Source: an uncultured Candidatus Saccharibacteria bacterium (lineage in GTDB: Bacteria > Patescibacteriota > Minisyncoccia > Minisyncoccales > GWA2-38-27). Taken from it: 62,507 nucleotides of DNA. This document shows, piece by piece, positions 1 to 62,507 of the stretch (within the stretch, counting starts at the first letter, position 1; each line of letters starts with the position of its first letter). The notes beneath the pieces were generated by a model. The model saw nothing but the letters and a program-made list of their open reading frames with translations, did no database searches and was not told where the DNA came from. The DNA lies in NCBI GenBank assembly GCA_964447515.1, contig CAYUSS010000005.1, positions 1-62,507 on the forward strand. Direction: 5' to 3'. Position numbers and translations under genes: made by a program.

Positions 1-986
1 TAGCCTTGCGGCCGTACTTCCCAGGCGGGACACTTAACGCGTTAGCTTCGCCACCCAAAGGGTCGACACTTCAGATAGCCAGTGTCCATCGTTTACGGCT
101 AGGAATACGAGGGTATCTAATCCTCTTCTCTCCCCTAGCTTTCGTTCCTCAGCGTCAGGGTCGTTCCAGCTGAATGCCTTCGCTTTTGGTGTTCCAGTCG
201 ATATCAACGGATTTCACCCCTACACCGACCGTTCCATCAGCCTCTAACGCCCTCTACCTCGCCGGTTTTCTCTGCAGTTCTAAGGTTAAGCCCTAGAGAT
301 TTAACAGAGAACCTAATGAGGCGCCTACGAACGCTTTACGCCCAATAAATCCGGATAACACTTGGGGATCACGTTTTACCGAGGCTTCTGGCACGTGATT
401 AGCCTCCCCTTATTCCTGGAGTACCGTCACCATCCTCCGCTCCTTACTTCGTTTGGAGCTATGGATAGCACAGCCCGAAGGCTTGCCGCTCCGAAGCTCT
501 TTGCGAAACAAAGAGCGAAGGACGGTTCTTCCTCCAGAAAAGCTCTTTACACCCCGAAGGGCTTTTTCAAGCACGCGGCGTCGCTCGATCAGGCTTTCGC
601 CCATTGTCGAATATTCTCGACTGCTGCCTCCCGTAGGAGTATGGACCGTTCTCAATTCCATTGTTGGGGAACATGTTCTAGCATCCCCTACCCGTCATAG
701 CCTTGGTAAGCTGTTATCTTACCAACAAGCTGATAGGCCGCGGGCTGATCCTAAAGCGGTTGCCGAAGCTTCCATTTATCCTTTCCAACTTTTGTAAGAA
801 AGGGACTATCGGGAATTAGCCCGCCTTTCGGCGGATTATACCCGTCTTTAGGGTTCATTACCCACGTGTTACTAACCCGTTCGCCACTATCGAGTACTCA
901 GCGAACTGAGTGCTCGACCGTTCGACTTGCATGCCTTATCCACGCCGCTAGCGTTCATCCTGAGCCAAGATCAAACTCTCAAAGTA
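1..986 (-). rRNA. rrs: 16S rRNA, 5' portion (runs off the window start at about E. coli position 907)
   Basis: Reverse complements of universal 16S motifs: AGAGTTTGATC at 969-979, ACTCCTACGGGAGGCAGC near 625-645, GTGCCAG..GGTAA near 376-394, GGATTAGATACCC near 111-124. Confidence 0.98.
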
Positions 987-1122
987 ATACTGACAACCAC
1001 CGATAATAGTTGATTACCACCGATAAAAAAATCAGTGAAAATCTGTTATAAATCAGCGGAAATCAGTTTGTTTTGACTTTTGTCAAAACAGAGTCGGGAC
1101 AACTCTAAAAAACTGACTCAAA

Positions 1123-1135
1123 TTTTCAAAGAACT
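1123..1135 (-). promoter_or_regulatory. rrn boxA antitermination element
   Basis: Minus strand reads AGTTCTTTGAAAA in the rRNA leader, matching the Firmicute-type boxA consensus. Confidence 0.7.
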
Positions 1136-1237
1136 TTCTAAAAAAATAGCCGCGAAGACACCTTCGCGGGCATTTTCGATGTCTTCTAATCTTTAATTCT
1201 TACATATATCTTAATCCGTTACCCATTATCTATCTTT

Positions 1238-1265
1238 ATTCTACTTTTCTAAAAACCTTTGTCAA
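1238..1265 (-). promoter_or_regulatory. sigma70 promoter of the rRNA operon
   Basis: Minus strand TTGACA-16 nt-TAGAAT upstream of boxA and the 16S gene. Confidence 0.7.
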
Positions 1266-1266
1266 G

Positions 1267-1338
1267 AGCCGAGGAGAGGACTTGCACCCCCAACCTATGG
1301 TTTACAAAACCATTGCTCTTCTGTTAAGCTACCTCGGC
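1267..1338 (-). tRNA. tRNA-Thr(UGU), CCA not encoded
   Basis: Cloverleaf on the minus strand: acceptor GCCGAGG/CCTCGGC, anticodon stem ATGGT-tt-TGT-aa-ACCAT, variant T-loop GTGCAAGTC. Confidence 0.9.
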
Positions 1339-1342
1339 AAAA

Positions 1343-1723
1343 TCACTTTTTCTTTTTTACCCACACACCATAACGAGTTTCTCGTTTGGTGTAGGGGTTT
1401 ATTTTTTTCCAGTAGTCAGCTGAAAAATTACTTTTCTTTTTTGCTGATTTCTGCCGCAATTTCATTAGCCAAGTACTGGTCTTATTGTCAGTTTTTAGAC
1501 TCAAAACTCTAATTTTAGAAAGTATTTTTTGTAATAATGTCTCACCGGAAAAAGTTTTAAGAGCTCCATTCTTTTTAATTTTATCTTTCAATCTTCCAAA
1601 AATTCCTGGACCCTTAATTTCTTGGGGCGATAATTCGGTCAAAACTGGAATTTCCCGAACTATAATCACGCCCATACCAATGAGACCGGTTACTAAAATT
1701 ACTATAGCAAATAGTTCTATCAT
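1343..1723 (-). CDS. hypothetical protein with N-terminal TM helix
   Basis: 126 aa ORF whose start overlaps the tsf stop; hydrophobic N-terminus, basic C-terminus. Confidence 0.7.
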   Translation of the reverse strand: MIELFAIVILVTGLIGMGVIIVREIPVLTELSPQEIKGPGIFGRLKDKIKKNGALKTFSGETLLQKILSKIRVLSLKTDNKTSTWLMKLRQKSAKKKSNFSADYWKKINPYTKRETRYGVWVKKKK

Positions 1724-2304
1724 ATTTTGTATCTCACAAACCTTTTTACTATAATATTCTCCCCTATTATACTAATATAACTTTCAATCAAGCCCTTTAT
1801 GGTCTTTGTTTCATCTTTTATCCAAAGTTGCGACATTAAAGAAATTTCTTCTTTATACTTTTTCAATTTTCCTTCCACAATTTCATCAATTATTTTTTGC
1901 GGTTTCCCAGAATTTTTTAATTGTTCGTGATAAATTTTTCTCTCACCGTCTAAAAATCTTTCAGGAATATCTTCTTCTCTCAAAAAAAGAGGATCCATTG
2001 CCGCAATTTGCAAACAAAGTTCATGGGCTAATTTCTGGAATTCTTTTGATTTGGCCACAAAATCACTTTCAGAACAAAGCTTAACCATGGCCCCGATTCT
2101 TTTGTCGGGATGAACATAACTCTCAATTATCCCCTCACCCGCTTCTCTATCTGCTTTCTTGCCAGCCGATTCTTTGCCCCTTTTCCTTAAAATCTCTTTT
2201 GCCTTTTCCAAATCGCCCCTTGCTTGCTTAAGGGCTTTTTTACATTCTGTTATTGAAATCCCTGTCTCTTGGCGGAGTTGTCTAATTTGGTCAATATCAA
2301 CCAT
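1720..2304 (-). CDS. tsf: elongation factor Ts (short form)
   Basis: QLRQETG-ISITECKKAL N-terminal motif, EGII.SY.H, CESDFVA; adjacent to rpsB. Confidence 0.96.
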   Translation of the reverse strand: MVDIDQIRQLRQETGISITECKKALKQARGDLEKAKEILRKRGKESAGKKADREAGEGIIESYVHPDKRIGAMVKLCSESDFVAKSKEFQKLAHELCLQIAAMDPLFLREEDIPERFLDGERKIYHEQLKNSGKPQKIIDEIVEGKLKKYKEEISLMSQLWIKDETKTIKGLIESYISIIGENIIVKRFVRYKI

Positions 2305-2305
2305 A

Positions 2306-3100
2306 TTATTTCTTCGCTTTCAATATTACCTTTTTTACTTTCTCTAAGATATATTTCACAGAGCTAATGGCATCGTCATTTGCTGGAATTGGATAATCGG
2401 CCAAACACGGGTCAACATTAGTATCTGCAATAGCAATAATTTTTATTCCCTTTTTTCTCCCCTCGTTAACTGCTAAGGCATTTTTTCTTATATCTACTAC
2501 AAAAATAGCATTAGGAGTTTTCTCTAATTCTTTTATTCCTCCGAATTTAATTTCCAATTTTTTTAATTCCTGGTCTATGTCGGCTCTTTCTTTTTTAGTA
2601 TATTTTTCTAATTCTCTATCTTTTTTTTTCTTTTCTAATTCTTTAAAGTATTCTATTCTTTTTTTAATGGTTTCAAAATTAGTAAGAGTCCCTCCCAACC
2701 ATCTCTCATTAACATAGGGTAAGTTGCAATCTAGGGCGATATTTTTTACTAAATCTTTAATTTGAACTTTTGTGCCGACTAAAAGTAAAATTTTATTTTC
2801 AGAAATAAGTTTCTGAATAAATTTAAGGGCCTCTTTAAGTTTTTCAACGGTCTTATTAAGGTCAATAATATGAATAGTATCTCTCATTCCATAGATATAG
2901 GGTTTCATTTTAGGATGAGAACGAGAAGCGCGATGCCCAAAATGCAAACCGGCCTGAGCCATCTCCTCAAGATTGAGTTTGAATTCGTCTTTTTCTGTCT
3001 TTTTTATCTCTTTTTTCTCTTGCTTGCCCGCCCTAGCTTTAGGGGAAGAGGGTTCCTCTGTCCCAGTCTGCTCGGCGGCAGTGGTCTTCTTCTTTCCCAT
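2306..3100 (-). CDS. rpsB: 30S ribosomal protein S2 with ~40 aa N-terminal charged extension
   Basis: AGLHFGH, ERWLGGTLTNF, DTNVDP, PANDDA motifs. Start set to MGKKK (3100) instead of the upstream start at 3148. Confidence 0.96.
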   Translation of the reverse strand: MGKKKTTAAEQTGTEEPSSPKARAGKQEKKEIKKTEKDEFKLNLEEMAQAGLHFGHRASRSHPKMKPYIYGMRDTIHIIDLNKTVEKLKEALKFIQKLISENKILLLVGTKVQIKDLVKNIALDCNLPYVNERWLGGTLTNFETIKKRIEYFKELEKKKKDRELEKYTKKERADIDQELKKLEIKFGGIKELEKTPNAIFVVDIRKNALAVNEGRKKGIKIIAIADTNVDPCLADYPIPANDDAISSVKYILEKVKKVILKAKK

Positions 3101-3311
3101 AATATTAGTATCTTCTAATATACCACACCCAAATTTTAAATCAAGCAAAACATCAACGAGGCCTAACCTCGTTGATATTCGTATGGGCGCATTCGCATAC
3201 CCGAGCGTAGCCCATAGGGAAAAGCGAGGTTGCGCTATTCGCGTGCAATAAAAAAAAGGGGGAAAGCTTGGTACTTTCCCCTTGGAGCCGTAGGGCTTGG
3301 AGCCGTAGGGC

Positions 3312-4031
3312 CTAAAATGTGAAGGTTTTCTGAATACGTAGCATCTCCTCCCCGTCTTGGTCCCAGGTGAGCTGAAGATTGAAATCGCCGACGCCGCCGG
3401 GCAGTATACCGATGGGGTCCTTTATGACAATATTGGGACCCACTCGCCATGTCCACTCGTCGTCACCGACGTTTGCCCAAGAAGCATTTCCACCAACACC
3501 TACTTGAAGCCAGTCGTTGATTTTGTAGTTCAGAGATGTAGTGAGGGTAGAAAACTGTTCGGTCCCTTCGCTTTCCAGAGGCAGGTAATACATCGGCAGA
3601 CTGTTAAATCTCCATCTGCCCCAACCGCCTTCAATCCAGAAGCAAGGACCGAAATACTGAGAATCTTCGGCTACCACATAGTATGGCAATGCCCAGAAGT
3701 TGAGACCCAGAACGCTGAATGCCTTATAGCCGACGCAGAAGCCGAGCTCCTGATAGGAGCTGTCTCCGACATCGTAGTAGTAGATATCAGCAGGCACCAG
3801 CTTTCCTTTTGCCAGGAACACTTCTGTGTAACGACCGACAGCTTTCCAGTCCTTGTTCACTTCGGTCCGGAGACAAATCCATGCTGAAAGCGGATTTTCT
3901 TCCGGGCCGGCGGTAATGACCGCGGAGTCGAGGTTCGTTAGTTCATCCTTTGGCTGGTCCTGAGCATTTGTAGTCACGACAAAGAAAAACGTCGCTATTA
4001 CCATCAAGACAAAAACTCTTTCCTTTCTCAT
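3312..4031 (-). CDS. secreted hypothetical protein, beta-barrel-like
   Basis: Signal peptide, aromatic-rich alternating strands, C-terminal Phe (RIQKTFTF); visibly more GC-rich than its neighbours. Confidence 0.7.
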   Translation of the reverse strand: MRKERVFVLMVIATFFFVVTTNAQDQPKDELTNLDSAVITAGPEENPLSAWICLRTEVNKDWKAVGRYTEVFLAKGKLVPADIYYYDVGDSSYQELGFCVGYKAFSVLGLNFWALPYYVVAEDSQYFGPCFWIEGGWGRWRFNSLPMYYLPLESEGTEQFSTLTTSLNYKINDWLQVGVGGNASWANVGDDEWTWRVGPNIVIKDPIGILPGGVGDFNLQLTWDQDGEEMLRIQKTFTF

Positions 4032-4097
4032 CAGATATCTCCTTTCTTTGTTTATGTAGTTGTGAATGTTTGAACTCAGAATGAGTCCACTGTTGAT

Positions 4098-4126
4098 ATT
4101 ATATACCTATACTCCAAATTTGTCAA
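4098..4126 (-). promoter_or_regulatory. consensus sigma70 promoter for 3312-4031
   Basis: Minus strand TTGACA-17 nt-TATAAT. Confidence 0.75.
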
Positions 4127-4204
4127 ACTTTTCGCTCTTATTCTTGACTTTTTAGGAAACCTTTGATAATATAAAATTGCTATCAATTCGTAATTCATAG
4201 AGCT

Positions 4205-4429
4205 ATGAAAAAAGACATACATCCTAAATATTATCCAAAGGCTCGGGTTCAGTGCGCTTGCGGGAACTCCTTTACGGTTGGCTCAGCCAAGGAGTTTATT
4301 GAGATTGAAATTTGTTCAAAATGCCATCCTTTTTATACTGGCAAGAAAAAAATTGTTGATACTCTGGGAAGAGTTGAGAAATTTAGAAAGCGATTAGCCA
4401 AAAAGCAAACAAAGAAAGCCAGGAAGTAA
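4205..4429 (+). CDS. rpmE: 50S ribosomal protein L31 (Zn-binding type)
   Basis: [23 protein letters not shown]. Confidence 0.97.
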
Positions 4430-4456
4430 GCCCGGCAGAAAAAAAAAGAGATAATC

Positions 4457-5197
4457 ATGGAAAATTTTGAACCAAATTCAATAATTATGGAAATTAGAGC
4501 CGGGGCCGGCGGTGAAGAGGCCGGACTTTTTGCTGCTGATTTATTTAGAATGTATTCAAAATACGCTGTTTCTCAGAATTGGAGGCAGAAAATTTTAGAT
4601 TCACATCTAACCGAACTCAGCGGTTTCAAACAAATAATTTTTGAATTAAGGGACGGCGATGTTTTTTTTAAAATGAAATATGAAGGCGGAGTCCATCGGG
4701 TTCAAAGAATTCCCAAAACCGAAAAGTCAGGCAGGGTTCATACCTCAACCGCTACTGTTGCTGTTTTACCTAAACCCCAAAAAACTCAAATTAAAATAAA
4801 TCCCAGCGACTTAAAAATTGATATTTACAAATCTTCAGGACCGGGAGGCCAAAACGTCAATAAAAGAATGACCGCAGTAAGAATTACTCATTTACCAAGC
4901 GGGCTTGTTGTCGCTTCTCAGACCGAAAGAAATCAGCTTCAAAATAAAGAAAACGCTTTGTCAATTTTATCCGCCCGGCTTTTAGAAAAAAAAGGGCAAG
5001 AGGAAGAAACAAAAATTGGGGGCAAAAGAAAAACCCAGATTGGCAAAGCAAAAAGGGCTGAAAAAATTAGAACCTATAATTTTCCCCAAGACAGGGTAAC
5101 CGACCACCGGATTAAAAAAAGCTGGTCAAATATTGAGCAAATTATGGGAGGAAAATTAGATAAAATAATAAGTGTCCTACAAAAAAAGCTTCAATAA
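4457..5197 (+). CDS. prfA: peptide chain release factor 1, lacking N-terminal domain 1
   Basis: EIRAGAGGEEA, P-x-T motif (QRIPKTE), GPGGQ, RTYNFPQDRVTDHRI; only 246 aa. Confidence 0.9.
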   Translation: MENFEPNSIIMEIRAGAGGEEAGLFAADLFRMYSKYAVSQNWRQKILDSHLTELSGFKQIIFELRDGDVFFKMKYEGGVHRVQRIPKTEKSGRVHTSTATVAVLPKPQKTQIKINPSDLKIDIYKSSGPGGQNVNKRMTAVRITHLPSGLVVASQTERNQLQNKENALSILSARLLEKKGQEEETKIGGKRKTQIGKAKRAEKIRTYNFPQDRVTDHRIKKSWSNIEQIMGGKLDKIISVLQKKLQ

Positions 5198-5253
5198 AAC
5201 GGTCGAGAACAGTTCTCGACCGTTTTAATACTACGAGAACCGTTCTCGTAGTA
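5196..5253. repeat. two tandem palindromes with core CGAGAAC-N-GTTCTCG between convergent genes; possible bidirectional terminator
   Basis: AAAACGGTCGAGAAC-A-GTTCTCGACCGTTTT (5196-5226) and TACTACGAGAAC-C-GTTCTCGTAGTA (5229-5253). Confidence 0.85.
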
Positions 5254-5274
5254 TGCTCTCGTAGTATTTTCTAT

Positions 5275-6735
5275 TTAAAATATTAACTCTTCACATTTAA
5301 AAGACATAGTTCCCTGGTCTATAAAAACTTGAATACAGGAAGCTCGAGGATTAATATAGCTTTTAAAATACCAATCATATAGAGATGAATATGAACCATG
5401 GAGATAGGTCACAGTCGCTATCCATTCAGCATTATATGTCTGCTTTGCAGCGCCAGCATCTCTTAAAAATAATCCAGCTGCTAAAAAAGCGTCCAAGGGT
5501 TTCCAGGGATCAGCAAGTTTTCCAATAATAGTTTCTATTCTTTTTTCATAGAAGACCCAAGTAGTTGGCATAAACTGAGCCGGTCCCATTGCTCCTCCAT
5601 ATCCCGCATAATCAGGCGAAGGGCAAGAAACCTTAGTGCTATAAGCATCCCTATTGGGTAATTTTTCACAAATAGCCAAGAAATCATCTACATCCCCCTT
5701 TCTCCCGAGCAATCCCATCGGTTTCATTACCCCTTTAACTTGCTTCCCAGTTATTGCTCTAATGCCATCGCCTGTTTTAGAATCTTTTAAATAACACTCT
5801 CCCACATTCCTGCCTAAAGCAGATTCGCCACTAATAAGACCTATTAAGAAAGCAGGCCTGATGCCAGTCTTAGTCTCTACATACTTAGCAATTTCTATAG
5901 CCTGACCTAAATTAATCTGTTGTTCTTCTGGCAATCCAACCAACTTAAGAATCTTCGCTTCTATTTCAGCTGCTTTTTTTTCAACCTCTTCTTTTTCCCG
6001 AAGCTGTTTCTGAAATTCTTGTTCGGTTAAATTCCAATAATACTGCTGTTCTTCTTTTGTTTTGGCACTTTCGTTTTTTTGAAGGGTCTGAATTTGAACT
6101 GTTTGCTCTAAATCCCCTTTTTCTTGTCCTAAAGCGAGGCTTTGCTGTTCTAAATTTGATTTCAAATCTTTAATATTCTCTAAAAGTTCCCTGTTCTCAT
6201 TATTTAAAATCTCTAAAGCCACTAAATTGTCAAAGAAATCAGAAAGTTCTGGTTCAGATAATAAAATTTCAATAACCGGTTTCTGGTCTTCTTCATAAAT
6301 AGTTCTTAAAATACCGCTTAACTTTTCTTTGGAGCCCTCAATTTTTAAAGAAGTTTTTTCAATAGATGTTCCGGTATCTTCAATTTGAATTCCTAAATCT
6401 TTAATAACTAAATTGCTCTGGTAAATCTGGTAATTTAAGTTTTCTATTTTGTTGCTCAAACTCCAAATTTTATTCTGAAGTGTCTTTTTCTCTTCTCCGG
6501 TCTTGCTGATATCTTTTTCAATCTCGCTAATTTTTTCTTCATAAAGAACTTGGCACTCTTTTAATAAGGATTGATAATTCTCTTTTGAAAGGTTTTGCTG
6601 GCCTTTGTTAATTATTTCTTCACATCTCTCACTTAAATTTTCCTCTCCAAAAACAAAATTGCCAGAAATTGGCAATACAAAAACTAAAATTAAAATAAAT
6701 ACCAAAACGATTTTTGAAATACGAGTCATTGTCAT
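5275..6735 (-). CDS. coiled-coil (PcsB/CwlO-like) + lytic murein transglycosylase domain protein
   Basis: N-terminal TM helix, long heptad coiled coil, then ES..G.NVG and GAMGPAQFMPTTW (SLT/MltB-like). Confidence 0.8.
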   Translation of the reverse strand: MTMTRISKIVLVFILILVFVLPISGNFVFGEENLSERCEEIINKGQQNLSKENYQSLLKECQVLYEEKISEIEKDISKTGEEKKTLQNKIWSLSNKIENLNYQIYQSNLVIKDLGIQIEDTGTSIEKTSLKIEGSKEKLSGILRTIYEEDQKPVIEILLSEPELSDFFDNLVALEILNNENRELLENIKDLKSNLEQQSLALGQEKGDLEQTVQIQTLQKNESAKTKEEQQYYWNLTEQEFQKQLREKEEVEKKAAEIEAKILKLVGLPEEQQINLGQAIEIAKYVETKTGIRPAFLIGLISGESALGRNVGECYLKDSKTGDGIRAITGKQVKGVMKPMGLLGRKGDVDDFLAICEKLPNRDAYSTKVSCPSPDYAGYGGAMGPAQFMPTTWVFYEKRIETIIGKLADPWKPLDAFLAAGLFLRDAGAAKQTYNAEWIATVTYLHGSYSSLYDWYFKSYINPRASCIQVFIDQGTMSFKCEELIF

Positions 6736-7433
6736 TGTTTTTTGGATTTTTCTTTGGGTTCCTTCTCCCCCTTTTCTTTTTCTCTCTCTTCTTCTTTCTT
6801 TTCCTCCTCAACCTTCTCAACCCCTTCTACTTCTTCTCCAACCGGTTTTACTAATTCTTCTTCCACTTTCTCGGGAGGCGTAACAAGGGCTACAATTTCA
6901 TCTGCTTCTTTTCCAATCTTAACATCTTTTGGCAATTCCAAATTCTTTATTAAAATTTCATCCTCAAAAGTTTTTAAACCTTCTACATTTACTTTAATTT
7001 CATGAGGAAGATTTTGAGGCAGGGCCTTAACTGTTAATTCTTGAATTTCCTTTACTAAAGTTCCCCCTAATTCTTTTACTGCCGGAGCCTCTCCTTCAAA
7101 AACCAAAGACACAGTTGCCTCAACTTCTTCGGTGAGTATTGGCTGATAAAAATCTATATGAATCAGCTCTCCGCTTAAAGGGTCTTGTTTTACTCCATGA
7201 ACCAATACTAATGATTTCTTAATTTGTCCTGAGTCCTTTGAAGGAACCTGAAGTGAAATTAATGAACTTTCTCCGGCTTCTTTAAAAACTTTCTTAAATT
7301 CTTTTAAATCAACCCTTAGGGGTTGGCTTTTTATTTTCGGCCCATACAAAACAGCCGGTAAAATACCCTTTTTTCTTAAAAGGTTCACCTTTTTTCCAAG
7401 AACTTCTCTAATTTTAGCTCTAAGGAATAACAT
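6732..7433 (-). CDS. rplY: 50S ribosomal protein L25/Ctc
   Basis: LRKKGILPAVLYGP, HIDFY, C-terminal beta domain and acidic tail. Confidence 0.95.
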   Translation of the reverse strand: MLFLRAKIREVLGKKVNLLRKKGILPAVLYGPKIKSQPLRVDLKEFKKVFKEAGESSLISLQVPSKDSGQIKKSLVLVHGVKQDPLSGELIHIDFYQPILTEEVEATVSLVFEGEAPAVKELGGTLVKEIQELTVKALPQNLPHEIKVNVEGLKTFEDEILIKNLELPKDVKIGKEADEIVALVTPPEKVEEELVKPVGEEVEGVEKVEEEKKEEEREKEKGEKEPKEKSKKQ

Positions 7434-7503
7434 TTCTCATCTAAGCATTTAAGCATATAAACAGTTTGAAATTAAATTTTGTTTAAATGTTTAAATGTTT
7501 AAA

Positions 7504-7938
7504 TTATTTAATAATAAACTCATTAGAATAAAAGCGCTCATCCTCTTCAAACATTTCATTTATACTACATCCAACGCATGCCGGTATAGCAAGTCGGTGG
7601 GATACTGCGTCTATTAAAGGCAAGGTAAGTTCAAATGCTTTAACCTCTCCCGGACTGATACATTTTTCAACTAAATTATCAGTCAAACAGTCGGCATAAG
7701 AATAATCCTTCCATTTTCCTTCTTTTTTCTTTTCCAAATAATAAGGATAACAAGAAGAAAAACAAATGCTCTTTCTTGAATCATTTTCAATTTTTACTTT
7801 TAAAACTTTACTTGCCTCATACTCTGATTTATCAGTAATAACACTTACTTGCCCCTCTGAAGGAAGCAAAAAAGCAATTAAAATTATTATAGCTAAAACA
7901 GCTATACCTGTTCCTATTATTAAAAATTCCCTCTTCAT
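7504..7938 (-). CDS. hypothetical membrane-anchored Ig-like protein
   Basis: TM helix followed by a beta-rich domain (TDKSEY, several Cys). Confidence 0.65.
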   Translation of the reverse strand: MKREFLIIGTGIAVLAIIILIAFLLPSEGQVSVITDKSEYEASKVLKVKIENDSRKSICFSSCYPYYLEKKKEGKWKDYSYADCLTDNLVEKCISPGEVKAFELTLPLIDAVSHRLAIPACVGCSINEMFEEDERFYSNEFIIK

Positions 7939-8010
7939 AAATTAGACATTGGATATTAGATGATAGATAAGGGTTTAGATGTTCGTTGCCCAATATCTAA
8001 AATCTAATAT

Positions 8011-8880
8011 TTAAAATCTATTCTTGCTACCAAATAATTCTAATTTTTCTTCAACCTTTTTTTGAACCGATTTAATGGCTTGAGGAAGATATTTATAAGG
8101 AGTAATTTCTCTGGTTTTCTCCAATTCTTTCTTTAAGGAAAAGGTGTAGGCCTTTCTAATTTCTGTATTAATGTTTATTTTCACAATGCCTAACTTTATT
8201 GCCTTCCTAATATCATTTAGAGGAATACCTGAACCGCCATGTAAGACCAAAAACTTATCACCAACTTTTCTCTTTATTTCTTCTAACCTTTTTAATCGAA
8301 GCCGGGGGTTAAAACCACTGATTTCTATTCCATGAAAATTCCCAATACTAATTGCTAAACTATCTACTTTTGTCTCTTCAATAAATTTCTGAGCATCGTC
8401 AGGCACAGTTAAATCTTTCTCTTTTATCTTAAATGTTTTTTTGTAAATCTTTGACGATTCTGTGCCTATTGCTCCTACTTCACCCTCAACTAAGACGCCT
8501 TTCTTATGGGCATATCTTACTATCTTTTTAGCATATTTAATATTTTTTTCAAGAGATAATTCTGAGCCATCAAAATGAACTGCTGAATATCCATAATCAA
8601 TAGCTTTTTTTATTAATTTTAAATCTTTCCCATGGTCAAGATTTAAAAAAGCAGGAATATGATATCTCACCTTAGAAATCTCAACTAAAGCGATAGTTTC
8701 TTTTATTCCTAAAAAATTGCTCTCCCCTTCTGAGGTCCCTAAAATCACCGGACTTTTCATTTTTTGAGCAGCAGCCAAAATCCCTCTCAATTGTTCAAAG
8801 GTGGAAAAATTAAACTGGCCGATAGCGTAATGCTTTTTTTGAGCGTCTTTAAGAATTTGTTTTAAGGTTAAATTGGCCAT
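8011..8880 (-). CDS. fba: class II fructose-bisphosphate aldolase
   Basis: LNLDHG, VHFDGS, EGEVG, LAISIGNFHG, LVLHGGSG, KININTE. Confidence 0.93.
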   Translation of the reverse strand: MANLTLKQILKDAQKKHYAIGQFNFSTFEQLRGILAAAQKMKSPVILGTSEGESNFLGIKETIALVEISKVRYHIPAFLNLDHGKDLKLIKKAIDYGYSAVHFDGSELSLEKNIKYAKKIVRYAHKKGVLVEGEVGAIGTESSKIYKKTFKIKEKDLTVPDDAQKFIEETKVDSLAISIGNFHGIEISGFNPRLRLKRLEEIKRKVGDKFLVLHGGSGIPLNDIRKAIKLGIVKININTEIRKAYTFSLKKELEKTREITPYKYLPQAIKSVQKKVEEKLELFGSKNRF

Positions 8881-8893
8881 AATTTATCTTTTT

Positions 8894-8920
8894 GTCTGTT
8901 GCTATTTGATACCAACAGAC
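8894..8920. repeat. 27-bp hairpin element (monomer of the unit dimerised at 24884)
   Basis: GTCTGTTGCTATTTGATACCAACAGAC versus GCCTGTTAGTATTTGATACCAACAGGC. Confidence 0.75.
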
Positions 8921-8929
8921 GCTTAATGA

Positions 8930-9910
8930 TTAGATACGGATTTTTTCCACTTTCACTCTCCCCCATTTCTCGCTTTTCTTCAATAATCCGTTTTTTGCTC
9001 CCCATTTTTTAAGACAAAAACTAGCGTTAGCCGCGCCTAATTGAACAGCATATTCTATATCTCCTTTTTTTCTAATAAAACCGCTAACAAAACCTGAAGC
9101 AAAAGAATCTCCTGCTCCGGTTCGGTCAACCATCTTTGATTTTAGAATTCCGGCTCTATAAAGTTCTTTTCCCCATGAAACCACTACTCCGGCCGGTCCT
9201 TTAGTCATTACAACAACACCGGGACAAAGTTCGCTAATTTTTCTAAAGATTTGTTTCTCTTTTTGAAAAGGAATTTTAGTAACTAATGAAGCTTCTTCCT
9301 GATTCAAAATTAAAATATCAACTTTTTTAAAGATTCTTTTTAATTTGCTTTTTGGAAGACAAAGCTGGGAATTTCCGGGATTGGCAACAACTTTTATTCT
9401 ATTCCTTTGGGAAAAATTAACCAAATCCTCAAAGATATTACAGAGTTTTCCAGAAAGTGGCGCCAAATAAAACCATTTTGTTTTTAGCTTTTTCCAAGGA
9501 ATTTCTTTCTTTTCTAAAATTTCTGAAGCCCCCCGATAAGCTAAAATCGTCCTGTCTTTTTGGGGTAAGTTTAAAACAACTGAATGATTAGTTGGTTTTA
9601 ATTTTGTTTTTGAAATAAATTGAGTTCCTACGCCAAAACTTTTTAATTCTTCAATTATTTCTTTTCCAGAAATGTCATCCCCTACTCTTCCGCAATAAGC
9701 TGTCTTAAAGCCTTGTTTTGAAAAACTAATTGCTGTGTTTGTTCCTCCACCTCCCGAAGAAAAATATATATCTTGAATATCAACTTTGGATCCTAAATTA
9801 AAACAAATCCCTTTGCCGGTAACAAATTTTTTATTTCTTATCACTTGGAAATTTCTTGCTCTCAAAAAAATATCCCAAGTTGCCGAACCAAATGTAATAA
9901 TGTCGTACAT
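8930..9910 (-). CDS. PfkB-family carbohydrate kinase
   Basis: GGGGTNTA and DRTGAGDSF PfkB signatures. Confidence 0.92.
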   Translation of the reverse strand: MYDIITFGSATWDIFLRARNFQVIRNKKFVTGKGICFNLGSKVDIQDIYFSSGGGGTNTAISFSKQGFKTAYCGRVGDDISGKEIIEELKSFGVGTQFISKTKLKPTNHSVVLNLPQKDRTILAYRGASEILEKKEIPWKKLKTKWFYLAPLSGKLCNIFEDLVNFSQRNRIKVVANPGNSQLCLPKSKLKRIFKKVDILILNQEEASLVTKIPFQKEKQIFRKISELCPGVVVMTKGPAGVVVSWGKELYRAGILKSKMVDRTGAGDSFASGFVSGFIRKKGDIEYAVQLGAANASFCLKKWGAKNGLLKKSEKWGRVKVEKIRI

Positions 9911-9915
9911 ATTAA

Positions 9916-10281
9916 TTATTTTTTATATTTTTTATCATATCCGCCGAGATAAACATTTGTGTGTTTACCTTTTGTCCTTGCAATTGGAAACCTTTTTTTA
10001 TTTTTTTTAATAACTCCTTGAATTGCTTCATCAATATCAATATCACAACTATTTGCTAATATTGCCAAAAACCAAAATATGTCTCCAATATTATCCTTTA
10101 CCTCTTTCTCATTCTCTAAAAGGACTTTTTTAATTATCTCTGGCTCTTGCTCCCATTTAATTATATTTCTAAATTCACCGATTTCTTCAATTATTCCTAA
10201 TAAAAGGTCTTTGGGATTATGAAATTGGTCCCAGTTTCTCTTTTCGCAAAATTTTTTAATTTCTTTTTGATAAGAATTCAT
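9916..10281 (-). CDS. MazG-like nucleotide pyrophosphohydrolase
   Basis: RNWDQFHNPKDL..GIIEEIGE and D..GD motif. Confidence 0.85.
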   Translation of the reverse strand: MNSYQKEIKKFCEKRNWDQFHNPKDLLLGIIEEIGEFRNIIKWEQEPEIIKKVLLENEKEVKDNIGDIFWFLAILANSCDIDIDEAIQGVIKKNKKRFPIARTKGKHTNVYLGGYDKKYKK

Positions 10282-10300
10282 AATTCAGATTTTAAAACTA

Positions 10301-10385
10301 TTAGAAATTTAACGGTGGTTTTGTCTTTTTCTTCTTTGCTAAAATCATAATTGTTTTAATCACTGTATCAGGATTTAAAGAAATT
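10301..10385 (-). pseudogene. relic 3' end of a ppsA allele
   Basis: Translates ISLNPDTVIKTIMILAKKKK; 10350-10385 matches 11457-11492 of the intact ppsA at 31/36 nt. Confidence 0.75.
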
Positions 10386-10504
10386 AAGAATATCTTATCA
10401 AAATATACCAATGATGCGAATTGTAATTCTACCCGCAAAATTCGCATAAAATTCGTAAATTCGGATTATTTAATTATATCGTAAAACCTAAAATATAAAA
10501 TAAA

Positions 10505-11353
10505 TTATTTTTCAATTATTTTGTGTTTTTCCAGGCCTTCGGCGTAAAGTTTTTGGATTTGAGTCAAGTTCAAGGCTTCTTCATAAATGCGGACTCCGTC
10601 GATGAGGCCGTTGAAATAAGAACCACCTCCAGAATGACTATATCTACCTATGTTCAGAGGATTGGTAGTAGATGACAATACAGAAGCGCTCCCGTCAGTT
10701 CCCTTCACTCCATTTATATACACTTTAATAACATTGCTACCATCCCAAGTTCCTACTACATGATACCACTGCCCAACTGAAAGACCATTAGTAAAATAAG
10801 CAAAAGGAACAACGTTGGGAGTAGTAATAAAAAATTTTAAAGTTCCGCCAATACTATTTCGTAAAATCCACCCTTTATAATTCCCGCCATATTTAGTTGC
10901 TATTTCTTGATATGCACTAACACTCTTTGGTTTCACCCACGCCTCAACCGTAATCGCATCAGTAATATTCAAACTCTCATCATTGCCACAATCAACATAA
11001 TCATTCCCCCCGTCAAAATCAAGAGAATTTCCCAAGGCATTATTAGGAGTATCATCTGTCCATTGAGGGCAAGAACCTGTACCCGCAGTACAGGTTCCAT
11101 TTCCTAAGGTTCCATCATTTCCATTGCTGCTCATATCTTTCGCTGTTGTTCCACTACCTTCGTTAAAATCCCAAATACCTACGGCATAAGCTCCGAGAGC
11201 GTGATGAACTTGGGCAGAAAAGTTAAGGCCTTTAGCAATCCTGGCTTTGTCTTTTGCTCCTTTCAAACTAACTAAAACAATACTTGCTAAAAGTCCGATA
11301 ATAGCGATTACTACAAGAAGCTCTATAAGAGTGAAGGATTTTTGCTTTTTCAT
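10505..11353 (-). CDS. type IV pilin-like protein with LamG/laminin-G domain
   Basis: Class III signal KS|FTLIELLVVIAIIG; LDFDG, ITVEAWVKP, GQWYHVVGTWDG, GLIDGVRIY. Confidence 0.9.
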   Translation of the reverse strand: MKKQKSFTLIELLVVIAIIGLLASIVLVSLKGAKDKARIAKGLNFSAQVHHALGAYAVGIWDFNEGSGTTAKDMSSNGNDGTLGNGTCTAGTGSCPQWTDDTPNNALGNSLDFDGGNDYVDCGNDESLNITDAITVEAWVKPKSVSAYQEIATKYGGNYKGWILRNSIGGTLKFFITTPNVVPFAYFTNGLSVGQWYHVVGTWDGSNVIKVYINGVKGTDGSASVLSSTTNPLNIGRYSHSGGGSYFNGLIDGVRIYEEALNLTQIQKLYAEGLEKHKIIEK

Positions 11354-11428
11354 AGTTTATTAAACACAATCTACTGGACATGCGATGTTAGACATTGCAT
11401 GTTAAAATAAATAAAATAGGGATAGTTC

Positions 11429-13852
11429 CTATTTTCTTTTTTTACCTAAATTTAAGATTGTTTTAATCACTGTGTCAGAGTTCAAAGACATTGTCTCTAT
11501 CCCCTCTTTCATTATGAATTCGGCGAAATCAGGCAAATCGCTCGGTGCCTGACCGCAAATTCCAACATATTTTTTTCGCTTCCGGCACACTTTAATTACT
11601 TTTCTAACCTGCTCTTTTACAGCTTCGTTCCTCTCATTTCCCACATAGGCAATTTGAGCATTATCCCTATCTAAGCCTAAGGTCAACTGGGTTAAATCAT
11701 TAGAGCCAATACTCATACCGTCAAAAATATCTAAAAATTTATCAATTAAAATCACATTAGAGGGAATTTCACACATCACATAAATCTTTAATTTTGTAGA
11801 AGCAGATTTACGCGGATGGCTATGCGGATCTAAGCGGATAAGGTCAAATTTCTTCATCAAATCAATGACCTTCTGAGCTTCCTCTACTGTTCGGCAAAAT
11901 GGAATCATTGTAGCAATATTCTTTAAACCGAAAACATTCCTGGCTCTCTTTATGGCTTGACACTCCATTCTGAAAGCAGGCTGGAAATCTTTATCTAAAT
12001 ACCGGCAGGCTCCTCTAAATCCAAGCATCGGATTGGCTTCTTCTCCTTCAAAAAGTTCTCCCCCGATTAAATTCTTATATTCATTTGTTTTAAAATCAGA
12101 AAATCTAACAATAACTTCTTTAGGATAAAAAGCAGCAGCTATCTGGGCAATTCCTTCGGCTAATTCTTTGATAAAAAATTCTTTTTTATCTTTATGCTCA
12201 ATGGTTATTTCTCTAATTTTCTTTTTTATCTTCCGGTTTTTTAATTTATTGAAATGGTAAAGAGCCAGAGGATGAATTTTGATTTTCTCGGCAATAATAA
12301 ATTCTTCCCTGGCTAAACCTACTCCATCCACAGGCAAAAAAGAGCTTTTAAAGGCAATCTCCGGCGCTCCGATATTGAGCATTATCTTTGCTTTCAATTT
12401 AGGAACCTTTTTAAGGTCGTATTTTTTAATTTGAAAAGGAATTTTGCCTTCAAAAATCCTGCCGCTTAATCCTTGAGTGCAATCAACAGTAACTGTTTGA
12501 CCAGTTTTTAAAACCTTAGTGGATTTTTCAGTACCAACGATACAGGGAATGCCAAGTTCCCTGGAGATAATTGCGCTGTGGCAGGTCTTGCTACCCTCAT
12601 CAGTAATAATGGCTGAAGCCATAGTCATAATTGTCGTCCAGTCAGGGTCTGTCATTTTGGTTACCAGCACCTCGCCTTTTTTGAATTGGCCGATTTTTGA
12701 AACATTGTAAATTATATGAACAGGACCTGTGCCAACTTTATCCCCAATAGCAGTGCCGGTTAAAATCGGTTTTTTCTTAGATTTAATTTCGTATTCTTCA
12801 TAAACTTTACCAATTTTGGGAGCGTGAACTGTTTCCGGCCTTGATTGGACGATAAAAAGTTCTCCTGTCTTTCCGTCTTTTGCCCATTCAATATCCTGAG
12901 GCATCCATTTTTTAAATTTTTCAGAATAATGTTTTTCAATAATTACGGCCCATCTGGCTAAAGTTAAAATATCTTTATCGTCCAAGGAAAACTGAAGCTG
13001 TTTGTTTTCGGAAACTTTAACTTTTTTTATCCCCCCCTTTTTGCTATAAACATATTTTACCGCCTTTCTGCCCAAATCTTTTCTAATAATAGCTTTATAG
13101 TTTTGCTTTAAAGTCGGTTTAAACACATAAAATTCATCCGGGGTAATCCTCCCCTTTACAATCATTTCTCCGATTCCCCAGATTGAGTTGATTAAAACAA
13201 TATTAGAAAAACCTGTTTCGGTGTCTAAGGTGAACATTATTCCTGAAGAAGCTAAATCAGACCTTACCATTTTTATAACTCCAATTGAAAGGCCAAATTT
13301 CAATTGTTTAATTTTCTTATCATATCGATAAGCAATGGCGCGGTCGCTAAAAGTTGAGGCTACGCATTTTTTTATCGCTTCAAATAATTTTCCTTTCCCT
13401 TTTACATTTAAATATGTTTCAAACTGCCCGGCAAAAGAAGCATTAGGCATGTCTTCGCAGACACCGGATGTTCTAACGGCTACATCAAGATTCTCGCCAT
13501 ACTTTTTTTCAAGTTTTTGATAAGCGCCAAAAATTTCTTCTTTTAATTCCTCGGGAAGTTCCCCTTTTAAGATAAGCACCCGGGATTTTCTTCCGGTTTC
13601 TTGAAGGCTTTTTATGCTTTCCGGGTCAAATTTTTTAAAGATTTTTTTTAACTCTTTATCAATTTTATTGGCTTTCAAAAACTTCCAATAGGCATTTGTA
13701 GTTAAAACAAAACCATCAGGAATATTTATTCCTTTTTTGGAGAGTTCTCTACACATCTCTCCTAAAGAAGCATTTTTCCCTCCTGCTAAAGGAACGTCTT
13801 TGTAAGAAATTTCTTTAAGCCATAAAATATTTTTTTGTGATTTCTTTTTCAT
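11429..13852 (-). CDS. ppsA: phosphoenolpyruvate synthase
   Basis: GGKNASLGEM, QDIEWA, phospho-His motif TCHSAIISRELG, EANPMLGFRG, GICGQAPSD. Start set at MKKK (13852). Confidence 0.96.
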   Translation of the reverse strand: MKKKSQKNILWLKEISYKDVPLAGGKNASLGEMCRELSKKGINIPDGFVLTTNAYWKFLKANKIDKELKKIFKKFDPESIKSLQETGRKSRVLILKGELPEELKEEIFGAYQKLEKKYGENLDVAVRTSGVCEDMPNASFAGQFETYLNVKGKGKLFEAIKKCVASTFSDRAIAYRYDKKIKQLKFGLSIGVIKMVRSDLASSGIMFTLDTETGFSNIVLINSIWGIGEMIVKGRITPDEFYVFKPTLKQNYKAIIRKDLGRKAVKYVYSKKGGIKKVKVSENKQLQFSLDDKDILTLARWAVIIEKHYSEKFKKWMPQDIEWAKDGKTGELFIVQSRPETVHAPKIGKVYEEYEIKSKKKPILTGTAIGDKVGTGPVHIIYNVSKIGQFKKGEVLVTKMTDPDWTTIMTMASAIITDEGSKTCHSAIISRELGIPCIVGTEKSTKVLKTGQTVTVDCTQGLSGRIFEGKIPFQIKKYDLKKVPKLKAKIMLNIGAPEIAFKSSFLPVDGVGLAREEFIIAEKIKIHPLALYHFNKLKNRKIKKKIREITIEHKDKKEFFIKELAEGIAQIAAAFYPKEVIVRFSDFKTNEYKNLIGGELFEGEEANPMLGFRGACRYLDKDFQPAFRMECQAIKRARNVFGLKNIATMIPFCRTVEEAQKVIDLMKKFDLIRLDPHSHPRKSASTKLKIYVMCEIPSNVILIDKFLDIFDGMSIGSNDLTQLTLGLDRDNAQIAYVGNERNEAVKEQVRKVIKVCRKRKKYVGICGQAPSDLPDFAEFIMKEGIETMSLNSDTVIKTILNLGKKRK

Positions 13853-13872
13853 AAGATAAATGACTTTATTTT

Positions 13873-14391
13873 CTACTGACATCCCTGGCACATTCCAATA
13901 GTAATGCCACTGTAGTTAAAATAATGACCATCACAAGCTGTCACGCCTGGACTAGTTATATCCGGTTTTTCCAATTTATAAACCAACATATACCATTGCT
14001 GGGAACAACCATAACCCAAGGAGAAATAGCAATAATTATATTTGCCGCTCCCAGCCCAACCAGTTGTATCGTTGATTGGGTCCTTGGGAAGAGTAACTTC
14101 ATTGCTGAATTTGCTTTGGAGGATATTCCAGCTAGCGTCTCCACTATTGCTCCAGCCACCATTTGGAGAACTCGCTCCCCCTGAAGCAGGATATTCTTCG
14201 TTCTCCGCGTAATACACCTCTAATGCCGTCATTATTTGTCTTATTTCTGCTTTTCTTCTCGCATCTCTGGCTTTTTCTCTTGCCCCCTTTAAACCAACCA
14301 AAACAATGGAAGCCAAAAGACCGATAATGGCAATAACTACTAAAAGTTCGATAAGGGTAAACGATTTTTGTTTCTGCCTAAATTTTTGCAC
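13873..14391 (-). CDS. type IV pilin / GspG-like protein
   Basis: KS|FTLIELLVVIAIIG, ARDARRKAE, LPKDP. Confidence 0.9.
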   Translation of the reverse strand: MQKFRQKQKSFTLIELLVVIAIIGLLASIVLVGLKGAREKARDARRKAEIRQIMTALEVYYAENEEYPASGGASSPNGGWSNSGDASWNILQSKFSNEVTLPKDPINDTTGWAGSGKYNYCYFSLGYGCSQQWYMLVYKLEKPDITSPGVTACDGHYFNYSGITIGMCQGCQ

Positions 14392-14465
14392 AATTAACTG
14401 TTAAAATTGAGGATTTAAACATAAGCTTATAATTTTTAAACTAAGCTCATGTTTAAATTGAGGAT

Positions 14466-15503
14466 TTAAACACTAATTTTTAGAGCTTTAATTTTTTTAG
14501 CTATTGCCAATTCCTCATCTGTTTTTATGGTTAAGATTTTAGTATTTTCTAAAATAGTTAAATTCTTACAAATGCTATTTCTAATCTTAGCAGAACCCGA
14601 ACCAATTGCCCCGGTAAATATTAATAAATCGCATCCTTCTAAAATAGCAAAATAAGCCCCGATATATTTTTGAATTTTATAAATAAATATTTCCAAGGCA
14701 AGTTTTGCTTTTTTGTCTCCTGTTTTAGCTTTTTTTAAAACTTCCAGCATCTCTCCTTCCCCGCTAATCCCTTTTATGCCTGATTCAATGTTTAAAAGTC
14801 TGTCGGTTTCTTTCACAGAAAAATTTTTAACAAGTTCTAAAACAATACCAGAATCAATATCGCCACAACGAGTCATCATTACCAACCCTTCCATTGGGGT
14901 AAAGCCCATTGAGGTGTCAATTGCTTTTCCGTTTTTTATAGCAGTAATGCTGGCTCCTCCGCCTAAATGACAGGTAATGATTTTCAATTTTTCAAATGGC
15001 TTTTTTATCTTTTTGGCTGCTGTTTTAGCTACATATTCATGAGAAATTCCATGAAAACCAAACCTTTGAAATCTATATTTCCTTCTTATATTTTCTGGTA
15101 AAGGATAAATATAAGCTTTTTTTGGTAAATTAGAATAAAATTCAGTGTCAAAAACAGCAATCTTGGGAACTCGGGGAAAAATTTTCTTGGCAATCTTTAT
15201 TCCTAAAACATTAAAAGGATTATGCAAAGGAGCTAATTTATTAAATTTTTCTAATTCTTTTAAGATTTTCTTATTTATTTTTATTGGTTTTTTAAATTTC
15301 TCTCCCCCGTGAACAACCCGATGTCCGATTATCCGGATATCTTTTTTATAGTTATCTAACTTATTTAATTCTTTTGTCAAAAAATTTTGATAATCTTTAG
15401 GATTAAAAACTTCTCTTTTCCCCTTTTTTATTAATTTTAAATCCTTCTTCTTAAACAACTTCCACTTTATTGACTGACTTCCGCAATCTAAAACTAAAAT
15501 CAT
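14466..15503 (-). CDS. ackA: acetate kinase (compact form)
   Basis: LDCGSQSIK, GHRVVHGG, LAPLHNP, GFHGISH, HLGGGAS, DTSMGFTP. Confidence 0.95.
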   Translation of the reverse strand: MILVLDCGSQSIKWKLFKKKDLKLIKKGKREVFNPKDYQNFLTKELNKLDNYKKDIRIIGHRVVHGGEKFKKPIKINKKILKELEKFNKLAPLHNPFNVLGIKIAKKIFPRVPKIAVFDTEFYSNLPKKAYIYPLPENIRRKYRFQRFGFHGISHEYVAKTAAKKIKKPFEKLKIITCHLGGGASITAIKNGKAIDTSMGFTPMEGLVMMTRCGDIDSGIVLELVKNFSVKETDRLLNIESGIKGISGEGEMLEVLKKAKTGDKKAKLALEIFIYKIQKYIGAYFAILEGCDLLIFTGAIGSGSAKIRNSICKNLTILENTKILTIKTDEELAIAKKIKALKISV

Positions 15504-16072
15504 AACAAAATTTCTCCTTTACCTTTTTTATTTATTCCGGCGGCGTTTCCTTCGTCAGTATCAAGGTGCATGCAGAGTCTATCGCCCTCACCTATTCTTA
15601 TTACAACATTATGAAATGTTAATCCTCTATCACCGCCGCATTTAACAGAAACCATAATTCTATCTTTGAATCCTAATTTTTCTGCTTCTTGGGGATTGCA
15701 GTGAATATGCCGCCAAGCAATTATTACTCCTTTTCTTAATTCTACTTCTCCCCTTGGGCCTATTAAAACTAACCCCGGGGTTCCTTCTAAATCCCCGGAA
15801 ACCTTAATTGGCGGATTTAATCCTAAATTAATGGCATCGGTTAAAGAAAGTTCTACTTGCGTTTCCTCTCTCGGCGGACCTATAATTCTTACTCCGGAAA
15901 ACCTTTTTCCGTTATAAAAAATATCTAATGTTTCCTGGGCCGCAAACTCAGGCGGTTCAGTAAGATCCTTAAATTTTTTAAGTTGATAATTTTCTCCAAA
16001 AAGAATACCTAAGTTCTTTTGAGAAAGATGAATATGCCTGGCTGAAATCTCAATTGGAATCTTCTTTTCCAT
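15500..16072 (-). CDS. pduL: PduL-type phosphate acyltransferase
   Basis: SARHIHL, RHIH, MHLDTDEGNAA; translationally coupled to ackA. Confidence 0.92.
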   Translation of the reverse strand: MEKKIPIEISARHIHLSQKNLGILFGENYQLKKFKDLTEPPEFAAQETLDIFYNGKRFSGVRIIGPPREETQVELSLTDAINLGLNPPIKVSGDLEGTPGLVLIGPRGEVELRKGVIIAWRHIHCNPQEAEKLGFKDRIMVSVKCGGDRGLTFHNVVIRIGEGDRLCMHLDTDEGNAAGINKKGKGEILL

Positions 16073-16157
16073 AATTAATTTTTGATTAAACTTGTTTTGC
16101 TTATTATACCTCTTTTTAAAAAAAATAAAAAATATTTCTAAACTCTATTGAAAATAA

Positions 16158-17321
16158 TTATTTTAATTCTAAATTTAATATTCTATCTATTTCCTCAGTA
16201 ATTTTTTTTACTACTATACTCCCGCCAAAATAAGTCAAATGTATACCATCTGAAATTCGAGCTAATTTATACCTCCCTCCATTATCAAGTAAATAAGAAG
16301 CATAATTACTTTCAGAATCGGCTAATAAACTCCAAGTTGAAAGGAAATAAACGTCTTGATGACTTTCAGCTTCTCTTTCATAAATCGAATTAAGATTATT
16401 TATTTTGTTGGAATATGGTTTATCTCTCATAATAGGAAGTCCTATCCAAAAAACAATAATATTTTTTTCTAAAAAAATCTCTGACAAATATGATACTCTT
16501 TCACCATATCCTTTATTCCACCCCGATGCTCCATAATTTTTAATAAATTTTCCGTCTGGAATTGATAATGATTGAGGATCATTTGCTCCAAACATAACTA
16601 TAGCTAAGTTCGGCTTGTATAAAGAAATAAGCTTTATAGTTTCTACATTCCAATTAAAATAGTCGGGTCTGGAAAGCCCGCTGGAAACCTTTCCCTCTCT
16701 TATAACCTCTACATTTTTATATGTTAAAAGCTCTCTTTCTAAAATATCCCCTACTCCTCCGCCGGTAGCTATGAAAGAATTTCCTATAATTAAAATCCTT
16801 AAAGGTAATTCGGGTCCTAAAATTAATTTATCGGCAGTAGCCTCTTTTGGAAGATGTTCTTCTTCTTTAGAAACTATTGCTTTTTCTTCAACTTTTTTTT
16901 CCGCTTCGGAGTCTTTTATAGTTTGTGGTTTCTCTACAACTTTAGTTTTCTCTGCTTCTTTTAATTTTTCTACCTTTTGTTCTATCAAACCAGTTATTTC
17001 TCTTTTAAGTATCTCTTCGGGATATTCTATATGAAAAACTAAAGGAGACTCTTTTATCTTAGCCCAAAAAGCATGTTCTTTTTTAAAAAACTTATTTAAA
17101 TCAAAAATTTCTTTTAGTTTTTCTGATTCATAGGCATATAATAAGATTGAAGATTGGAATATATTGCTTCCTTTAACTTCTTCTTGAATTCCCCATCTTA
17201 TAACTCTTTTTGATTCATAAAAAGGGACAATAACAATAATCAACAAAAAAAGTAAAATAACTTTTTTGTAGTTAGAAAGATTAAATTCTTTATCTGGGAA
17301 TTGATAATTAACCTCTTCCAT
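16158..17321 (-). CDS. DUF459/SGNH hydrolase-like O-acetyltransferase partner (PatB/AlgJ-like)
   Basis: GNS block I, SSGLSRPDYFNW, GAND, DGIH; directly downstream of the MBOAT gene. Confidence 0.8.
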   Translation of the reverse strand: MEEVNYQFPDKEFNLSNYKKVILLFLLIIVIVPFYESKRVIRWGIQEEVKGSNIFQSSILLYAYESEKLKEIFDLNKFFKKEHAFWAKIKESPLVFHIEYPEEILKREITGLIEQKVEKLKEAEKTKVVEKPQTIKDSEAEKKVEEKAIVSKEEEHLPKEATADKLILGPELPLRILIIGNSFIATGGGVGDILERELLTYKNVEVIREGKVSSGLSRPDYFNWNVETIKLISLYKPNLAIVMFGANDPQSLSIPDGKFIKNYGASGWNKGYGERVSYLSEIFLEKNIIVFWIGLPIMRDKPYSNKINNLNSIYEREAESHQDVYFLSTWSLLADSESNYASYLLDNGGRYKLARISDGIHLTYFGGSIVVKKITEEIDRILNLELK

Positions 17322-17329
17322 ATTTTGAA

Positions 17330-18790
17330 CTAAAAGTTGAAATAGATAAAAGACGGTACGGTATCGGGGCTAAGTTTAAATATTAATATTAGGGTTGCAA
17401 TTATAAACAAAAGCCAAAAAACTAAAGATAGCTTGTCTTGAATTTTTACCATGGTTTTAATGACTTCTTTTTCAAATAGAAAAAGCAAAAAGCCGATAAT
17501 CATAACAACTAAAATATAAAGCTTAAATGGTTCAATAGTTTTTCCGAAATTAAAAATGGATTTTATAAAAATAAAAATATTTTCTTTACCTTCTATTCGA
17601 AAAAATATCCAACTAAAGGAAACAAAAACAAAAGTGCTAAAACAACACAGTGCTTTTTTGGCAATACTGTTTTTCTTATTCAAATTTTTTCTGGTTAGAA
17701 AACTAATGTTTTCTTTTTTATAATCCTGTCTGTTTAACTTTCTATCTTTATAATAATGGGTTCCAGCTAAAGCTAATCCATGAAGAAATCCCCAAAAAAT
17801 AAAATGCATCTTTGGTCCATGCCAAAAACCAATTAAAGTCATAGCCACAATTAAATTAAAATATTTCCTTTTTCTCCCTTTTCGGTTTCCGCCCAAAGGA
17901 ATATAAACATAATCTCTAATCCAACTTGAAAGAGACATATGCCATCTTCTCCAAAACTCTTTAATATTTGAAGCTAAATAAGGAGTGTTGAAATTAATCG
18001 GCGATTTAAATCCCATTAATCCAGAAAAACCAATAGCTAGATCGCTGTAAGCACTAAAATCAAAATAAATAACTAATGAATAAGCAAAAATTGTTAACAC
18101 TATAACAGGGCTTGCAAAAGATTCTGGAATAGCAAAAACATCAAAGGTTAAATTTAAAACAAGATAACTTGAAATAACCAATTTTTTAAAAAGACCCAAT
18201 AAAATTAAAGTAACATTCTCATTTAAATTTTCTATTTTCCTTGCTCCCCCGTCTTTAAGCTGAGTTAAAAAATCTTTAGCCCGCATTATTGGGCCGGAAA
18301 GAAGTTGTGGGAAAAATGCAACATAAACTAAAAAATTAACAAAAGGTGCGGGTACTATTTTTTTTGAATAAACATCGATATTGTAAGAAATCGTCCTAAA
18401 AATATAAAAAGACAACCCTATTGGCAAAATTATTTCAACAAGAGGAAAAGTAACTAAAATGCCAATTTTTTCTAATAATAATTCCGCCGAGCTTCGAAAA
18501 AAATCATAATATTTAAATAATCCCAATACATAAATATTACCGATAATTGCTAATATCAACATCGGTTTACTTCTGCTAAAAGAGTTTTTATAAATTAAAT
18601 AAGCAGTAAAAAAATTAAAGATAGAAGTTGCGAAAAGGATTACCAAAAAATGGATATCTAAAAATAAATAAAAAATATAACTTGAAAAAAGCAACCATAA
18701 ACGCCAAAAAAGAGGCCAACGTTTTAAAAACCAATTTAAAATTAAAACAAGAGTAAAAAAAATAAAAAAGCCAAAAGTAAAAAAATTCAT
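17330..18790 (-). CDS. MBOAT O-acyltransferase (AlgI/PatA-like)
   Basis: LPIGLSFYIF, FFPQLLSGPI, YFDFSAYSD, FWRRWHMSLSSWIRDYVYIPLGG, GFWHG. Confidence 0.92.
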   Translation of the reverse strand: MNFFTFGFFIFFTLVLILNWFLKRWPLFWRLWLLFSSYIFYLFLDIHFLVILFATSIFNFFTAYLIYKNSFSRSKPMLILAIIGNIYVLGLFKYYDFFRSSAELLLEKIGILVTFPLVEIILPIGLSFYIFRTISYNIDVYSKKIVPAPFVNFLVYVAFFPQLLSGPIMRAKDFLTQLKDGGARKIENLNENVTLILLGLFKKLVISSYLVLNLTFDVFAIPESFASPVIVLTIFAYSLVIYFDFSAYSDLAIGFSGLMGFKSPINFNTPYLASNIKEFWRRWHMSLSSWIRDYVYIPLGGNRKGRKRKYFNLIVAMTLIGFWHGPKMHFIFWGFLHGLALAGTHYYKDRKLNRQDYKKENISFLTRKNLNKKNSIAKKALCCFSTFVFVSFSWIFFRIEGKENIFIFIKSIFNFGKTIEPFKLYILVVMIIGFLLFLFEKEVIKTMVKIQDKLSLVFWLLFIIATLILIFKLSPDTVPSFIYFNF

Positions 18791-18900
18791 AGGATAAATA
18801 ACATTAATTTATTATATCCCCTGCCAAAAAGACTTTCCAAATCTTTCTGGCTCAAATGAATATGCCGAGCTGAAACCTCAATTGGATTTTTTTTATTCAT
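18787..18900 (-). pseudogene. relic 5' end of a pduL allele (37 aa)
   Basis: MNKKNPIEVSARHIHLSQKDLESLFG versus intact MEKKIPIEISARHIHLSQKNLGILFG; its TGA overlaps the MBOAT ATG. Confidence 0.85.
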
Positions 18901-18980
18901 AAAACTTTTGAACCTGTTATATTATTATAGCCTAAAAATTCTGAAGAAAAAGCTGCCCATGGGGATAACCAATATCATTT

Positions 18981-19037
18981 ATCAACGAGGCCCGTCCTCG
19001 TTGATTTTACCTCCGCATACCGGTATGCGGAGGTAAA
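18981..19037. repeat. two adjacent palindromes
   Basis: ATCAACGAGG-5 nt-CCTCGTTGAT (same arms at 3152-3176), then a perfect 32-bp palindrome TTTACCTCCGCATACC|GGTATGCGGAGGTAAA. Confidence 0.85.
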
Positions 19038-19123
19038 CTGAAAGTATACGGGATTATCTCGTATAAATAAAAAAAAATGGCTCAAAAAGATTGAGCCACT
19101 CTTGCCGGGCTTGCTTCAAAGGA

Positions 19124-19366
19124 CTAAGTAGCTTCCATAACTTTCTGTGGTTCATCCTGTTTCATCAAGCCATTGCCTATAAAACAGACCTTAAGTTGGT
19201 TTCCCAATGCCTTATGTCCCTACATGGTAACCGCTGAAGAATCAACTCCACCAGACAGGGTAATAATAACAGAATCTTTTCCAACTATTTTTGATATTTC
19301 CCTTACTTTCCTCTCTATAAACTCTCCAGCATTTAATTCCTACGCTGTTATTTTTTTGTTTTCCAT
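19124..19366 (-). pseudogene. GMP synthase subunit B / PP-loop ATPase N-terminal pseudogene
   Basis: MENKKITA*ELNAGEFIERKVREI...TLSGGVDSSAVTM*GHKALG...GNGLMK; two in-frame TAG stops and truncation after 80 codons. Confidence 0.8.
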
Positions 19367-19388
19367 CTCCTTGCCTCCTTTATTTTCC

Positions 19389-19562
19389 TTACAGATATCT
19401 AATTACTCTTTCTAAATACTCCAGGCTGAATTCTTTCTCCGGGCAAGAATAAACTATCACGCCTTCTCGCAATAAAAGACGAAAAGGCACTCTCCTTTTC
19501 CCAACTCTCTCTTTTTTAAGTTGATATCCTGGAGGCAGTGTAAAGTCATCGCCCTGATTCAT
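19389..19562 (-). CDS. small hypothetical protein (57 aa), missing from the ORF track
   Basis: AAAGGAG RBS, MNQGDDFTLPPGYQLKKERVG...; TTGACA-17-TAATCT upstream at 19605-19633. Confidence 0.5.
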   Translation of the reverse strand: MNQGDDFTLPPGYQLKKERVGKRRVPFRLLLREGVIVYSCPEKEFSLEYLERVIRYL

Positions 19563-19709
19563 TTTTTTCTCCTTTATTAAGTTTTGCTTCGTTGTACTAC
19601 TATCAGATTATCAAACTAGCTTGTAACTGTCAAGAAAAATTAAAAAAAGTGTGCGGGAAAAGGTCCCGCACAAACATATACTACATTCTCCACGGCCGTA
19701 GGAAATGTA

Positions 19710-20717
19710 TTACAATTTTTTTCCGATGAATTCGGCGAATTCGGCTAATCGGCAGGCATAGCCGTATTCATTATCATACCAGCTGACAACCTTAATTAAG
19801 TTGTCTTGAACCATTGTCTGGGGAGCATCAACGATTGTTGAATAGGTATCACCGATAAAATCTGTGGAAACCAGGGGTTCTTCTTCTATTCTCAAAATCC
19901 CTTTAAGTTTCTCAGTTTCAGATGCTTTTTTAAAGGCATTATTCACCTTTTCAACATTAGTAGCTTTTTCCACTTTTACAACTAAATCTAAAATCGAAAC
20001 CGTGGGCGTAGGAACCCGAAGAGCAATCCCATTTAATTTACCCTCTAATTCAGGAATAATTTTTCCGATTGCTTTGGCCGCTCCGGTGGTGGTAGGAACA
20101 ATATTTAAAGCAGCGGCTCTGGCTCTTCTTAAATCTTTATGAGGTAAATCTAAAATTCTCTGATCGGTAGTGTAGCTATGGATAGTGGTCATAAATCCTT
20201 TCTCAATTACAAAATTATCATTTAAAACCTTTACTGTCGGGGCTAAGCAATTAGTAGTGCAAGAGCCCATATCAATAATATCATCTTTCTCTGGCGCAAA
20301 TTTTTCTTCATTTACACCCAAAACAAAACCCGGAATTTCTGGACTTTTTCCCGGAGCTGAAATAATCACTTTTTTAGCTCCAGCTTTAATATGTTTCTTT
20401 GCTCCTTCTAAATCTCTAAAAACTCCTGTGCATTCTAAAACCACATCCACCCCTAAATCTTTCCAAGGCAGCTTTTCCGGGTCCTTCTCTTCAAAAACTC
20501 TAAATTTCTTTCCATTAACCGTAATACTCTCTTGGTCAAATTCCATTTCTTTGTCATATCTTCCATAGACAGAATCATATTTTAAAAGATGGGCCAGAGT
20601 TTTGTTGTCTGTTAAGTCATTGATTGCCACAACCTCCAAATCCGGATGATTTTCTATAATCCTCCGAAATGTTGGCCGACCAATCCGACCGAAGCCATTG
20701 ATAGCAATTTTAACCAT
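19710..20717 (-). CDS. gap: type I glyceraldehyde-3-phosphate dehydrogenase
   Basis: AINGFGRIGR, SCTTNCL, SWYDNEYGY. Start set at MVKIA. Confidence 0.97.
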   Translation of the reverse strand: MVKIAINGFGRIGRPTFRRIIENHPDLEVVAINDLTDNKTLAHLLKYDSVYGRYDKEMEFDQESITVNGKKFRVFEEKDPEKLPWKDLGVDVVLECTGVFRDLEGAKKHIKAGAKKVIISAPGKSPEIPGFVLGVNEEKFAPEKDDIIDMGSCTTNCLAPTVKVLNDNFVIEKGFMTTIHSYTTDQRILDLPHKDLRRARAAALNIVPTTTGAAKAIGKIIPELEGKLNGIALRVPTPTVSILDLVVKVEKATNVEKVNNAFKKASETEKLKGILRIEEEPLVSTDFIGDTYSTIVDAPQTMVQDNLIKVVSWYDNEYGYACRLAEFAEFIGKKL

Positions 20718-20725
20718 AGAAATTG

Positions 20726-20977
20726 TTATTCTTGGATATTTAATAATCCACAAATTTTCTCTTTATCAAAACCAACCACGACTTGACCATCTATATCAAC
20801 AACCGGCACTCCCATCTGGTCCGATTTCTTTACCATCTCATCCAAAGCCGATTTATCTTTTGAAACATCAATATCTTCAAATTCAATATTATACTCTTTT
20901 AAGAATTGTTTCAAGGTAAGGCAATACGGACACATACTTGTACTATATACCCGAACTTTCGGTTGTTTATTATTCAT
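20726..20977 (-). CDS. glutaredoxin-like protein (NrdH/YruB family)
   Basis: CPYC, QMGVPV, VVGFD. Confidence 0.9.
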   Translation of the reverse strand: MNNKQPKVRVYSTSMCPYCLTLKQFLKEYNIEFEDIDVSKDKSALDEMVKKSDQMGVPVVDIDGQVVVGFDKEKICGLLNIQE

Positions 20978-20982
20978 ATTTA

Positions 20983-21744
20983 TTAGCCTTCTACTTGGTT
21001 AATTAAATCTTGCACAGGACCACAAACATCAGTAGGCTCATTGTTTGTTAATTTACAAATTAAAGCAGTAAGATACTGGGATTCTTTTTCCTCACCAGAT
21101 TGTGTTCCAGCCCCAACTCTGTAATATTTACATCCGAAAACTAAAGTTGGTATGCCGCCGGTACTATATTTAGAAAATACCTCTTTATCAGCATCTGAAT
21201 CAACATTATTATGAAAGATTATCTCTCCCTCAAATTTTGTAGCCACTTCTTCCATAACAGGATGCTCCCATTTACAATAGCCGCACCCTTCAGACCCAAA
21301 AAAATAAACAATAGGTTTTCCATTTTCCTTACAAACCTCATCTTCGCTTATTGAGAAATTGCCGATAGTAAGCTCTTGCTCTACTACCTCTTCCGATAAA
21401 TCAATTGCTGCTTCTTTGGGAAATAAAAACTTTCCATCAAGGGTTACATAGGTTTCAATTTCTTGTCCCTCAATAGTAAATTTTATTTTATACATCCTAT
21501 TTTCTTTAAGAATTTCATTCAAAGAAGCAGTGCTTTCTCCTTTTAGAATATTTTGATTAATAAAATTTATTACTTTTTCCCCTATCTCTTGAGGAGATAG
21601 TACTTGGCTTTCAGTTGACGTCTCTTCTGGTATTCCTTCGATTGATATTTCTCCTGGACACTTTGGATAATTTAAATAAATAACTGCTCCGGCAATTAAA
21701 ACACCGGCAATAATAACTGCTATTGGTATTGTGCTTCTTTCCAT
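20983..21744 (-). CDS. membrane-anchored thioredoxin-fold protein
   Basis: N-terminal TM helix, CGYC motif, GGIPT cis-Pro loop. Confidence 0.75.
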   Translation of the reverse strand: MERSTIPIAVIIAGVLIAGAVIYLNYPKCPGEISIEGIPEETSTESQVLSPQEIGEKVINFINQNILKGESTASLNEILKENRMYKIKFTIEGQEIETYVTLDGKFLFPKEAAIDLSEEVVEQELTIGNFSISEDEVCKENGKPIVYFFGSEGCGYCKWEHPVMEEVATKFEGEIIFHNNVDSDADKEVFSKYSTGGIPTLVFGCKYYRVGAGTQSGEEKESQYLTALICKLTNNEPTDVCGPVQDLINQVEG

Positions 21745-21799
21745 AATATTATTTGATATTATATATTATTCGGCTTGTTGTTTAATTCTAATAAAAAAA

Positions 21800-23002
21800 T
21801 TATTTTTTGGCAATAGCTAAAATTTTCGACATAAGGTTTATCTGTTTTATTTTCCCCAGCTTTCCTTTTTTACAGGTTTTTTCAGAAAAATTTGATAATC
21901 CTTTTCTTCTTATTTTCCCCCCATATATCAAAATCGGAATAAAGTCATTTGAATGGTCTTTTATTTCGCAGGGAGTGCAATGGTCGGCGGTAATCACTAA
22001 AAGAGTCTTTTTCAATTCTAAAAGAAATTTTAGTTCTTTGTCAATCTTTTCTATAAACTTTTTCTTTCCCTGAAAATTTCCGTCATGACCAAAAGTATCG
22101 GCAGCTTTAATGTGACAGAAGACAAAATTATATTTTTTTATATTTCTCCGGACGGCTAAAAACTTACCTTTAAGATTAGTGTTGGCAAGACCGGTAGCTC
22201 CTTTAACTTTCTTCAAATCCATTCCTAAAATTCTGGCTATTCCTTTATAAAGTCCTCCTCCGGCGATACAGCAGGATTTTAAATCATATCTTTTTTTAAA
22301 ATCCGGAACTTTTTTAAATATTCCCGCTCCTCTCACTAAAAGATAATTCGCCGGCAAAAGTCCTTGTTTTTTTCTTTTTTTATTTAAAGGATGATTTTCT
22401 AAAATTTGATAGGCTTTTTCTAAAAACTTATTTAAAATTTCTGCCGTAAATTTAGCTTCTGGCGATTTGTCCAAAGGAATAATTTTTCTTGGTTTTACTC
22501 CAATTTCTTCGGGATCGCCATCATTAACTTTCATTGATAAACCTTTTCCTCTTAAAATTAATCCTGCCCGATGGCCGAAAGATTCTTTAATTAAAAATTT
22601 AATCCCGTCAATTTTTATACAGGATAAAGCTTTTATTAAAGGTTTAGTATTGTTAATTCTCCCCGCTCTTCTGTCAATAATTTTGAAATTAGAATCTACT
22701 GTGGCGAAATTTACCCTGAACGCAACATCTTCTTTTTGCATTTTCATACCAATTCCGGCTGCCTCGTATGGTCCTCTGCCCAAAAAATAATTCTGATACC
22801 CAAATAACGCAATATGAGCTCCTTCCGAAGTCGGCGTTTTCTCTTTTGGAAATTGAAAAGGTTTAACTAACCCGCAAATCCCCTGCCCTGCCAGCCAATC
22901 CAAATTCGGCGTTTTTGCCGCACCAAGAGGCGTTTTATTGCCTAATGCTGATACAGGTCTATCGCCTAAACCGTCTATTATAATCAAGATAATCTTTTTC
23001 AT
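21800..23002 (-). CDS. apgM: 2,3-BPG-independent phosphoglycerate mutase (ApgM, archaeal-type)
   Basis: IIDGLGD, KTPNLD, PTSEGAH, D..GHDG, TADHCTP. Confidence 0.92.
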   Translation of the reverse strand: MKKIILIIIDGLGDRPVSALGNKTPLGAAKTPNLDWLAGQGICGLVKPFQFPKEKTPTSEGAHIALFGYQNYFLGRGPYEAAGIGMKMQKEDVAFRVNFATVDSNFKIIDRRAGRINNTKPLIKALSCIKIDGIKFLIKESFGHRAGLILRGKGLSMKVNDGDPEEIGVKPRKIIPLDKSPEAKFTAEILNKFLEKAYQILENHPLNKKRKKQGLLPANYLLVRGAGIFKKVPDFKKRYDLKSCCIAGGGLYKGIARILGMDLKKVKGATGLANTNLKGKFLAVRRNIKKYNFVFCHIKAADTFGHDGNFQGKKKFIEKIDKELKFLLELKKTLLVITADHCTPCEIKDHSNDFIPILIYGGKIRRKGLSNFSEKTCKKGKLGKIKQINLMSKILAIAKK

Positions 23003-23024
23003 CTAAATTATGTTCAAGGGCGGG

Positions 23025-23047
23025 TGTTCAAGGTCGGGTCTTGAACA
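23025..23047. repeat. hairpin element providing the eno stop (family D)
   Basis: TGTTCAAGGTCGGGTCTTGAACA, identical at 26171-26192; encodes FKTRP* on the minus strand. Confidence 0.85.
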
Positions 23048-24296
23048 TTTCTTGTTCTATTCTTAAAAGCCGATTATACTTAGCTACCCTTTCCCCCCTT
23101 GCCGGCGCTCCTGATTTAATAAAATCAGCTCCGATGCCAACTGCTAAATCCGAAATAAAATCATCACAAGTATCTCCTGAACGATGAGAAACTATGATTT
23201 TCCATTTAAAAGATTTAGCTAATTTTGCTGCCTTAAGGGTCTCAGTAATAGTTCCAATTTGATTTGGTTTTAAAATAAGTCCGGAACAGGCTTTTTTATC
23301 TTGGGCTTGTTTTATTCTTTCAATATTAGTAGTTAAAAGGTCATCTCCGACAATAGTTATTTTCTCTCCCAACTTTTTAGTAATTTCCTGAAACCCTTGC
23401 CAATCTTCTTCTGAAAAGGGATCTTCTAAAAAAATAATTGGATAATTTTTTACAAGGTCTTTATAAAAAGCTAAAAGCCCTTGTTTGGTAAAAACTGCTC
23501 CCTCTAATTGGTATTTTTTATCTTTGTAAAATTGAGTCGCTGCGCAGTCCAAACCAATTTTTATTTTATTTTGATAATTGGCTTTTTTAACTGCCTTAAT
23601 TATTAAATCCAGTGCTTGTTTGGTTTGTTTAATTGGAGGAGCAAATCCCCCTTCATCTCCTACATTGGTTGCCTCTCTCCCTAAAAATTTTCTTAAAATA
23701 TCTTTTAAGATATGATATATTTCTTTCCCTGCTTGTAAATTTTCTGAAAAAGATTTTTGTTCAGGAACAATCATAAATTCCTGAAGAGCCAATTTATTTC
23801 CGGCATGAATTCCTCCTTCAATTATGTTAAAACAGGGAATCGGCAAGCTCCACGAGACCCGGCCTCGTAACGAGGCCGGGTCTCGTAACTCAAAAATATA
23901 TTTCCCCAAAGGTATACATTTGGCAACGGCTCCGGCTCGGCAAGTTGCTATTGAAACGGCTAAAATTGCATTAGCTCCCAAATTTGATTTATCTTTTGTT
24001 CCATCTAATTCAATCATTAATTGGTCAATTTCTTTTTGTTTTGTCGGGTCTTTGCCTTTAAGTTTGGGAGCAATAATTTCGTTAACGTTTTTAATTGCTT
24101 TTGAAACCCCTTTTCCGCAATATCTTTTTCCGCCGTCTCTCAACTCCTTTGCCTCATATTTTCCTTTTGAAGCGCCCGAAGGAACCGAAGCCCTAAAAAT
24201 ACCTAAATTGGTTTCTAATTCGGCTTCAACTGTCGGCTCTCCTCTGGAGTCCAAAATCTCCCTGGCTTTTATTGATTTGATTTTAGAACTTTTCAT
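23028..24296 (-). CDS. eno: enolase carrying an internal palindrome-derived insertion and a repeat-derived C-terminus
   Basis: EILDSRG, VPSGAS, VGDEGGFAP, GDDL, SHRSGDT, ERVAKYNRLLRIE. Confidence 0.97.
   Translation of the reverse strand: MKSSKIKSIKAREILDSRGEPTVEAELETNLGIFRASVPSGASKGKYEAKELRDGGKRYCGKGVSKAIKNVNEIIAPKLKGKDPTKQKEIDQLMIELDGTKDKSNLGANAILAVSIATCRAGAVAKCIPLGKYIFELRDPASLRGRVSWSLPIPCFNIIEGGIHAGNKLALQEFMIVPEQKSFSENLQAGKEIYHILKDILRKFLGREATNVGDEGGFAPPIKQTKQALDLIIKAVKKANYQNKIKIGLDCAATQFYKDKKYQLEGAVFTKQGLLAFYKDLVKNYPIIFLEDPFSEEDWQGFQEITKKLGEKITIVGDDLLTTNIERIKQAQDKKACSGLILKPNQIGTITETLKAAKLAKSFKWKIIVSHRSGDTCDDFISDLAVGIGADFIKSGAPARGERVAKYNRLLRIEQEMFKTRP
23852..23886. repeat. 35-bp palindrome in-frame in enolase
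   Basis: ACGAGACCCGGCCTCG-TAA-CGAGGCCGGGTCTCGT; peptide RDPASLRGRVS. Confidence 0.9.
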
Positions 24297-24324
24297 TCCA
24301 AAATAAGATTAAGTTTATTAATTT

Positions 24325-24852
24325 TTATTGTTTTTCAAACCCACCAGCAACCCAATCAAATTCACTCTGCCAATTCCGGCTCGGGCAACTCCAGCCAGGA
24401 CTGTCGGGATGAGGCCTACCACTACTTTCCATGCCACGAACACCTAAAACGAAAAAAGGACCCTTGGCCGAATCGCAACCGGCATTGCCGGCAGGATATC
24501 TATAATAATTATATCCATAACAACCTGTTCCTGAACCGTCTTTTGGATCAGTAGGAGTTCCCCCTGGAAACAACCCTTCTGTTGCTAAAGCACCAATAAA
24601 AGGATCCCCCCCACATGGTCCTTGATCCCAGCCATCGCAACAGCTATCCCCAGAAATATTAGGATACCTTCCATATTTATCGTGATATATCCGAAGAGCT
24701 GTTAGTATTTGATTCATATCATGTAATCTTACAGCATCTCTTGCCCTTTCTCTTGCTCCCTTTAAACTAACCAAAACAATAGAAGCTAAAAGACCTATAA
24801 TGGCAATGACTACTAAAAGTTCGATTAGGGTGAATGATTTATTATGTTTCAT
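24325..24852 (-). CDS. type IV pilin / GspG-like protein
   Basis: KS|FTLIELLVVIAIIG, ARDAVRLHD, PTDP, Cys-rich tail. Confidence 0.9.
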   Translation of the reverse strand: MKHNKSFTLIELLVVIAIIGLLASIVLVSLKGARERARDAVRLHDMNQILTALRIYHDKYGRYPNISGDSCCDGWDQGPCGGDPFIGALATEGLFPGGTPTDPKDGSGTGCYGYNYYRYPAGNAGCDSAKGPFFVLGVRGMESSGRPHPDSPGWSCPSRNWQSEFDWVAGGFEKQ

Positions 24853-24883
24853 CTTTTTTATGTTTTATGTTTCACAACCTTTT

Positions 24884-24941
24884 AAAGCCTGTTAGTATTT
24901 GATACCAACAGGCCTGTTGGTATCAAATACTAACAGGCTTT
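24884..24941. repeat. perfect 58-bp loopless palindrome
   Basis: AAAGCCTGTTAGTATTTGATACCAACAGG|CCTGTTGGTATCAAATACTAACAGGCTTT. Confidence 0.92.
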
Positions 24942-24955
24942 TTACAGGGTAAAAT

Positions 24956-25972
24956 TTATTTTTGTTTTTGAATATATCCATAAGCGGCTAAGGCAGCTTT
25001 GGCTCCTTCACCGCAGGCAGTGATAATTTGCTTGTATTGACCAATATTTACATCGCCTACCGCAAATAGTCCTGGAGTTTTGGTTTGACAGGTTTCAAAC
25101 TCAACTTTTATTTCGTCTTTTTCATTAAATTCAACCAAACCCTTAACAAATGCGGTTGCCGGCTGGCTTCCAATTTCCACAAAAACACCCTCAATAGATA
25201 AGGTTTTTTCTTCTTTAGTTTTCCGAGATTGATAAACCATTGATTCTACAAACTTTTTGCCTTTAATTTCTTTCAGAGCAGCATTTGTTATTATTTCTGC
25301 TTTTTTAGTTTTCTTTATAATTTCCTGGTTTGTTTCATCAGCGCTAACTCGGGGACCATATTCTAAAATATAAATTTTTTTAACATAATTTGACAAAAAT
25401 ATCGCTGATTCAAAACCGGCGTTTCCTCCTCCAATAACTGCCACTGTTTTGTCAGCAAATAACACTCCGTCACATATGCTGCAATAACTCACGCCCTTTC
25501 CGATAAATTCTTCTTCACCAGGAACCTCTAAGGGCCGAGGGTCGGCTCCTGAAGCTACAATTATTGCTTTTGCCTGAAATTCTTTTTTATTTTTAGTAGA
25601 AACTAAAAAATCATTGTTTGTTTTTTTAACCCCGTTAAATAATTTCGCCTTCGGCGAAATTCCCGCTTTACGGGATTTAACAGGGTAAATTTTTTTTACT
25701 TCATCAATTTTAATTTCAACTTGCCCGCCCAAGTTTTTCTCCGAAAAACTTGGGCGGGCAAACTTTTTCAAATGGTTTTCAAATTTTTGAATAAGTTCTT
25801 GGCCTGAAATTTTTTCAAATCCAGGATAATTTTCAATAGCAACAGCTTTTTTTACTACCTGACCGCCAAAACTTTTGGTGATTAAAAGAGTATTTAATTT
25901 TTGTCTGGCAGCATAAATTCCAGCTGTAATTCCGGCCGGACCACCACCAATAATTATAAGGTCATAAATCAT
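24956..25972 (-). CDS. trxB: thioredoxin-disulfide reductase with two in-frame palindrome insertions
   Basis: IIGGGPAG, GKGVSYCSICD, VIGGGNAG, GLFAVGDV. Confidence 0.93.
   Translation of the reverse strand: MIYDLIIIGGGPAGITAGIYAARQKLNTLLITKSFGGQVVKKAVAIENYPGFEKISGQELIQKFENHLKKFARPSFSEKNLGGQVEIKIDEVKKIYPVKSRKAGISPKAKLFNGVKKTNNDFLVSTKNKKEFQAKAIIVASGADPRPLEVPGEEEFIGKGVSYCSICDGVLFADKTVAVIGGGNAGFESAIFLSNYVKKIYILEYGPRVSADETNQEIIKKTKKAEIITNAALKEIKGKKFVESMVYQSRKTKEEKTLSIEGVFVEIGSQPATAFVKGLVEFNEKDEIKVEFETCQTKTPGLFAVGDVNIGQYKQIITACGEGAKAALAAYGYIQKQK
25629..25689. repeat. family C element (TIR ACCCYGTTARAT...ATYTAACRGGGT) in-frame in trxB
   Basis: Outer stem plus two inner hairpins; near-identical to 30722-30775 in ftsZ; both encode GISPKAKLFN. 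Confidence 0.9.
25721..25761. repeat. family A palindrome in-frame in trxB
   Basis: TTGCCCGCCCAAGTTTTTC-TCC-GAAAAACTTGGGCGGGCAA; peptide ARPSFSEKNLGGQ. Confidence 0.92.
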
Positions 25973-26173
25973 AGAAAATAGTTATCGGAAAATAAGAACC
26001 TTTCGTCGCTTCGCTCCTCAAGAACCTTGATTCGCTAAGGAATAATCATATATTCTTGAATTAGAAAATGGTAATAGAAACTAAAAATTGAAAAATAGTA
26101 AATTCACTAATTTCTAATTTCCATTTTACATAACTAATTTCCAATTTTTTACGGGATGTTCAATGTCGGGTGT

Positions 26174-27049
26174 TCAAGGTCGGGTCTTGAACAAAACTTC
26201 AGGGATTGCCTCAATTAAATCTGTTGCCATTAGTGATTCCCCTAATTTTTCAGCTGCCAATCTTCCGGCCGAGCTATTAATAAAAGCGGCGGCTTGGCCT
26301 GCTTCAAACGGACTAATTCCTCTTGACATTAAAGCCCCGGCAATGCCGGCTAAAGTATCCCCTGTGCCGCCAACCGTCAATAAAGGCGAACCAATCTTTG
26401 AAAGAGCGGTTTCTTGACCGTTAGAAATTATATCTATTTTTCCTTTAAGTAAAATTGTGGTTTTAAGGCGCTCAGCTTGCTCTTGAACTATTTTTATTTT
26501 CTCCTCGTCAGAAAATTTGGATATATCTTTTCCTGTCAAAACAAAAAACTCATAACTATGAGGAGTAATCAAAAAAGGTTTTTGAGATATAATTTTTGGA
26601 TTCTTGCTTAAAGCATGAATTCCATCGGCATCAATTACTATAGGCAGAGAAACCTGCGATAGATATTCTAAAATTGTATCCTGGGTTTCCTCTGATCTTC
26701 CCGTTCCCCCACCAATCACTACAGCTGTTTTTCCTCGGGCAACCGCTTTAGCTGACTCTGTCATTGAAATCAAGATACTCAAGTGTTCTTTATTTAAGCG
26801 AATCCCTTCAAGGGGATAGGCTGCTAAATCAGGAGTAAAAGAAGCAATTATATTGGCTGCTCTCTTCGGGGCAATGATTTTAACCATATCTACTCCTGCT
26901 TTAAAAGCGGCCAAAGCTGAAAAAGCCGGCGAACCGCTGTAAAACTCAGAGCCTCCAATAACTAATAAAAGTCCGTAATCGTATTTCTTGACATCAGCCG
27001 GTCTTTTTTTATAAATGTTTTTTAAAATAGATTTGGTAACTTCTAACAT
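26174..27049 (-). CDS. nnrD: NAD(P)H-hydrate dehydratase (YjeF C-terminal)
   Basis: KYDYG.LLVIGGS..YSG, VIDADG, LITPH..EF, GGTGDTLAG. Start set at MLEVTK. Confidence 0.9.
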   Translation of the reverse strand: MLEVTKSILKNIYKKRPADVKKYDYGLLLVIGGSEFYSGSPAFSALAAFKAGVDMVKIIAPKRAANIIASFTPDLAAYPLEGIRLNKEHLSILISMTESAKAVARGKTAVVIGGGTGRSEETQDTILEYLSQVSLPIVIDADGIHALSKNPKIISQKPFLITPHSYEFFVLTGKDISKFSDEEKIKIVQEQAERLKTTILLKGKIDIISNGQETALSKIGSPLLTVGGTGDTLAGIAGALMSRGISPFEAGQAAAFINSSAGRLAAEKLGESLMATDLIEAIPEVLFKTRP

Positions 27050-27209
27050 AAATTGTGAATAAGCGCGAGGCAACAAGTCTCAAAGCAAACTTCGGAGGCC
27101 TGCCGGCATGGTCTGCCGCCGAAGGCGGCAGCGACAGGTCGAGAAATTAGACCCCAAAATCTCGCTGGGATTTTGAGGGTCGGTGATTTGAGACTTCATT
27201 GCCGAGCGA

Positions 27210-28085
27210 TTACAAGGTTTTTAAAAATTTTCTTAATTCCGGACCTATTTGGGGATGTTTTAATGAAAGATAAAGATGAGATTTTAACCATCCAAGCTTA
27301 TTTCCACATTCAAGCCATTTCCCTTCAAACTCATATCCATAAATTACTTTACCCTCTGTCAGCATTTTATCAAAAACCTCAGCAAGAATGAGCTCTCCTT
27401 TTTTATTAAATTTAGCTTTTTTCAAATAATCAAAGACCTCAGGAGTTAAAATATATTTTCCAACAATAGCCAAATCAGAGGGAGCTTGTTCTAAAGAGGG
27501 TTTTTCTACAATTTTTTTAATTTTATAAAAACGGTTAGCAATTTTTTCCACACCAACCACCCCATAGAAAGGAATTCTCTCTTTGGGTAAACGATAAAGA
27601 GCAATAACCGGTTTCTGACAGGTTCTAAAAACTTTTTTTAATTGCAAAAGGCAAGGAGTCTTTGAATCTACAATATCATCTGTGAATAAACAAGCCACCG
27701 GTTCTTCATTCAAAAGTTTTGCTGTCTGTAAAATAGCATGTCCGTCTCCTAAAGATTTTTTTTGGAAAATATAAGAAAAAGAAAGAGCCTTAAAAAAATC
27801 TTCTGATTTTTTAAGTTCTGCCAAAAGGGTTCCTTTTTTTCTTTCTTTTAAGAGCTTCTCCAATTTAAGAGAAGGTTTTAAATAATCTGAAACTATCTTT
27901 TTATTTTCTGGCTTGAGAACAAAAATTATCTCGCTAATACCCGAATTTTTGGCTTCAGCGATAATATATTGCATCATCGGTAAATCTACTAACGGCCAAA
28001 GCTCTTTTGGTACAATTTTTGATAGAGGCAAAAATCTTGTCCCCAATCCGCCAATAGGAATAATGGCTTTTTTAACTTCGTTCAT
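27210..28085 (-). CDS. galU: UTP-glucose-1-phosphate uridylyltransferase-like
   Basis: KAIIPIGGLGTRFLP, PKELWP.VD.P, LGDGHAI, IVEKP, GKYILTP. Confidence 0.8.
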   Translation of the reverse strand: MNEVKKAIIPIGGLGTRFLPLSKIVPKELWPLVDLPMMQYIIAEAKNSGISEIIFVLKPENKKIVSDYLKPSLKLEKLLKERKKGTLLAELKKSEDFFKALSFSYIFQKKSLGDGHAILQTAKLLNEEPVACLFTDDIVDSKTPCLLQLKKVFRTCQKPVIALYRLPKERIPFYGVVGVEKIANRFYKIKKIVEKPSLEQAPSDLAIVGKYILTPEVFDYLKKAKFNKKGELILAEVFDKMLTEGKVIYGYEFEGKWLECGNKLGWLKSHLYLSLKHPQIGPELRKFLKTL

Positions 28086-28253
28086 ATAAATTTTATTAGA
28101 AATTAGAATTTTCTACTAGTGTAGAAATTGCTTTATTAAATTTAGCCTGTTTTTGGCTGTTCATGGTTTTTGTATTTTCTTTTAGTTTTTTTATTTTGTT
28201 TTTACGAATTTCGTTTATGGTGGACATAGATTTTCCTCTACTTCTATTCTAGC

Positions 28254-28958
28254 TTATTTTATTTTTCTTTTTAAATAATCTTGAGCTTCTTTTTCAAAAT
28301 ATTCTTTTATTTTGTTTGGCTTATAAAATTCTTTTTTGAATATCAAGGGTTTAATCTCATTTAACCTTGCTGCTCCTTCTAAAATTTTACTCACCAATAA
28401 AACTGGGTCTATCTCTACTCCGAATTTCTTCTTGACCCATTTTAAAATTGTAAGAAATTTAATTTTCTTTTTTTTAAAAATACAATAAAGATCAAAAACA
28501 TCTTTTGCTTCGGCTCGTTCAAAAATAGTATGGGTCTTATTGGCTAACATGTCTTCAATTGCATCAATTTTAATATTAAACTCTTTAAGCTTTAATGGTC
28601 TTTTAATCTTGGGAAAAGGATAAAACACGAACTCAATTTTCAAAACTTCTCTATTCTTTTTAAACCAAAATTGGTGACGATTAAATTTTTTTTGTTCTTC
28701 AATTTCTTTAATTTTTAAGCTCTTGGCAATTTTTTTAATCTGACTTAAAAGATAATCATCTGCCAGTAAATCTTTTGATAAAAAATCTAAATCCTGGGAC
28801 TTACGATGGGAAAGATATTGATAAGCAAGGGCAGTTCCACCCGACCAAACAAAATAAGAACCGAGTTTACTCTTCCCAATTTCTTTTAGTGCTTCTTTTT
28901 GAAAAGGGGTTAGAACTTTATCCGGCACCTTTTTATTTTTATTAATAATATTAGTCAT
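28254..28958 (-). CDS. AbiEii/AbiGii-family nucleotidyltransferase toxin
   Basis: SGGTALAYQYLSHRKSQDLDF, ANK, R...KDVFDL. Confidence 0.85.
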   Translation of the reverse strand: MTNIINKNKKVPDKVLTPFQKEALKEIGKSKLGSYFVWSGGTALAYQYLSHRKSQDLDFLSKDLLADDYLLSQIKKIAKSLKIKEIEEQKKFNRHQFWFKKNREVLKIEFVFYPFPKIKRPLKLKEFNIKIDAIEDMLANKTHTIFERAEAKDVFDLYCIFKKKKIKFLTILKWVKKKFGVEIDPVLLVSKILEGAARLNEIKPLIFKKEFYKPNKIKEYFEKEAQDYLKRKIK

Positions 28959-28995
28959 AAACTGTTATAACCCGCATACTAAAAAGGTGCGGGGT

Positions 28996-29208
28996 TTAAC
29001 CATATTTCTTCAAAAAATTTCTAAGAATTTGTTTGAGATAAACATTAATTTTTAATCTGGACAAATACTTCTTTAAGGTTTTTTTATCTAAGACCTCCCA
29101 ATCACCATGTTCAACTTTTCTTTGCAAATACCAAAGCAAAACCCTGGGATTAGATAAATCCAGTTTTTTAACATCGTAATCCCAAATGTAATTTTTGGTA
29201 AGTTTCAT
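28996..29208 (-). CDS. small helical protein, putative antitoxin partner
   Basis: YIWDYD..KLDL motif; immediately upstream of the AbiEii gene. Confidence 0.6.
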   Translation of the reverse strand: MKLTKNYIWDYDVKKLDLSNPRVLLWYLQRKVEHGDWEVLDKKTLKKYLSRLKINVYLKQILRNFLKKYG

Positions 29209-29288
29209 ACTTTTATTTTATCATAATTTTAATCAAAATAAAACACCCTGCCCGCGTGAAACGCGGGTAGGGGATGTTTGAAATCTTA

Positions 29289-29936
29289 TTACTCCAAAAA
29301 GCGAAAAGTGGAAAGCATTTGGTTGGTAATTCTTCCTTGTTCTTGGCTGGGGATATAATCTTCTTGTTCAGATAAATCAAGACTATATGCTTCATGGAGC
29401 GACCACCTCTCAATCAAAAAAGTATTTACTCCTTTTTCTTTAACACAATAATAGAAAATTCCTTCTCCTTCAGCTCCGCTATAATATCTATCCCCTTCTA
29501 TATTTCCAAGATTGAAAGCTTCGGGTTCCTCCCCGTATTTCTGAAAGAAAGACTTTAATTCGTCGCACTGACTTGTATCCTTTTTAAAAGTTATTGAGAT
29601 ATCACCAGCTAAACCTAAATCACTTCCATCTTTTTTGCTGTACATATGGAAGTTTTTTAAGGTGTGTGAGAGAGTAACTTTATTAACATCTAATTGAAAA
29701 ATATCACTTGGATACTTCACTTCAAATCCATATTCTTCGTTTCGATAAATCTCCCAATTAGCGGTTTCGTCTTCTTGGGTAATTTCTCCTTCCGGCGGCT
29801 TAGCTTCCTCTTTTGCTAACCACCCATACTGCCAGACTAAAATTCCTCCAGCTAAGAGAAGACAAATGACAATAATCAGAATTCCTACAGGAGTAGAAAT
29901 TCCCTTATTAAGATTAGTTTGATTTTGATTATTCAT
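29289..29936 (-). CDS. secreted PsbP-like hypothetical protein
   Basis: KGISTPVG signal/TM segment, WEIYRNEEYGFEVKYP, C-terminal QMLSTFRF. Confidence 0.7.
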   Translation of the reverse strand: MNNQNQTNLNKGISTPVGILIIVICLLLAGGILVWQYGWLAKEEAKPPEGEITQEDETANWEIYRNEEYGFEVKYPSDIFQLDVNKVTLSHTLKNFHMYSKKDGSDLGLAGDISITFKKDTSQCDELKSFFQKYGEEPEAFNLGNIEGDRYYSGAEGEGIFYYCVKEKGVNTFLIERWSLHEAYSLDLSEQEDYIPSQEQGRITNQMLSTFRFLE

Positions 29937-30056
29937 AATTGATTTTTATTTCACTAATTATGCCGACCTTTTATAGTGTTTGACTTTCCAAGCCAAACAA
30001 GAAATTGCCTAGGCAAGAAAATTACAACTTTTGTTGTAAAAGTTGAATAATTAAAG

Positions 30057-31871
30057 TTAAAAGCTGGATGATTTTTTGCTGGCTTTGAATTTCTCTCTCC
30101 TGAAAATGGCTGGGGTTTGCCAAATTTTTTCCTTTTCTAATATTTCTTTTTCTTCTTCCTCAACTGCTTTTTTTAGCTGAAGACCTGTTCGTCTAACTTT
30201 TTCGTGCCCCAGCTCTTGGTAATCTAATGGTTTCTCTTTTTCTAATTTACCCCCCACCTTTTCTGCAGAAAAGGTGGGGGGGGTTTTTTCTTCCCCTGGC
30301 TTTTTTAGAATCTTGTTAGGAGTTTGCCCTGTTAGGGGCTTGTCCCCCACTTTCTTAAGTAAAGTGGGGGGTTCGCTTACTTTAGATTTTTTCTCTGCCT
30401 TTGCAACCTTTAACCGGGCTTGTTTTTTCTGACCTCTTAGGGATTTTTCCCCTTTGGGTTTTTTCTTTGGTTTTGGTTTTGGTTTTGTTTTCTTTACCCC
30501 TACGCCAGAACGAGGACTGGCTTTGCCAATTTTCCCGCCAGAGTCGGGTTGTCCTTGTTTGGTCTGGGGGCTTTTTTTAGTTTTACCCCCCACCACTTTT
30601 CCTTGAAAAGTGGTGGGGGGTTTATCTTCCACTACTTTCTCCTTTTGTTGAGAAACAGCACGAGCTTTAGGCTTCTTGGTTCCTAAAATTGGAGACTTCA
30701 CAACCTGAGAAGGTTCTACTATGTTAAATAATTTCGCCTTTGGCGAAATTCCCCCTTTAGGGTATCTAACAGGGTGAACCCTGTTAGATACCCGGCCTTT
30801 CGCAGAATGACTGGGTCTCACTTTAGGGGATTTAACAGGGTAAATCAAAAGCCCCTTTAGACCGCATCCTACAGCCAACAAAGTTATCTTAATTTTATCC
30901 TGAAGTTTTTGATTCTGGTTAATACCGAAAATAATTTTAGCTTTCTTGCTTATTGATTGAGAAATTATTTTTGATATTTGAGAAACCTCTGAAAGTTGGA
31001 GCGCTCTGCCACCGGTTATATTGTATAAAACCCTCTTCGCCCCTTTAGTAGTATAAGGATATAAGGGGCTAGAAATCACTTTTTTAACTGCTTCTTCTTT
31101 GTTGGGTGCTTTAACTTCTATGCTATTCAAATAAGCCAACCTGGCCCTACCGGTTAGGATTGTTTTTAGGTCAGCAAAGTCAATATTAATCAAACCAGGC
31201 AAATAAATCATTTCAATTAATCCTTCTAAATTTCCGGCCAATTTTTGGTTAATAGCAGAAAGAGCATTTTTTAAAGGAGCATTTTTATCAACAATTTGGA
31301 AAATTCTTTCATTAGGAATAACCGAATAGGCATTAAGGTGTGATTTTATTTTTCCAAGAGATTCTCTGGCAATTTCCATCTTTTTTTCTCCCTCAAATTT
31401 AAAGGGCAGAGTAAAAATTCCATAACTAAGACAACTTAAATTTTTAGAAATCTTAGCAAAAACCGGAACAGCACCAGAGCCGGTTCCCCCTCCCAAACAG
31501 GCAACAATAATACAAACATCCTGTTCCTCAAAAAGTTTTTTTATTTTTTCCTTTTCATTTTGGGCAGCCATTTCACCTATTTCTACATTCATCCCGGTGC
31601 CTAAACCCTGAGTTAGGTCTTGACCAAATTGAAATCGTTTCACTTTTTTGGCTACTTTTCTAAGAGCCCGGCTATCAGTATTAGCCGCTACAAAATCTGC
31701 TTTCTTCATTCTGGAGGCAATTTCTGAAACAATTGAACTGCCGCCCCCGCCAACGCCGATTAATCTGATTTTGGTCTTGCGAACCTCCTCTTTTGTTCTA
31801 ACCTTCTTGGTTTTAATAGGTCTTAAAACTTTCTTTTTCCTTTTTTTTATCTTTTGTTTTTTAGTAGTCAT
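30057..31871 (-). CDS. ftsZ: cell division protein FtsZ with very long repeat-built linker
   Basis: IGVGGGG, ANTD, GLGTG, CLGGGTGSGA, PFKFEG, GLINIDFADL, C-terminal QTPAIFRR. Start set at MTTKK. Confidence 0.92.
   Translation of the reverse strand: MTTKKQKIKKRKKKVLRPIKTKKVRTKEEVRKTKIRLIGVGGGGSSIVSEIASRMKKADFVAANTDSRALRKVAKKVKRFQFGQDLTQGLGTGMNVEIGEMAAQNEKEKIKKLFEEQDVCIIVACLGGGTGSGAVPVFAKISKNLSCLSYGIFTLPFKFEGEKKMEIARESLGKIKSHLNAYSVIPNERIFQIVDKNAPLKNALSAINQKLAGNLEGLIEMIYLPGLINIDFADLKTILTGRARLAYLNSIEVKAPNKEEAVKKVISSPLYPYTTKGAKRVLYNITGGRALQLSEVSQISKIISQSISKKAKIIFGINQNQKLQDKIKITLLAVGCGLKGLLIYPVKSPKVRPSHSAKGRVSNRVHPVRYPKGGISPKAKLFNIVEPSQVVKSPILGTKKPKARAVSQQKEKVVEDKPPTTFQGKVVGGKTKKSPQTKQGQPDSGGKIGKASPRSGVGVKKTKPKPKPKKKPKGEKSLRGQKKQARLKVAKAEKKSKVSEPPTLLKKVGDKPLTGQTPNKILKKPGEEKTPPTFSAEKVGGKLEKEKPLDYQELGHEKVRRTGLQLKKAVEEEEKEILEKEKIWQTPAIFRREKFKASKKSSSF
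30250..30844. repeat. cluster of at least five palindromic elements in the ftsZ linker
   Basis: Family B at ~30250-30283, 30344-30370 and 30585-30621; family C at 30722-30775 and 30778-30844. Confidence 0.88.
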
Positions 31872-31975
31872 TATTAGACCTCTCCCTGCGCAATACCAGC
31901 TGGGCATTGTGCAGTGGGTCTTTTATTTTAACTTTTTCTAATTATAAAAACAATAGTCGGTAGATTTAAGGTTCA

Positions 31976-33658
31976 CTATTTAATATCTATATCCACTCCC
32001 CTTTTTTTAAGATAATTAATATAATAAGCAGCCCGGTCAAGATTATCTTGTTCAATGTAATAAGCCGCTAAATTATAACAGGCTTTAATATGCTCAGGAT
32101 TGATTTGGAGAGTTTCCTCCCAAGAATTTTTTGCTTTTTCAAATTCCCCTTTTTTATAATAAAGCAAGCCAAGATTAAAATAAGCATCATCATAAAATGG
32201 ATTAATTTCCAGTTCTTTCTTATACTCAATCTCGGCTTCTTCAAACATATTTTTATTCATATAAATTAATCCTAAATTATTATGAACCATTTCTTCTTGA
32301 GAATTAAGTTCAAGAGATTTTTTATATTCAATTTCCGCCTGGTCTAAACGGCTGTCAAGATAATACATTGCCCCTAAATTCCTATGAGCCAAAGGTGAAT
32401 GAGGAGAATTTTCAGCCGCGTTTTTCCAAAAACTTAATCTGCCTTTGAAATTAAAACAGTGATTAATAGTTAAACCTGCCAGCAAGACCAAAACCAAACC
32501 AGAAATTATTAAAACTTTTCTATTTTTGGGTGGCGGGCGGGTGGCGTCCAAATTCTTGAGCCAGTCAATCTCCGAGGCAATAATAAAAAACCCCAGTATT
32601 GGGAGATATAAGCGGTGCTCTATAAAATCTGCAACAAGTTCTATATTAGGCCTAATAAAAGAAGGCAGCAAAAAAACCAAAAACCAAAAAGCGCCAAACA
32701 AAATATAATTTAGGCGCTTTTGTTTCGAAAAAACCAAAAGCAAAAGCAAAAGCGCTAAACTAACCATACCGTATATAAAAGTAGTATCTTCAATAATAGG
32801 CAAAACCGAAAGATTAAATGGCAAAACAACTTTACCAAACATTTGAAGAGCAGCTGGTAAGTTCTGCCAAACTGACTTTACCATTACAGAAAAAGGCATT
32901 GCCAAAGGGTTTACAAAAGCCCAGCTCCGCATTAAAAACCAAAAAGCAATCACTCCTGCCCAGCCCATTCCAAGTTTTAATTTGTCTTGAGAGAAAATTT
33001 TCTCTTTTTTTATAAGTTGAAGATAAGCCAGGCATAGAAAAACCAAAAACAAAGAAATTTCTTTGGTAAAAAAAGCCAGAGTAAAAAACAAAATATGCCA
33101 GAGATAGTTTTTCCAGTTTTTATGGGGCGGAGGGATGGCGTCGTCTAAAAACTTCAAAAAGAAAATAAAAGCAGCAAGCAAAAACAAGGTCATTAAAGAA
33201 TCATTCCTACCGGGAATCCAAGCCACTGCCTGAGTTAAAACTGGATGAACTACAAAAATTAGACCAAAAAATAAAGCTAATTGCTTTTTATACTTCAGTT
33301 TCAGTAAAACAACAAAAACCAAACAGCTTGCCAAAACATGCAAGATTATATTTGTTAAATGATAAATAAAAGGAGAAGTTCCTGCCCACTGGGCATCTAA
33401 GATTAAAGAAATGGTAAAAATCGGCCGATAATAAGCGTCAGCATAGGAAAGAAAAACATCCTCTTTAAATGTATTAAAGATATTAGAAAGCTCTTTAACA
33501 AAATGAAAGTTATTCAAAATCAGCTCATTGTCGTCCAAATAAGTAAAGCCAAAAAACAAGGTTGGAAGATAGACCAAAAAGCCAATTAAAACAATCCAGA
33601 AATAAGGACGTCGTCCTTCTAAAAAAACTCTTTGAAACCAATTATTTTTTTTGTTCAT
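31976..33658 (-). CDS. GT-C fold + TPR protein (TMTC-like O-mannosyltransferase)
   Basis: YLDD, YYRP, HPVLTQAVAWIPGRND, EHRLYLP, C-terminal TPR repeats. Confidence 0.82.
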   Translation of the reverse strand: MNKKNNWFQRVFLEGRRPYFWIVLIGFLVYLPTLFFGFTYLDDNELILNNFHFVKELSNIFNTFKEDVFLSYADAYYRPIFTISLILDAQWAGTSPFIYHLTNIILHVLASCLVFVVLLKLKYKKQLALFFGLIFVVHPVLTQAVAWIPGRNDSLMTLFLLAAFIFFLKFLDDAIPPPHKNWKNYLWHILFFTLAFFTKEISLFLVFLCLAYLQLIKKEKIFSQDKLKLGMGWAGVIAFWFLMRSWAFVNPLAMPFSVMVKSVWQNLPAALQMFGKVVLPFNLSVLPIIEDTTFIYGMVSLALLLLLLVFSKQKRLNYILFGAFWFLVFLLPSFIRPNIELVADFIEHRLYLPILGFFIIASEIDWLKNLDATRPPPKNRKVLIISGLVLVLLAGLTINHCFNFKGRLSFWKNAAENSPHSPLAHRNLGAMYYLDSRLDQAEIEYKKSLELNSQEEMVHNNLGLIYMNKNMFEEAEIEYKKELEINPFYDDAYFNLGLLYYKKGEFEKAKNSWEETLQINPEHIKACYNLAAYYIEQDNLDRAAYYINYLKKRGVDIDIK

Positions 33659-33694
33659 AAGAGCGTCTAATGTAAGCCCGACAGGACTAAATAT

Positions 33695-35149
33695 TCATTT
33701 TTTTGGTTTTATCCATTTTAGAAAATTAAGTGCGGATAAAAACGATTTCAAAGAATTAACCTCTTTAATAGTTTGAAAAAACATTTTCGGCCGGAAATAA
33801 AATTTGAAATAAGCTTTATCTCTGAGTTTTTTAATTTCTTTGGCAGTCAAATTTTCATTTCTCATTACTGATTTAGTTAAATCAAATTGGGAAAAATTGT
33901 TCATCTTAATCCAATTGTTTTCTTTAGCAATTCTGCCTAATTCGGTTTTAGGGTAAGGTACGACGCAGTAAAATTGAGCATAATTGAGAGAACTCTGACA
34001 AGCCCATTCAATGGTTTTTTTAGCTGTTTTTTTTGTTTCGCCGGGCAGACCAAAAATAAAATGGCCCATTGAATTAATACCAGCTTTTTTAACTAAAGCA
34101 ATGGCTTTTTCAATCTGTTCTAAACTAATATTTTTGTGAGTTAAATCAATAATTTTTTGGTTAAATGATTCAATGCCCAAACTAAGCAAATGGCAACCAG
34201 CTTTTTTCATTTTTTCCAGTAATTGTTTATTCAAAGTATCTACCCGCGAAGCAGTCGCCCAAGTTATTTTTAAATTCCTTTTAATAATTTCATCACAAAT
34301 TTTCTCCCCATAAACCGAATCAATACTAAACGATTCTCCCCAAAAAAGAAAATTTTTGATACGATATTTATTAAGGCATTCTTCTATTTCATTAACAATA
34401 GAATCAACTTCTCGCTTGCGGAATTTTTTTCCGTAATAAAGATTGGCTACGCAAAAACTGCAATTATAGGGACAACCCCTGCCAACACTCAAAAGAGTGA
34501 ACTTTTCTCCATTGGTAGGTAAACAATAAGCCCCGTTATTAAGCAGGTCTCTGGCTGGAAAGGGCAGCTGGTTAATATCATTTTTAGATAAATCCTGAGG
34601 AAGATTAATTTTTATTTCCCCATCTCTGCGATAAACCAAACCGTTTATTTTTTCCAAAGGATTATCATTTTCTAAGGCTTGGCTTAAATTTTTAACCACC
34701 CATTCTGGCTCCCCAACAACAGCAAAGTCTGCTTGATTGAATTCTTTTAAAGACCTTTTTTCCAATAAAGTTGGATAAAGACCGATGATTGCTATTTTGG
34801 CTCGCCCTCCCAAATTTTTGGAGAAAATTTGGGAGGGTGAAGGAAAAGAATTTTTAATTAAACTGACTGTCTCCATATCCCCTTTTATTGAAGGAAAAGC
34901 AGTATTTACTATAATCAGTTCTGGTGAAAATTTTTCAGCCAATTCTAATAAATCTTTATTATTAATTTTCTCGGCAATACAATCGATTAAAAGGATATTA
35001 TACCCGTCCTGTCTTAAAAAAGCGGCTGTATAAGCCAAAGACAAAGGCATCCACAAAGCGGCCCAAGATGATTTCGTCTGCATACATCTCCCCTCTCTGA
35101 TATAATCTTTTTTATTGTAAGCCGGAGGATTAATAATTAATATTTTCAT
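33695..35149 (-). CDS. B12-binding radical SAM protein
   Basis: PLSLAY, GEPE, GRGCPYNCSFC, GIES, FIFGLPGET. Confidence 0.9.
   Translation of the reverse strand: MKILIINPPAYNKKDYIREGRCMQTKSSWAALWMPLSLAYTAAFLRQDGYNILLIDCIAEKINNKDLLELAEKFSPELIIVNTAFPSIKGDMETVSLIKNSFPSPSQIFSKNLGGRAKIAIIGLYPTLLEKRSLKEFNQADFAVVGEPEWVVKNLSQALENDNPLEKINGLVYRRDGEIKINLPQDLSKNDINQLPFPARDLLNNGAYCLPTNGEKFTLLSVGRGCPYNCSFCVANLYYGKKFRKREVDSIVNEIEECLNKYRIKNFLFWGESFSIDSVYGEKICDEIIKRNLKITWATASRVDTLNKQLLEKMKKAGCHLLSLGIESFNQKIIDLTHKNISLEQIEKAIALVKKAGINSMGHFIFGLPGETKKTAKKTIEWACQSSLNYAQFYCVVPYPKTELGRIAKENNWIKMNNFSQFDLTKSVMRNENLTAKEIKKLRDKAYFKFYFRPKMFFQTIKEVNSLKSFLSALNFLKWIKPKK
34803..34839. repeat. family A-type palindrome in-frame in the radical SAM gene
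   Basis: CGCCCTCCCAAATTTT-TGGAG-AAAATTTGGGAGGGTG; peptide PSPSQIFSKNLGGR. Confidence 0.85.
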
Positions 35150-35817
35150 TTAAATTTTTTTTTAAATAAATTATAGAAATTATCAAAGCCGTCTCTAATC
35201 AATTTTAATTTTACCTCGCCTTTTCTTTTTTTATAATTTAAATCCACTTCTTTTGCTTTAAGTTTGGTAAAGGCCTCAATTTTTATCTCCTGGCTTAAAG
35301 ACATACCTCTGCTTGTTAGGCTTAATTTCTTTAGGGCTTCTTTTTTTAAAACCCACATTCCGCTTTGAGAATCTTTTAAATCAAGGTGAAACAAAAAATT
35401 AAGAAAAAAAGTTAAAATTTTATTGCCAAATCTGTTAATTATTTTCATCGCTCCTTTTTCCATAAAACCAAAACGGTTGGCAGTTATAAAATCAAGCTCT
35501 TGCTTCTGGAAAATGTCCAGTAAATAAGGAATTTTTTCCATTGGATAGCTGCAATCAGAATCAGCAGTAACAATAATTTTGCCTCCTGCCTTTCTAAAGC
35601 CGATTCTGTACTGAAGCCCATAGCCAGCTAAAGATTGAACAACTTTAGCCCCTTTTTCCCCGGCTATTTTTCTGGTCTTGTCCCTGCTTCCGCCGTCAAC
35701 TACTAAAACCTCTGTTTTATATCCAAGTTCGTTTAGTCTTTTAAAAGGAATACTGTCAATAGTTTCCCCAATAGAATCTTCCTCGTTTAAACTGGGCATT
35801 AAAATAGTTAAATCCAT
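35146..35817 (-). CDS. GT2 glycosyltransferase (polyprenol-phosphate mannose synthase-like)
   Basis: PSLNEE, VDGGSRD, TADSDCSYP, DSQSGM. Confidence 0.88.
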   Translation of the reverse strand: MDLTILMPSLNEEDSIGETIDSIPFKRLNELGYKTEVLVVDGGSRDKTRKIAGEKGAKVVQSLAGYGLQYRIGFRKAGGKIIVTADSDCSYPMEKIPYLLDIFQKQELDFITANRFGFMEKGAMKIINRFGNKILTFFLNFLFHLDLKDSQSGMWVLKKEALKKLSLTSRGMSLSQEIKIEAFTKLKAKEVDLNYKKRKGEVKLKLIRDGFDNFYNLFKKKFK

Positions 35818-35820
35818 AAT

Positions 35821-38800
35821 TTATTGGGCGTAATTACAAATTTCTCTAAAATCACAAAACTTGCACTGCCAGCCAGGATTTGGAGCAAAATCACTCTTTT
35901 CAATTTTTTCAATCTCTAACAATATTTTTTCTTTTTGTTTTTCTTTTTCCTTTTCTTTACCCAAAAAAGAAGTTATCTTCCCTTCTTTTAAATAATAATA
36001 ACCAAGTTTTGTTGGTTTAAGCCCAAAAATCTCTTCAACGGCAATCTGATAAATCAAAAGCTGTTGTTTATCTTCTGAAGATAATTTCTCTTTAAATCTC
36101 CCGGTTTTATAGTCAATAATTCCCACCCCGGTTTTCAATTTATCAATCCTGTCTATTCTGCCCAATAAAATATGTCCTCCCAGCTTTAATTTAAAAGGCA
36201 GTTCCAGAGCAATTTGCTTATTGATTCTTAAAATCTCCGGCGGCTTTTCTTGAAATTTATTGTAAAAATCTTTAAGTATTTTCCTGCCTAATTTATAATA
36301 TCCCTGCTTTTGATTTTGGGATTCATACCATTCATCAATCCATTTTTGCTTATATATCTTAACTAAATCTTCAAAATTAAAACCCTTAACACCCGACGTT
36401 TTCCTCGGCGCCTCTGGCGCCAATTCCTCAACGTCGGGTGTTGAAAGGTCGGGTTTTGTATCAACAAACAAATTGCTCTGGCTAACCCATTTTTGTTCAA
36501 TAACCAATTTCACAAACTGGTATAAGGTATTGTGTATTGTCTTACCAAAAGAGAAAACCGCCTTGCCCCTAATCGGCACTCTAAGAATATGGGCAAATTT
36601 ATATTGTAAAGGGCATTTTTCAAAAGCGGCTAATTGGGAAAATGAAAAATGAGAAGGCAGGATATTCTTAACGCCCTTAATACTCTTAACATCTTCAACA
36701 CCCGACGTTTCCCTTGGCGCCTCTGGCCCGCCTAAATTTTTCTCTGAAAAACTTAGGCGGGCTGGCGTCAATTCCTCAAGGTTGGGTGTTGTAACATCAA
36801 GTTTTTTACCAAAACCCATTTCAATTAAAAATCTTGATGGTTTCTTCTTTCTCAGACCACCGTAATCATCGGCTGAAGTAAAAAATAATTTCTCCTTTGC
36901 TCGAGTCATTGCCACATAACAAAGCCTTCTCTCCTCTTGTAAATGGACATCGCCTTGAGTAATAAGCTCTTTAACTAATTCCCGGGGAATTTCAATCGGT
37001 TCTTTGCGTTCAGTAGTTGGAAATTTTCTGTCTGTTAAATTAACTAAAAATACATATTTGAATTCCAGACCCTTGGCCGAATGAATAGTCATTATTCTGA
37101 CCATATCCGGCCCCTGTTCAGGGTCAAATTCAAGTTTACCCTGCTGTCCTGATTCTATTTCTAAATTTATTTGTTCTATAAAATTTTTAAGGGTTGGGTC
37201 TATTGCCAATTCCTCAAACTCTTTGACTTTTTTATAAAACTGATTGATTAAATCCAAGTCCTGCTTGCCTCCCATCACTTTTTCTTGAAAAGTGGTGGGG
37301 GGTTTACTTTCTTTATCTATCAAATAATTTAAATAACCGGAATCTTTTAAAAAGGCAACCAAAACCTCAGAAACATTTTTCTGGCGCGACAGCTCAGTGT
37401 GTTTCTGAAGTAAACTTAAAAGAAAATTAATTTTATTATGGGTTTTTTGGGAAAGGCCGTAAATTAAAGGAAGCTCCCGGAGGGTCTGGTAAATTGATTT
37501 TGCTTTCCGCCAACTATATTGAGTAATTTTCATTATTTCTTCTGAAGGAATTTCTAAAAATGGCAAATTCAAAATTCTATAAATTGAAGAACCCTCCTCA
37601 TAATTATCTAAAAGTTTAAAATAAGAAATAATATCTAAAATAACCGGCTTGGTATAAAGTCCCCGAGAGGCTAAAAACTGATAAGGAAAACCGGCTCTCT
37701 CTAATGCCCTAATAAATGAGTTGGCTGATTCATTTGTTCTAACTAAAATAGCAAAATCATTAAAATTTGCTTCTTTGTCTTTTTTCAAAATCTCGCTAAT
37801 TTTATTGAGCACTCCCTGGGTCTCCTCCTCTGAATCTTTAAAATGTGAGCACTCAATAAGACCTTTGTCTTTTTTGTCAGCAATCAATTTTTTATTAACT
37901 TTACTAACATATTCAAGCCGATTGGGATTATTGGCTTTGATAAATTTGTAAGATAAATCCAAGATATTTTGAGCAGAACGATAATTTTTAATCAAAGAAA
38001 TTTCTTTCGCCTTGGGAAAATCTTTCCTGAATTGGATAATGTTATTAAAAGAGGCCCCGCGCCATCTATAGATTGCCTGGTCATCGTCAGCCGAGACCGT
38101 AAGATTATTTTTTGGTACGGCTAATATTTTTGCTAATTCATATTGAGCCCAGTTAGTATCCTGAAACTCGTCAATTAAAATATACTTAAATTTTTCTCTG
38201 TACTTTTCCAAAATAAGGGGTCTTTCTTGGAAAAGTTTCAAGCAGTAATTAATTAAGTCGCCAAAATCCAAAAAATTATTTTCCAGAAGCAAATTCTGAT
38301 AAATATGATATGCCTCAGCCACCTCTTTAATTCTTTCTGTTTCCTGATTTTCCGGCAAATCAGTGAGATTAGTTTTTAGCCCTTCGCTATATTTTAAATA
38401 ATCTTCTGGATAAATTCCCTGGTCTTTACAACGGGAAAAATGAGAAATTAAAGCCTGGACAAATTTAGTTGGTCTGCCCAAGGGTTTGTAATAATCAAGC
38501 TTAAATTTATCTAAATTCTGCCTAATCAAAAGCCAAGCGGCAGTTTGGTCTAATAATTTAAAATCAGGAGACAAGCCAATATCCAAAGCATGCTCTTTTA
38601 AAATTCTTTGACAAAAAGAATGAAAAGTAGAAATCCATAAATCCATATAGCCGTAGGGCAAAAGTATATCTACCCGTTCTTCCATTTCTCCGGCCGCTTT
38701 GTCAGTAAAAGTTACTGCTAAAATTTCCTCCGGTTTAGCTTTGTTGCTTTCAATTAAATAAGCAATGCGTTGGGTAATTACTGTTGTTTTGCCGGTGCCG

Positions 38801-38883
38801 GCTCCGGCCACAATTAGAAGCGGTCCCTGTCCATAAGTAACCGCTTGTTTTTGTTCTTTATTTAATTTATTTTGAATATTCAT
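35821..38883 (-). CDS. UvrD/PcrA-family helicase fused to a C-terminal PD-(D/E)xK nuclease
   Basis: AGAGTGKT, IDEFQD, DDDQAIY.WRG, TIHSAKGLEF, EERRLCYVAMTRAK; C-terminal GRIDRID/IIDYKTG and four-Cys motif. Confidence 0.92.
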   Translation of the reverse strand: MNIQNKLNKEQKQAVTYGQGPLLIVAGAGTGKTTVITQRIAYLIESNKAKPEEILAVTFTDKAAGEMEERVDILLPYGYMDLWISTFHSFCQRILKEHALDIGLSPDFKLLDQTAAWLLIRQNLDKFKLDYYKPLGRPTKFVQALISHFSRCKDQGIYPEDYLKYSEGLKTNLTDLPENQETERIKEVAEAYHIYQNLLLENNFLDFGDLINYCLKLFQERPLILEKYREKFKYILIDEFQDTNWAQYELAKILAVPKNNLTVSADDDQAIYRWRGASFNNIIQFRKDFPKAKEISLIKNYRSAQNILDLSYKFIKANNPNRLEYVSKVNKKLIADKKDKGLIECSHFKDSEEETQGVLNKISEILKKDKEANFNDFAILVRTNESANSFIRALERAGFPYQFLASRGLYTKPVILDIISYFKLLDNYEEGSSIYRILNLPFLEIPSEEIMKITQYSWRKAKSIYQTLRELPLIYGLSQKTHNKINFLLSLLQKHTELSRQKNVSEVLVAFLKDSGYLNYLIDKESKPPTTFQEKVMGGKQDLDLINQFYKKVKEFEELAIDPTLKNFIEQINLEIESGQQGKLEFDPEQGPDMVRIMTIHSAKGLEFKYVFLVNLTDRKFPTTERKEPIEIPRELVKELITQGDVHLQEERRLCYVAMTRAKEKLFFTSADDYGGLRKKKPSRFLIEMGFGKKLDVTTPNLEELTPARLSFSEKNLGGPEAPRETSGVEDVKSIKGVKNILPSHFSFSQLAAFEKCPLQYKFAHILRVPIRGKAVFSFGKTIHNTLYQFVKLVIEQKWVSQSNLFVDTKPDLSTPDVEELAPEAPRKTSGVKGFNFEDLVKIYKQKWIDEWYESQNQKQGYYKLGRKILKDFYNKFQEKPPEILRINKQIALELPFKLKLGGHILLGRIDRIDKLKTGVGIIDYKTGRFKEKLSSEDKQQLLIYQIAVEEIFGLKPTKLGYYYLKEGKITSFLGKEKEKEKQKEKILLEIEKIEKSDFAPNPGWQCKFCDFREICNYAQ
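36388..36789. repeat. two family E elements in UvrD; the second carries a nested 39-bp family A insertion
   Basis: AACACCCGACGTT...AACGTCGGGTGTT at ~36388-36442; copy at ~36696-36789 interrupted by CCGCCTAAATTTTTCTCTGAAAAACTTAGGCGGGCTGGC. Confidence 0.88.
37268..37302. repeat. family B palindrome in-frame in UvrD
   Basis: CCTCCCATCACTTTTTCTTGAAAAGTGGTGGGGGG; peptide PPTTFQEKVMGG versus PPTTFQGKVVGG in FtsZ. Confidence 0.88.
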
Positions 38884-38943
38884 TAAGCCATTTTATCAAA
38901 TTTTCCAAACAAATTAAAGGGCTCATTTTTCCTAAAATGAGCC

Positions 38944-39456
38944 CTATTGACAAAAGTGCTTTTGCTTTTTATTACCATTTTTCAGAAATAGAATTTTCTC
39001 TTCAATAAATTCCCTACTTTCTTCTAAACCAATTGGCAATACTGGAATTTCAGGATGTTTCTTTTGATGTCTTTCAACCCATTTCCAGCCAGTGACTGAA
39101 AAACGACAAATTTTATACTGGCTCTCAACGTAAACAAAAATAAAATCCACTCCTTTGACTAAATCAGCATAACTTAATTCCCCTGTTCCTGAATAATCGC
39201 GGATTTTCCCTTTCTCTTTTAAGCTCTGAAGGGCATCAGAAACTTTTTTTTCTCTCAATTTACCAATAGATTGGTTTTTTTCTGACCCCTCTAAGATTTT
39301 CTTTTGAATTTTTGGTTGAACCCTGGCTAAAGTTTCAGCTTTTTCTACTTCTTTAGGAAATATCTCCAGCCAGTCATTTCTCTTCCAGGGTTTCCTTTCT
39401 CTTATCTTCTTTTTATGACTTATTTTTTTTCTCAATCTTTTTGCCAATTTAATCAC
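38944..39456 (-). CDS. hypothetical protein (possible PD-(D/E)xK-like fold)
   Basis: 170 aa ORF; D..KGVDF segment. Confidence 0.55.
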   Translation of the reverse strand: MIKLAKRLRKKISHKKKIRERKPWKRNDWLEIFPKEVEKAETLARVQPKIQKKILEGSEKNQSIGKLREKKVSDALQSLKEKGKIRDYSGTGELSYADLVKGVDFIFVYVESQYKICRFSVTGWKWVERHQKKHPEIPVLPIGLEESREFIEEKILFLKNGNKKQKHFCQ

Positions 39457-39672
39457 CTCTCTTCCTTTTTGTTAATGTGCCAATTTTATTTTACCCCGTT
39501 AGAAATTTAAAATCAATGCAATTCATTTGTAATAAAATAAAAAAACCAAAAAATTTCTAACGGGGTTTGGCTGTCCCTGTTTAACTTACGATGTTAAACA
39601 TTTTAAAAATTGATTGGTTTTAAAAATCAGAGTTGACACCATTTTTTTATTTACCAGAAATTAAAAAAATTT

Positions 39673-39693
39673 GGGGCTCCTGAAAGGAGCCCC
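39673..39693 (-). terminator. intrinsic terminator
   Basis: GGGGCTCC-5 nt-GGAGCCCC followed by a U-rich tract on the minus strand. Confidence 0.7.
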
Positions 39694-39865
39694 TTTAAAT
39701 TGTAGGGATACTGTCATCTCGGAGGTGAACGAGCATGGTAACTATTTACTCCCTGACCTCTCCTAAGAAAGAACTGCTCCCTCAATTTGTGCCTCCTTTC
39801 TGGAGTTTTAAATTGAGGCACAACGCCCTTAGGCACTCTGCCCAAAGGCACAAAGACCTGGATGG

Positions 39866-39893
39866 AGTATAACAAACGCAAAAATCTTGTCAA
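39866..39893 (-). promoter_or_regulatory. sigma70 promoter
   Basis: TTGACA-16-TATACT with extended -10 TG. Confidence 0.65.
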
Positions 39894-40218
39894 CCGTCTT
39901 AGGTGTGAATAACTCTCTTTATTTATGTTTAACTTACGATGTTAAGCATTTTAAAAATTGATTGGTTCATTTTTCTTAAAAATTCGGAAACGTCCCTAAT
40001 TTTTTCTTCTTCTATAAAAATTCAGAGTTGACCCCATTTTTCAACATTTTTCAATAATAGGTGCCAAGGCAAGTACTCTCGAAAATAAAAAACAGCCCGA
40101 AGATGGACTTTTTTGATTATTCTAATATTCTTAAGTTCCAAAATGTTAATGAAAGAAATCAGAAATTTATTATTTATAAAAAAATGCCGCCTCTATTCGC
40201 ACAGAAGCGGCTCTGTTT

Positions 40219-40887
40219 TCAACCCAGTCTTCCTTTAGGAAACACGGGGTTCCAAATCAGAATTTCTCCTTTGCCCCTGCATTCCCAGCAGACTCGGTAT
40301 ATGGGACCATTTTCGTCTTTCCCCCACACGGTCTTTGTTCCCAGACATTTGGGACACCTCATCATGAGAAGCGGATGTCTGAAGACACCAGTTCCGTTAC
40401 ACGCTCTGCAATCCACAACTCTTCTGGTTCTTCGCTGAGTAAACTTACCAGTGCCCCTACAAGCACGACAAGGAAATTCCCTGGAAACACGGCCTAACTC
40501 ATCACATTCTTCACAAACACTCCAACTACGTCCATATTCAATCGTATATCCACGATGCTCGCAAGTAGGGCAATTTTTTCCATTGGTTGTAGGACCTAAT
40601 CCTTGACCGAGTTCAACCAAAGGAATACCATCTACCGTTTTCTTAGAATTACCATTAATCTCCTCCTCTCTAAAAACACCGAGTGCTTTCCCGTGCAGTG
40701 CTAAAAGAAACTCGTATGCGTTCTGCATTTTCTTGAAAGCTTCCTCACTGCCTCCCAAATCGGGGTGTAATTCTCTGCTGGCTTTGCGGTATGCTTTCTT
40801 GAAATCTCCAATACTCAAAGGCAGAGTTAGACCAAAAAACTTTTCAGCAAAACTCGCAGCCTTAACTAAAGAACCATTGGCATGCAT
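40219..40887 (-). CDS. J-domain protein with six CxxC(xGxG)-type Zn repeats
   Basis: KKAYRKASRELHPDLGG; CPTC, CEEC, CRAC x2, CPKC, CWEC. Confidence 0.8.
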   Translation of the reverse strand: MHANGSLVKAASFAEKFFGLTLPLSIGDFKKAYRKASRELHPDLGGSEEAFKKMQNAYEFLLALHGKALGVFREEEINGNSKKTVDGIPLVELGQGLGPTTNGKNCPTCEHRGYTIEYGRSWSVCEECDELGRVSREFPCRACRGTGKFTQRRTRRVVDCRACNGTGVFRHPLLMMRCPKCLGTKTVWGKDENGPIYRVCWECRGKGEILIWNPVFPKGRLG

Positions 40888-40942
40888 TTGGGCATCCTCC
40901 TTTAACGGGTTTTAAAAGGTCTCACAAATTTCCTTTATTATG

Positions 40943-40971
40943 ATTATAACAAATTAGATTATATTTGTCAA
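40943..40971 (-). promoter_or_regulatory. consensus sigma70 promoter for the J-domain gene
   Basis: TTGACA-17-TATAAT on the minus strand. Confidence 0.75.
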
Positions 40972-41234
40972 GCACAAAGCGAATGAAAATAAAAACAGCC
41001 CAGTGATGGGCTTTTGGTACCGAACAATAGCCCCCAGCTCCCCCAACTGAACGCTATCCGAACCTGTCTAAGAAAAATAGAAAAATAGGAAAAATAGGGG
41101 AAAATAGGGGAAAAATAGTGTCAACTCTGATTTTTTTTAAATACTTTACCTAGAATTGATTAACTTTAAAAAATAGAGTCGACTCCATTTCTCCCTCTTT
41201 TAGACCTCATTTTTAGATTTTTTTGTATAAAAAT

Positions 41235-41558
41235 TTATTCTTTTGAGAACCAGCCCGCTCTTTTCAGTGCTTCTATGGCAATCCTATTGCTTGGACCGTC
41301 CCCTCTGGCTACGGAAACACTAACATTTTCCCCAACTGCTTCTGATAATTCAGCGACATCTTTATTGGTAAATCCCGGGCAGAGAAGAATTGAGCAAACA
41401 CCTTGTTTTTCAACAAATTCTTTAGACACTTCAAGGGCTTGTTCTTGGTTTCTAACCAAGGTTACAAAAAGCTTGTATTTAGATGTTTCAATCACACTTC
41501 GATGCTTTTTTGGCTCTGCATCGGGAGTGTGAGCGAGAAAAAGTGCTTTAAATACCAT
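41235..41558 (-). CDS. conserved small protein (DUF6506-like)
   Basis: FLAHTPDA, SILLCPGF, ARGDGPS. Confidence 0.7.
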   Translation of the reverse strand: MVFKALFLAHTPDAEPKKHRSVIETSKYKLFVTLVRNQEQALEVSKEFVEKQGVCSILLCPGFTNKDVAELSEAVGENVSVSVARGDGPSNRIAIEALKRAGWFSKE

Positions 41559-41570
41559 AATTATCACTTC

Positions 41571-42365
41571 CTATCTATTTTCGTTTTCGTCTCCCTCGTT
41601 TTTATTCTCTTTTGGTAATTCTTTGCCAAATCTTTCAAAGGCCCTCAAAATTTCCAAGGGCACGGCAAAAATAATCGTATTTGACTGGTCAGAACTTATA
41701 TCATTGATTGACTGAAGGGTTCTTAAATGAAGGGCTCCCTTGGCTTCCGATAAGGTTCTGGCAGCTTTAGCCATATTGTTAGCGGCAATAACTTCTCCTT
41801 CAGCCCTGATAATTATCGCTCTTTTTTCTCTCTCTGCTTCTGCCTGCTTGCCAATCACTCTTTTCATTTCTTCCGGCAATGTTATATCTTTTAACTCCAC
41901 ATTAATAACTTTAATCCCCCAAGGGTCACTGGCTTTATCAATAATGTCCCTTATGCTTTCTGAAACTCTGTCTCTTTGAGAAAGAAGCCCGTCTAAATCC
42001 ACCTGACCAACGGCGTTTCGCATTGTTGTTTGGGCTAATTGAGAAATGGCATAGTAAAAATCCTCTACCTCCAAAACCGCCTTATCGGCTTCCCGAACTT
42101 TATAATAAATAACGGCATTAACACTAACCGAGATGTTGTCTTTAGTAATTGCCTCTTGATTTGCCACATCCACTGCTTTCACCCTTAAATCTATCTTTCT
42201 GTAAGAATAGAAAATCGGCCAAATCAATCTCCAGCCGGGCTTCATTATACCAATATACTTTCCCAATCTAAACTTAACTCCATTTTGATACTGATTAATT
42301 TGTCTAATAGAAATTAAAACTATAACAATAATCGCTATTAAAATTGTCCAAATTATACTTGGCAT
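41571..42365 (-). CDS. SPFH/band 7 (slipin) protein
   Basis: ITKDNISVSVNAVIYY, AQTTMRNAVG, WGIKV..VELKD, AEAEREKRA. Confidence 0.93.
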   Translation of the reverse strand: MPSIIWTILIAIIVIVLISIRQINQYQNGVKFRLGKYIGIMKPGWRLIWPIFYSYRKIDLRVKAVDVANQEAITKDNISVSVNAVIYYKVREADKAVLEVEDFYYAISQLAQTTMRNAVGQVDLDGLLSQRDRVSESIRDIIDKASDPWGIKVINVELKDITLPEEMKRVIGKQAEAEREKRAIIIRAEGEVIAANNMAKAARTLSEAKGALHLRTLQSINDISSDQSNTIIFAVPLEILRAFERFGKELPKENKNEGDENENR

Positions 42366-42521
42366 ATTTTTTTACCCTGTTAAATACTGTTTTACGGCAA
42401 TTTTGCCAAAGACAAAATTATTTAACAAGGTGAATTATTAATAATAAATCTCTTTTTGCCCTTTCTTAAATTTTACCACAATTAAAAATCCAAGGCAATC
42501 TGCTCGCTGATGAAAAAGGTG

Positions 42522-42583
42522 AAAAAGGTGTCAGGAACCTTTTTCCGTTCACCCTAAAGATAAAAGGTTCCTGACACCTTTTT
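42522..42583. repeat. REP/REPIN-like 22-bp perfect inverted repeat
   Basis: AAAAAGGTGTCAGGAACCTTTT-18 nt-AAAAGGTTCCTGACACCTTTTT. Confidence 0.85.
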
Positions 42584-42605
42584 CCAGTGAAATATAACCT
42601 TCCGC

Positions 42606-43679
42606 CTATTCCGTTTTGTTGATAAAAACCGTTTGAGTAGGATAGGCAAAGATAATTCCCTCCTTTTCAAATTGCTCCTTAATGGCAAGATTTATTTCCT
42701 GCTGGGTGTCCATATACTGGTTATAATCGCTGCTATTTAAATAATAGACTACTTCAAAATTCAAACTGAAATCACCGAAAGCTTTAAAATGAACTCGGTC
42801 TATCTCGGCAAGATCAACTTTATCTATAATATCTTTAATCAAAGCAGGTATTTTTTTAATTTTTTCTGTGGGGGTTTCGTAAAGTACGCCAAAAGTAAAA
42901 ACAATTCTTCTTTTTTCCATTTTTTTGTAGTTGTGCACCCTGGTCTCTGTTAACTCCTTGTTAGAAACCACTAACTCTTCCCCTTGGAGAGTTTGGATTC
43001 GGGTAGATTTGATTCCGATTTTCTTTACCACCCCCATATCATTACTAACTATGATAAAATCTCCCACCTGAAAGGGTTTATCAAGATAAATAGAAAAAGA
43101 AGAAAAAATATCACCTAAGATATTTTGAAGAGCAAAAGCAATGGCAATTCCCCCAATACCTAAACCGGCAACTAAAGTAGAAATATTATAACCCAAGTTT
43201 TGCAAGATGATGATTATAGCCACCAGCCACAAGACAATTTTGGCGATCTTGTTTAAAAGACGAATAACCGAAGGGTCAAATTCTTTCCCTTGCTTTTCTT
43301 CCTCCCGTTTTATAAATCTCTCAAAAACATAATTGATTATCCTTTGAAAACCTTTAACCAGATAATAGACAACAGAAATTAAAAATAGATAGTAAATGGC
43401 TTTCTCTAAAAGTTCTGGTAATTGGATAAACTGGCAACCTAAGTACAAAGCCAAAAGCAAATAAAGCGGCCAGCCAAGGGAATCAATAACATTTATTATC
43501 AAATCATCAAGTTCTGTTCTAGTATGGTCTATTAGAGCTTTCAGTTTCTTGACTATTACATACTTAAAGAACTTCAAAACAATAATAGATAAAACAAAAA
43601 CTCCAAAAACAATTAGGTATTCCCTCACCGAGTTGTTCCAAAAAGTATAGTTTAAAATTTCACCAAAATCTAATGACAT
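42606..43679 (-). CDS. mscS: small-conductance mechanosensitive channel
   Basis: LVAGLGIGGIAIAFALQ, DKPFQVGDFI, IGIKSTRI, FAYPTQT. Confidence 0.92.
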   Translation of the reverse strand: MSLDFGEILNYTFWNNSVREYLIVFGVFVLSIIVLKFFKYVIVKKLKALIDHTRTELDDLIINVIDSLGWPLYLLLALYLGCQFIQLPELLEKAIYYLFLISVVYYLVKGFQRIINYVFERFIKREEEKQGKEFDPSVIRLLNKIAKIVLWLVAIIIILQNLGYNISTLVAGLGIGGIAIAFALQNILGDIFSSFSIYLDKPFQVGDFIIVSNDMGVVKKIGIKSTRIQTLQGEELVVSNKELTETRVHNYKKMEKRRIVFTFGVLYETPTEKIKKIPALIKDIIDKVDLAEIDRVHFKAFGDFSLNFEVVYYLNSSDYNQYMDTQQEINLAIKEQFEKEGIIFAYPTQTVFINKTE

Positions 43680-43859
43680 AATATTTTTATATTATATACT
43701 AATTTGCTTTTGAAGCACAACCCAATCAGGCAAAGTGAGAGATATAAAATCTCCATCTTTGAATTTCCTCTTGAATTTTTCTATGGTCGGTTGCTTCAAC
43801 TTTTAAAAGATTTTCAATTAAAGGACTCACGTTATTAATTTAGAATACCTTGTCTAAAA

Positions 43860-44051
43860 TTGATTGGCTTAATAAATTTATTCTACCAAAAAATCGCTCT
43901 TTTGGCGATTTTTGATGCGGCTCGGTCTCTCGAACCGAGCACTACCCTGCTCGCTTGGCGGGACAGCTTTCGAACATACGAATGGGAGAAAGCTTGCCCC
44001 GTTCCTGATTTGATTATATCACAAGTTAAGCAATTATTGGCACTGGTATAA
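43860..44051 (+). pseudogene. probable C-terminal relic of a serine recombinase (old island border)
   Basis: LLAWRDSFRTYEW...P.PDLIISQVKQLL resembles the C-termini of CPR site-specific recombinases as recalled; not verified by search. Confidence 0.4.
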
Positions 44052-44151
44052 ATTACCCCACCCCGCTACTCACTATTTCTTATGTTTTCTTGACTAAAAA
44101 AACTCTTCAAATTTGTTTGATGAGTATAAAAAGATTGTTTTACCTTTACTG

Positions 44152-44610
44152 CTATAGGTCCTTTTCTGGTCTCAATTGGATCGATTGAGCTGTAATGCTT
44201 CCGTCCTCATTTGCCTTTCCGCTAATTGTAACTGAGTTTCCGACTTCAAGGTCATCTGGAGTTCCGTTTACAAATTTGCCAACTTCAGTATTATTTGAGT
44301 AAAAGATAATTTTTGAACCGCCGTCCCGAAGTTCTATGGTAATGCTTTGGTCATCTTTTGAAATAACCTCTCCAGTGGCAAAACCAGAATCTGTTCGATC
44401 TCCTATTCTTTCGCCAATAAAACCCATACCAGCCACTCCCATTTCTTGAAATCTTTGCTGGCGTTCTTCTGGGGATAAATTACGGAGTTCTTCAAGATCA
44501 CCCCGTGCAAATCCTTGCGAGGTTTTAGTTTGAGCATACTTCATTCCTCCGTAAAACGCTCCCCCACCGATTACAACAAGCACGATAATAATTGGTAATA
44601 ATTTTTTCAT
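44152..44610 (-). CDS. exported hypothetical protein (DUF5666-like OB fold)
   Basis: [11 protein letters not shown] segment, [37 protein letters not shown]. Confidence 0.65.
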
Positions 44611-44665
44611 GTTGATCCTTGTATTATTGAAAACCTTTATTCAATCGCTCGACCAAGCGATTTTT

Positions 44666-45889
44666 TTATTCGTATCTCAACGCCTCTATTGGATTAAGTG
44701 ATGCTGCCCGTCTGGCTGGGTAATAACCAAAGCCAATTCCGATAACAGCTGATACGCCAAATGCCAAAAAAATAGAAAACATTGAGACACTTGTGGTAAT
44801 TCCGCCAAATTTAGCAATTAGCAAAGAAATAACCCAACCAAAGATAACGCCAATCACTCCGCCAATAAAAGTAAGAGTTGTTGCTTCTGAAAGAAACTGC
44901 AAGCTGATATCTTTGTTTTTAGCGCCTATGGCTTTACGAAGTCCAATCTCTCGAGTTCGCTCTGTGACCGTTGTCAACATCATATTCATAATGCCAATAC
45001 CGCCTACTACTAAAGAAATACTAGCAATGGCAGCCAGAAGCACTGTAAAGGTATTAGCGACAGAAGAAGCAGTTTCTACAATATCAGCTTGATTCATTAC
45101 AGAAAAATCAGCCATTAGAGGATCGGAAATGTTATGCCGAGCCAATAAAAGATTAGTTACTTGCTGCTGAACATTCGCCATATAATTTGAATCTTGGGCT
45201 TGCACGCTGATAGTTGAGACATAATCATCGCCAGATAAAAATCTCTGGGCAGTAGTAAGAGGAATAAGAATCATATCATCTTGGCTGCCGAATCCTGTTC
45301 CACCCTTTGCTTTAGTAACCCCAATAACCGTAAAATCAATTCTATTAATCCTTACTTTTTGACCGACGGGATTTACATTTTCTCCAAACAAATCATCGCG
45401 GGTTGTAGGTCCAAGAACTGCTACCTTTGATAAACTTCTTACATGCTGATCAGAAATAAACGAACCTAACTCTATTTCAACATTTCTTACTTGGCTATAG
45501 GAAGCAACCGTGCCGATTACTGAAGTATTGGTGTTTGTTCCTTTGGCTGTGATTTGATACCTATTTGAGATTTCTGGTGCTACCGCTTTTACAAAAGAAA
45601 CTTGTTCATAAATAGCTTCAGCATCTTCTTGAGTAAGCGTTTGAGCTGAGCCTCTGCCAGAGCGCACTTGCGATCCAGCACCCATCTGAAATCCAGGCAT
45701 TACCATTATTAAATTTGAACCAATGCTTTCAATGTTTGCTTGAATTTCTCCCTGAGCGCCCTGTCCAATAGAAATCATAGCCACCACTGAACCAATACCA
45801 ATAATAATACCTAAAATGGTAAGCCCTGATCTGGCTTTGTTCATAGAAATTGCCGAATAAGTTTCTTGGAATAGATCAGATATAATCAT
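44666..45889 (-). CDS. MacB/FtsX-type ABC permease
   Basis: RSGLTILGIIIGIGSVV, VGGIGIMNMML..VTERTREIGLRKAIGA, PIEALRYE. Confidence 0.93.
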   Translation of the reverse strand: MIISDLFQETYSAISMNKARSGLTILGIIIGIGSVVAMISIGQGAQGEIQANIESIGSNLIMVMPGFQMGAGSQVRSGRGSAQTLTQEDAEAIYEQVSFVKAVAPEISNRYQITAKGTNTNTSVIGTVASYSQVRNVEIELGSFISDQHVRSLSKVAVLGPTTRDDLFGENVNPVGQKVRINRIDFTVIGVTKAKGGTGFGSQDDMILIPLTTAQRFLSGDDYVSTISVQAQDSNYMANVQQQVTNLLLARHNISDPLMADFSVMNQADIVETASSVANTFTVLLAAIASISLVVGGIGIMNMMLTTVTERTREIGLRKAIGAKNKDISLQFLSEATTLTFIGGVIGVIFGWVISLLIAKFGGITTSVSMFSIFLAFGVSAVIGIGFGYYPARRAASLNPIEALRYE

Positions 45890-46599
45890 ACTTTTTTATG
45901 ATTAATTAAACGCTGACGCTGGTTTTTATTATCCTCAACTATAGCGCCATCAATAATATGGATAATTCGGTTGGCATGCTCGGCAACATAACGTTCATGG
46001 GTAATAAGCACAATAGTTCGCTTCTGTTCAGAGTTAAGCTTCTGAAATGTTTCCAAAACAATTTTACCTGTTTTTGTATCGAGGTTACCTGTGGGTTCGT
46101 CAGCCAAAATTAAAGAAGGATTATTAACAAGAGCTCGAGCAATAGCAACTCTTTGCGTTTGCCCGCCAGAGAGCTGATTAGAGAGGTGATGAAAATGAGA
46201 TTCTTCAAAGCCTGCATTCAAAAGAGATTCCCTTACCAACTTCTCTCGTTCCTCTCGTCTAATGCCAACATAAACAAGCGGCAAGACAACATTACGAAGC
46301 ACTGTAGTTCGAGGCAATAAATTAAATGATTGGAAAACAAATCCAATTTTATTTTTTCTAATATCTGCTAACTCATCATCAGAAAGCTGCGAAATATCCT
46401 GACTTGCTAAAAAATAATTTCCATAAGTGGGGGTGTCCAAACATCCTAAAATATGCATTAAGGTGGACTTACCAGAACCAGAAGGACCCATAATAGCTAC
46501 AAACTCACCCTCTTTAATGGTAAAAGAAACGCCTTTGAGCGCCTTAGTTTCTACATTACCGCTCTTATAAATTTTAGTTATATTTTGAACTTCAATCAT
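45886..46599 (-). CDS. ABC transporter ATP-binding protein (MacB/LolD-like)
   Basis: [34 protein letters not shown]. Confidence 0.95.
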
Positions 46600-46603
46600 A
46601 TAC

Positions 46604-48622
46604 TTAACGCATCATTCTAAACATTTGTCCCTGCATTTGACTGCTACCACCGAATCCTGAATTTTGTTGCGTTTGGCTTTGATTACTGGAAGAAACCATT
46701 TGAGTAATCACAATATCACCTTCTTTAAGACCATCAATAATTTCTGTCATCGTATCATTAGATAAACCGACTTGAACCTGCTGTGTTCTTAGGTTAGATG
46801 TGGGTATGATAACGCCAGAAATATTTGCTGCAGCTAAGTTAGACTCTATGGTTGTTGTGTCCGCTACTTGCACATACGCTGTATCACCCTGTTGTTTTAT
46901 CGCCGAATTGGACACCATCAGAACGTCTTGTTTAGTATCGGTAATAATTGCGACAGAAAGACTCATCCCTGATTTTAATCGCTCATCCTGCGTATCAAGG
47001 GCAATCTTAACATCGTAGGTTACCACACCTTGAGTTATAGATCCGAGAGAATCAATTTCAATAACTTTACCCGTAAGAGTCAACTCATCTATGGCATCAA
47101 AAGTAAAAGTGGCAAGCTGTCCTAATTCGACTCTCGCGATATCCACTTCGTTAAGAGTTATATTTGCCAAATAGTCTTTGCTGACAATGGTTATAAATGA
47201 AGAACCCCCTGCCCCTCCATTAGATAAAGTTTGTTCTCCTGCTTTTTCTCCTACTTTTTGATTGATTTCCACTACTACTCCATTTATAGGAGAAACAAGA
47301 AGCGCACTAGCGAGTTTGTCCTCCGCCTCCGACAGATCAAGCCGTGCCTTAGCAACTTGAGCCTCAAGAGAAGTCACGCTGTTTTCGTCAGCGCCTCGTT
47401 TAACGTCTTCCAGCTTCTCTTGGGCTTCCAAATACGCAACTTCCGCTTTGCTGACTTCATTTTGGGCTTTGGCAATTTCCAATTCATTAGGTGATTCATT
47501 GTTTACGAGATCGTCATAGAGTTCTTCTGCTTCCTCCCAATCAGCAAGGGCTTCACTTACTCCTATCTCTATGCTTTTTAATTCTGCCTGCGTATAGCCT
47601 TTTTGCTTTTTATCGAGCTCATCTTGAGCCTCAAGATATTTTATTTCAAGTTCATTCCTTTTAATCCTCGCGTCCTCGATATCCTGTTGATCAGAAGGAG
47701 GGTTGGATCGGATATTATTGTATTCGTCAACAGCGTTCTGCCAAGCGGTGTAAGCCGATTCCCTTTGGGCTTGAGCAAGCTGATATTCCGCCTGCTTTAC
47801 TGAATTGTCGGGATCTTCATTTAGCTCAGCCAGTTTCAAAGCTTCGTAAGCCAAGGCTTCCTGATATGCGGCGTATTTCTCGTCCATTTTGTTTTGTGCC
47901 GCTTGAATTTCCGCTTGAGTCGGCGTAGGATCGTTTATTAAGTCAATGTATTCTTGATTGGCTCTGTTGTAAGTAGCCAGAGCTTTATCATAGGCAATTT
48001 GAGCTTTTTTGATCTCAAGTTCACCATAACCGTTTTGCATATCTTCATACTCTTCCTTAAGGTCCAAATAACGTAATTCCAGTTCGTCCATTTTATTTTT
48101 TGCGTCATCGAGTTCTCTCTGCTCTGGTGGATCATTGGCGATGAACTCTTCATAATCCTGCTTGGCTTCTTCCAGATTTAGACGGGCTATTTCTACAGCT
48201 GTTCCCAAAGAGCGCAACTCGGCTGCAGTAGCTTCACTCAGAAGTTCCGCAAGCTGCTCGTCTTTGTCGGCAAGATTTACTTTAGCTAAAGCAACCTGCA
48301 ACTGTAGTTCAGTGCTGTCAACTCGAGATAACCAATCTCCTTTCTCCACTTCCTCGCCTTCTTCCACATAAATGTTGGTTATTCTTCCATTACTGTCAAA
48401 ATCAAGACCGACTTCCTCTGCCAGGCTAATTGTGCCACCACCGCTTATAGAAGTGATAATCGTGCCTCTTTCAACTGCTGCTGTAACATATCGTGTAGCA
48501 CCGTCATCTTTGGTTAATCCTTGATAACCAAAATAGCCACCAACAATAATCAATATCAGGCTTATTCCTATTATTAGTTTTTTCCGAAAAATCTGTTTGA
48601 ATAGCTTAACCAATATACTCAT
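46604..48622 (-). CDS. MacA-like membrane fusion protein with very long helical hairpin
   Basis: VEEGEEVEKGD...lipoyl-like half, LVSPINGVV, beta-barrel and GLSNDTMTEIIDGL; ~330 aa coiled-coil insert. Confidence 0.85.
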   Translation of the reverse strand: MSILVKLFKQIFRKKLIIGISLILIIVGGYFGYQGLTKDDGATRYVTAAVERGTIITSISGGGTISLAEEVGLDFDSNGRITNIYVEEGEEVEKGDWLSRVDSTELQLQVALAKVNLADKDEQLAELLSEATAAELRSLGTAVEIARLNLEEAKQDYEEFIANDPPEQRELDDAKNKMDELELRYLDLKEEYEDMQNGYGELEIKKAQIAYDKALATYNRANQEYIDLINDPTPTQAEIQAAQNKMDEKYAAYQEALAYEALKLAELNEDPDNSVKQAEYQLAQAQRESAYTAWQNAVDEYNNIRSNPPSDQQDIEDARIKRNELEIKYLEAQDELDKKQKGYTQAELKSIEIGVSEALADWEEAEELYDDLVNNESPNELEIAKAQNEVSKAEVAYLEAQEKLEDVKRGADENSVTSLEAQVAKARLDLSEAEDKLASALLVSPINGVVVEINQKVGEKAGEQTLSNGGAGGSSFITIVSKDYLANITLNEVDIARVELGQLATFTFDAIDELTLTGKVIEIDSLGSITQGVVTYDVKIALDTQDERLKSGMSLSVAIITDTKQDVLMVSNSAIKQQGDTAYVQVADTTTIESNLAAANISGVIIPTSNLRTQQVQVGLSNDTMTEIIDGLKEGDIVITQMVSSSNQSQTQQNSGFGGSSQMQGQMFRMMR

Positions 48623-48633
48623 ATTATTAAGGA

Positions 48634-49155
48634 TTAAAGCAATGGAAATTGAGAACCTTTGTAGGGCATAGGTGAACCTTTTAATTCTCCATTAAAAACG
48701 CGTATCAGCTTAGCTTCGATTTGTCCTTCTTCATTTGGTGAGCCAATAATGACCACGCCATTACCAACCCCCAAGCTATCTTTTACGGTCTCCATCCCTC
48801 TTTTGATTACCGTATCTTCGGTGATTATAACTATTTTCTCTACATCGCCACGACCTTTAATGACAAAACCATTATCTTTAAGCTCAATAATTTCGCCAAA
48901 CGCACCATGACCTTCAATAAATTCTCCAGGCATAGGGGGCATTTTTTGCCAATCGCCAAAAAATCCTCCCCGAGGTCCAGCAAAGTTCTTATGATAGCTT
49001 TCTGCCCAGCGATAAGAAAACTTTGCCTTCATTCCGCCAACAACCATACCTGCACCGAATATCAAAACAACAACTGCAAAACCAACCAAAGCAATAACGA
49101 CCCACTTAAGAGTATCGTGGTTTATTTTTTTATTATATTGTTTTTCTTCATTCAT
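48634..49155 (-). CDS. membrane-anchored hypothetical protein (DUF5666-like)
   Basis: TM helix, WAESYHKNF, HGAFGEII, EAKLIRVF. Confidence 0.65.
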   Translation of the reverse strand: MNEEKQYNKKINHDTLKWVVIALVGFAVVVLIFGAGMVVGGMKAKFSYRWAESYHKNFAGPRGGFFGDWQKMPPMPGEFIEGHGAFGEIIELKDNGFVIKGRGDVEKIVIITEDTVIKRGMETVKDSLGVGNGVVIIGSPNEEGQIEAKLIRVFNGELKGSPMPYKGSQFPLL

Positions 49156-49189
49156 ATATTTTTATTAAAATTAGATTAATAATTATTTA

Positions 49190-49609
49190 TTAAACAAAAC
49201 CCTGCATTAAATAGCCAAGTAGTAATCTCTTTCTGTGTAGAAACAATCTAAGTGTAAAAACAGATACAGCCAGACTCAGCAAAAAAACCATTATGCTTCT
49301 AATTGGTAATGACTCAATAATAGCTAAGCTAAAATCTTGCCAGAGAGCAAAAAATGTCCCCAAATCGCTGATTGCGGTGGAGATAAAATAAGAAATCCCT
49401 GAACTTTCTACTTGATTGACAAGCATCGTCCCAGAAAGAGGAGTGGCAACTAAGGAAACTAATAAGAGAGATAAAAAACCAAACAGTAATCTCTTAGTAT
49501 GCCGTAGTTCCTGTTCTCGCTTAATTGCAAGAATTATCCGATCAAAAAGACCCACAGGCGGTTCTTTGGGTTCAAGATTGGTAAAAAGTTTCTCGTAGTC
49601 TTTACGCAT
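49190..49609 (-). CDS. membrane protein, putative anti-sigma factor
   Basis: EPP..LFDRIILAI followed by TM helices; directly downstream of the ECF sigma. Confidence 0.55.
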   Translation of the reverse strand: MRKDYEKLFTNLEPKEPPVGLFDRIILAIKREQELRHTKRLLFGFLSLLLVSLVATPLSGTMLVNQVESSGISYFISTAISDLGTFFALWQDFSLAIIESLPIRSIMVFLLSLAVSVFTLRLFLHRKRLLLGYLMQGFV

Positions 49610-49679
49610 ATCTCTATTTACTAATACGAAAAAAGGATGCATTTTGGTGCATCCTTTTTTGTTGGTCTTTGAAATAAAT

Positions 49680-50240
49680 TTAGGAGTTGGTGAAGAGTTT
49701 TCTAAGTAAAATAAGAGCTCGCCTATGCCTGCTTTTAATAGTATTCAAAGGCTCTCCCAGAACTTCAGCAATTTCTCTAAAAGTAAAATGATCATTATAT
49801 CGAAGGAATAAGACCATGCGGTTTTTTGGAATCAATTGATTCATCACCGCATTAAGTGTTTCCGTGATGCCAATTCGTTCAAGAATCTCGTTAGGAAGGG
49901 GGGCGGGATTCGCAAGAGTCTCTATAAGTATGTTTTCTCCCTCTTCATTCTCGAAATTAGAAAAAGGTATGGCTTTTTTCTTCCTGAGCCAGTCAATGGA
50001 AGTATTTTTGGCAATACTAAAAATCCAGGTTTTGAAGTTTTTGTTTTGGTCAAATTTTTTCAAGTTCCGCCATACCTTCACAAAAACTTCCTGCGTTATA
50101 TCTTCGGCTTCCTGTTCATCGCCAACATAGCGATAAACAAAGCTATAAATCGGCTTGAGATAGCTCTTTATCAAAGCCTCAAATGCTCCCTCATCACCTG
50201 CGAGATAATCAATTATAAGTTGTTTATCTGAACGATTCAT
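49680..50240 (-). CDS. ECF RNA polymerase sigma factor
   Basis: AEDITQEVFVKVW, FKTWIFSIAKN..ID, region 4 TFREIAEVLGEPLNTIKSR. Confidence 0.93.
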   Translation of the reverse strand: MNRSDKQLIIDYLAGDEGAFEALIKSYLKPIYSFVYRYVGDEQEAEDITQEVFVKVWRNLKKFDQNKNFKTWIFSIAKNTSIDWLRKKKAIPFSNFENEEGENILIETLANPAPLPNEILERIGITETLNAVMNQLIPKNRMVLFLRYNDHFTFREIAEVLGEPLNTIKSRHRRALILLRKLFTNS

Positions 50241-50320
50241 ACTTTATGTAAAATAGCAGATATTTATAAAAAAGTCCATTGTATTATCTTATTTTACCCT
50301 ACCCTTTAACTCACTATTTT

Positions 50321-50566
50321 TCAAGTTTTCTTTCTCAAATAATCGGAAAGCATTCCCAATAATTCTGCGGCAAATCCAACCATTATTCCTGATATAGCTC
50401 CTTTTCCTACGATATACCAATTAAATCCAGAAAATAGGGCGATTATAAAACCAATTATTGCTCCAGCAGTTAACCCGCCCCAAAGAGCATTCCGTCCACG
50501 CCTAAAATATACGGCTAATAAAATGATTGAAATAATGCCAAGTATTATCCAAATGTTGTTAGTCAT
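50321..50566 (-). CDS. small membrane protein
   Basis: 81 aa, three hydrophobic segments. Confidence 0.55.
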   Translation of the reverse strand: MTNNIWIILGIISIILLAVYFRRGRNALWGGLTAGAIIGFIIALFSGFNWYIVGKGAISGIMVGFAAELLGMLSDYLRKKT

Positions 50567-50603
50567 AATTATTATTGGTCTCGCCCGACACTTCGGGTAA
50601 GGT

Positions 50604-53072
50604 TCAGCGATTTAAGACTTTATCAATTGATTTATCAAGTTCTTTTAGTTCGTGTTGGTGTTTCGCCTTAAAGGAAGTGGAAACTTGGATGTGCGAAATA
50701 ATGCTTTTTTGTAAATCCGAATGTCTTTTCGGATTTGGTATTTGGACTTCTTTTATCACATTAAACGAAACGGCGTCTCTAATACTACCAGTAGCCAATA
50801 ACTCTAAATAAAGGCGATAGAAATTATTGCGAAGAATAGAAATAATGTATTGTGGTTCAATTTCTTTCTTCTTTCCATTTTTTACTCTCATAACAACATA
50901 GGCGGGACTAACAAGCATCCCATCTAATTCTTTCGGGACGACTCCTATTGAACCAACATTGATACGATAAGGGTTGTATGCAATGTCTCCAGCCCGAACC
51001 ACTTTATATTTCTGATTGATGTCCTCGCCCAATCTTTCCTCATTAAAAAGCACTAAACCCTCGTTAATAACAGATAGTATTGGATAATACTTTGATGGTT
51101 CTTCACGGGGGTCAATCTTATCTTTAACCTCGTCAACAAAATTACCAAGTTTTACTCTTTCAAACTTCCTTCGTTCCAACTCTCGTCTAAACCAGTAATA
51201 TCTGGCATCGAATCTGTCTTCTAACGAGCCCGAATCAACCACAAAAGACAAGTCTTCGCTGACATTCTTCCCGCTTAAAAATTGTTCCCAGCCCAAGAGA
51301 ACCTTATCTAAATCAGTTTTTTCGCCTTCTTTTATTGTCGGCTTACCATTAGGCTCATATCCAATATCTTTCACAACTCCCATAAAGATTTTGTGAGAGC
51401 GTTTAACTCCGCCCTTTTTCTTTTTTAGAAACAACAAACTGGTATTGATTGTAGGAACTCCGCTCGGAGTAAAGGTATGTGCTGGCAACGAAACAACCCC
51501 GACTATCTGGGCGTTTTCTAAAATAAACTCTCGCACATATCCCATTGATGGATTTCCTAAAACTCCGTCTGGTAAAACTATCCCCATTCTTCCCCCTTCT
51601 TTTAAGTAATCTAAACATCTCTCAATAAATAAAACTTCTGTTCTTTGTTGTTTTCTGCCGTTGGTTTTAGAGCCCAGAAAATAATCTGCTAAATAACGAT
51701 GCTCTTTTTCTGACACACTTGCACCAAAGGGCGGATTGGTAAGCAACAAAGTGTATTTACCCAATTTAATATCTCGGCGGGGATTAAACTTTGATACCAC
51801 ATCAAGAGAATCATTATTTTCTATATTGGAATGACCATCCTCGTGGATAATCATATTCATCATTGCTATTCTCGATAGCTGACTATTTACTTCTACCCCA
51901 TAAAGATTATAAAGAGCAAAATCACTCCACTGGCGTTTTGCATTATCTGGTTCAAACTTCGCTTCAATTTCTTTCCTGACTTTATCTAAAATATAAAGAA
52001 GAAAACCACCGCTTCCGCACGCTGGGTCAATAACCACATCGTCAACGACTGGCTTCATAAAATCTACCATAAACCTAACGACTTCTCGTGGGGTAAAATA
52101 CTGACCCATTTCGCCTCTAAATATCTTTTTAAGAAATGTCTCAAAAGCCCTACCCTTAGAATCCAGCTCGGTTCTTGAAAGAGAAATACCCTGTAATTTT
52201 TCTACCACGCTATAAAGCACTTCATCGCTTAACCTCAATGGTGCTTCGAAAACATCGGGGTCTCTTTGTTGAGCTTTTTGGTAAATGCCACGAACCCTAT
52301 CCGCTACCTCTTTTGCTGTTTCGTGAGTTCCGACTTGAAAATTATAATAATCGCCGATAGGCGTAAGCGTTCGTTCGTCTTTATCTTTACAAAACATTAA
52401 CTTGCTCATTTCATCAAAAGCCTCTGCTGGGTTCATCTTGCCGCCCTGCCAGATAATGTCGTGGCACTGCTGAAGACGAGATTGAAGTTCATACAAATTA
52501 GCTGGTTTCAAATCCCATTCAGGGTCGGCTTTTTTGAACTTAAACTTTACAACTTTCCCATAGCGAATAGGAATGTCAGAGATAATGTTTTTATCTCGCT
52601 CCTGCGGGTCAAAACCAGCTACATCAAAGGCAACCTCAATACTTCCCGCTACCATCATCGCATAGGGGGCTCTTAAAGAGTTTGCGTTCCCGAACGCCTG
52701 CTCAATCGCTTGGGAGATTGCTGACTGCGGTATGCCTTCTTTTTTACACTCCACGACAATATAGGGACGCTTTCTGGCATCGTCTTCATAAATTACAATG
52801 TCGGCAGAATCCGATGGGGTGCGTCTTGGCACAACCACTTCTAAATCAATGCGATTTTCTGGATATTTGTATTTATCAATTAGTTTTACATAAAAAGACG
52901 CCCGCACGATTTCTTCGGGGTCTTGAAAATTATAAGACTTGCCTGTTTTGAGGTAAGTTATTCTGCCATCTTTAATAGAAAGCAGTTTGTTCTTTTCGCC
53001 AAGTGCAATGAGATGCTGAAAGGCGTCAAAAGAATCTTTATGATTTTGATTCTCATTCTTATTTTTAGGCAT
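50604..53072 (-). CDS. fused restriction-modification enzyme (HsdR_N nuclease + N6-adenine MTase + single TRD; type IIG/IIB-like)
   Basis: SADIV..VVECKK nuclease motif, GQYFTPR, DPACGSGG, TNPPFG, C-terminal HsdS-like segment. Confidence 0.85.
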   Translation of the reverse strand: MPKNKNENQNHKDSFDAFQHLIALGEKNKLLSIKDGRITYLKTGKSYNFQDPEEIVRASFYVKLIDKYKYPENRIDLEVVVPRRTPSDSADIVIYEDDARKRPYIVVECKKEGIPQSAISQAIEQAFGNANSLRAPYAMMVAGSIEVAFDVAGFDPQERDKNIISDIPIRYGKVVKFKFKKADPEWDLKPANLYELQSRLQQCHDIIWQGGKMNPAEAFDEMSKLMFCKDKDERTLTPIGDYYNFQVGTHETAKEVADRVRGIYQKAQQRDPDVFEAPLRLSDEVLYSVVEKLQGISLSRTELDSKGRAFETFLKKIFRGEMGQYFTPREVVRFMVDFMKPVVDDVVIDPACGSGGFLLYILDKVRKEIEAKFEPDNAKRQWSDFALYNLYGVEVNSQLSRIAMMNMIIHEDGHSNIENNDSLDVVSKFNPRRDIKLGKYTLLLTNPPFGASVSEKEHRYLADYFLGSKTNGRKQQRTEVLFIERCLDYLKEGGRMGIVLPDGVLGNPSMGYVREFILENAQIVGVVSLPAHTFTPSGVPTINTSLLFLKKKKGGVKRSHKIFMGVVKDIGYEPNGKPTIKEGEKTDLDKVLLGWEQFLSGKNVSEDLSFVVDSGSLEDRFDARYYWFRRELERRKFERVKLGNFVDEVKDKIDPREEPSKYYPILSVINEGLVLFNEERLGEDINQKYKVVRAGDIAYNPYRINVGSIGVVPKELDGMLVSPAYVVMRVKNGKKKEIEPQYIISILRNNFYRLYLELLATGSIRDAVSFNVIKEVQIPNPKRHSDLQKSIISHIQVSTSFKAKHQHELKELDKSIDKVLNR

Positions 53073-53326
53073 AGGTGAACGCTATGTTTCGGCTATCTTC
53101 AAAACAAAAAGGGACAGCCAAGCTGTTCACCCACAACGGTTCGTCCCGAAGGAGTCCCCAATTATGGAACTTGACTGCCCCTTCCTACCCACAATTGGGT
53201 AAAGAGACAGTTCTCCTTCGGAAAAAATCCGTTGTAGGTGAACAATTTTATAGTATCTCATTTTTCTAAAAAAATAAAGTGTTTTAACTTGAAAAATAAC
53301 CAAAAATAAGATAAAATAAGTATAAA

Positions 53327-55135
53327 ATGAGTATGAAAAATGAAAATGTGAAATCAAAAATCAAAAAAGAGCAACTGCTTTCAGAACAGACATTTATCAA
53401 TTATTGCGGTTATGACGAAGCCAACATTCACGGGGGAAGGACAAGCAGGTTAGATATTGACCAAAAATTTATTAAAGCGGCTGAAAAAGATGGTTTTATA
53501 AAACCTTTATTGAAATCAAAGGAATCAGTTAAGCAAAAGGACGGGGATGAAAAGTTGGAAATGGTTAATTATTATAGCCCTTTTCAAATTTATCTTGTTT
53601 TGGAATTATCGAAAAATATAATTGATGAGAATGGCTATCTACGAAGTCCTTCTAACCTTGAGTGGCAAAAAGAAAAAAACTTCAGATGGGTTAACTGGGG
53701 CGGGGGTATGTCCCTAACAATAGATAAGAAAAGGAGATGGGAACGCAACCCGAAGTTTGCGTCTGAAAATCTCCCCTTATTCTGTGATTATTTTCATCGT
53801 TTTCTTGCGTTTATACACACTTTTGAATTAAAAACAGACTATATCAGAGAAATTGAAGAACGCAGGCATTTCTCAAAATTGCCATCAGTTTCTTATAACT
53901 TTGAATCTCTTAAGGACGGGGGCTTAAAATTGCTTAAAAATCATAAATTGGACATAAAAACTCTTAATCTACTTAGAAAGGAAGTGGCACAACTTGCGAC
54001 AATGATTGACCCGCTCGAACATTGGTATTACTACATCAAACGACATACTCAATTTAGAAAAGACCTACTTAAGGGCGATGCGGCGTTGGCACAAGAACTC
54101 TATCGAATCTATGATTTAATAACAATAATTGTAGAGACAATGACTGGAGAAAAATCAGAACCGCTATCTGATTTTTTATATCCAGATATCACCCCCTTCT
54201 TAATACAGAAGGTAAATTATCAAAGTGGAGAAGATGTAAAAGCTCTACAATTTGCTATCCAGCAATTCAAAGAATGGAAAAAGAAAAAAGAAAATAAGCG
54301 TTTTGCCACCAAAGAAATAATGAAAAAATTGAATGCAGTTGAGAAAAAAATAAAAGGCTACGAACAACGATATGGCGATAGAAGTTATGCTGGTAGCGTA
54401 AGGACAATAGAAGCTGAAGAAAATATAAAACTTGATGATTTAGATGAAGAAACCAAAAAAGATGTTAAAGACACGCTCAAACAAATGAAAGAACAAAAAA
54501 TGAAGGTTGAGTTAGGACAAGAAATTTCTCAAGCTATAGAACATAGACTCTCTGAATTAAGGCGTGAATTAGATGGCATCTTCTATGATGTTGGCGGAAA
54601 ACTTCGGGACAGAGAAAATGAGTGGTGGCAAAAAGAACGAAATTTCCATAACATCTTCTGGATGGCTAACCGAGAGAAACTTGCAAAACTTCCAAGAGAA
54701 GAACAATTAAAATTATCCAGAAAAGAATCTGATAAAATTGTCAGGAAGGCGAAGGAGTGGGGACGGCGAGGAGAAGAATTTGCTAATTCCGTCTCAAGAT
54801 ATGCTGACCTTGTTTTTTGTAAGGTTTGTAGAAAAAATCCGATTCAACTCCATATTGAAAATAACAACTTGAATATGTGGGAAGTTTCTCGCTCGGTAAT
54901 CTGTGATGAGTGTATACGGACTAAAAAACTTGAGGAAATGGAATCGGGGGAATGGAAGTGTTCGTGCGGTAAAATTTTATACAAGTTTGTGCATAATAAT
55001 ATCATCGCTCTTAGAACACAAAATAAAGTAGATATTAAGCTCGAAATCGCATATGGAAAAAGTCTATTAGAGGCTACTTGCCCTGAATGCGGCAGAAAAA
55101 ACCAACGAAGAATAGACTGGGGATGGATGCCGTAA
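53327..55135 (+). CDS. large hypothetical protein with C-terminal Cys clusters
   Basis: 602 aa; CKVC, CDEC, CSC, CPEC; no family recognised. Confidence 0.7.
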   Translation: MSMKNENVKSKIKKEQLLSEQTFINYCGYDEANIHGGRTSRLDIDQKFIKAAEKDGFIKPLLKSKESVKQKDGDEKLEMVNYYSPFQIYLVLELSKNIIDENGYLRSPSNLEWQKEKNFRWVNWGGGMSLTIDKKRRWERNPKFASENLPLFCDYFHRFLAFIHTFELKTDYIREIEERRHFSKLPSVSYNFESLKDGGLKLLKNHKLDIKTLNLLRKEVAQLATMIDPLEHWYYYIKRHTQFRKDLLKGDAALAQELYRIYDLITIIVETMTGEKSEPLSDFLYPDITPFLIQKVNYQSGEDVKALQFAIQQFKEWKKKKENKRFATKEIMKKLNAVEKKIKGYEQRYGDRSYAGSVRTIEAEENIKLDDLDEETKKDVKDTLKQMKEQKMKVELGQEISQAIEHRLSELRRELDGIFYDVGGKLRDRENEWWQKERNFHNIFWMANREKLAKLPREEQLKLSRKESDKIVRKAKEWGRRGEEFANSVSRYADLVFCKVCRKNPIQLHIENNNLNMWEVSRSVICDECIRTKKLEEMESGEWKCSCGKILYKFVHNNIIALRTQNKVDIKLEIAYGKSLLEATCPECGRKNQRRIDWGWMP

Positions 55136-55167
55136 TCCCTTTGTCGTCTATTGTTATAGAGAGAATG

Positions 55168-55196
55168 TTGACAGCGGAAAATCAGTTTGCTAAAAT
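55168..55196 (+). promoter_or_regulatory. sigma70 promoter
   Basis: TTGACA-17-TAAAAT. Confidence 0.7.
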
Positions 55197-55256
55197 TAAA
55201 TTAGCTAAAATAAATAACCAGTTAGTTAAGGGCTAACCCAAGTAGCGATAAAAAGG

Positions 55257-55309
55257 GCTACTAATGAATATCCAGTAATCATACTGGGTGTCTGTTAGTA
55301 GCTTTTTTT
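55257..55309 (+). terminator. leader terminator upstream of the sigma2-only gene
   Basis: GCTACTAA/TTAGTAGC outer stem, inner stem, T7 tract. Confidence 0.65.
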
Positions 55310-55350
55310 GTTGCTAATCACTCATATGATTACTGAGAATAAGTAATTGT

Positions 55351-55650
55351 ATGAGAATGCGTTTATTTAATTCAAAATACCAAGATGACATTCTTGGAAA
55401 AGCTAAAACATATAATATCCCAAATATGGAATGGCAAGATGTTGCCCAAGAGTTAGATATAGCTCTCTGGCAAAACTTAGGTAAATTTCAGGGTCGCAAT
55501 AACGCCAGCGAGCGGACTTTTGCGATGAAAGTAATGCGGAATAAAATCATTGACTTGGCTAAATCCGCAAACCGAAAGAAAAGATTGATTGACAGCTACC
55601 ATCTTTCGCTCGATGAGCTGATGGAGCGAGAGTTCGCCAGCAGTTATTAA
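55351..55650 (+). CDS. sigma-70 region 2-only protein
   Basis: QDVAQE...LW...KF....ERTFA...MRNKIIDL...NRKKR (SigH/ComX-like region 2); ends before any region 4 HTH. Confidence 0.7.
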   Translation: MRMRLFNSKYQDDILGKAKTYNIPNMEWQDVAQELDIALWQNLGKFQGRNNASERTFAMKVMRNKIIDLAKSANRKKRLIDSYHLSLDELMEREFASSY

Positions 55651-55724
55651 GGATTTGTCGTCTATTGTATTAGAAGGATAAATTAAAAAATTAAAGGTAG
55701 CTAAGGGCTACCCCAGATAGCAAT

Positions 55725-55787
55725 AAAAAGGGCTATCAATACTACTCTGCGATTTTTTCGTGGGGTGTTATTGATAGTCCTTTTTTT
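55725..55787 (+). terminator. second leader terminator upstream of the replication operon
   Basis: AAAAAGGGCTATCAATA/TATTGATAGTCCTTTTT stem plus T tract. Confidence 0.65.
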
Positions 55788-55824
55788 CATTAACGCCCAG
55801 TCGCAGAGACTGGGCGTTTTTATT

Positions 55825-56109
55825 ATGGCTAAAACAAAAACAACCAAACAAGATGGCAGATACTTCCGCATTTCAAGTTTTTATGTGGCGGCTTTCTTAT
55901 TCGCCAAAGGATTGGAGCTGGTGAATGTAGATAAAATCACCGACCCAAAAAGAGCACAGTTTGTTTTTAGAGATTCACCAGAACGAGAAATTTTAGTAAA
56001 AAGCTACAACTTTGCTAAAGAAGACTCGCCAGAAGCGATGATAGATGCCCGTAAGTTTGTAATGGCAATAAAAATGCTAAAAGACAAACTTTATCAAGAT
56101 AAGTTTTAA
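55825..56109 (+). CDS. DUF5659-like small DNA-binding protein
   Basis: SSFYVAAFLFAKG.EL..VD, RAQFVF. Start set at MAKTK. Confidence 0.65.
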   Translation: MAKTKTTKQDGRYFRISSFYVAAFLFAKGLELVNVDKITDPKRAQFVFRDSPEREILVKSYNFAKEDSPEAMIDARKFVMAIKMLKDKLYQDKF

Positions 56110-56111
56110 TT

Positions 56112-56297
56112 ATGGTCAGCCAACAGCTTATTGAAGAACTAAAAATAATCATCAAAGAAGATTATGGAAAAGACTTAGAAATAAAAGAGGTTTCCCAAAT
56201 TGCAAATAATTTAGTGGGCTATTTTAACCTGTTGGCGAAAATTTACCATCAAATGAAAACTCACAATAATGAGGATAACGAAAACACAAACAACTGA
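56112..56297 (+). CDS. small hypothetical protein
   Basis: 61 aa helical ORF coupled to its neighbours. Confidence 0.6.
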   Translation: MVSQQLIEELKIIIKEDYGKDLEIKEVSQIANNLVGYFNLLAKIYHQMKTHNNEDNENTNN

Positions 56298-56910
56298 AGA
56301 ATTTGATTGGGAGTTTTGGAATTGTATTTGGGATTTAGAAAAGGAATGGAAGGCTTCCCTGCCGAGATTTACTGACAAGGAATTGCTGGAGATATTTCCA
56401 GAAGCAAAACAGATTATTCCAGAAAAAATAAAAGAATGGGAACGAAAAAGGGCTGAGTTTTCGGACACCATAAAAAAGAAGCTAACGCTAATCAAATACA
56501 AAATCACAGATGAATTTTCCCAGTGGTTCTGGCGGGAGTGGGTCAAGGTCAATGAGGGTCAGGAGCTTCTAAAAGTTGATGGACATATAGCACGGCTCAA
56601 AAGATTGTTTGCTGTGGCACGGGGGTGGGGGTCAAAAGGCAGAATTACTGAAGAAAAGATACAACAAGCCCTACACACACCAATTGAAAATATCGCTAAT
56701 CAACATCTTAAACTTTACAAAAGTGGCAGAGCATTAGTCGGACCTTGCCCCTTTCATCCTGAAAAACGCCCATCGTTCTTCATTTATCCAGAAACAAATA
56801 GTTGCTGGTGCTACGGGTGCAATCAGGGCGGAGATATTATTAACTTCGTGAGATTGCTTCACGGCTATTCCTTTAAGGAAGCAGTAAACTATCTCATTGG
56901 AGAAAAATGA
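56269..56910 (+). CDS. CHC2 zinc-finger (DnaG N-terminal-like) protein
   Basis: GPCPFHPEKRPSF, WCYGC..GGDII.FV. Confidence 0.88.
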   Translation: MRITKTQTTEEFDWEFWNCIWDLEKEWKASLPRFTDKELLEIFPEAKQIIPEKIKEWERKRAEFSDTIKKKLTLIKYKITDEFSQWFWREWVKVNEGQELLKVDGHIARLKRLFAVARGWGSKGRITEEKIQQALHTPIENIANQHLKLYKSGRALVGPCPFHPEKRPSFFIYPETNSCWCYGCNQGGDIINFVRLLHGYSFKEAVNYLIGEK

Positions 56911-58250
56911 ATATGAGCATAGATAATCACAAAGACCAAATTTTAGAACAAAAAGTCCAAGAAATTGAAAAAACTATCCCAGAAAAAATAGATACATCTC
57001 AATTTAAGTTAATTTCTTCTCAAGAGCTGATTGAAATACTTGGACTAACAATCAAAAAAGATGAGGAGAATAAACTAATAACCTTTTTATGCGAACTCTC
57101 GGCTTACACTGAAGATTCGCAGTTCAACATTAGCTTCAATGCTCCATCCTCAACTGGAAAATCCTATATCCCGACAGAGATTGCTCGATTATTCCCAGAA
57201 GAAGATGTAATTGAGATTGGCTATTGCTCCCCAACTGCTTTCTTCCACGATATTGGGGAGTATCAAAAAGAAAAAAATGGATACATAGTTGACTTGTCCA
57301 GAAAGGTTTTAATCTTTCTTGACCAGCCCCACACCCAGCTTTTGGAACGGCTAAGACCTTTGCTCTCCCACGATAAAAAGGAAATCAGTTTGAAAATTAC
57401 AGACAAGACTCAGAAATACGGGCTCAAAACCAAAAATGTTTTATTAAAAGGTTATCCTGCGGTAATTTTCTGCACAGCTGGTCTAAAAATTGATGAACAG
57501 GAAGCGACACGATTTCTGCTTTTAAGCCCAGAGACAAACCAAGAAAAAATCAGAGAAGCAATCCACGAAAAAATCAAAAAAGAAACTGACGCTGACACCT
57601 ACCAAAAATGGCTGGATAGCAAACCAGAAAGGAAAATCTTAAAAGAGAGAATAAAAGCAATAAACCAAGAAAATATCAGAGAGATAAAAATAGCTTCGCC
57701 AGAGAAAATTGAAGAAAGATTCTTTAAGAAAAACAAAATGCTCAAGCCCAGACACTCAAGAGATATAGGACGGCTTATCTCGCTAATTAAATCATTCGCT
57801 TTGCTTAATTTATGGTTTAGGGAACGGAATGGTTCAGCCATCATAGCGAACGATGAAGACATTGAAGGGGCTTTCAAAATTTGGGACGCCATCTCTGAAA
57901 GCCAAGAACTTAACCTACCGCCCTATATTTACCACCTCTATCACGAAGTTATCTTAACTGCTTGGAATGACAAAAATAAAAACAGGGCTGAAGACTTTGA
58001 AGAAATAACTGGAGAACTGGGCTTAACCCGCCAAGATATAATTCAAAAACATTATCAGGTTTATGGACGATTTATAGCCGACTGGCAATTACGACAGCAA
58101 ATCATTCCAATGCTGGAAACTGCGGGTCTAATAATGCAGGAGCAAGACCCGTCAGATAAGCGAAAAATGTTAATTTACCCTACCGCCTCGTTCACTATCT
58201 CTAAAGGACAAAACAATAGTGAGTTGAAGGGTGGGGTAAATAAAATATGA
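56907..58250 (+). CDS. P-loop NTPase (replication helicase-like) with C-terminal winged helix
   Basis: Walker A-like APSSTGKS, Walker B-like LIFLDQ, EQEATRF. Confidence 0.72.
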   Translation: MNMSIDNHKDQILEQKVQEIEKTIPEKIDTSQFKLISSQELIEILGLTIKKDEENKLITFLCELSAYTEDSQFNISFNAPSSTGKSYIPTEIARLFPEEDVIEIGYCSPTAFFHDIGEYQKEKNGYIVDLSRKVLIFLDQPHTQLLERLRPLLSHDKKEISLKITDKTQKYGLKTKNVLLKGYPAVIFCTAGLKIDEQEATRFLLLSPETNQEKIREAIHEKIKKETDADTYQKWLDSKPERKILKERIKAINQENIREIKIASPEKIEERFFKKNKMLKPRHSRDIGRLISLIKSFALLNLWFRERNGSAIIANDEDIEGAFKIWDAISESQELNLPPYIYHLYHEVILTAWNDKNKNRAEDFEEITGELGLTRQDIIQKHYQVYGRFIADWQLRQQIIPMLETAGLIMQEQDPSDKRKMLIYPTASFTISKGQNNSELKGGVNKI

Positions 58251-58771
58251 CTACAGAAAAACAAGTAAAAGCCAATAGAGAAAATGCCAAAAAGGGCGGA
58301 GTGAAAACGCCCGAAGGTAAAGCTATTGTCCGATATAACGCCCTAAAACACGGATTGCTGAGCAAAGAGGTATTATTGGGCAATGAGGAAGAAAAAGACC
58401 TTGTGGGGCTTTGTAGGCGATTAAAAACCGAATTAAAACCAGCTTCAGAGATTGAGCAAGTTCTGGTTGATAGAATTATAGCCAATTTCTGGAGATTAAG
58501 GCGAGCTATGCGAGTAGAACGAGAAATGATAGAGGATGACTGCAAAGATGAAGATTGGAAAGGAAATATCAAACAAAAAACTCTTGGAGAAGCATTTAGT
58601 TATGATTTTACGAATGCTGACACTTATGGAAAACTTATCCGCTACGAAACCAGTATCGAAAGAGGTATTTATAAGGCTTTGCACGAATTACAAAGAATTC
58701 AATCAGCCCGCAGAGGAGAAAAACCCCCTGCCCCGTTAGCTGTAGATGTGGATATTTCAACTGATAAATAA
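58247..58771 (+). CDS. hypothetical protein, TerS-like N-terminus
   Basis: ANRENAKKGGVKTPEGK...NALKHGL motif, LIRYETSIER. Confidence 0.6.
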   Translation: MTTEKQVKANRENAKKGGVKTPEGKAIVRYNALKHGLLSKEVLLGNEEEKDLVGLCRRLKTELKPASEIEQVLVDRIIANFWRLRRAMRVEREMIEDDCKDEDWKGNIKQKTLGEAFSYDFTNADTYGKLIRYETSIERGIYKALHELQRIQSARRGEKPPAPLAVDVDISTDK

Positions 58772-58920
58772 AATGGGTTTGTTCCGTAAAAGAGTTAGGT
58801 TTTGTTAGGTTTTCAAAAATTACCAAAAAGTGCTTATTTTAAGCTAAAATGAAGTGTCTAAACACTTAAAATATGGTTATAAATGTTTAATGATTTCGGT
58901 AATTTTTTGGAAAAAATTTT

Positions 58921-59517
58921 ATGGGAAGATGGAGTTTTTCAAGTAAACAAGAAGCTGATTATCTTAAAAAGGTAGAAATGTGGTGGCTCAAGAAATACGG
59001 CTATCTTAATGGTTGGAAATCTGGCGGGATTGAATGGAAAAGTGGATTTTCAGACGAGAAAAGTAGTATAGGAATTGAGGTCTGCACAATAGAGAATTAT
59101 ATCCGCTTTTTCTATACTCAAACAGAACAAAACGGCGAGAAAAAGAATTTTGATTATAAGGTGCAACTAACTACCACTCCTTGTAATTACGGCGGGGTAA
59201 GATACTGGTTTATATGCCCGCTTGTAAAGAATGGTCAACCCTGCCATAGACGGGTAGGAGTGCTTTATAAAGCAGGAGATTACTTCGGCTGTCGGCATTG
59301 CTATGACCTGACCTACAGCTCCAAAAATGAGAATCGTAGATATAAAAGCTATCCTTTATTCTTCTGGCTTAAAAGCTGGAAAAAAATTGAGGAATTGGAA
59401 GAAAAGATAAAAAGACCATATTATAGAGGTAAGCCCACACGCACACAAAGAAGATTGGAAAAAATTGAAAACCGAATGATACCTTACCTTGACTTGGTAA
59501 AGAAAGATGGATTATAA
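58921..59517 (+). CDS. conserved mobile-element hypothetical protein with Zn ribbon
   Basis: TTPCNYGGVRYWFICP, CHRRVGVLY, GCRHCYDLTYSS. Confidence 0.7.
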   Translation: MGRWSFSSKQEADYLKKVEMWWLKKYGYLNGWKSGGIEWKSGFSDEKSSIGIEVCTIENYIRFFYTQTEQNGEKKNFDYKVQLTTTPCNYGGVRYWFICPLVKNGQPCHRRVGVLYKAGDYFGCRHCYDLTYSSKNENRRYKSYPLFFWLKSWKKIEELEEKIKRPYYRGKPTRTQRRLEKIENRMIPYLDLVKKDGL

Positions 59518-59648
59518 TGAAAATGTAGCCCAATGTTGCAAATCCACCCGTGAGATTTTTAATGGCTTCCGCCTTTGAAGGGGCGGTCTGCCAGAAGCCA
59601 ACCCTCACGGGAAAGCAACTGGGCTACCAGACCGTCCCTTTGAGTTAT

Positions 59649-61235
59649 ATGAAAAATCTTACAAAAGCAGTAATATACTGCCGTGTGTCATCAAGAGAAC
59701 AGGAAGAAACTGGTTATTCTCTCCCAGCTCAAGAGAAGTTTTTGAGGGATTATGCCCAAAAGAATGGCTTTGGAGTTGCTAAAGTTTTTGCGGTATCAGA
59801 ATCAGCTGGCGGGAAAGTGAGACGAAAAATCTTTAACGAGATGATGGATTACATAAGGAAAAACAAGATTGCGATTGTTATTGTAGAAACCACTGACCGC
59901 TTAACAAGAAACTTCGCCGATGTGCCAATAATTGACGCTTGGGTTCTGGAAAACGAAACTCATCAAATTCATTTAGCCAAAGAAGGATGTATATTGCACA
60001 AAAACTCTAAGTCGCACGAATGGTTTATGTGGCGAGTTAAAGTGGCTACTGCCGAATACTATGTAAGACTGCTTTCTGAGAATGTGAAAAAAGGACAGAA
60101 AGAAAAACTTGCACAAGGATGGCTACCAACTAGACCGCCTCTTGGATATAAAACAATCGGCGAAAAAGGACATAAAACCCATATCATAGATGAGGCGAAA
60201 GCTCCAATGGTTAGAAAAATGTTTGAGTTATATTCCACTGGCAATTACTCGCTTAACGCTTTGGTAAAAGTTATGTATCAAGAAGGATTAAGGAATGAGA
60301 ATAATAGAATTGTTGGCAGAAGCAGAATACACGAGTTGCTTTCTGACCCGTTTTATTACGGCGAGAACCGATGGAAAGGAGAGATTTCCGCTGGACAGCA
60401 AGAAATCCTAATCTCTAAGGAGTTATTTGATAAGGTGCAGGAGAAACTTACCCGAAAAATTAACAGTCCTCAATATAAAAAACATTTGCCAGTGTTTAAG
60501 GCAAAGATTAAATGCGAGGAATGCGGCGGAACTATAACTTGGGAAATTCAACGAGGTCATTGGTATGGACATTGCAATCATTACAAAAATTGCTCCCAGA
60601 AAACTTGGTTAAGACAAGAAAAAGCAGAAGAACAACTATTCCCGCTTTTTGACAAAGTAGCACCTAAAAACGAAAGGATTATAAAGTGGCTGGAAAAGGC
60701 ATTAAAAGAAAGCCATACTGGCGAAATTGATTATAACACCAAACAAAGGGAAGAACTTAACAGAATAATCAAAATGGCTGACGAAAGAATGGAAAAAGCA
60801 TACCGAGATAAATTGGATAGCAAAGCTCCTGCAATTCTTTGCGAAAAAATAATAGCTGATTCTGATAAAGAGAAAAAAGATGCCTTAGAATCTCTAAATA
60901 AATTAGGCGAGACCAGAATAAAGTATTACGAAGCTGGCTACGCTATCCACGAGCTCGCTCTGCACGCCAAAGAGATATACCAAAGCGTAAAAGCCAAGAC
61001 AGAAGACAAAAGACTGCTTTTGAGCCAAGTATTTTCGAACTTAAGCCTAAATGAAGGAAATATAAAGCCAAATTACACTCTGGCGTTCGAATTTCTATCA
61101 AAATGGATGCCTTTAGTGAATAATACTTTCGAACAGCCAAAAATAGGGCAAAATAAACGGAAAACGGACGATTTGGCGTCCGTTTGTCCTGAAATGCTCC
61201 GGCGGCAGGATTCGAACCCCTCTCGGTCGCCCTAG
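59649..61235 (+). CDS. large serine recombinase (resolvase + recombinase + Zn ribbon)
   Basis: AVIYCRVSS, YSLPAQ, DRLTRN, PPLGY, CEECG. Start set at MKNL (59649). Confidence 0.93.
   Translation: MKNLTKAVIYCRVSSREQEETGYSLPAQEKFLRDYAQKNGFGVAKVFAVSESAGGKVRRKIFNEMMDYIRKNKIAIVIVETTDRLTRNFADVPIIDAWVLENETHQIHLAKEGCILHKNSKSHEWFMWRVKVATAEYYVRLLSENVKKGQKEKLAQGWLPTRPPLGYKTIGEKGHKTHIIDEAKAPMVRKMFELYSTGNYSLNALVKVMYQEGLRNENNRIVGRSRIHELLSDPFYYGENRWKGEISAGQQEILISKELFDKVQEKLTRKINSPQYKKHLPVFKAKIKCEECGGTITWEIQRGHWYGHCNHYKNCSQKTWLRQEKAEEQLFPLFDKVAPKNERIIKWLEKALKESHTGEIDYNTKQREELNRIIKMADERMEKAYRDKLDSKAPAILCEKIIADSDKEKKDALESLNKLGETRIKYYEAGYAIHELALHAKEIYQSVKAKTEDKRLLLSQVFSNLSLNEGNIKPNYTLAFEFLSKWMPLVNNTFEQPKIGQNKRKTDDLASVCPEMLRRQDSNPSRSP
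61195..61218 (-). other. tRNA 3'-end fragment, putative att core (tRNA-Gln-like)
   Basis: Minus strand GGTTCGAATCCTGCCGCCGGAGCA = T-loop, 3' T-stem, acceptor strand and G73; no 5' half present. Confidence 0.7.
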
Positions 61236-61356
61236 TGCTATGGGCGGTTCAGTCACTTGAACTAACCACAGCATCACTTCCCTTAGTAGACAATGTTTGT
61301 TTAGTAGAGTCTTCGGTATAGAAAAATCTTTTATAATTCCATATAGCGTTTACTTT

Positions 61357-62507
61357 TCAAAAAATTGAAATTATTCTCCAAGCTAAACCAGCAAATAAAA
61401 GACCATAAACTATTGATGATGCTGTTAAAGCTATTGCTTTTTTAATTCCGAATTCTTTAATAAGCATTCCCAAAGCAATTATGCATGGGATTCCGATTGT
61501 AGAAACTACACCAAATGTATAAATTTGGAGAGAAGTCAGAGTTAAAGATATTTTACTGCCCAAAACTGATAAAAGCATCGCTCCAGTTAAATCTTTTTGC
61601 AAAAATCCAAATGCCAAAGGGATAACAATCACAGCAGGCAATCCTAGCCAAGTAGTGATTGGCGAAAGAGGTTCTACTACAATGTTGGTAAGACCTAATA
61701 TATCCAAAATTCCATAAGCTATTCCTCCAATTACCAATAGAGGCATAACTATATATACAAAATCTTTCATTCTAACCCAGCTTTTAGCAAGAACATTTTT
61801 AACCAAAGGCTTTCTATAAGGGGGTAATTCTAAAAGTAAAGGTTCACTTTTTATATGAATAACTTTTTTTATCCCAAAAGCCCAGATCAAACCAGCAATT
61901 AATAAAGTAGCAAAAACAGAAAAAGCCAGCTTTATGCCTCCATAAAATCCAACTATCCCCATTATTATAGCAATTCTTGAGGAACAAGGTACAAAAGCAA
62001 ATAAAGAAGCAGTATGAAATTGCTCTTTTTTAGATGACAAGACCCTGGTAGCTCTAGTTGCTGGTGCAGTACAACCAAAGCCTAATGCTAAAGGAATAAA
62101 TGATTTTCCGGGTAAACCTAATTTTTTAAGAAATCTTTCTGCATTAACAATAAATCTTGAAAGAAGCCCTATATCCTCTAACAAACCTAAAAGCAAATAA
62201 AACAAGAAAACATAAGGCAGGGCAATGGAAACACCTGCTACAAGTCCGGTTAAACCTTGAACTAATATCATAGCAATAAGAGAGTGTTCCGCTATGCCAA
62301 AAGAAGATAAAAAGCTTTCTGTCAATCCCATAAGAATGCCTTGTATTGAATTGCCAAGATATAACAATGCCCCAAAGATAGCAAGAAGAAATAAAATAGT
62401 AGTAAACGGGCCCCAAGTTTTATGTAAGAGAATTTGGTCAATTTTCTCTTCAAATTTTTTTTCTTTTTCTACAGGAACTATTTGAGTAACTTTTTCTGCT
62501 ATAAATG
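61357..62507 (-). CDS. feoB: FeoB-like ferrous iron transporter, C-terminal part (5' end beyond the window)
   Basis: Frame stays open to the window edge (DQILLHKTWG); LEDIG, GKSFIPLALGFGCTAPA, PCSSR, LLLELPPYR. Confidence 0.85.
   Translation of the reverse strand, partial: FIAEKVTQIVPVEKEKKFEEKIDQILLHKTWGPFTTILFLLAIFGALLYLGNSIQGILMGLTESFLSSFGIAEHSLIAMILVQGLTGLVAGVSIALPYVFLFYLLLGLLEDIGLLSRFIVNAERFLKKLGLPGKSFIPLALGFGCTAPATRATRVLSSKKEQFHTASLFAFVPCSSRIAIIMGIVGFYGGIKLAFSVFATLLIAGLIWAFGIKKVIHIKSEPLLLELPPYRKPLVKNVLAKSWVRMKDFVYIVMPLLVIGGIAYGILDILGLTNIVVEPLSPITTWLGLPAVIVIPLAFGFLQKDLTGAMLLSVLGSKISLTLTSLQIYTFGVVSTIGIPCIIALGMLIKEFGIKKAIALTASSIVYGLLFAGLAWRIISIF

Follow-up and report, generated by a model that had tools for sequence, protein, structure and literature searches.

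Organization of the ppsA region

The window, by which we mean the whole 62,507-nucleotide (62.5-kb) stretch of DNA that was analysed, carries an intact ppsA gene on its minus strand (11429–13891), which encodes an 820-residue PEP synthase (pyruvate, water dikinase) with the Pfam domains PPDK_N, PEP-utilizers and PEP-utilizers_C. Downstream of ppsA and on the same strand lies a gene (10505–11353) for a LamG type IV pilin-like protein of 282 residues, which is followed by a second, displaced ppsA 3′ end (10326–10385). Next comes a unit (9916–10325) consisting of a 44-nt leader (10282–10325) and mazG (9916–10281), which encodes a MazG-type NTP pyrophosphohydrolase of 121 residues (Pfam MazG). The next gene encodes a pfkB-family sugar kinase (8930–9910), assigned by tblastn synteny and by Pfam PfkB on identical contigs.

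The pilin-like protein begins with a prepilin N-terminal cleavage/methylation motif and hydrophobic helix, KSFTLIELLVVIAIIGLL (Pfam N_methyl, E = 4.6e-9, above the curated cut-off), and has a concanavalin/LamG-like globular domain at residues 114–267 (Pfam Laminin_G_3, E = 1.6e-31). More than 1,300 homologues share this architecture, the closest being at most 53% identical, and the position of the gene is empty in most relatives. According to the ORF list and Pfam, the 1.1-kb insert between the two ppsA ends (10386–11432) contains the pilin ORF only, with no ORF or fragment of a recombinase, integrase, transposase or endonuclease.

Two spacers flank the pilin gene. The 75-nt spacer from the ppsA stop to the pilin start (11354–11428) is predicted to be structured (RNA fold of −18.1 kcal/mol, z = −3.3): a terminator-like hairpin at ~11413–11435, which starts within the last ppsA codons and spans the stop, precedes a U-rich run, and a second hairpin occupies ~11369–11412. 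A similarity search with this spacer found no match in any relative locus. The 119-nt spacer from the pilin stop to the displaced tail (10386–10504) is AT-rich (24% GC) and contains three tandem CGAATTT(T) units at ~10432–10463; folding revealed no significant structure in it, and the loci of relatives held no match to it.

A displaced ppsA 3′ end lies beyond the pilin gene

The insert lies between direct repeats of the coding sequence with which the neighbouring gene ends. A blastn comparison within the window aligned 10326–10385 with 11433–11492, the last 20 codons of the working ppsA, at 46 of 60 nucleotides (77%, E = 8.6e-7), and direct reading of the sequence bore out the core match of 31 of 36 nucleotides (five mismatches) between 10350–10385 and 11457–11492 from which an earlier, sequence-only reading had started. 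On the minus strand the downstream copy, a 20-codon pseudogene fragment, translates as ISLNPDTVIKTIMILAKKKK and the working copy as MSLNSDTVIKTILNLGKKRK followed by a stop codon; the latter tail type is also found in the relatives L072, L090 and L063. Profiles of the ppsA 3′ ends of relatives matched the downstream copy both as protein (E = 2.2e-8) and as nucleotides (nhmmer, E = 3.5e-9, aligned at 10384–10328), the nucleotide profile having been built with the window left out, and the homology to the ppsA profile ended at 10384. The repeat and the profiles agree with the earlier proposal of a displaced ppsA 3′ end in the downstream copy and of a different end on the working gene.

The displaced tail has an end of its own before mazG, as that reading had also described: its original stop codon is replaced, so that the frame runs on for seven further codons to a stop at 10301–10303, 19 nt ahead of the mazG ATG at 10281. 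Gene callers at times call the displaced tail as a 48-residue ORF (10301–10447).

A match of this length could be fortuitous in an AT-rich genome (36% GC), where short matches are inflated, and a generic repeat, which the earlier reading had named as a possible objection, or a mis-assembly could also place two copies side by side. We give such origins practically no weight. The 22-nt core ATTGTTTTAATCACTGTRTCAG occurs at only two sites in the window when up to three mismatches are tolerated, none of 100 shuffles gave a match to it, the profile E-values lie between 1e-8 and 1e-9, and wherever the sequence occurs in relatives it is the end of ppsA. Assemblies of separate salt-marsh samples, two from JGI and at least four from Logan, show the same gene order with identical proteins at even depth; being common to six or more independent assemblies, the arrangement is no artefact of assembly. 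Chance match, generic repeat and mis-assembly were rejected on the basis of the shuffles, the profiles, the relatives and the independent assemblies.

Two insertions at the ppsA–pfkB junction

In this group, ppsA belongs to a conserved block, gapA-pduL-ackA-ppsA-pfkB-fba. Synteny was assessed by tblastn over ~160 relative loci and adjacency was counted over 92 distinct relatives, in 76 of which no more than 150 nt, and usually 1–8 nt, separate the ppsA stop from the pfkB start. Because ppsA abuts pfkB in most relatives, both the LamG pilin gene and mazG are insertions at the ppsA–pfkB junction. The sequence-only reading had predicted an ancestral state in which ppsA was followed directly by mazG; this order was found in no relative and gives way to the ppsA–pfkB adjacency.

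The leader and mazG sit exactly between the old ppsA stop position and the pfkB start. A search with a MazG profile across ~160 relatives found no mazG near ppsA except in L028, where it occupies a different junction, and the closest MazG homologues lie in unrelated contexts, which together show that mazG is itself an insertion. The GC content of mazG (27%) is below that of its neighbours. In a co-occurring relative (runs X1 and X2), a remnant-type tail (putatively ending ...AKKKK) is followed by TAA, 8 nt and the pfkB ATG, and this join skips window positions 9912–10325. Neither a strain-level empty site nor a donor was found among the relatives compared.

The two tails and the ppsA 3′ region have separate affinities

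All 20 residues of the remnant are states present among 132 working ppsA tails, and most are the majority residue. The remnant and the working tail differ at seven codons synonymously and at six non-synonymously, the non-synonymous differences falling mostly in the variable lysine-rich end. This pattern, together with the consensus residues, is what the divergence of two still functional ends would leave, and it marks 10326–10385 as a genuine ppsA C-terminus. The remnant is also closer to the tails of other lineages than to that of its own genome: it is 87.5% identical to the L107 tail over 56 nt, 86% identical to the L164 and L025 tails over 57 nt and 90% identical to the tail of the co-occurring relative over 50 nt, but only 77% identical to the working tail beside it. 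Sequence comparison thus shows that the two ends diverged under purifying selection in separate lineages and not after a local duplication.

In principle, the repeats on either side of the 1.1 kb could have arisen in situ, through a short tandem or slipped copy of the ppsA end that diverged later while the pilin gene arrived independently. The copies, however, differ at 14 of 60 nucleotides, and the non-functional one has no degenerate change at conserved residues. Since a perfect consensus peptide would not survive 23% of neutral divergence in place, and since the remnant resembles the tails of other species more than that of its own genome, we consider such a duplication very improbable.

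The working gene itself appears to be mosaic. Identity matrices showed that the nearest relatives of the last ~100 ppsA codons differ from those of the middle of the gene. Over codons 701–800 the window ppsA groups with L072, L090, L063, L101 and L167 at 75–83% nucleotide identity, whereas L063 is only 63–67% identical to it outside this interval; L001, the closest relative over codons 446–700, falls to 72% over codons 701–800. The shift after about codon 700 is modest, at ~2 to 2.5 SD, and the reference lineages are themselves mosaic; L072 is mosaic relative to L001, which leaves the direction of transfer ambiguous. The nearest relatives are only ~75–83% identical in ppsA, too distant to place the breakpoint inside the gene or to recognize a microhomology at the joint. 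A pilin directly follows ppsA in two of the four lineages of the codon-701–800 group with visible downstream sequence; L072/L090, the lineage nearest to the window over the ppsA 3′ region, has none downstream.

A model for acquisition of the pilin gene

The evidence is best accommodated by recombination anchored in ppsA, which we consider about as likely as not (roughly 0.5). DNA from a related but distinct lineage, comprising the 3′ part of a donor ppsA followed by a LamG-type pilin gene, would have recombined into the genome through one homologous crossover within ppsA and a second, illegitimate joint ~60 nt upstream of the resident stop codon. The product would be an intact ppsA with an imported end, the pilin gene and the last 20 resident codons stranded as a remnant. 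The illegitimate joint would lie at the downstream edge of the pilin–tail spacer (10385/10386), and the arrival of mazG, between pfkB and the old stop, would have been an event of its own. Such acquisition, with a homology anchor on one side only, would be of the type called homology-facilitated illegitimate recombination (HFIR, a term used in PMC6382021) after DNA uptake. The mosaic ppsA 3′ region fits recombination anchored in this gene, and the good preservation of the remnant, which would have no function, suggests that the event was evolutionarily recent. We infer which copy was resident, the HFIR-type mechanism and DNA uptake as the entry route. Natural competence has been demonstrated experimentally in Saccharibacteria, a CPR lineage (PMC10633639); the window holds three pilin genes, and no competence machinery was identified in it.

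Acquisition anchored in ppsA had been the mechanism favoured by the sequence-only reading, and it fits best here, given tails that diverged like orthologues of different lineages and a stretch of ~100 terminal codons with another affinity. The proposed order of ppsA with a new tail, pilin, ppsA with an old tail and mazG also stands as far as the arrangement goes, with the pilin between the tails, whereas the downstream tail is the old one only if the reasoning above is accepted.

The polarity could also be the reverse. The working tail and the pilin would then be resident, in the order ppsA-pilin-pfkB seen in L030, L094 and L167, and the incoming fragment would have begun within the ppsA tail of another lineage, carried mazG and anchored in pfkB. 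The working tail type is common to the nearest 3′-region relatives (L072, L090 and L063), in several relatives ppsA and pfkB directly flank a LamG pilin, and mazG behaves as a floating gene, being at another junction of the cluster in L028 and lower in GC (27%) than its neighbours. The order ppsA-mazG-pfkB, however, occurs in no genome among the ~160 loci, and the closest MazG homologues are in unrelated contexts. The relative with the remnant-type tail lacks mazG, and the 5′ end of its pfkB is ~82% identical to that of the window (52 of 63 nt), no better than background. The window pilin, moreover, has no orthologue among the pilins that adjoin ppsA in relatives; it is 34–45% identical to these, as against 53% for its best matches elsewhere. 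Reversed polarity therefore seems to us distinctly unlikely.

A third origin would be the footprint of a site-specific mobile element, in which the conserved ppsA 3′ end was the target of an integrase island or of a free-standing homing endonuclease gene that brought its own replacement tail, the mobility gene being later lost or replaced, or the module being mobilised in trans. The anatomy matches that of icd/icdC around prophage e14 (PMC13626634), and duplications of host-gene C-termini flank homing endonuclease ORFs in fungal mitochondria (PMC6279837). The only other ppsA-tail duplicate among the relatives, in L155, has the same anatomy and flanks a LAGLIDADG homing endonuclease gene (LAGLIDADG_3, E = 4e-8). 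A 17-nt core, ACAGTGATTAAAACAAT, is identical in the two window copies, and just upstream of it the imported tail is off consensus at 4 of 12 nucleotides, as a cleavage-resistant allele might be.

Several observations weigh against such an element, which we regard as an unlikely source. The 1.1-kb insert has no mobility ORF or fragment of the kinds searched for, and tblastn with the L155 endonuclease found no match in the window. The spacers, at only 75 and 119 nt, resemble nothing in relatives, and the duplication covers ~20 codons here against ~35 in L155. The 17-nt core encodes the near-invariant TVIKTI and is simply the most conserved coding stretch, so that conservation alone suffices to explain its identity. 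No excision joints were seen in contigs from at least 10 samples, and no contig joins 10350–10385 to 11457–11492 in eleven salt-marsh runs (X1–X11), contigs being prone to drop rare variants. The only recombinase in the window, a large serine recombinase (59550–61235), lies 48 kb away, and such enzymes are not known to make long duplications. Import of a foreign ppsA end together with the pilin gene is the origin that we favour.

Other pilins and other scars

The sequence-only reading had extended the mechanism to a general swapping of surface genes in the lineage, an extension that is only partly supported. Pilins do recur at cluster junctions in relatives (ppsA–pfkB, ackA–ppsA and pfkB–fba), but these pilin-bearing junctions have no detectable second ppsA tail, and neither of the two further pilin genes of the window is bordered by duplicated sequence. 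Nothing indicates that acquisition through such scars is the general rule for pilins. A second scar had been proposed at pduL, 7.3 kb from that at ppsA. The repeat is real, with the 5′ end of pduL at 15996–16074 matching 18824–18902 at 73% over 79 nt (E = 3.7e-9), but it flanks MBOAT and DUF459/SGNH genes and not a pilin.

The pduL scar, the floating mazG, the recurrent pilin insertions and the mosaic ppsA together suggest that these lineages gain genes to an important extent by recombining, through conserved anchor genes, with the DNA of diverged relatives, which would be in keeping with the dependence on DNA uptake that is presumed for them. A bolder and, in our judgement, doubtful extension is that glycolytic gene ends in Paceibacteria-like CPR bacteria serve as portable recombination handles. 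Accessory modules such as pilins, mazG and MBOAT/SGNH pairs, fused to a replacement gene end, would travel between lineages and enter by DNA uptake with no recombinase of their own; the traces would be the two scars, the floating mazG and a ppsA 3′ module common to pilin-bearing lineages. If this were true, surface genes would be exchanged on a dedicated platform formed by the junctions of the gapA-pduL-ackA-ppsA-pfkB-fba block.

As we read it, the scar at ppsA is a concrete, datable trace of the gain of a candidate adhesin gene by an ultra-small, host-dependent bacterium. The gain took place within a strongly conserved, operon-like block, and it left an essential-looking metabolic gene undisrupted and no visible mobile-element machinery. 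Its practical value is modest: such scars may mark recent acquisitions in metagenome-assembled CPR genomes, and they warn that short 'ORFs' such as 10301–10447 are remnants of gene ends and not genes.

Comparison with known systems

A close anatomical parallel comes from Escherichia coli K-12 with icd/icdC around the cryptic prophage e14 (and phage 21). The insert there likewise supplies a substitute 3′ end, which keeps the frame of a central-metabolism gene intact, and the original 3′ end is left on the far side as a short pseudogene; the two ends form a direct repeat of similar, non-identical copies (PMC13626634, which cites Hill et al. 1989). In contrast to e14, a 15-kb element that has its own integrase and excises, the insert described here is 1.1 kb long and holds a single pilin gene, with no recombinase and no sign of excision.

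HFIR has reportedly been described during natural transformation in Acinetobacter, Streptococcus pneumoniae and Pseudomonas stutzeri, by de Vries and Wackernagel (2002) and Prudhomme et al. (2002). It shares with our model a single homology anchor and another end joined without homology, which fits the mosaic ppsA and the abrupt junction at 10385/10386; HFIR is, however, defined by experiments with known donors, whereas no donor was found here. Published HFIR events are usually reported to delete recipient DNA, whereas here the joint would lie upstream of the gene end, with 60 nt kept as a duplicate.

Free-standing homing endonuclease genes, as in fungal mitochondrial atp6 and cob (PMC6279837) and in L155, show the same succession of a gene with a new end, an inserted ORF and a displaced old end. 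They differ in that the window has a pilin between the copies and a duplication of 20 codons against ~35.

Surface loci that vary between conserved genes include the pneumococcal capsule locus at dexB–aliA, the O-antigen clusters at galF–gnd and the pilA region of Pseudomonas aeruginosa. In these, as in the window, surface or adhesin genes stand between conserved housekeeping genes that can serve as anchors, and in the relatives pilins recur at the junctions of the block. Those loci are fixed sites in all strains, whereas here most relatives are empty and the insertions are scattered, single-gene and non-orthologous. The ppsA scar is a known kind of recombination scar, of modest import.

A 60-nt duplication of the ppsA end flanks the LamG-domain pilin gene

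All genes of the ppsA region lie on the minus strand. Pfam matches identified gapA (19710–20753), pduL (15500–16072), ackA (14466–15503), a small pilin gene (13873–14391), ppsA (11429–13891), a LamG-domain pilin gene (10505–11353) and mazG (9916–10281), with a 48-codon ORF (10301–10447, minus strand) between the last two; pfkB (8930–9910) and fba (8011–8880) were recorded for identical contigs. The ppsA relatives in public genomes were all Paceibacterota, Nealsonbacteria or generic Patescibacteria MAGs, the best of them sharing 79–81% protein identity. The exact window sequence is present in salt-marsh metagenome runs, and the same gene order with identical proteins recurs in assemblies of different samples, two from JGI and at least four from Logan, with even depth, which rules out mis-assembly. 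The arrangement is fixed, with hardly any variation, in every sample examined; contigs from eleven salt-marsh runs (X1–X11) contain almost no SNPs, and neither excision nor alternative junctions were found in these contigs at ≥93% likeness.

The sequence-only reading had reported a 36-nt match (31 of 36 positions) between the ppsA end and the stretch preceding mazG. This match is correct and forms the core of a longer 60-nt direct repeat (10326–10385 versus 11433–11492; 46 of 60 nt identical). On the minus strand, ppsA itself ends with the upstream copy, which encodes MSLNSDTVIKTILNLGKKRK and a stop; the downstream copy encodes ISLNPDTVIKTIMILAKKKK followed by seven more codons to a stop located 19 nt ahead of mazG. 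Such similarity greatly exceeds chance: the 22-nt core occurs at just two sites in the window and did not appear in any of 100 shuffles, the ppsA ends of relatives, used as a protein profile, match the downstream copy with E = 2.2e-8, and a nucleotide profile of 148 relatives, built with the window excluded, matches it with E = 3.5e-9 (alignment 10384–10328). A generic repeat scattered over many unrelated loci, the outcome named as fatal to the original observation, was rejected because the sequence is a ppsA end without exception in ~160 related loci.

Gapped pairwise alignments and tblastn revealed a weak similarity extending upstream of the displaced copy to ~10420–10445, with conserved F, A and I residues and a GICG-like stretch. 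The alignment of the nucleotide profile ends at 10384, with an envelope extending to 10405. Because the profile search gives no support to the upstream similarity, only 10326–10385 is treated here as the established remnant, and 10385/10386 is taken as the putative junction. The remnant region contained no significant fold (z = −0.5), and a promoter scan of it gave no excess over shuffles.

The 1.1-kb stretch between the repeats consists of a single ORF, the pilin, and spacers of 75 and 119 nt, neither of which matched elsewhere in the relative loci. The new ppsA stop is overlapped by a terminator-like hairpin in the first spacer. The second spacer, which separates the pilin from the remnant, contains three tandem CGAATTT(T) units (10432–10463) and an inverted AATTCGCA at ~10415–10422; these may reflect slippage, a binding site or the decayed GICG region of ppsA. 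The closest homologue of the pilin (P0002, 52% identical) is not adjacent to ppsA. The GC and GC3 contents of the pilin are unremarkable, and mazG and the MBOAT/DUF459 gene pair preceding pduL are somewhat AT-richer; base composition is not decisive as a sign of foreign origin.

The remnant resembles working ppsA tails of other lineages

All 20 residues encoded by the remnant also occur at the corresponding positions of functional ppsA tails from 132 distinct relatives, and most are the majority state there. The remnant differs from the window's working tail at 14 nucleotides, which affect 7 codons synonymously and 6 non-synonymously; most of the non-synonymous codons lie in the variable Lys-rich end. 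Identity of the remnant reaches 87.5% over 56 nt with the tail of one relative locus (L107), 86% over 57 nt with those of two others (L164 and L025) and 90% over 50 nt (45/50) with that of a low-depth relative (depth 3–4) from the same samples, versus only 77% with the working tail in its own genome. Drift by 23% in situ would not have preserved a flawless consensus peptide; the two tails therefore diverged as functional gene ends in different lineages, one of them having been imported by recombination. Local duplication of the ppsA end within this genome would have to account both for a perfect consensus peptide despite 23% nucleotide divergence and for the greater closeness of the remnant to the tails of other lineages (86–90%) than to its own, and is highly improbable. 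The intact peptide also means that the event was recent relative to neutral decay.

The pilin and mazG as insertions at the ppsA–pfkB junction

The ppsA end lies within 150 nt of the pfkB start, typically 1–8 nt away, in 76 of the 92 distinct relatives in which both are visible. In the co-occurring relative, seen in contigs from X1 and X2, ppsA (...LREGIESMSI...) continues into the remnant-like tail and a TAA stop, followed after 8 nt by the pfkB ATG, and window positions 9912–10325 are wholly absent. When a 46-aa composite tail served as protein query for the tail–pfkB contig of this relative, only contig-edge or frameshifted ppsA fragments were recovered. The homology of the remnant to real tails stops exactly at their stop-codon position, and mazG with its 44-nt leader is placed precisely between this old stop position and pfkB. 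Given the adjacency of ppsA and pfkB in relatives, both the pilin and mazG are thus insertions at that junction.

The predicted arrangement of a ppsA ending in KTIMILAKKKK and directly followed by mazG was not found, either among the matches listed by ppsA scans of genome and metagenome collections or in searches of ~160 loci with tblastn and a MazG profile built from 120 homologues. The profile detected mazG in a single relative locus (L028, 5096–5461), between gapA and pduL, showing that mazG, too, inserts at junctions within the conserved glycolytic cluster; the nearest MazG homologues (~75% identical) lie in unrelated neighbourhoods. These searches also bear on the reversed polarity, in which the pilin would be resident and the remnant and mazG would have been imported together, anchored in pfkB. 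No ppsA–mazG donor was found among the ~160 loci, and in its pfkB 5' end the relative that has the remnant-type tail shares only ~82% identity with the window, so this order of events is unlikely.

Mosaic ppsA and a candidate route of insertion

Different parts of the window ppsA have different nearest relatives. Over codons 446–700 the nearest locus is L001 (79% nt), whereas codons 701–800 group with L072/L090 (83%), L063 (80%), L101 (79%) and L167 (75%), and L001 falls to 72%. The same pattern is seen in L063, which is about 63–67% identical to the window elsewhere in ppsA and 80% in the last 100 codons, and between L072 and L001, which share 91% over codons 230–445 and 72% over codons 701–800. 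The amino-acid tail FAEFIMKEGIETMSLNSDTVIKTILNL of the window ppsA is identical in L063, L072 and L090, and a pilin directly follows ppsA in L101 and L167. This mosaicism points to frequent homologous exchange within ppsA among related CPR bacteria.

The mosaic gene and the group members with a pilin after ppsA fit a model in which a donor fragment with the 3' region of ppsA and the pilin gene following it would have recombined by homology inside ppsA, with its far end joined illegitimately 60 nt ahead of the resident stop. The complete end of the donor would keep ppsA intact, and the resident end would be stranded as the remnant. The scar geometry fits such homology-facilitated illegitimate recombination after DNA uptake, to which we assign a probability of about 50%; this step, with its putative donor, breakpoint and microhomology, is inferred. 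Natural competence has been shown for another CPR lineage (PMC10633639).

Other scars and pilin junctions

A second scar is present at pduL, whose first ~27 codons are duplicated at 18814–18902 (MNKKNPIEVSARHIHLSQKDLESLFGRGYN versus MEKKIPIEISARHIHLSQKNLGILFGENYQ; 73% nt, 72% aa), upstream of an inserted MBOAT acyltransferase gene (17330–18790) and a DUF459/SGNH protein gene (16158–17321). In relatives gapA directly precedes pduL, and MBOAT and DUF459 are absent there. The pduL case invoked by the sequence-only reading is therefore a real scar, of a 5' end, with an insert that encodes envelope-modifying enzymes and no pilin. Between gapA and the pduL remnant, a stretch of 800 nt (18903–19709) lacks a long ORF; its translation, interrupted by stops, includes a fragment with an SGGVDSS PP-loop motif (...VIITLSGGVDSSAVTM*GHKALG...), which suggests a decayed gene for a PP-loop ATPase of the GMP-synthase or QueC type.

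Pilins occupy the ppsA–pfkB junction in at least 5–7 of the 92 relatives, and others lie at ackA–ppsA and pfkB–fba. These junction pilins are 34–45% identical to the window pilin and are not orthologous to it, its best matches elsewhere reaching 53%. A protein profile run on six-frame translations detected no scar at the relatives' pilin insertions, and no flanking duplicates were found at the two other pilins of the window. The proposal that conserved glycolytic genes serve as recombination anchors is reasonable, such anchoring being seen twice in the window, but the evidence does not establish it as the general way in which the lineage swaps adhesins, given the scarless pilins of relatives and the pilin-free pduL insert.

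Further repeats were noted in the window. A possible third scar (28101–28164 versus 29874–29936; 75% nt, borderline blastn E = 7e-5) involves the first ~17 codons of an ORF at 29289–29936 with a weak PsbP_2 match; the copy lies just upstream of an NTP-transferase gene, and an AbiEii toxin gene (28254–28958, Pfam E = 1.4e-17) lies between the two copies of the codons. Between ackA and the small pilin (14392–14479), two copies of a 23-nt unit, TGTTAAAATTGAGGATTTAAACA, are separated by 51 nt, with one copy overlapping the ackA stop and both within an 88-nt imperfect palindrome; the pair is a possible terminator or small duplication at a further pilin junction. A hairpin-forming intergenic repeat beginning TGTTCAAGACCCGACCTTGAACACCCG follows eno and a carbohydrate-kinase gene (23010–23047 and 26156–26193; 95% identical). 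This repeat, a second short hairpin-forming family (GGAATTTCGCCGAAGGCGAAATT) and further such sites at 25634–25689, 30723–30778 and 42371–42434 look like terminators or REP-like elements and not gene-end duplications.

Comparison with site-specific elements

No integrase, transposase or endonuclease gene was found in the insert, and the window's sole recombinase, a large serine recombinase (561 aa, 59550–61235, plus strand), lies 48 kb away. It belongs to a plus-strand block (53327–61235) in the otherwise minus-strand window, together with a CHC2 zinc-finger primase-like protein (56269–56910, plus strand), a DUF5659 protein, several ORFs without a Pfam match and 46-nt direct repeats (55220–55265 and 55695–55740). 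The block resembles an integrated mobile element or what remains of a prophage.

A regular-expression search of the relatives and a protein-profile search on their six-frame translations found duplicated ppsA tails only in the strain of the window and in L155 (contig Ga0172366_10027395, 1–2200). There, an atypical ppsA end, SMSLSPDAVIKTILNLAKYQK and a stop, is overlapped by a 337-aa LAGLIDADG_3 ORF, beyond which lie a displaced consensus ppsA tail of ~35 codons, FHKFAEFLIKEGIESISLNPDTVIKKILNLAKIK and a stop, and then an FBPase_3 gene. This anatomy suggests that a homing endonuclease targets the ppsA 3' end in some Patescibacteria, and L155 appears to be an independent case. It also lends some weight to a decayed site-specific element, with a 3'-end attachment or homing site, as the origin of the window scar. 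The lack of any remaining mobility gene in the insert and a duplication boundary that differs from that of L155 argue against such an element, which we regard as rather unlikely, and homology-facilitated recombination is preferred.

The scar thus represents a known type within a poorly studied lineage; it informs on how CPR bacteria gain genes and would not surprise a specialist. Elements that use a gene 3' end as an attachment or homing site produce the same anatomy, as in prophage e14, which leaves the icdC pseudogene at icd of E. coli (PMC13626634), and in the homing endonuclease genes of fungal mitochondria, which carry duplicated C-terminal segments of atp6 and cob (PMC6279837).

What the first reader, a model, noticed from the sequence alone, without database searches (positions are those of the whole stretch)
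16029..18900. MBOAT-SGNH cargo bracketed by a leftover pduL 5' end and an intact pduL
A 37-aa ORF at 18787-18900 is a diverged copy of the first ~30 codons of pduL (SARHIHLSQK conserved) and breaks off exactly at the MBOAT start; the full pduL follows the cargo. Inference: donor DNA carrying [MBOAT-DUF459-pduL...] recombined homologously downstream and joined illegitimately inside the resident pduL. This is the signature expected of homology-facilitated illegitimate recombination during natural transformation. The cargo is a PatA/PatB- or AlgI/AlgJ-type surface O-acetylation pair.
Basis: partly seen in the sequence, partly recalled or inferred. Interest (0 to 1): 0.68.

Follow-up and report, generated by a model that had tools for sequence, protein, structure and literature searches.

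The report
Leftover gene stub marks imported cassette
In an uncultivated salt-marsh Patescibacteria genome, a cell-wall O-acetylation gene pair sits between a 32-codon stub of a second, different pduL and an intact pduL that carries a recently imported patch, which is a natural footprint of one-sided (homology-facilitated illegitimate) recombination rather than a new kind of system.

Summary
ORF 18787-18900(-) copies pduL codons 1-32 (Pfam PTAC E=8.7e-8). It ends in an ATGA overlap with a full-length MBOAT gene. A PatB-like SGNH gene and then an intact pduL-ackA follow.

The stub is not a recent local duplicate. It differs from the intact copy at background inter-lineage level (60/90 nt, pS 0.75, pN 0.24) yet has barely decayed. 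Six related lineages have GAPDH directly abutting pduL, with no cargo.

The intact pduL carries a low-divergence patch at codons 6-159. It is 7.4% different from relative L008, against 26.5% elsewhere (chi2 82.8; shuffles reach at most 17.4). L008 is the only other lineage found with an MBOAT-PatB pair next to pduL, but its pair is inverted and only 46-57% identical.

Best reading (about 0.55): DNA carrying MBOAT-PatB-promoter-pduL crossed over near pduL codon 159 and joined illegitimately at resident codon ~32.

Not shown: the donor, the direction of the patch transfer, and uptake by transformation (no comEC or dprA in the window).

The kind is known and the interest moderate.

The parts
18787..18900 (-). 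pduL 5' relic ORF (37 aa). Codons 1-32 (18805-18900) are pduL-homologous. The TGA stop overlaps the MBOAT ATG.
   Evidence: Pfam PTAC positions 1-25, E=8.7e-8. 21/30 aa and 60/90 nt to the intact copy, pS 0.75 and pN 0.24. Among codons 1-29 only one residue (N5) is unseen in 108 homologues, and one extra codon (N30) follows.
18791..18804 (-). Junction zone: 14 nt between the last pduL-like codon and the MBOAT start. The illegitimate joint lies here.
   Evidence: Homology to 108 PduL N-termini ends at relic codon 32. The MBOAT N-terminus is complete relative to its homologues.
18901..18990 (-). Promoter region of the relic (I*), with a -10 TATAAT at 18924-18929. It probably now drives the cargo genes.
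   Evidence: Read from the sequence. It resembles the pduL promoters of relatives, which have a hairpin, then TATAAT, then ATG. A second promoter-like site, TTGGAA-18-TATAAT, lies inside the relic at 18811-18840; such matches are common in this AT-rich DNA.
17330..18790 (-). MBOAT O-acyltransferase (PatA/DltB-like), 486 aa
   Evidence: Pfam PF03062 E=9.4e-30. PDB DltB 1e-32. Best database homologue 64% identical.
16158..17321 (-). PatB-like SGNH/DUF459 protein, 387 aa: N-terminal hydrophobic stretch, K/E-rich linker, catalytic domain at residues ~175-378
   Evidence: Pfam DUF459 E=5.9e-52. PDB PatB 8TLB 1.8e-17 and 7TJB 7e-14; GNS, GANDP and DGIH blocks align.
16893..16900 (-). A8 homopolymer in the linker of the PatB-like gene. 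An A7 frameshift allele coexists in the population.
   Evidence: Contigs L005-L007 carry the 1-bp deletion. Runs X15 and X16 hold contigs with the deletion at this site, at partial depth.
16073..16157 (-). Intergenic region with the promoter of the intact pduL (-10 TATAAT at 16103-16108)
   Evidence: Sequence and comparison with relatives' promoters.
15500..16072 (-). Intact pduL (PduL-type phosphotransacylase), 190 aa
   Evidence: Pfam PTAC E=3.1e-67. NCBIfam phosphate propanoyltransferase 235 bits, above the 209-bit cutoff.
15596..16057 (-). Low-divergence patch, pduL codons 6-159, shared with lineage L008. This is the inferred homologous arm of the import.
   Evidence: 34/462 nt differences versus 26.5% outside; chi2 82.8 against a maximum of 17.4 in 200 shuffles. 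pS is 0.28 for pduL versus 0.57-0.78 in nine other genes.
14466..15503 (-). ackA (acetate kinase), at background divergence from L008
   Evidence: Pfam Acetate_kinase E=2.8e-103. pS 0.60.
19085..19366 (-). guaA-like 5' pseudogene fragment with three in-frame TAG stops: a second relic in the same island
   Evidence: Translation. Hits to split GMP-synthase genes at 49-60% identity. A terminator-like hairpin lies at 19073-19103.
19389..19562 (-). 57-aa ORF of unknown function, part of the lineage-specific island
   Evidence: No Pfam or NCBIfam hit. Absent from the L008 and L100 loci.
18991..19052 (.). Palindrome (perfect 24-nt core at 19010-19033) upstream of the relic promoter. Short-read contigs break here.
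   Evidence: Unique in the window.
19710..20753 (-). GAPDH, the conserved left flank of the variable site
   Evidence: 65-79% identity to syntenic GAPDH genes in relatives. Its own terminator lies at 19650-19672.

Best explanation
The ancestor of this organism had GAPDH - (orf57, guaA' debris) - promoter - pduL* - ackA. Linear DNA arrived from another Patescibacteria lineage whose pduL resembles that of L008. That DNA carried MBOAT, a PatB-like SGNH gene, a pduL promoter and most of pduL.

Its right end recombined within pduL, with the crossover near codon 159, just before the conserved HLDTDEGN motif. Its left end, which began at the MBOAT start codon, was joined illegitimately to the resident pduL* at about codon 32. 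Resident codons ~33-159 were lost.

The result is: resident promoter + 32-codon stub | MBOAT-PatB | donor promoter + chimeric pduL. The stub is probably kept because it now supplies the promoter for the promoterless cargo, and through the ATGA stop/start overlap the translation start as well.

Shown: the anatomy, the divergences, the patch, and the cargo-free relatives. Inferred: the single-event link between stub and patch, the direction of transfer, the expression role of the stub, and the entry route of the DNA.
For: 1. The stub and the intact copy differ at inter-lineage background level. They share 60/90 nt, with pS 0.75 (saturated) against pN 0.24. They therefore diverged as functional genes in different genomes.
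2. The stub is young. Among codons 1-29 only one residue is never seen in 108 homologues, and there is one extra codon. That is far too little decay for an event as old as the split from L008.
3. The intact pduL codons 6-159 are 7.4% diverged from L008, versus 26.5% in GAPDH, the rest of pduL, ackA and PPDK (chi2 82.8; shuffles reach at most 17.4). pS is 0.28 versus 0.57-0.78. The same codons are at background divergence from L100, so this is not general constraint.
4. GAPDH abuts pduL with a 74-131 bp spacer in L029, L032, L034, L083, L100 and L105. L105 is collinear with the window over about 27 kb.
5. None of the more than 80 other pduL loci screened shows an MBOAT or SGNH match beside pduL. 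Only the window and L008/L009, the two that share the patch, have an MBOAT-PatB pair next to pduL. The pair elsewhere sits in unrelated contexts.
6. Crossovers inside pduL also occur in the L008 lineage. L016 has ackA, pilin and PPDK 99.7-100% identical to L008, but its pduL codons 1-75 and its upstream gene are different.
7. The island has no transposase, integrase or terminal repeats.
8. The com genes are conserved across CPR, and Saccharibacteria are naturally transformable (PMC10633639).
Against: - No donor with a co-directional MBOAT-SGNH-pduL arrangement was found.
- L008's own pair is inverted and only 57% (MBOAT) and 46-54% (SGNH) identical, with saturated pS. The donor must therefore have had an L008-like pduL but a very different cassette allele.
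- The patch starts at codon 6 rather than in the promoter region, which needs a further boundary event between the donor and L008.
- The direction of the patch transfer cannot be polarised with the available genomes.
- The stub's N-terminus is consensus-like. It ties at 25/30 with many lineages, so it cannot be assigned specifically to the window's own lineage.
- Background identity of about 70-75% is low for RecA-type homologous recombination, so the right-hand crossover is homeologous at best.
- No comEC or dprA lies in the window.
Confidence: 0.55

Rival explanations
1. Mirror-image one-sided recombination. The cassette and the intact pduL were resident. Incoming DNA from the left (GAPDH side) carried orf57, guaA', a terminator, a foreign pduL promoter and its first 32 codons. 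It anchored homologously in or upstream of GAPDH, and its right end joined illegitimately just upstream of the resident MBOAT start. The pduL patch shared with L008 is then a separate gene-conversion event.
For: The stub's N-terminus is of the generic type found in L100, L101 and many others, not the derived type shared by the intact copy and L008. Grx, GAPDH and Trx are slightly closer to L100 than to L008. orf57 and guaA' are absent from both L008 and L100.
Against: There is no low-divergence patch on the left flank: GAPDH pS is 0.65-0.74 to every relative. The incoming DNA would carry only a pseudogene and a 57-aa ORF, so no selective reason is visible. The model needs an extra independent event to explain the pduL patch lying right next to the cassette.
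Confidence: 0.15
2. The cassette is old at this locus, inherited from the common ancestor of the window lineage and L008 and inverted in one of them. The stub and the patch come from later, unrelated recombination events at a labile site.
For: MBOAT divergence from L008 (pS 0.67, pN 0.25) lies within the range of vertically inherited neighbours such as FBA and Trx. Both lineages have the pair between GAPDH and pduL. The site is labile in many lineages: acs, purM, IS200-like and housekeeping genes are inserted there in others.
Against: About 40 database MBOATs from other contexts are closer (58-64%) than L008's (56%). The SGNH partner likewise is 53-58% identical elsewhere versus 46% for L008. 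A simple inversion cannot place a co-directional pduL stub upstream of MBOAT, so a one-sided recombination is still needed to make the stub.
Confidence: 0.15
3. Local duplication of the pduL promoter and 5' end (a target duplication or tandem duplication when the cargo was inserted), followed by neutral decay of one copy.
For: Direct repeats flank the cargo.
Against: Synonymous sites are saturated (pS 0.75) while pN is 0.24, and the stub keeps family-typical residues at 28 of its first 29 positions. Neutral decay of a duplicate would give pS about equal to pN and would degrade the peptide. The promoter regions and codons 1-5, which lie outside the L008 patch, are also diverged.
Confidence: 0.03
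4. Insertion by a mobile element (IS, integrase-type island, integron-like cassette).
For: One relative (L020) has an IS200-like ORF, judged from its N-terminal sequence only, in the same gap.
Against: The window's island has no transposase or integrase, no terminal inverted repeats and no short target duplications. The unique palindrome at 19010-19033 is not repeated anywhere in the window.
Confidence: 0.03

Closest known systems
Homology-facilitated illegitimate recombination (HFIR), described experimentally in Acinetobacter baylyi, Streptococcus pneumoniae and Pseudomonas stutzeri (de Vries & Wackernagel 2002; Prudhomme et al. 2002; Meier & Wackernagel 2003, as cited in PMC5361080), and in E. 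coli conjugation (PMC3240628)
   Same: One end of the imported DNA lies in homologous sequence (the pduL patch ending near codon 159). The other end joins without homology inside the recipient gene. Recipient DNA between the two points is lost and foreign genes are gained.
   Different: This is a natural footprint inferred from sequence, not an observed event. Neither parent is available, so microhomology at the joint cannot be read. The anchor is homeologous (about 70-75% background identity), not near-identical. The route of DNA entry is unknown.
Orphan immunity-gene arrays in Vibrio cholerae T6SS clusters and orphan 3' ends in Rhs/CDI loci (PMC5361080)
   Same: Incoming modules displace resident genes and leave truncated or orphaned remains next to the new module. 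The proposed mechanism is a conserved anchor on one side and an illegitimate join on the other.
   Different: There the anchor is upstream and the relics are 3' ends or immunity genes, which often stay functional. Here the anchor is downstream and the relic is a 5' end with its promoter. The cargo is an envelope-modification pair, not a toxin module.
Cassette switching at surface-polysaccharide loci through recombination in conserved flanking genes (my own knowledge: pneumococcal cps between dexB and aliA; E. coli O-antigen between galF and gnd)
   Same: Deeply divergent versions of an envelope-modifying cassette occupy the same site in two lineages. A recombination patch lies in the conserved flanking gene.
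   Different: Only two lineages are known so far. One cassette is inverted. The left junction in the window is illegitimate rather than homologous.
PatA/PatB peptidoglycan O-acetyltransferase pair (Neisseria, Campylobacter; PDB 7TJB, 7TRR, 8TLB)
   Same: An MBOAT membrane protein is followed by a DUF459/SGNH protein with the Ser, Gly, Asn and Asp-x-x-His blocks. PatB is the best solved-structure match.
   Different: Identity is low and the NCBIfam PatB score (74 bits) is far below the 580-bit equivalog cutoff. The protein has an N-terminal hydrophobic stretch and a K/E-rich linker. The organism is a Patescibacteria, which as far as I know lack an outer membrane. The acceptor glycan is unknown.

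Membership tests
HFIR footprint | Inserted DNA is absent from the same site in related genomes | tested here: met
   GAPDH abuts pduL (74-131 bp spacer) in L029, L032, L034, L083, L100 and L105.
HFIR footprint | One junction lies within homologous sequence, with donor-type sequence up to a crossover | tested here: inconclusive
   A sharply bounded low-divergence patch covers pduL codons 6-159, but the direction of transfer and the link to the cargo event cannot be proven.
HFIR footprint | The other junction has no extended homology and usually 3-10 bp of microhomology | not testable with these tools
   The joint is localised to 18791-18804. Neither the donor nor the uninterrupted recipient sequence is available.
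HFIR footprint | Recipient DNA between anchor and joint is deleted | tested here: met
   The resident-type pduL stops at codon 32. No further stub-type pduL sequence is present in the window.
HFIR footprint | DNA entered by natural transformation (ComEC, DprA, ComFC) | not testable with these tools
   None of these genes is in the 62.5-kb window, which has only three pilin-like genes. The literature reports com genes conserved across CPR (PMC10633639).
PatA/PatB O-acetyltransferase pair | MBOAT protein with the conserved histidine motifs | tested here: met
   PF03062 E=9.4e-30. The RWH and WHG motifs are present in the translation.
PatA/PatB O-acetyltransferase pair | Adjacent DUF459/SGNH partner with a catalytic Ser, a Gly, an Asn and an Asp-x-x-His | tested here: met
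   PF04311 E=5.9e-52. GNS, SGL, GANDP and DGIH align with PatB structures 8TLB and 7TRR.
PatA/PatB O-acetyltransferase pair | Score above the curated PatB equivalog cutoff | tested here: not met
   NF045704 scores 74 bits against a cutoff of 580. This is a distant relative, not an equivalog.
PatA/PatB O-acetyltransferase pair | Acetylates O-6 of MurNAc in peptidoglycan | not testable with these tools
   Needs biochemistry.
AlgI/AlgJ/AlgX alginate O-acetylation | AlgJ/AlgX-type partner and alginate biosynthesis neighbours | tested here: not met
   The partner hits DUF459 and GDSL families only. The neighbours are pduL, ackA and GAPDH.
DltABCD D-alanylation | DltB equivalog together with dltA, dltC and dltD | tested here: not met
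   TIGR04091 scores 180 bits against a cutoff of 375. No dltA, dltC or dltD lies nearby.
Mobile element / genomic island | Transposase or integrase, terminal repeats, target duplication | tested here: not met
   None found in 16073-19700.

The most novel reading that the evidence does not exclude
The 5' part of pduL serves as a recurrent recombination arm next to a labile site (GAPDH|pduL) in Patescibacteria. Deeply divergent envelope O-acetylation cassettes are swapped between lineages through it, as happens at capsule or O-antigen loci. In this genome the displaced pduL stub has been taken over as the promoter and translational-coupling leader of the imported cassette. Four different breakpoints inside one 570-bp gene would be traces of this traffic: codon 6 and codon 159 (window versus L008), about codon 32 (end of the stub) and about codon 75 (L016 versus L008).
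Probability: 0.3. Interest if true: 0.6.

Novelty: new member of a known kind. Interest (0 to 1): 0.45.

Why it matters
Patescibacteria (CPR) are almost entirely uncultivated. How they exchange genes is known mainly from gene content (com genes, pili) and from one experimental system in Saccharibacteria.

A datable natural footprint in which both junctions can be localised gives sequence-level evidence that one-sided recombination adds new genes to these small genomes. It also shows that central-metabolism genes can act as the homology arm.

The cargo is an envelope O-acetylation pair, a kind of function that elsewhere affects lysozyme, autolysin and phage sensitivity. Swapping it could therefore matter for the episymbiotic lifestyle. 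A frameshift allele of the PatB-like gene coexists in the population.

None of this is a new mechanism. It is a well-resolved example.

Tried and rejected
1. I first treated L008 as a sister genome and the intact pduL as 'vertical'. I rejected this when per-gene pS showed pduL to be the only low-divergence gene. The window, L100 and L008 are roughly equidistant.
2. In-situ duplication and decay: rejected on pS much greater than pN.
3. Simple inversion of an L008-like arrangement: it cannot give a co-directional stub with an intact pduL (reasoning).
4. Campbell-type integration of a circle: it would duplicate the whole homologous segment, not 32 codons.
5. Mobile element: no hallmarks.
6. Assembly artefact: rejected. 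Short-read contigs break at 19035 because of the palindrome, with equal depth on both sides.
7. TAG reassignment as an explanation for the three in-frame TAGs in guaA': rejected, because the MBOAT gene itself ends in TAG.
8. Protein search with the stub failed because the query was under 40 aa. A degenerate-codon DNA scan of the metagenomes replaced it and found L100 and L101.
It was still useful for synteny.
10. The guaA' search returned only four split guaA genes in unrelated contexts.
11. No RNA runs are available, so the promoter use of the stub is untested.
12. GC and GC3 do not distinguish donor from recipient.
13. Assigning the stub to a lineage by amino-acid identity fails, because it ties at 25/30 with many lineages.
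14. An Rfam search of the GC-rich ORF 3312-4031 found nothing.


Full report
**What is there.**
All genes in the region lie on the minus strand. In the direction of transcription, the window reads as follows:
- GAPDH (19710-20753) with its own terminator
- a 57-aa ORF (19389-19562)
- a guaA-like 5' fragment with three in-frame TAG stops (19085-19366) ending at a terminator-like hairpin
- a unique palindrome (19010-19033)
- a TATAAT promoter (18924-18929)
- the 37-aa ORF (18787-18900)
- an MBOAT gene (17330-18790)
- a DUF459/SGNH gene (16158-17321)
- an 85-bp spacer with another TATAAT
- an intact pduL (15500-16072)
- ackA (14466-15503), a pilin gene and PPDK

The 37-aa ORF matches Pfam PTAC positions 1-25 at E=8.7e-8. 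It is the top direct repeat of the region when paired with the start of pduL. Comparison with 108 homologues puts the end of homology at relic codon 32. Fourteen unassignable bases follow. The relic's TGA then overlaps the ATG of an MBOAT that is complete from residue 1.

Contigs assembled separately from several salt-marsh samples carry the locus at 99.95-100% identity, and a number of them span the relic-MBOAT junction.

**The stub is a different pduL, not a decayed duplicate.**
Over 30 codons the two copies share 60/90 nt. pS is 0.75 (saturated) and pN is 0.24. That equals the divergence between pduL genes of different lineages (66-67% nt).

Even so, among its first 29 codons the stub has only one residue (N5) never seen in 108 homologues, followed by one extra codon. 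The two copies therefore diverged as working genes in different genomes. The stub stopped being a gene only recently.

**Relatives.**
A conserved order, Trx-Grx-GAPDH-pduL-ackA-(pilin)-PPDK, is found across Patescibacteria.
- In six lineages (L029, L032, L034, L083, L100, L105) GAPDH abuts pduL with only a terminator and promoter between them.
- L105 is collinear with the window over about 27 kb, apart from several small window-specific inserts.
- Other lineages have other genes in the gap, judged from their N-terminal sequences: acs, purM, an IS200-like gene and housekeeping genes. The site is therefore labile in general.
- Only L008/L009 also have an MBOAT plus PatB-like pair next to pduL. 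That pair is on the opposite strand and is 57% and 46-54% identical.
- Elsewhere the pair is a widespread two-gene module in unrelated contexts. Its best matches to the window's copy are 62-66% identical.

**The patch.**
Gene-by-gene comparison shows that the window, L100 and L008 are about equidistant, with pS 0.56-0.78 and 52-78% amino-acid identity. The exception is pduL between the window and L008: 85% aa, 88% nt, pS 0.28.

A breakpoint scan places the low-divergence tract at pduL codons 6-159. It has 34/462 differences, against 26.5% outside (chi2 82.8; the maximum in 200 shuffles is 17.4). Upstream of the ATG there is no similarity. The last 30 codons and ackA are back at background divergence. 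The same codons are at background divergence between either genome and L100, so constraint does not explain the patch.

A second case of a breakpoint inside pduL comes from L016. It is 99.7-100% identical to L008 in ackA, pilin and PPDK. Its pduL codons 1-75 are foreign, and its upstream gene is a PfkB-type kinase like those that precede pduL in loci labelled Falkowbacteria and in other Patescibacteria loci. One caveat: L016 is a 2.9-kb metagenome contig, so a chimeric assembly cannot be excluded.

**Best explanation.**
One event accounts for all of the following:
- a young stub at background divergence
- a recent import tract in the adjacent intact pduL
- a cassette that lies next to pduL only in the two lineages that share that tract
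- the absence of any mobile-element hallmarks

In that event, DNA carrying MBOAT-PatB-promoter-pduL crossed over near pduL codon 159. Its other end joined illegitimately to resident codon ~32.

The stub's decay (about 1-2 aberrant changes in roughly 73 non-synonymous sites) is of the same order as half the patch divergence (3.7%). That is consistent with one event.

The stub keeps a promoter. A second promoter-like site (TTGGAA-18-TATAAT) lies inside it (weak evidence in AT-rich DNA). Together with the ATGA overlap, this suggests the stub now serves to express the cargo, which arrived without its own upstream region. That last step is inference.

**What remains open.**
- The donor was not found.
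- L008's own cassette is a very different, inverted version. The donor must therefore have combined an L008-like pduL with another cassette allele, and a further boundary at codon 6 is needed.
- The direction of the patch transfer cannot be polarised.
- The stub's consensus-like N-terminus ties at 25/30 with many lineages. Its best nucleotide matches are L100 at 72/90 and L020 at 71/90. It cannot be assigned specifically to the window's own lineage.
- A mirror model remains possible: the stub would be the end of DNA that came in from the GAPDH side, and the patch would be a separate conversion. This model needs more events and has no left-flank patch.
- Natural transformation is plausible for CPR (PMC10633639). 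It is untested here, and the window holds no comEC or dprA.

**Cargo.**
- The SGNH protein's best solved relatives are PatB peptidoglycan O-acetyltransferases (8TLB 1.8e-17; 7TJB and 7TRR 7e-14). The GNS, GANDP and DGIH blocks are aligned.
- The MBOAT is nearest to DltB among solved structures.
- Both proteins fall far below the NCBIfam equivalog cutoffs.
- There is no AlgJ/AlgX-type or Dlt context.

The pair works like PatA/PatB on an unknown envelope glycan, but it is not an equivalog.

An A8 tract in the linker has an A7 frameshift allele. That allele is present in several samples, and contigs in runs X15 and X16 carry the deletion at partial depth.

**Verdict.**
This is a new example of a known kind of event in a little-studied phylum, and the interest is moderate.

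Noticed in passing
window 19085-19366 (-): A guaA-like (PP-loop ATP-pyrophosphatase, SGGVDSS motif) 5' fragment of about 85 codons. It has three in-frame TAG stops and no frameshift, and it ends at a terminator-like hairpin. It is a second gene relic in the same island. No intact guaA is in the window.
   Followed up: partly
window 16893-16900: An A8 homopolymer in the PatB-like gene. An A7 frameshift allele splits the gene and removes the catalytic Ser block from the called C-terminal ORF. It occurs in contigs L005-L007, and contigs with the deletion are present at partial depth in runs X15 and X16. This could be phase variation or ongoing loss.
   Followed up: partly
L016:1-986 versus L008:7745-8467: L016 and L008 look like the same species (ackA 99.7%, pilin and PPDK 100%). 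Yet pduL codons 1-75 and the upstream gene are completely different: a PfkB-type kinase in L016 versus an inverted MBOAT in L008. This is either a natural mosaic with a crossover inside pduL or a chimeric contig.
   Followed up: partly
window 6000-32000 versus L105 and L100: The window is collinear with L105 from FtsZ to the release factor. It has several small window-specific inserts between conserved genes: PsbP_2-like plus AbiEii toxin (28254-29936), three pilin-like genes (24325-24852, 13873-14391, 10505-11353 with a LamG domain), MazG (9916-10281) and Big_14 (7504-7938).
   Followed up: partly
window 4457-5197 (+): The release-factor gene next to rpmE is only 246 aa and lacks the N-terminal domain (its PCRF match starts at profile position 98). 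L105 has a 244-aa version, while L008 has 348 aa.
   Followed up: no
window 3312-4031 (-): A 239-aa ORF with GC 0.50 and GC3 0.57 in a 36% GC genome. It has no Pfam, NCBIfam or Rfam match.
   Followed up: partly
window 19010-19033: A perfect 24-nt palindrome (within 31-nt imperfect arms at 18991-19052), unique in the window. All short-read contigs break here and a 32-nt contig of double depth sits on it.
   Followed up: yes
window 50604-53072 (-), 35821-38883 (-), 28254-28958 (-): A fused N6-methylase/HsdR-N type restriction-modification protein, an AddA-like UvrD-PD-(D/E)XK helicase-nuclease and an AbiEii toxin. These are defence and recombination functions that may bear on DNA uptake and integration.
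   Followed up: no
runs X2 and X5, contigs matching window 18854-18901: A co-occurring organism in the same samples has a pduL whose first 48 nt are 43/48 identical to the stub. It continues as ...SQEDMEKLFG and has a hairpin plus TATAAT upstream. This is the closest nucleotide match to the stub seen, but it covers only the most conserved codons.
   Followed up: no

Follow-up and report, generated by a model that had tools for sequence, protein, structure and literature searches.

Introduction

Organelle genomes contain mobile GC-rich palindromes, among them double-hairpin elements and the GC clusters of yeast mitochondria. Coding palindromes in Nematomorpha mtDNA have been discussed alongside organelle mobile palindromes (PMC6649704). 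Among bacteria, the closest described systems are the Rickettsia palindromic elements RPE-1 to RPE-10 (Ogata et al. 2000, 2002, as summarised in a review, PMC10969869), MITEs, e.g., Correia/NEMIS, ERIC, and the Coxiella elements QMITE1 and QMITE2 (PMC5896051, PMC10969869), and REP/REPIN sequences, representing GTAG- or CGTC-tagged palindromes mobilised by RAYT (PMC3733652). No description of in-frame palindromes of the kind presented here was found in the literature on CPR bacteria.

The stretch of DNA analyzed in this study (the window) comprises 62,507 nt, namely positions 1 to 62,507 of the forward strand of contig CAYUSS010000005.1 from the Candidatus Saccharibacteria assembly GCA_964447515.1 (GTDB lineage Bacteria; Patescibacteriota; Minisyncoccia; Minisyncoccales; GWA2-38-27). 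The syntenic relative L004 (GCA_964391095.1), with a protein identity of about 80–85% (82–87% for TrxB, UvrD, NTP-transferase, and Carb_kinase), was used as the empty-site reference.

Palindromic Element Families in the Window

In this small-genome CPR bacterium and its relatives, essential proteins have acquired tiny GC-rich palindromes of several related families, placed in frame within surface loops and linkers. Within 23.8–37.3 kb of the window, 13 copies were identified in five intact minus-strand genes, encoding, according to Pfam, an enolase, a TrxB-like reductase, FtsZ, a B12-binding radical SAM enzyme, and a UvrD helicase, the last also featuring a PD-(D/E)XK nuclease domain. The G+C content of the elements ranges between 46% and 69%, compared to 36% for the window. 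All copies reported by a sequence-only reading of this DNA were recovered inside intact minus-strand ORFs, displaced by a few bases at most. Its families A, B, and C hold; its family list had missed a family E in UvrD and a hairpin, family F, which ends the enolase and carbohydrate kinase genes. In the following, elements in or overlapping genes are on the minus strand, and no strand is assigned to intergenic ones.

Families A and B are single hairpins, adding 39 bp (13 codons) per insertion. In trxB, the family A palindrome (25721–25761) has 19-bp arms that are 100% complementary, and encodes FARPSFSEKNLG(G) (amino acids 71–83). A degenerate family A palindrome (34795–34847; 24-nt arms, 83% complementary; peptide SPSQIFSKNLGGR) resides in the B12-binding domain of the radical SAM enzyme, for which the Pfam match takes up 119 residues for 105 model positions. 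Two family B palindromes are located in the C-terminal linker of FtsZ: the copy at 30250–30281 (peptide TPPTFSAEKVGGK) is missing from the FtsZ linker of L004, and the copy at 30585–30621 (17-bp arms, 100% complementary; peptide KPPTTFQGKVVGGK) is flanked by AAA on both sides. The same linker contains a divergent B-like palindrome (30344–30370) with the 10-bp arms CCCCCACTTT/AAAGTGGGGG and the peptide EPPTLLKKVGD. A further family B element in uvrD (37265–37303, palindrome 37271–37299) encodes KPPTTFQEKVMGG.

Family C consists of a 15-bp terminal inverted repeat, TTYACCCYGTTARAT, enclosing two small hairpins, and typically contributes 60 bp (20 codons) per insertion. The trxB copy (25629–25686; 12-bp terminal inverted repeats with two hairpins between them; peptide YPVKSRKAGISPKAKLFNGV, amino acids 96–115) is 89% identical to an ftsZ copy. 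In ftsZ, two tandem elements (30778–30841, 64 bp, and 30718–30775, 58 bp) sit directly after the FtsZ_C domain and add 40 amino acids. These copies had been listed before, but the list was incomplete, since the window also contains two intergenic ones: a family C-type element at 39493–39566 with 16-bp terminal inverted repeats and an AT-rich interior, and a 58-bp element at 42374–42431, whose two-hairpin interior has decayed and which lies 9 nt upstream of the start codon of an SPFH/Band 7 gene. The hairpin interiors vary freely in sequence while their structure is kept: an outer stem with two abutting hairpins is the fold of 79 out of 130 family C copies, and for GC-rich interiors, the folding z-score is −5.2 (median) even though the median pairwise identity is only 53%. 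Flank logos revealed that the outermost bases, TTYACCC...GGGTRAA, are common to families A, B, and C, suggesting one trans-acting enzyme or one common origin.

The family H palindrome in the enolase gene (23852–23886; 17-bp arms, 100% complementary) encodes about LRDPASLRGRVS. It had been taken for a lone palindrome, which proved incorrect, as relatives occur in contig L148 and as a half-copy at position 18985 of the window. Family F is represented by the hairpin TGTTCAAG-GTCGGGT-CTTGAACA with a half unit before it (23010–23047), which overlaps the enolase 3′ end and supplies the C-terminal ..FKTRP and the stop codon; the enolase of L004 ends with ..LFK, without TRP. A 95% identical copy (26156–26193) provides ..FKTRP and the stop codon at the 3′ end of the NAD(P)H-hydrate dehydratase (Carb_kinase) gene. 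L004 also has family F copies, at other positions. The perfect 58-bp palindrome of family G (24884–24941; 29-bp arms, 100% complementary) is placed between trxB and a pilin gene, and has a relative at 8894–8920.

Nesting of elements is evident in uvrD, where two family E palindromes are 80% identical. Copy 1 (36386–36444) has 15-bp outer arms, an inner GGCGCCAGAGGCGCC palindrome, and the peptide TPDVEELAPEAPRKTSGV, whereas copy 2 (36698–36789; peptide TPNLEELTP[ARLSFSEKNLGGP]EAPRETSGV) carries a nested family A element (36726–36762; 17-nt arms, 94%). Copy 2 exceeds copy 1 by 39 bp (13 codons), with CAG/CCAG flanking the insert on both sides; copy 1, being without the nested element, thus represents an internal empty site for family A. 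The same composite recurs in RecG (L135), in a large protein in L148, and in L188.

Evidence for Insertion

The element codons are exactly absent from the genes of L004: 13 codons in uvrD, 12 (family A) and 20 (family C) in trxB, and 40 in ftsZ. The family C gap in trxB is clean and measures 60 bp, and the gap of the family B element in uvrD is a clean 39 bp (13 codons), with AAA/AAG on both sides of the element. Alignment with relatives, which the sequence-only reading had suggested as a check, therefore yielded clean gaps in UvrD, TrxB, and FtsZ, and these empty sites bear out its view of several families inserted in many copies with the frame kept. The case for insertion is weaker for the radical SAM and enolase copies, which lack a clean empty site. 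Wherever they are covered by contigs of independent assemblies from three further samples, the elements have the same sequence; they are not an assembly artefact.

Hairpins whose stem comprises at least 12 bp, including at least 6 G+C, number 14 in the window, whereas 30 dinucleotide shuffles contained 0.1 on average (approximately 140-fold), and two such hairpins were counted in the syntenic 21 kb of L004. For the family C terminal motif, nine matches were obtained versus 1.24 expected, a number reached by 0 out of 100 shuffles. Single-arm tests, weak alone, gave 8 versus 2.45 expected matches for family A and 5 versus 1.76 for family B. It could be argued that the palindromy is incidental and that the peptides represent either ancestral features or common loop extensions specific to a lineage, given the natural variability of the loops and of the FtsZ linker and the lack of a clean gap at the enolase site. 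This explanation is hardly credible: it is contradicted by near-identical element DNA (77–95%) across unrelated genes, by perfectly complementary arms of up to 19–29 bp, by the empty sites of a relative with about 82% identity, by the hairpin excess, and by the presence of the units in intergenic regions and in dozens of other protein families.

Flanking direct repeats of at least 6 bp were detected for 25 out of 123 family C copies (4.6 expected) and for 8 out of 71 family A/B copies (1.4 expected). The duplications are inconsistent in length, being 2–5 bp (AA/AAA, CA/CAG/CCAG, and TT) at coding copies with empty sites and 7–10 bp at many intergenic copies.

Location in Proteins and Reading Frame

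The proposed location of the inserts in loops and linkers was confirmed for TrxB (AlphaFold2 model), for enolase (interdomain loop), and for FtsZ (after FtsZ_C). Both TrxB inserts were modelled, with low confidence, between secondary-structure elements: the family A insert between helix 57–69 and strand 84–89, and the family C insert without secondary structure at a pLDDT of <50. In enolase, the family H insert occupies the loop between Enolase_N and Enolase_C, which is longer by six amino acids than in PDB 9x4f and by four than in L004.

Coding copies are filtered for length. The expected enrichment of lengths of 3n was observed for family C, the core length being 3n+1 in all nine copies deep in ORFs compared to 51 out of 120 others (Fisher p = 0.0007). 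Furthermore, coding copies avoid the family C frame containing TAA or TAG, and those of family A use recurrent phases, giving FTRQ.FSKKNLGG or PPKFF.EKLRR peptides. Judging from frame, length, and phase, the insert peptides are probably made. It is very improbable that the elements escape translation through excision from the DNA, processing of the RNA, or bypass by the ribosome, as occurs with some GC-rich elements of mitochondria, since neither the 3n filter nor stop-frame avoidance nor recurrent phases would be needed were the segment skipped; strong hairpins inside mRNAs would fit such a process.

Occurrence in Other Genomes and Re-Use of Sites

The elements are not peculiar to one genome, but are widespread in Patescibacteria, and family C also occurs outside this group. 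The family A/B pattern was found in 88 metagenome stretches with 77 unique copies, of which 18 lie inside long ORFs, 24 at the edges of genes, and 35 between genes. For the terminal pattern of family C, the matches listed comprise more than 120 genome stretches, originating from several phyla. Other hosts confirmed by Pfam are GatA, KsgA, ribosomal protein L18, PolA, Pol III delta′, RecG, iPGM, MurB, LepA, and TrmD. Taxon labels of metagenome-assembled genomes may be wrong, possibly inflating the cross-phylum spread of the two-hairpin type.

In TrxB and enolase, different families occupy the same site in different lineages. At the TrxB family A site, an insert was found in 22 out of 120 relatives, represented by A-type, short C-type, or composite palindromes. 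The sequence-only reading had considered that orthologues might carry the same peptides with the palindromes broken; orthologues indeed have inserts at this site, but of the four examined at the DNA level, three have remained palindromic and belong to different families, and only one is degenerate. The palindromes at this site accordingly do not derive from one decayed ancestral peptide. All filled TrxB alleles have the downstream flank GQVD, whereas empty ones have QK(I/V)D, and this common flank is easier to reconcile with a single filled allele having spread by recombination, or with the interior having been replaced in place, than with a series of independent insertions. Among 110 enolase relatives, 33 have inserts of at least 6 amino acids, and of the 15 positions concerned, 12 are internal; at the site following ASQFY, one lineage has a B-variant and another a short C-type element.

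Probable Mobilisation of the Elements

Taken together, our results suggest, with a probability of roughly 0.85, that these sequences are non-autonomous GC-rich nested-palindrome mobile elements with MITE/REP-like behaviour and an RPE-like effect on proteins. Families A, B, C, E, F, and H would be active, or recently active, in this Patescibacteria lineage, inserting at A/T-rich sites as well as into the middle of other palindromes. Coding copies would persist only in loops or linkers, with an added length of 3n and a stop-free frame; translation of the element would then yield a short, mostly polar peptide. Over time, the palindrome may erode or its interior be lost while the peptide remains; decayed examples are trxB and eno of L218, the ftsZ insert of L004, and 'FTRQNLG' in P0016.

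The elements were probably mobilised in trans. As noted before, no transposase is encoded in the window; a Pfam sweep detected no candidate mobilising gene there, and neither a transposase nor another such candidate was present between unpaired terminal repeats of the loci analysed. This would also agree with structured DNA/RNA motifs having a cellular role (REP-like mRNA/terminator elements, protein-binding cruciforms, or uptake/recombination signals), which would spread mainly by homologous recombination or gene conversion without a dedicated transposase, coding copies being by-products. Copies outside the window are mainly intergenic or at gene ends, family F hairpins lie exactly at gene 3′ ends, hairpin interiors keep pairing while the sequence varies, and filled TrxB alleles with their common flank are scattered over the TrxB tree, with sister taxa having different interiors. 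However, clean gains of 39 and 60 bp in unrelated genes require non-homologous insertion, and flanking direct repeats are enriched about fivefold. The elements match no Rfam family, are palindromic on both strands and therefore offer no preferred RNA strand, and are unexpected inside enzyme cores (RecG, between helicase motifs) or ribosomal protein L18. A cellular role is thus regarded as quite improbable.

With regard to the enzyme moving these mobile elements, the leading guess, a tentative one, is a DDE-type transposase recognising the shared ends. Transfer as single-stranded hairpins by a Y1/HUH enzyme (RAYT or IS200/IS605 TnpA, as for REP/REPIN and PATE) appears unlikely: the 15-bp terminal inverted repeats of family C, its free interior, and many 7–10-bp flanking repeats correspond to a DDE/MITE signature, no GTAG or CGTC tag accompanies the hairpins, and the window has no Y1 gene. 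It would nevertheless account for the simple near-perfect hairpins with 1–3-nt loops of families A, B, F, and H, for coding copies with almost no target duplication, and for the central insertion of A in E and the nested hairpins, which fit an enzyme acting on extruded hairpins.

Comparison with Known Systems

Organelle GC-rich palindromes resemble the elements described here in being short GC-rich hairpins in protein-coding genes of AT-rich reduced genomes, with in-frame survival and nested or double-hairpin architectures. They differ in their organellar location and their sequences, and some are bypassed or excised rather than translated. Those of Nematomorpha are long local inverted repeats, in contrast to the dispersed families of this study (PMC6649704).

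REP/REPIN sequences are likewise GC-rich imperfect palindromes of 20–40 bp with high copy number, are often located at gene 3′ ends, and can be targets for other elements. However, they are extragenic by definition, GTAG/CGTC-tagged, and tied to a RAYT gene, whereas the present elements are untagged and include many coding copies, and the window lacks a RAYT gene.

Similar to MITEs, family C occurs in many copies, lacks coding capacity, and encloses a free interior between terminal inverted repeats; its copies sometimes overlap ORFs, and enriched flanking direct repeats of 7–10 bp are reminiscent of QMITE2 (PMC5896051, PMC10969869). MITEs are typically 100–400 bp long and thus much larger; moreover, a parental insertion sequence was not found here, target duplications are inconstant, and the single hairpins of families A and B lack a distinct interior.

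RPEs remain the nearest precedent, as had been proposed (PMC10969869). Shared features are palindromic repeat families in an AT-rich reduced genome, in-frame copies in unrelated housekeeping genes that are translated as fold-compatible extra peptides, intergenic copies, and no associated transposase. Compared to RPEs of approximately 100–150 bp, the elements here measure 39 and 60 bp (13 and 20 codons), and they reside in Patescibacteria instead of Rickettsia; sequence kinship is not expected. They also differ from RPEs in their modular and nested units (hairpins in inverted repeats, A in E) with end motifs common to families, in the occurrence of family C ends in several phyla, in the use of the same protein site by different families in different lineages, and in their density, with 13 coding copies in 14 kb.

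Palindromic Elements in Housekeeping Genes

The window has a G+C content of 36.0% and contains, besides an incomplete 16S rRNA gene, a series of housekeeping genes located nearly exclusively on the minus strand. Among named relatives, its TrxB and enolase best match MAGs of Parcubacteria, Paceibacterales and Nealsonbacteria, and, judging by the source names of these matches, the hosts of the elements are Patescibacteria. Every palindrome named in the sequence-only reading was found within an intact ORF, and the encoded peptides recur as described there. Family A, a single GC-rich hairpin, is located in trxB (25721-25761), a radical SAM gene (34795-34847) and uvrD (36726-36762). Family B, a hairpin of the same kind, occurs in ftsZ (30250-30281, 30344-30370, the latter divergent, and 30585-30621) and in uvrD (37271-37299). 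Family C, a terminal inverted repeat enclosing two hairpins, is represented by coding copies in trxB (25629-25686) and by a tandem pair in ftsZ (30718-30775 and 30778-30841), and a further palindrome lies within the enolase ORF (23852-23886). The latter had been regarded as a lone element, which was not borne out, since a different contig of this sample series contains related palindromes.

Additional copies were identified beyond those already noticed: the uvrD palindrome of family E (36386-36444 and 36698-36789), the family F hairpin at the 3' ends of the enolase and Carb_kinase genes, which gives ..FKTRP and the stop codon, two intergenic copies of family C (39493-39566 and 42374-42431), and the intergenic palindrome of family G (24884-24941 and 8894-8920). 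In total, 13 element copies reside inside ORFs of the window, and copies of one family share between 77% and 95% DNA identity. The family C end motif was counted nine times compared to 1.24 expected occurrences. GC-containing hairpins with a stem of at least 12 bp numbered 14, compared to 0.1 in dinucleotide shuffles and only two in the syntenic 21 kb of a relative, L004 (contig CAYMJA010000005.1 of GCA_964391095.1). An assembly artefact, considered as an objection in the sequence-only reading, is contradicted by three independent assemblies from other samples, which are 99.9% identical to the window and carry the same elements wherever they overlap with it. Further long intergenic hairpins, outside families A to C, were located at 41091-41215 and at 42521-42584, the latter featuring 23-bp perfect arms just 3' of the MscS gene.

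Empty Sites and Nesting

L004 is syntenic with the window, with protein identities of 83.6% for UvrD, 81.6% for TrxB, 79.7% for enolase, 87.1% for Carb_kinase and 68% for FtsZ. Codon-level alignment of the two, a check proposed together with the initial observation, revealed clean gaps in L004 precisely at the elements: 13 codons (39 bp) at family B in uvrD, 12 codons at family A and 20 codons (60 bp) at family C in trxB, and 40 residues at the tandem family C pair in ftsZ. Likewise, the TRP tails of enolase and Carb_kinase are missing from L004. The empty site in enolase is less clean, the loop being longer by four residues compared to L004 and by six compared to a solved enolase. Furthermore, the two family E copies in uvrD differ by one 39-bp family A unit, sited in the middle of the inner palindrome of E and flanked by CAG/CCAG on either side. 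Judging from these alignments, the elements are insertions. The observation of the palindromes is real, and its initial interpretation as a multi-family, probably trans-mobilized system is supported.

Position in Proteins, Probable Translation and Decay

The proposal that the inserted peptides fall into surface loops agrees with the AlphaFold2 model of TrxB and with the Pfam domain boundaries of enolase and FtsZ. In the TrxB model (mean pLDDT 79.6), insert A is placed between helix 57-69 and strand 84-89, and insert C, with pLDDT below 50 and without secondary structure, between strands 92-97 and 122-126. The enolase insert occupies the interdomain loop between the N- and C-terminal Pfam domains, and the FtsZ inserts are positioned in the linker after the FtsZ_C domain.

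The suggested enrichment of coding copies for lengths divisible by three was also observed: among the matches listed, the family C core is 3n+1 in all nine copies deep within ORFs, compared to 51 of the 120 others (p = 0.0007), and two or eight extra bases complete it to a multiple of three. Coding copies of family C avoid the frame containing TAA/TAG and mostly encode ..PVK...FNRV. Family A is read as FTRQ.FSKKNLGG or PPKFF.EKLRR, the third phase being unused. Core lengths, avoidance of the stop-containing frame and recurrent phases together imply that the inserts would be translated. Old inserts in trxB and enolase of locus L218 and in ftsZ of L004 keep the peptide, the palindrome being lost; by another route of decay, the interior of the hairpin disappears, as in the homologous protein P0016 ('FTRQNLG').

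Anatomy of the Elements and Their Target Sites

Family C carries TTYACCCYGTTARAT at both ends in at least 120 loci. Among the matches listed, these ends extend to 15 bp, with T at positions -3 (87% of copies) and -2 (84%) and A at +2 and +3, and a 12-bp stem directly abuts the two hairpins in 79 of 130 copies. Families A and B end in TTYRCCC...GGGYRAA, as family C does, and the three families therefore share their outermost bases. As A and B each consist of a single hairpin throughout, the terminal inverted repeats expected of a MITE are present there only formally. The interiors of family C, again among the matches listed, fall into two classes. GC-rich interiors, typical of Patescibacteria and Omnitrophota, fold strongly (median z = -5.2 versus shuffles; 51 of 58 below -2) and are only 53% identical to each other. 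AT-rich interiors, typical of WOR-3, Cloacimonadota and Bacteroidota, are mostly unfolded (median z = -0.6).

Copies compared with an empty site display microduplications of 2-5 bp, namely AA/AAA for family B, CA/CAG/CCAG for family A within E, and TT for family C in trxB. A 7-bp target duplication at the latter, suggested by A7 runs on both sides, was rejected, since homologues show KKI|KKT to be native; the gain therefore amounts to 60 bp with TT microhomology only. Of 123 family C copies among the matches listed, 25 are flanked by direct repeats of 6 bp or more (4.6 expected), as are 8 of 71 A/B copies (1.4 expected), the latter including a 9-bp TGATTCTTG and an 8-bp AACGCTGA; the lengths and offsets of the repeats vary. 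Among the matches listed, WOR-3/Stahlbacteria MAG loci (L064, L066, L069, L087, L109, L112, L121, L123 and L126) contain family C-type elements with AT-rich interiors, three of them within 1.7 kb in L109, and this subfamily was inserted repeatedly at one 8-10-bp target, AATCTGCGT / ACGCAGATT, which is duplicated.

Proposed Mobilizing Enzyme

When all 46 plausible genes of the window were searched against Pfam, neither a DDE nor an HUH transposase was detected, as anticipated in the sequence-only reading, and no RAYT (Y1 transposase) gene was found in these 62.5 kb. The sole recombinase, a large serine recombinase (59550-61235), is an unlikely agent for 39-bp palindromes. It is located at the end of a plus-strand island that also encodes DUF5659, a CHC2 zinc-ribbon (primase-like) gene and several ORFs without assigned family; this island, preceded by a type IIG-like restriction-modification gene (HSDR_N_2, N6_Mtase and Eco57I; whole region 50604-61235), is probably an integrated element. 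The search for a parental insertion sequence or transposase sharing the family C ends was negative in the window, and likewise between unpaired ends within about 1.4 Mb of retrieved locus sequence. Such ends at distances of 0.3-3.5 kb were considered as borders of an autonomous parent and rejected, the ORFs between them resembling, by eye, ComEC-like, DnaB, glycosyltransferase and similar genes rather than transposases. Carriage by phages was likewise rejected: a scan of 2.9 million viral contigs with the family C interior, B, C-end and A/B patterns returned no match. With regard to the mechanism of movement, which we infer, the enriched flanking direct repeats together with the terminal inverted repeats favour a candidate DDE-type enzyme, the flanking repeats being of variable length.

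Distribution and Re-Use of Insertion Sites

Families A and B were sought together in metagenomes with one degenerate pattern, yielding 88 stretches and 77 unique copies, namely 18 deep in long ORFs, 24 at ORF edges and 35 intergenic. The two-end pattern of family C matched at least 120 genome stretches. Among the matches listed, its hosts as labelled include Nealson-, Nomura-, Moran-, Kaiser-, Doudna- and Saccharibacteria and others within the Patescibacteria, as well as Omnitrophota, WOR-3, Cloacimonadota, Bacteroidota, Nitrospinota, Stahlbacteria and others; about 10 of 129 copies are placed deep inside ORFs, and family A appears only in loci labelled as Patescibacteria. In Ca. Nealsonbacteria CP179888.1 (639,534 bp), copies of both C and A were observed within 8 kb. 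Pfam-confirmed host proteins are GatA, KsgA, ribosomal protein L18, PolA, Pol III delta', RecG, iPGM, MurB, LepA and TrmD. The composite of family E with nested A, known from uvrD, recurs in RecG in opposite orientation and in one further large protein. In metagenome contig Ga0315298_1016844 (L155, 1566-1676), FTRQNFSKKNLGG is encoded in triplicate by three 39-bp family A units arranged head to tail, directly preceding an apparent prepilin cleavage and transmembrane motif.

The family A site of TrxB is filled in 22 of 120 close homologues, the protein of the window included. At the DNA level, two of four homologues revealed a short C-type unit (TTTACCCTGTTAAAT-hairpin-ATTTAACAGGG); the third has the outer stem of family A enclosing another inner hairpin, and the fourth a decayed copy. 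Filled and empty alleles are interspersed in the neighbour-joining tree, with A-type and C-type occupants in sister taxa; downstream, all filled alleles read GQVD and empty ones QK(I/V)D. For enolase, inserts of at least six residues were detected in 33 of 110 close homologues, 12 of 15 insert positions being internal. Directly after ASQFY, one lineage has a B-variant palindrome and another a short unit of C-type, and the same B-variant occupies a different enolase site in a third lineage. Such re-use may reflect target preference, transfer of filled alleles, or in-place conversion of the interior between elements sharing their ends. Target preference would fit the native TTTTAC at the ASQFY site, which resembles an element end. 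About ten enolase relatives (P0146, P0159, P0172, P0173, P0185, P0187, P0190, P0203, P0214 and P0224) are fusions of 660-669 aa with a family 2 glycosyltransferase domain.

Further Features of the Window

The partial 16S rRNA gene (1-986, minus strand) covers model positions 1-896 in 986 nt; the extra stretch of about 90 nt may be an rRNA insertion of the kind typical for CPR bacteria. A release-factor ORF (4457-5197, plus strand) begins at position 98 of 194 of the PCRF model and lacks the N-terminus, probably owing to a prfB-type frameshift or an upstream start, and three overlapping palindromes (5193-5254) are clustered directly at the stop codon of this ORF. The region 16158-19710 contains MBOAT and DUF459/GDSL genes together with 0.9 kb devoid of credible ORFs; it is flanked by the PTAC and GAPDH genes, which are separated by only 77 bp in L004. 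In the ORF-less part, a palindrome with 18-bp arms is located at 19004-19039, and the enolase-type motif recurs as a half copy at 18985. Among the housekeeping genes there is also one for an AbiEii-type nucleotidyltransferase toxin (28254-28958, minus strand), which is absent from the syntenic stretch of L004. Three pilin-like genes with an N-terminal methylation motif (10505-11353, 13873-14391 and 24325-24852, minus strand) have a 160-nt repeat in common (61-78% identity).

Significance and Comparison with Known Systems

Tentatively, with a probability of roughly 30%, the elements may represent one superfamily of modular 'Russian-doll' palindromes with the ends TTYACCC...GGGTRAA, moved by one enzyme across Patescibacteria, Omnitrophota and other uncultivated phyla. 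They would repeatedly enter the same protein-loop sites, rich in A/T, as well as the apices of pre-existing palindromes, and would constitute a major unrecognized source of lineage-specific insertions of 12-20 residues in conserved proteins of ultra-small bacteria. A large fraction of bacterial diversity belongs to the Patescibacteria, whose conserved proteins frequently appear odd when aligned. If palindromes routinely add loops of 13 or 20 residues to core enzymes, part of this oddity would be explained; among the relatives surveyed, inserts are present in about 30% of enolases and 18% of TrxB proteins. Homology modelling, alignments of phylogenetic markers and gene calling would then be affected; an element can provide a stop codon and C-terminus. 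Moreover, besides Rickettsia, the elements would offer another independent natural experiment, on a much larger scale, in which selfish DNA makes new protein segments. The common end motif is a handle for tracing the mobilizing enzyme, and the elements could serve as strain markers in metagenomes.

Several known systems were compared with the elements. Integron attC sites have the consensus 5'-RYYYAAC ... GTTRRRY-3', the two cores forming the hairpin base, and adjoin cassettes and an IntI gene. GTTARAT and ATYTAAC of the elements match the R' and R'' cores; however, their order is reversed (GTTARAT ... ATYTAAC) on both strands, for which reason an attC identity was rejected, and no integrase was seen next to the elements. 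The family C end and the XerD arm of dif have only 8 nt in common, with the wrong arm spacing. Against the known RNA families (Rfam 15), matches at gathering score were restricted to rRNA and tRNA, and those up to an E-value of 1 added only spurious microRNA-like hairpins. The asymmetry of G-T versus A-C mismatches, which bears on an RNA or DNA role, gave conflicting signals in a few copies inspected by eye. REP/REPIN-RAYT elements carry a GTAG/CGTC end tag and are extragenic, whereas the present elements end in TTYACCC / GGGTRAA without this tag and reside in ORFs in 13 copies of the window, 18 of 77 A/B copies elsewhere and 10 of 129 family C copies among the matches listed. Membership in REP/RAYT fails on both the tag and the location.

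The RPEs, named as the closest precedent in the sequence-only reading, are indeed nearest in their effect on proteins. Like RPEs, the window elements form palindromic repeat families residing in-frame in unrelated protein-coding genes, and their positions in TrxB, enolase and FtsZ fit the protein fold at surface loops. By length and taxon they fall outside RPE-1 to RPE-10, which have consensus lengths of about 100-150 bp in Rickettsia, compared to 39 and 60 bp in Patescibacteria. Family C also has the anatomy of a MITE, apart from two features, namely a known parental insertion sequence and target duplications of one fixed length. A 2024 review on MITEs treated RPEs as exceptional and did not mention Patescibacteria (PMC10969869). 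In the literature searched, which lay mostly outside subscription journals, no RPE-like or MITE element was described for CPR/Patescibacteria, and the family C end strings were absent from any relevant context; provisionally, such elements are regarded as undescribed in CPR bacteria. Compared to RPEs and MITEs, the units, of 13 and 20 codons, are far smaller as well as modular and nested, have end motifs common across families, are widespread over a major radiation, and re-use their sites in proteins.
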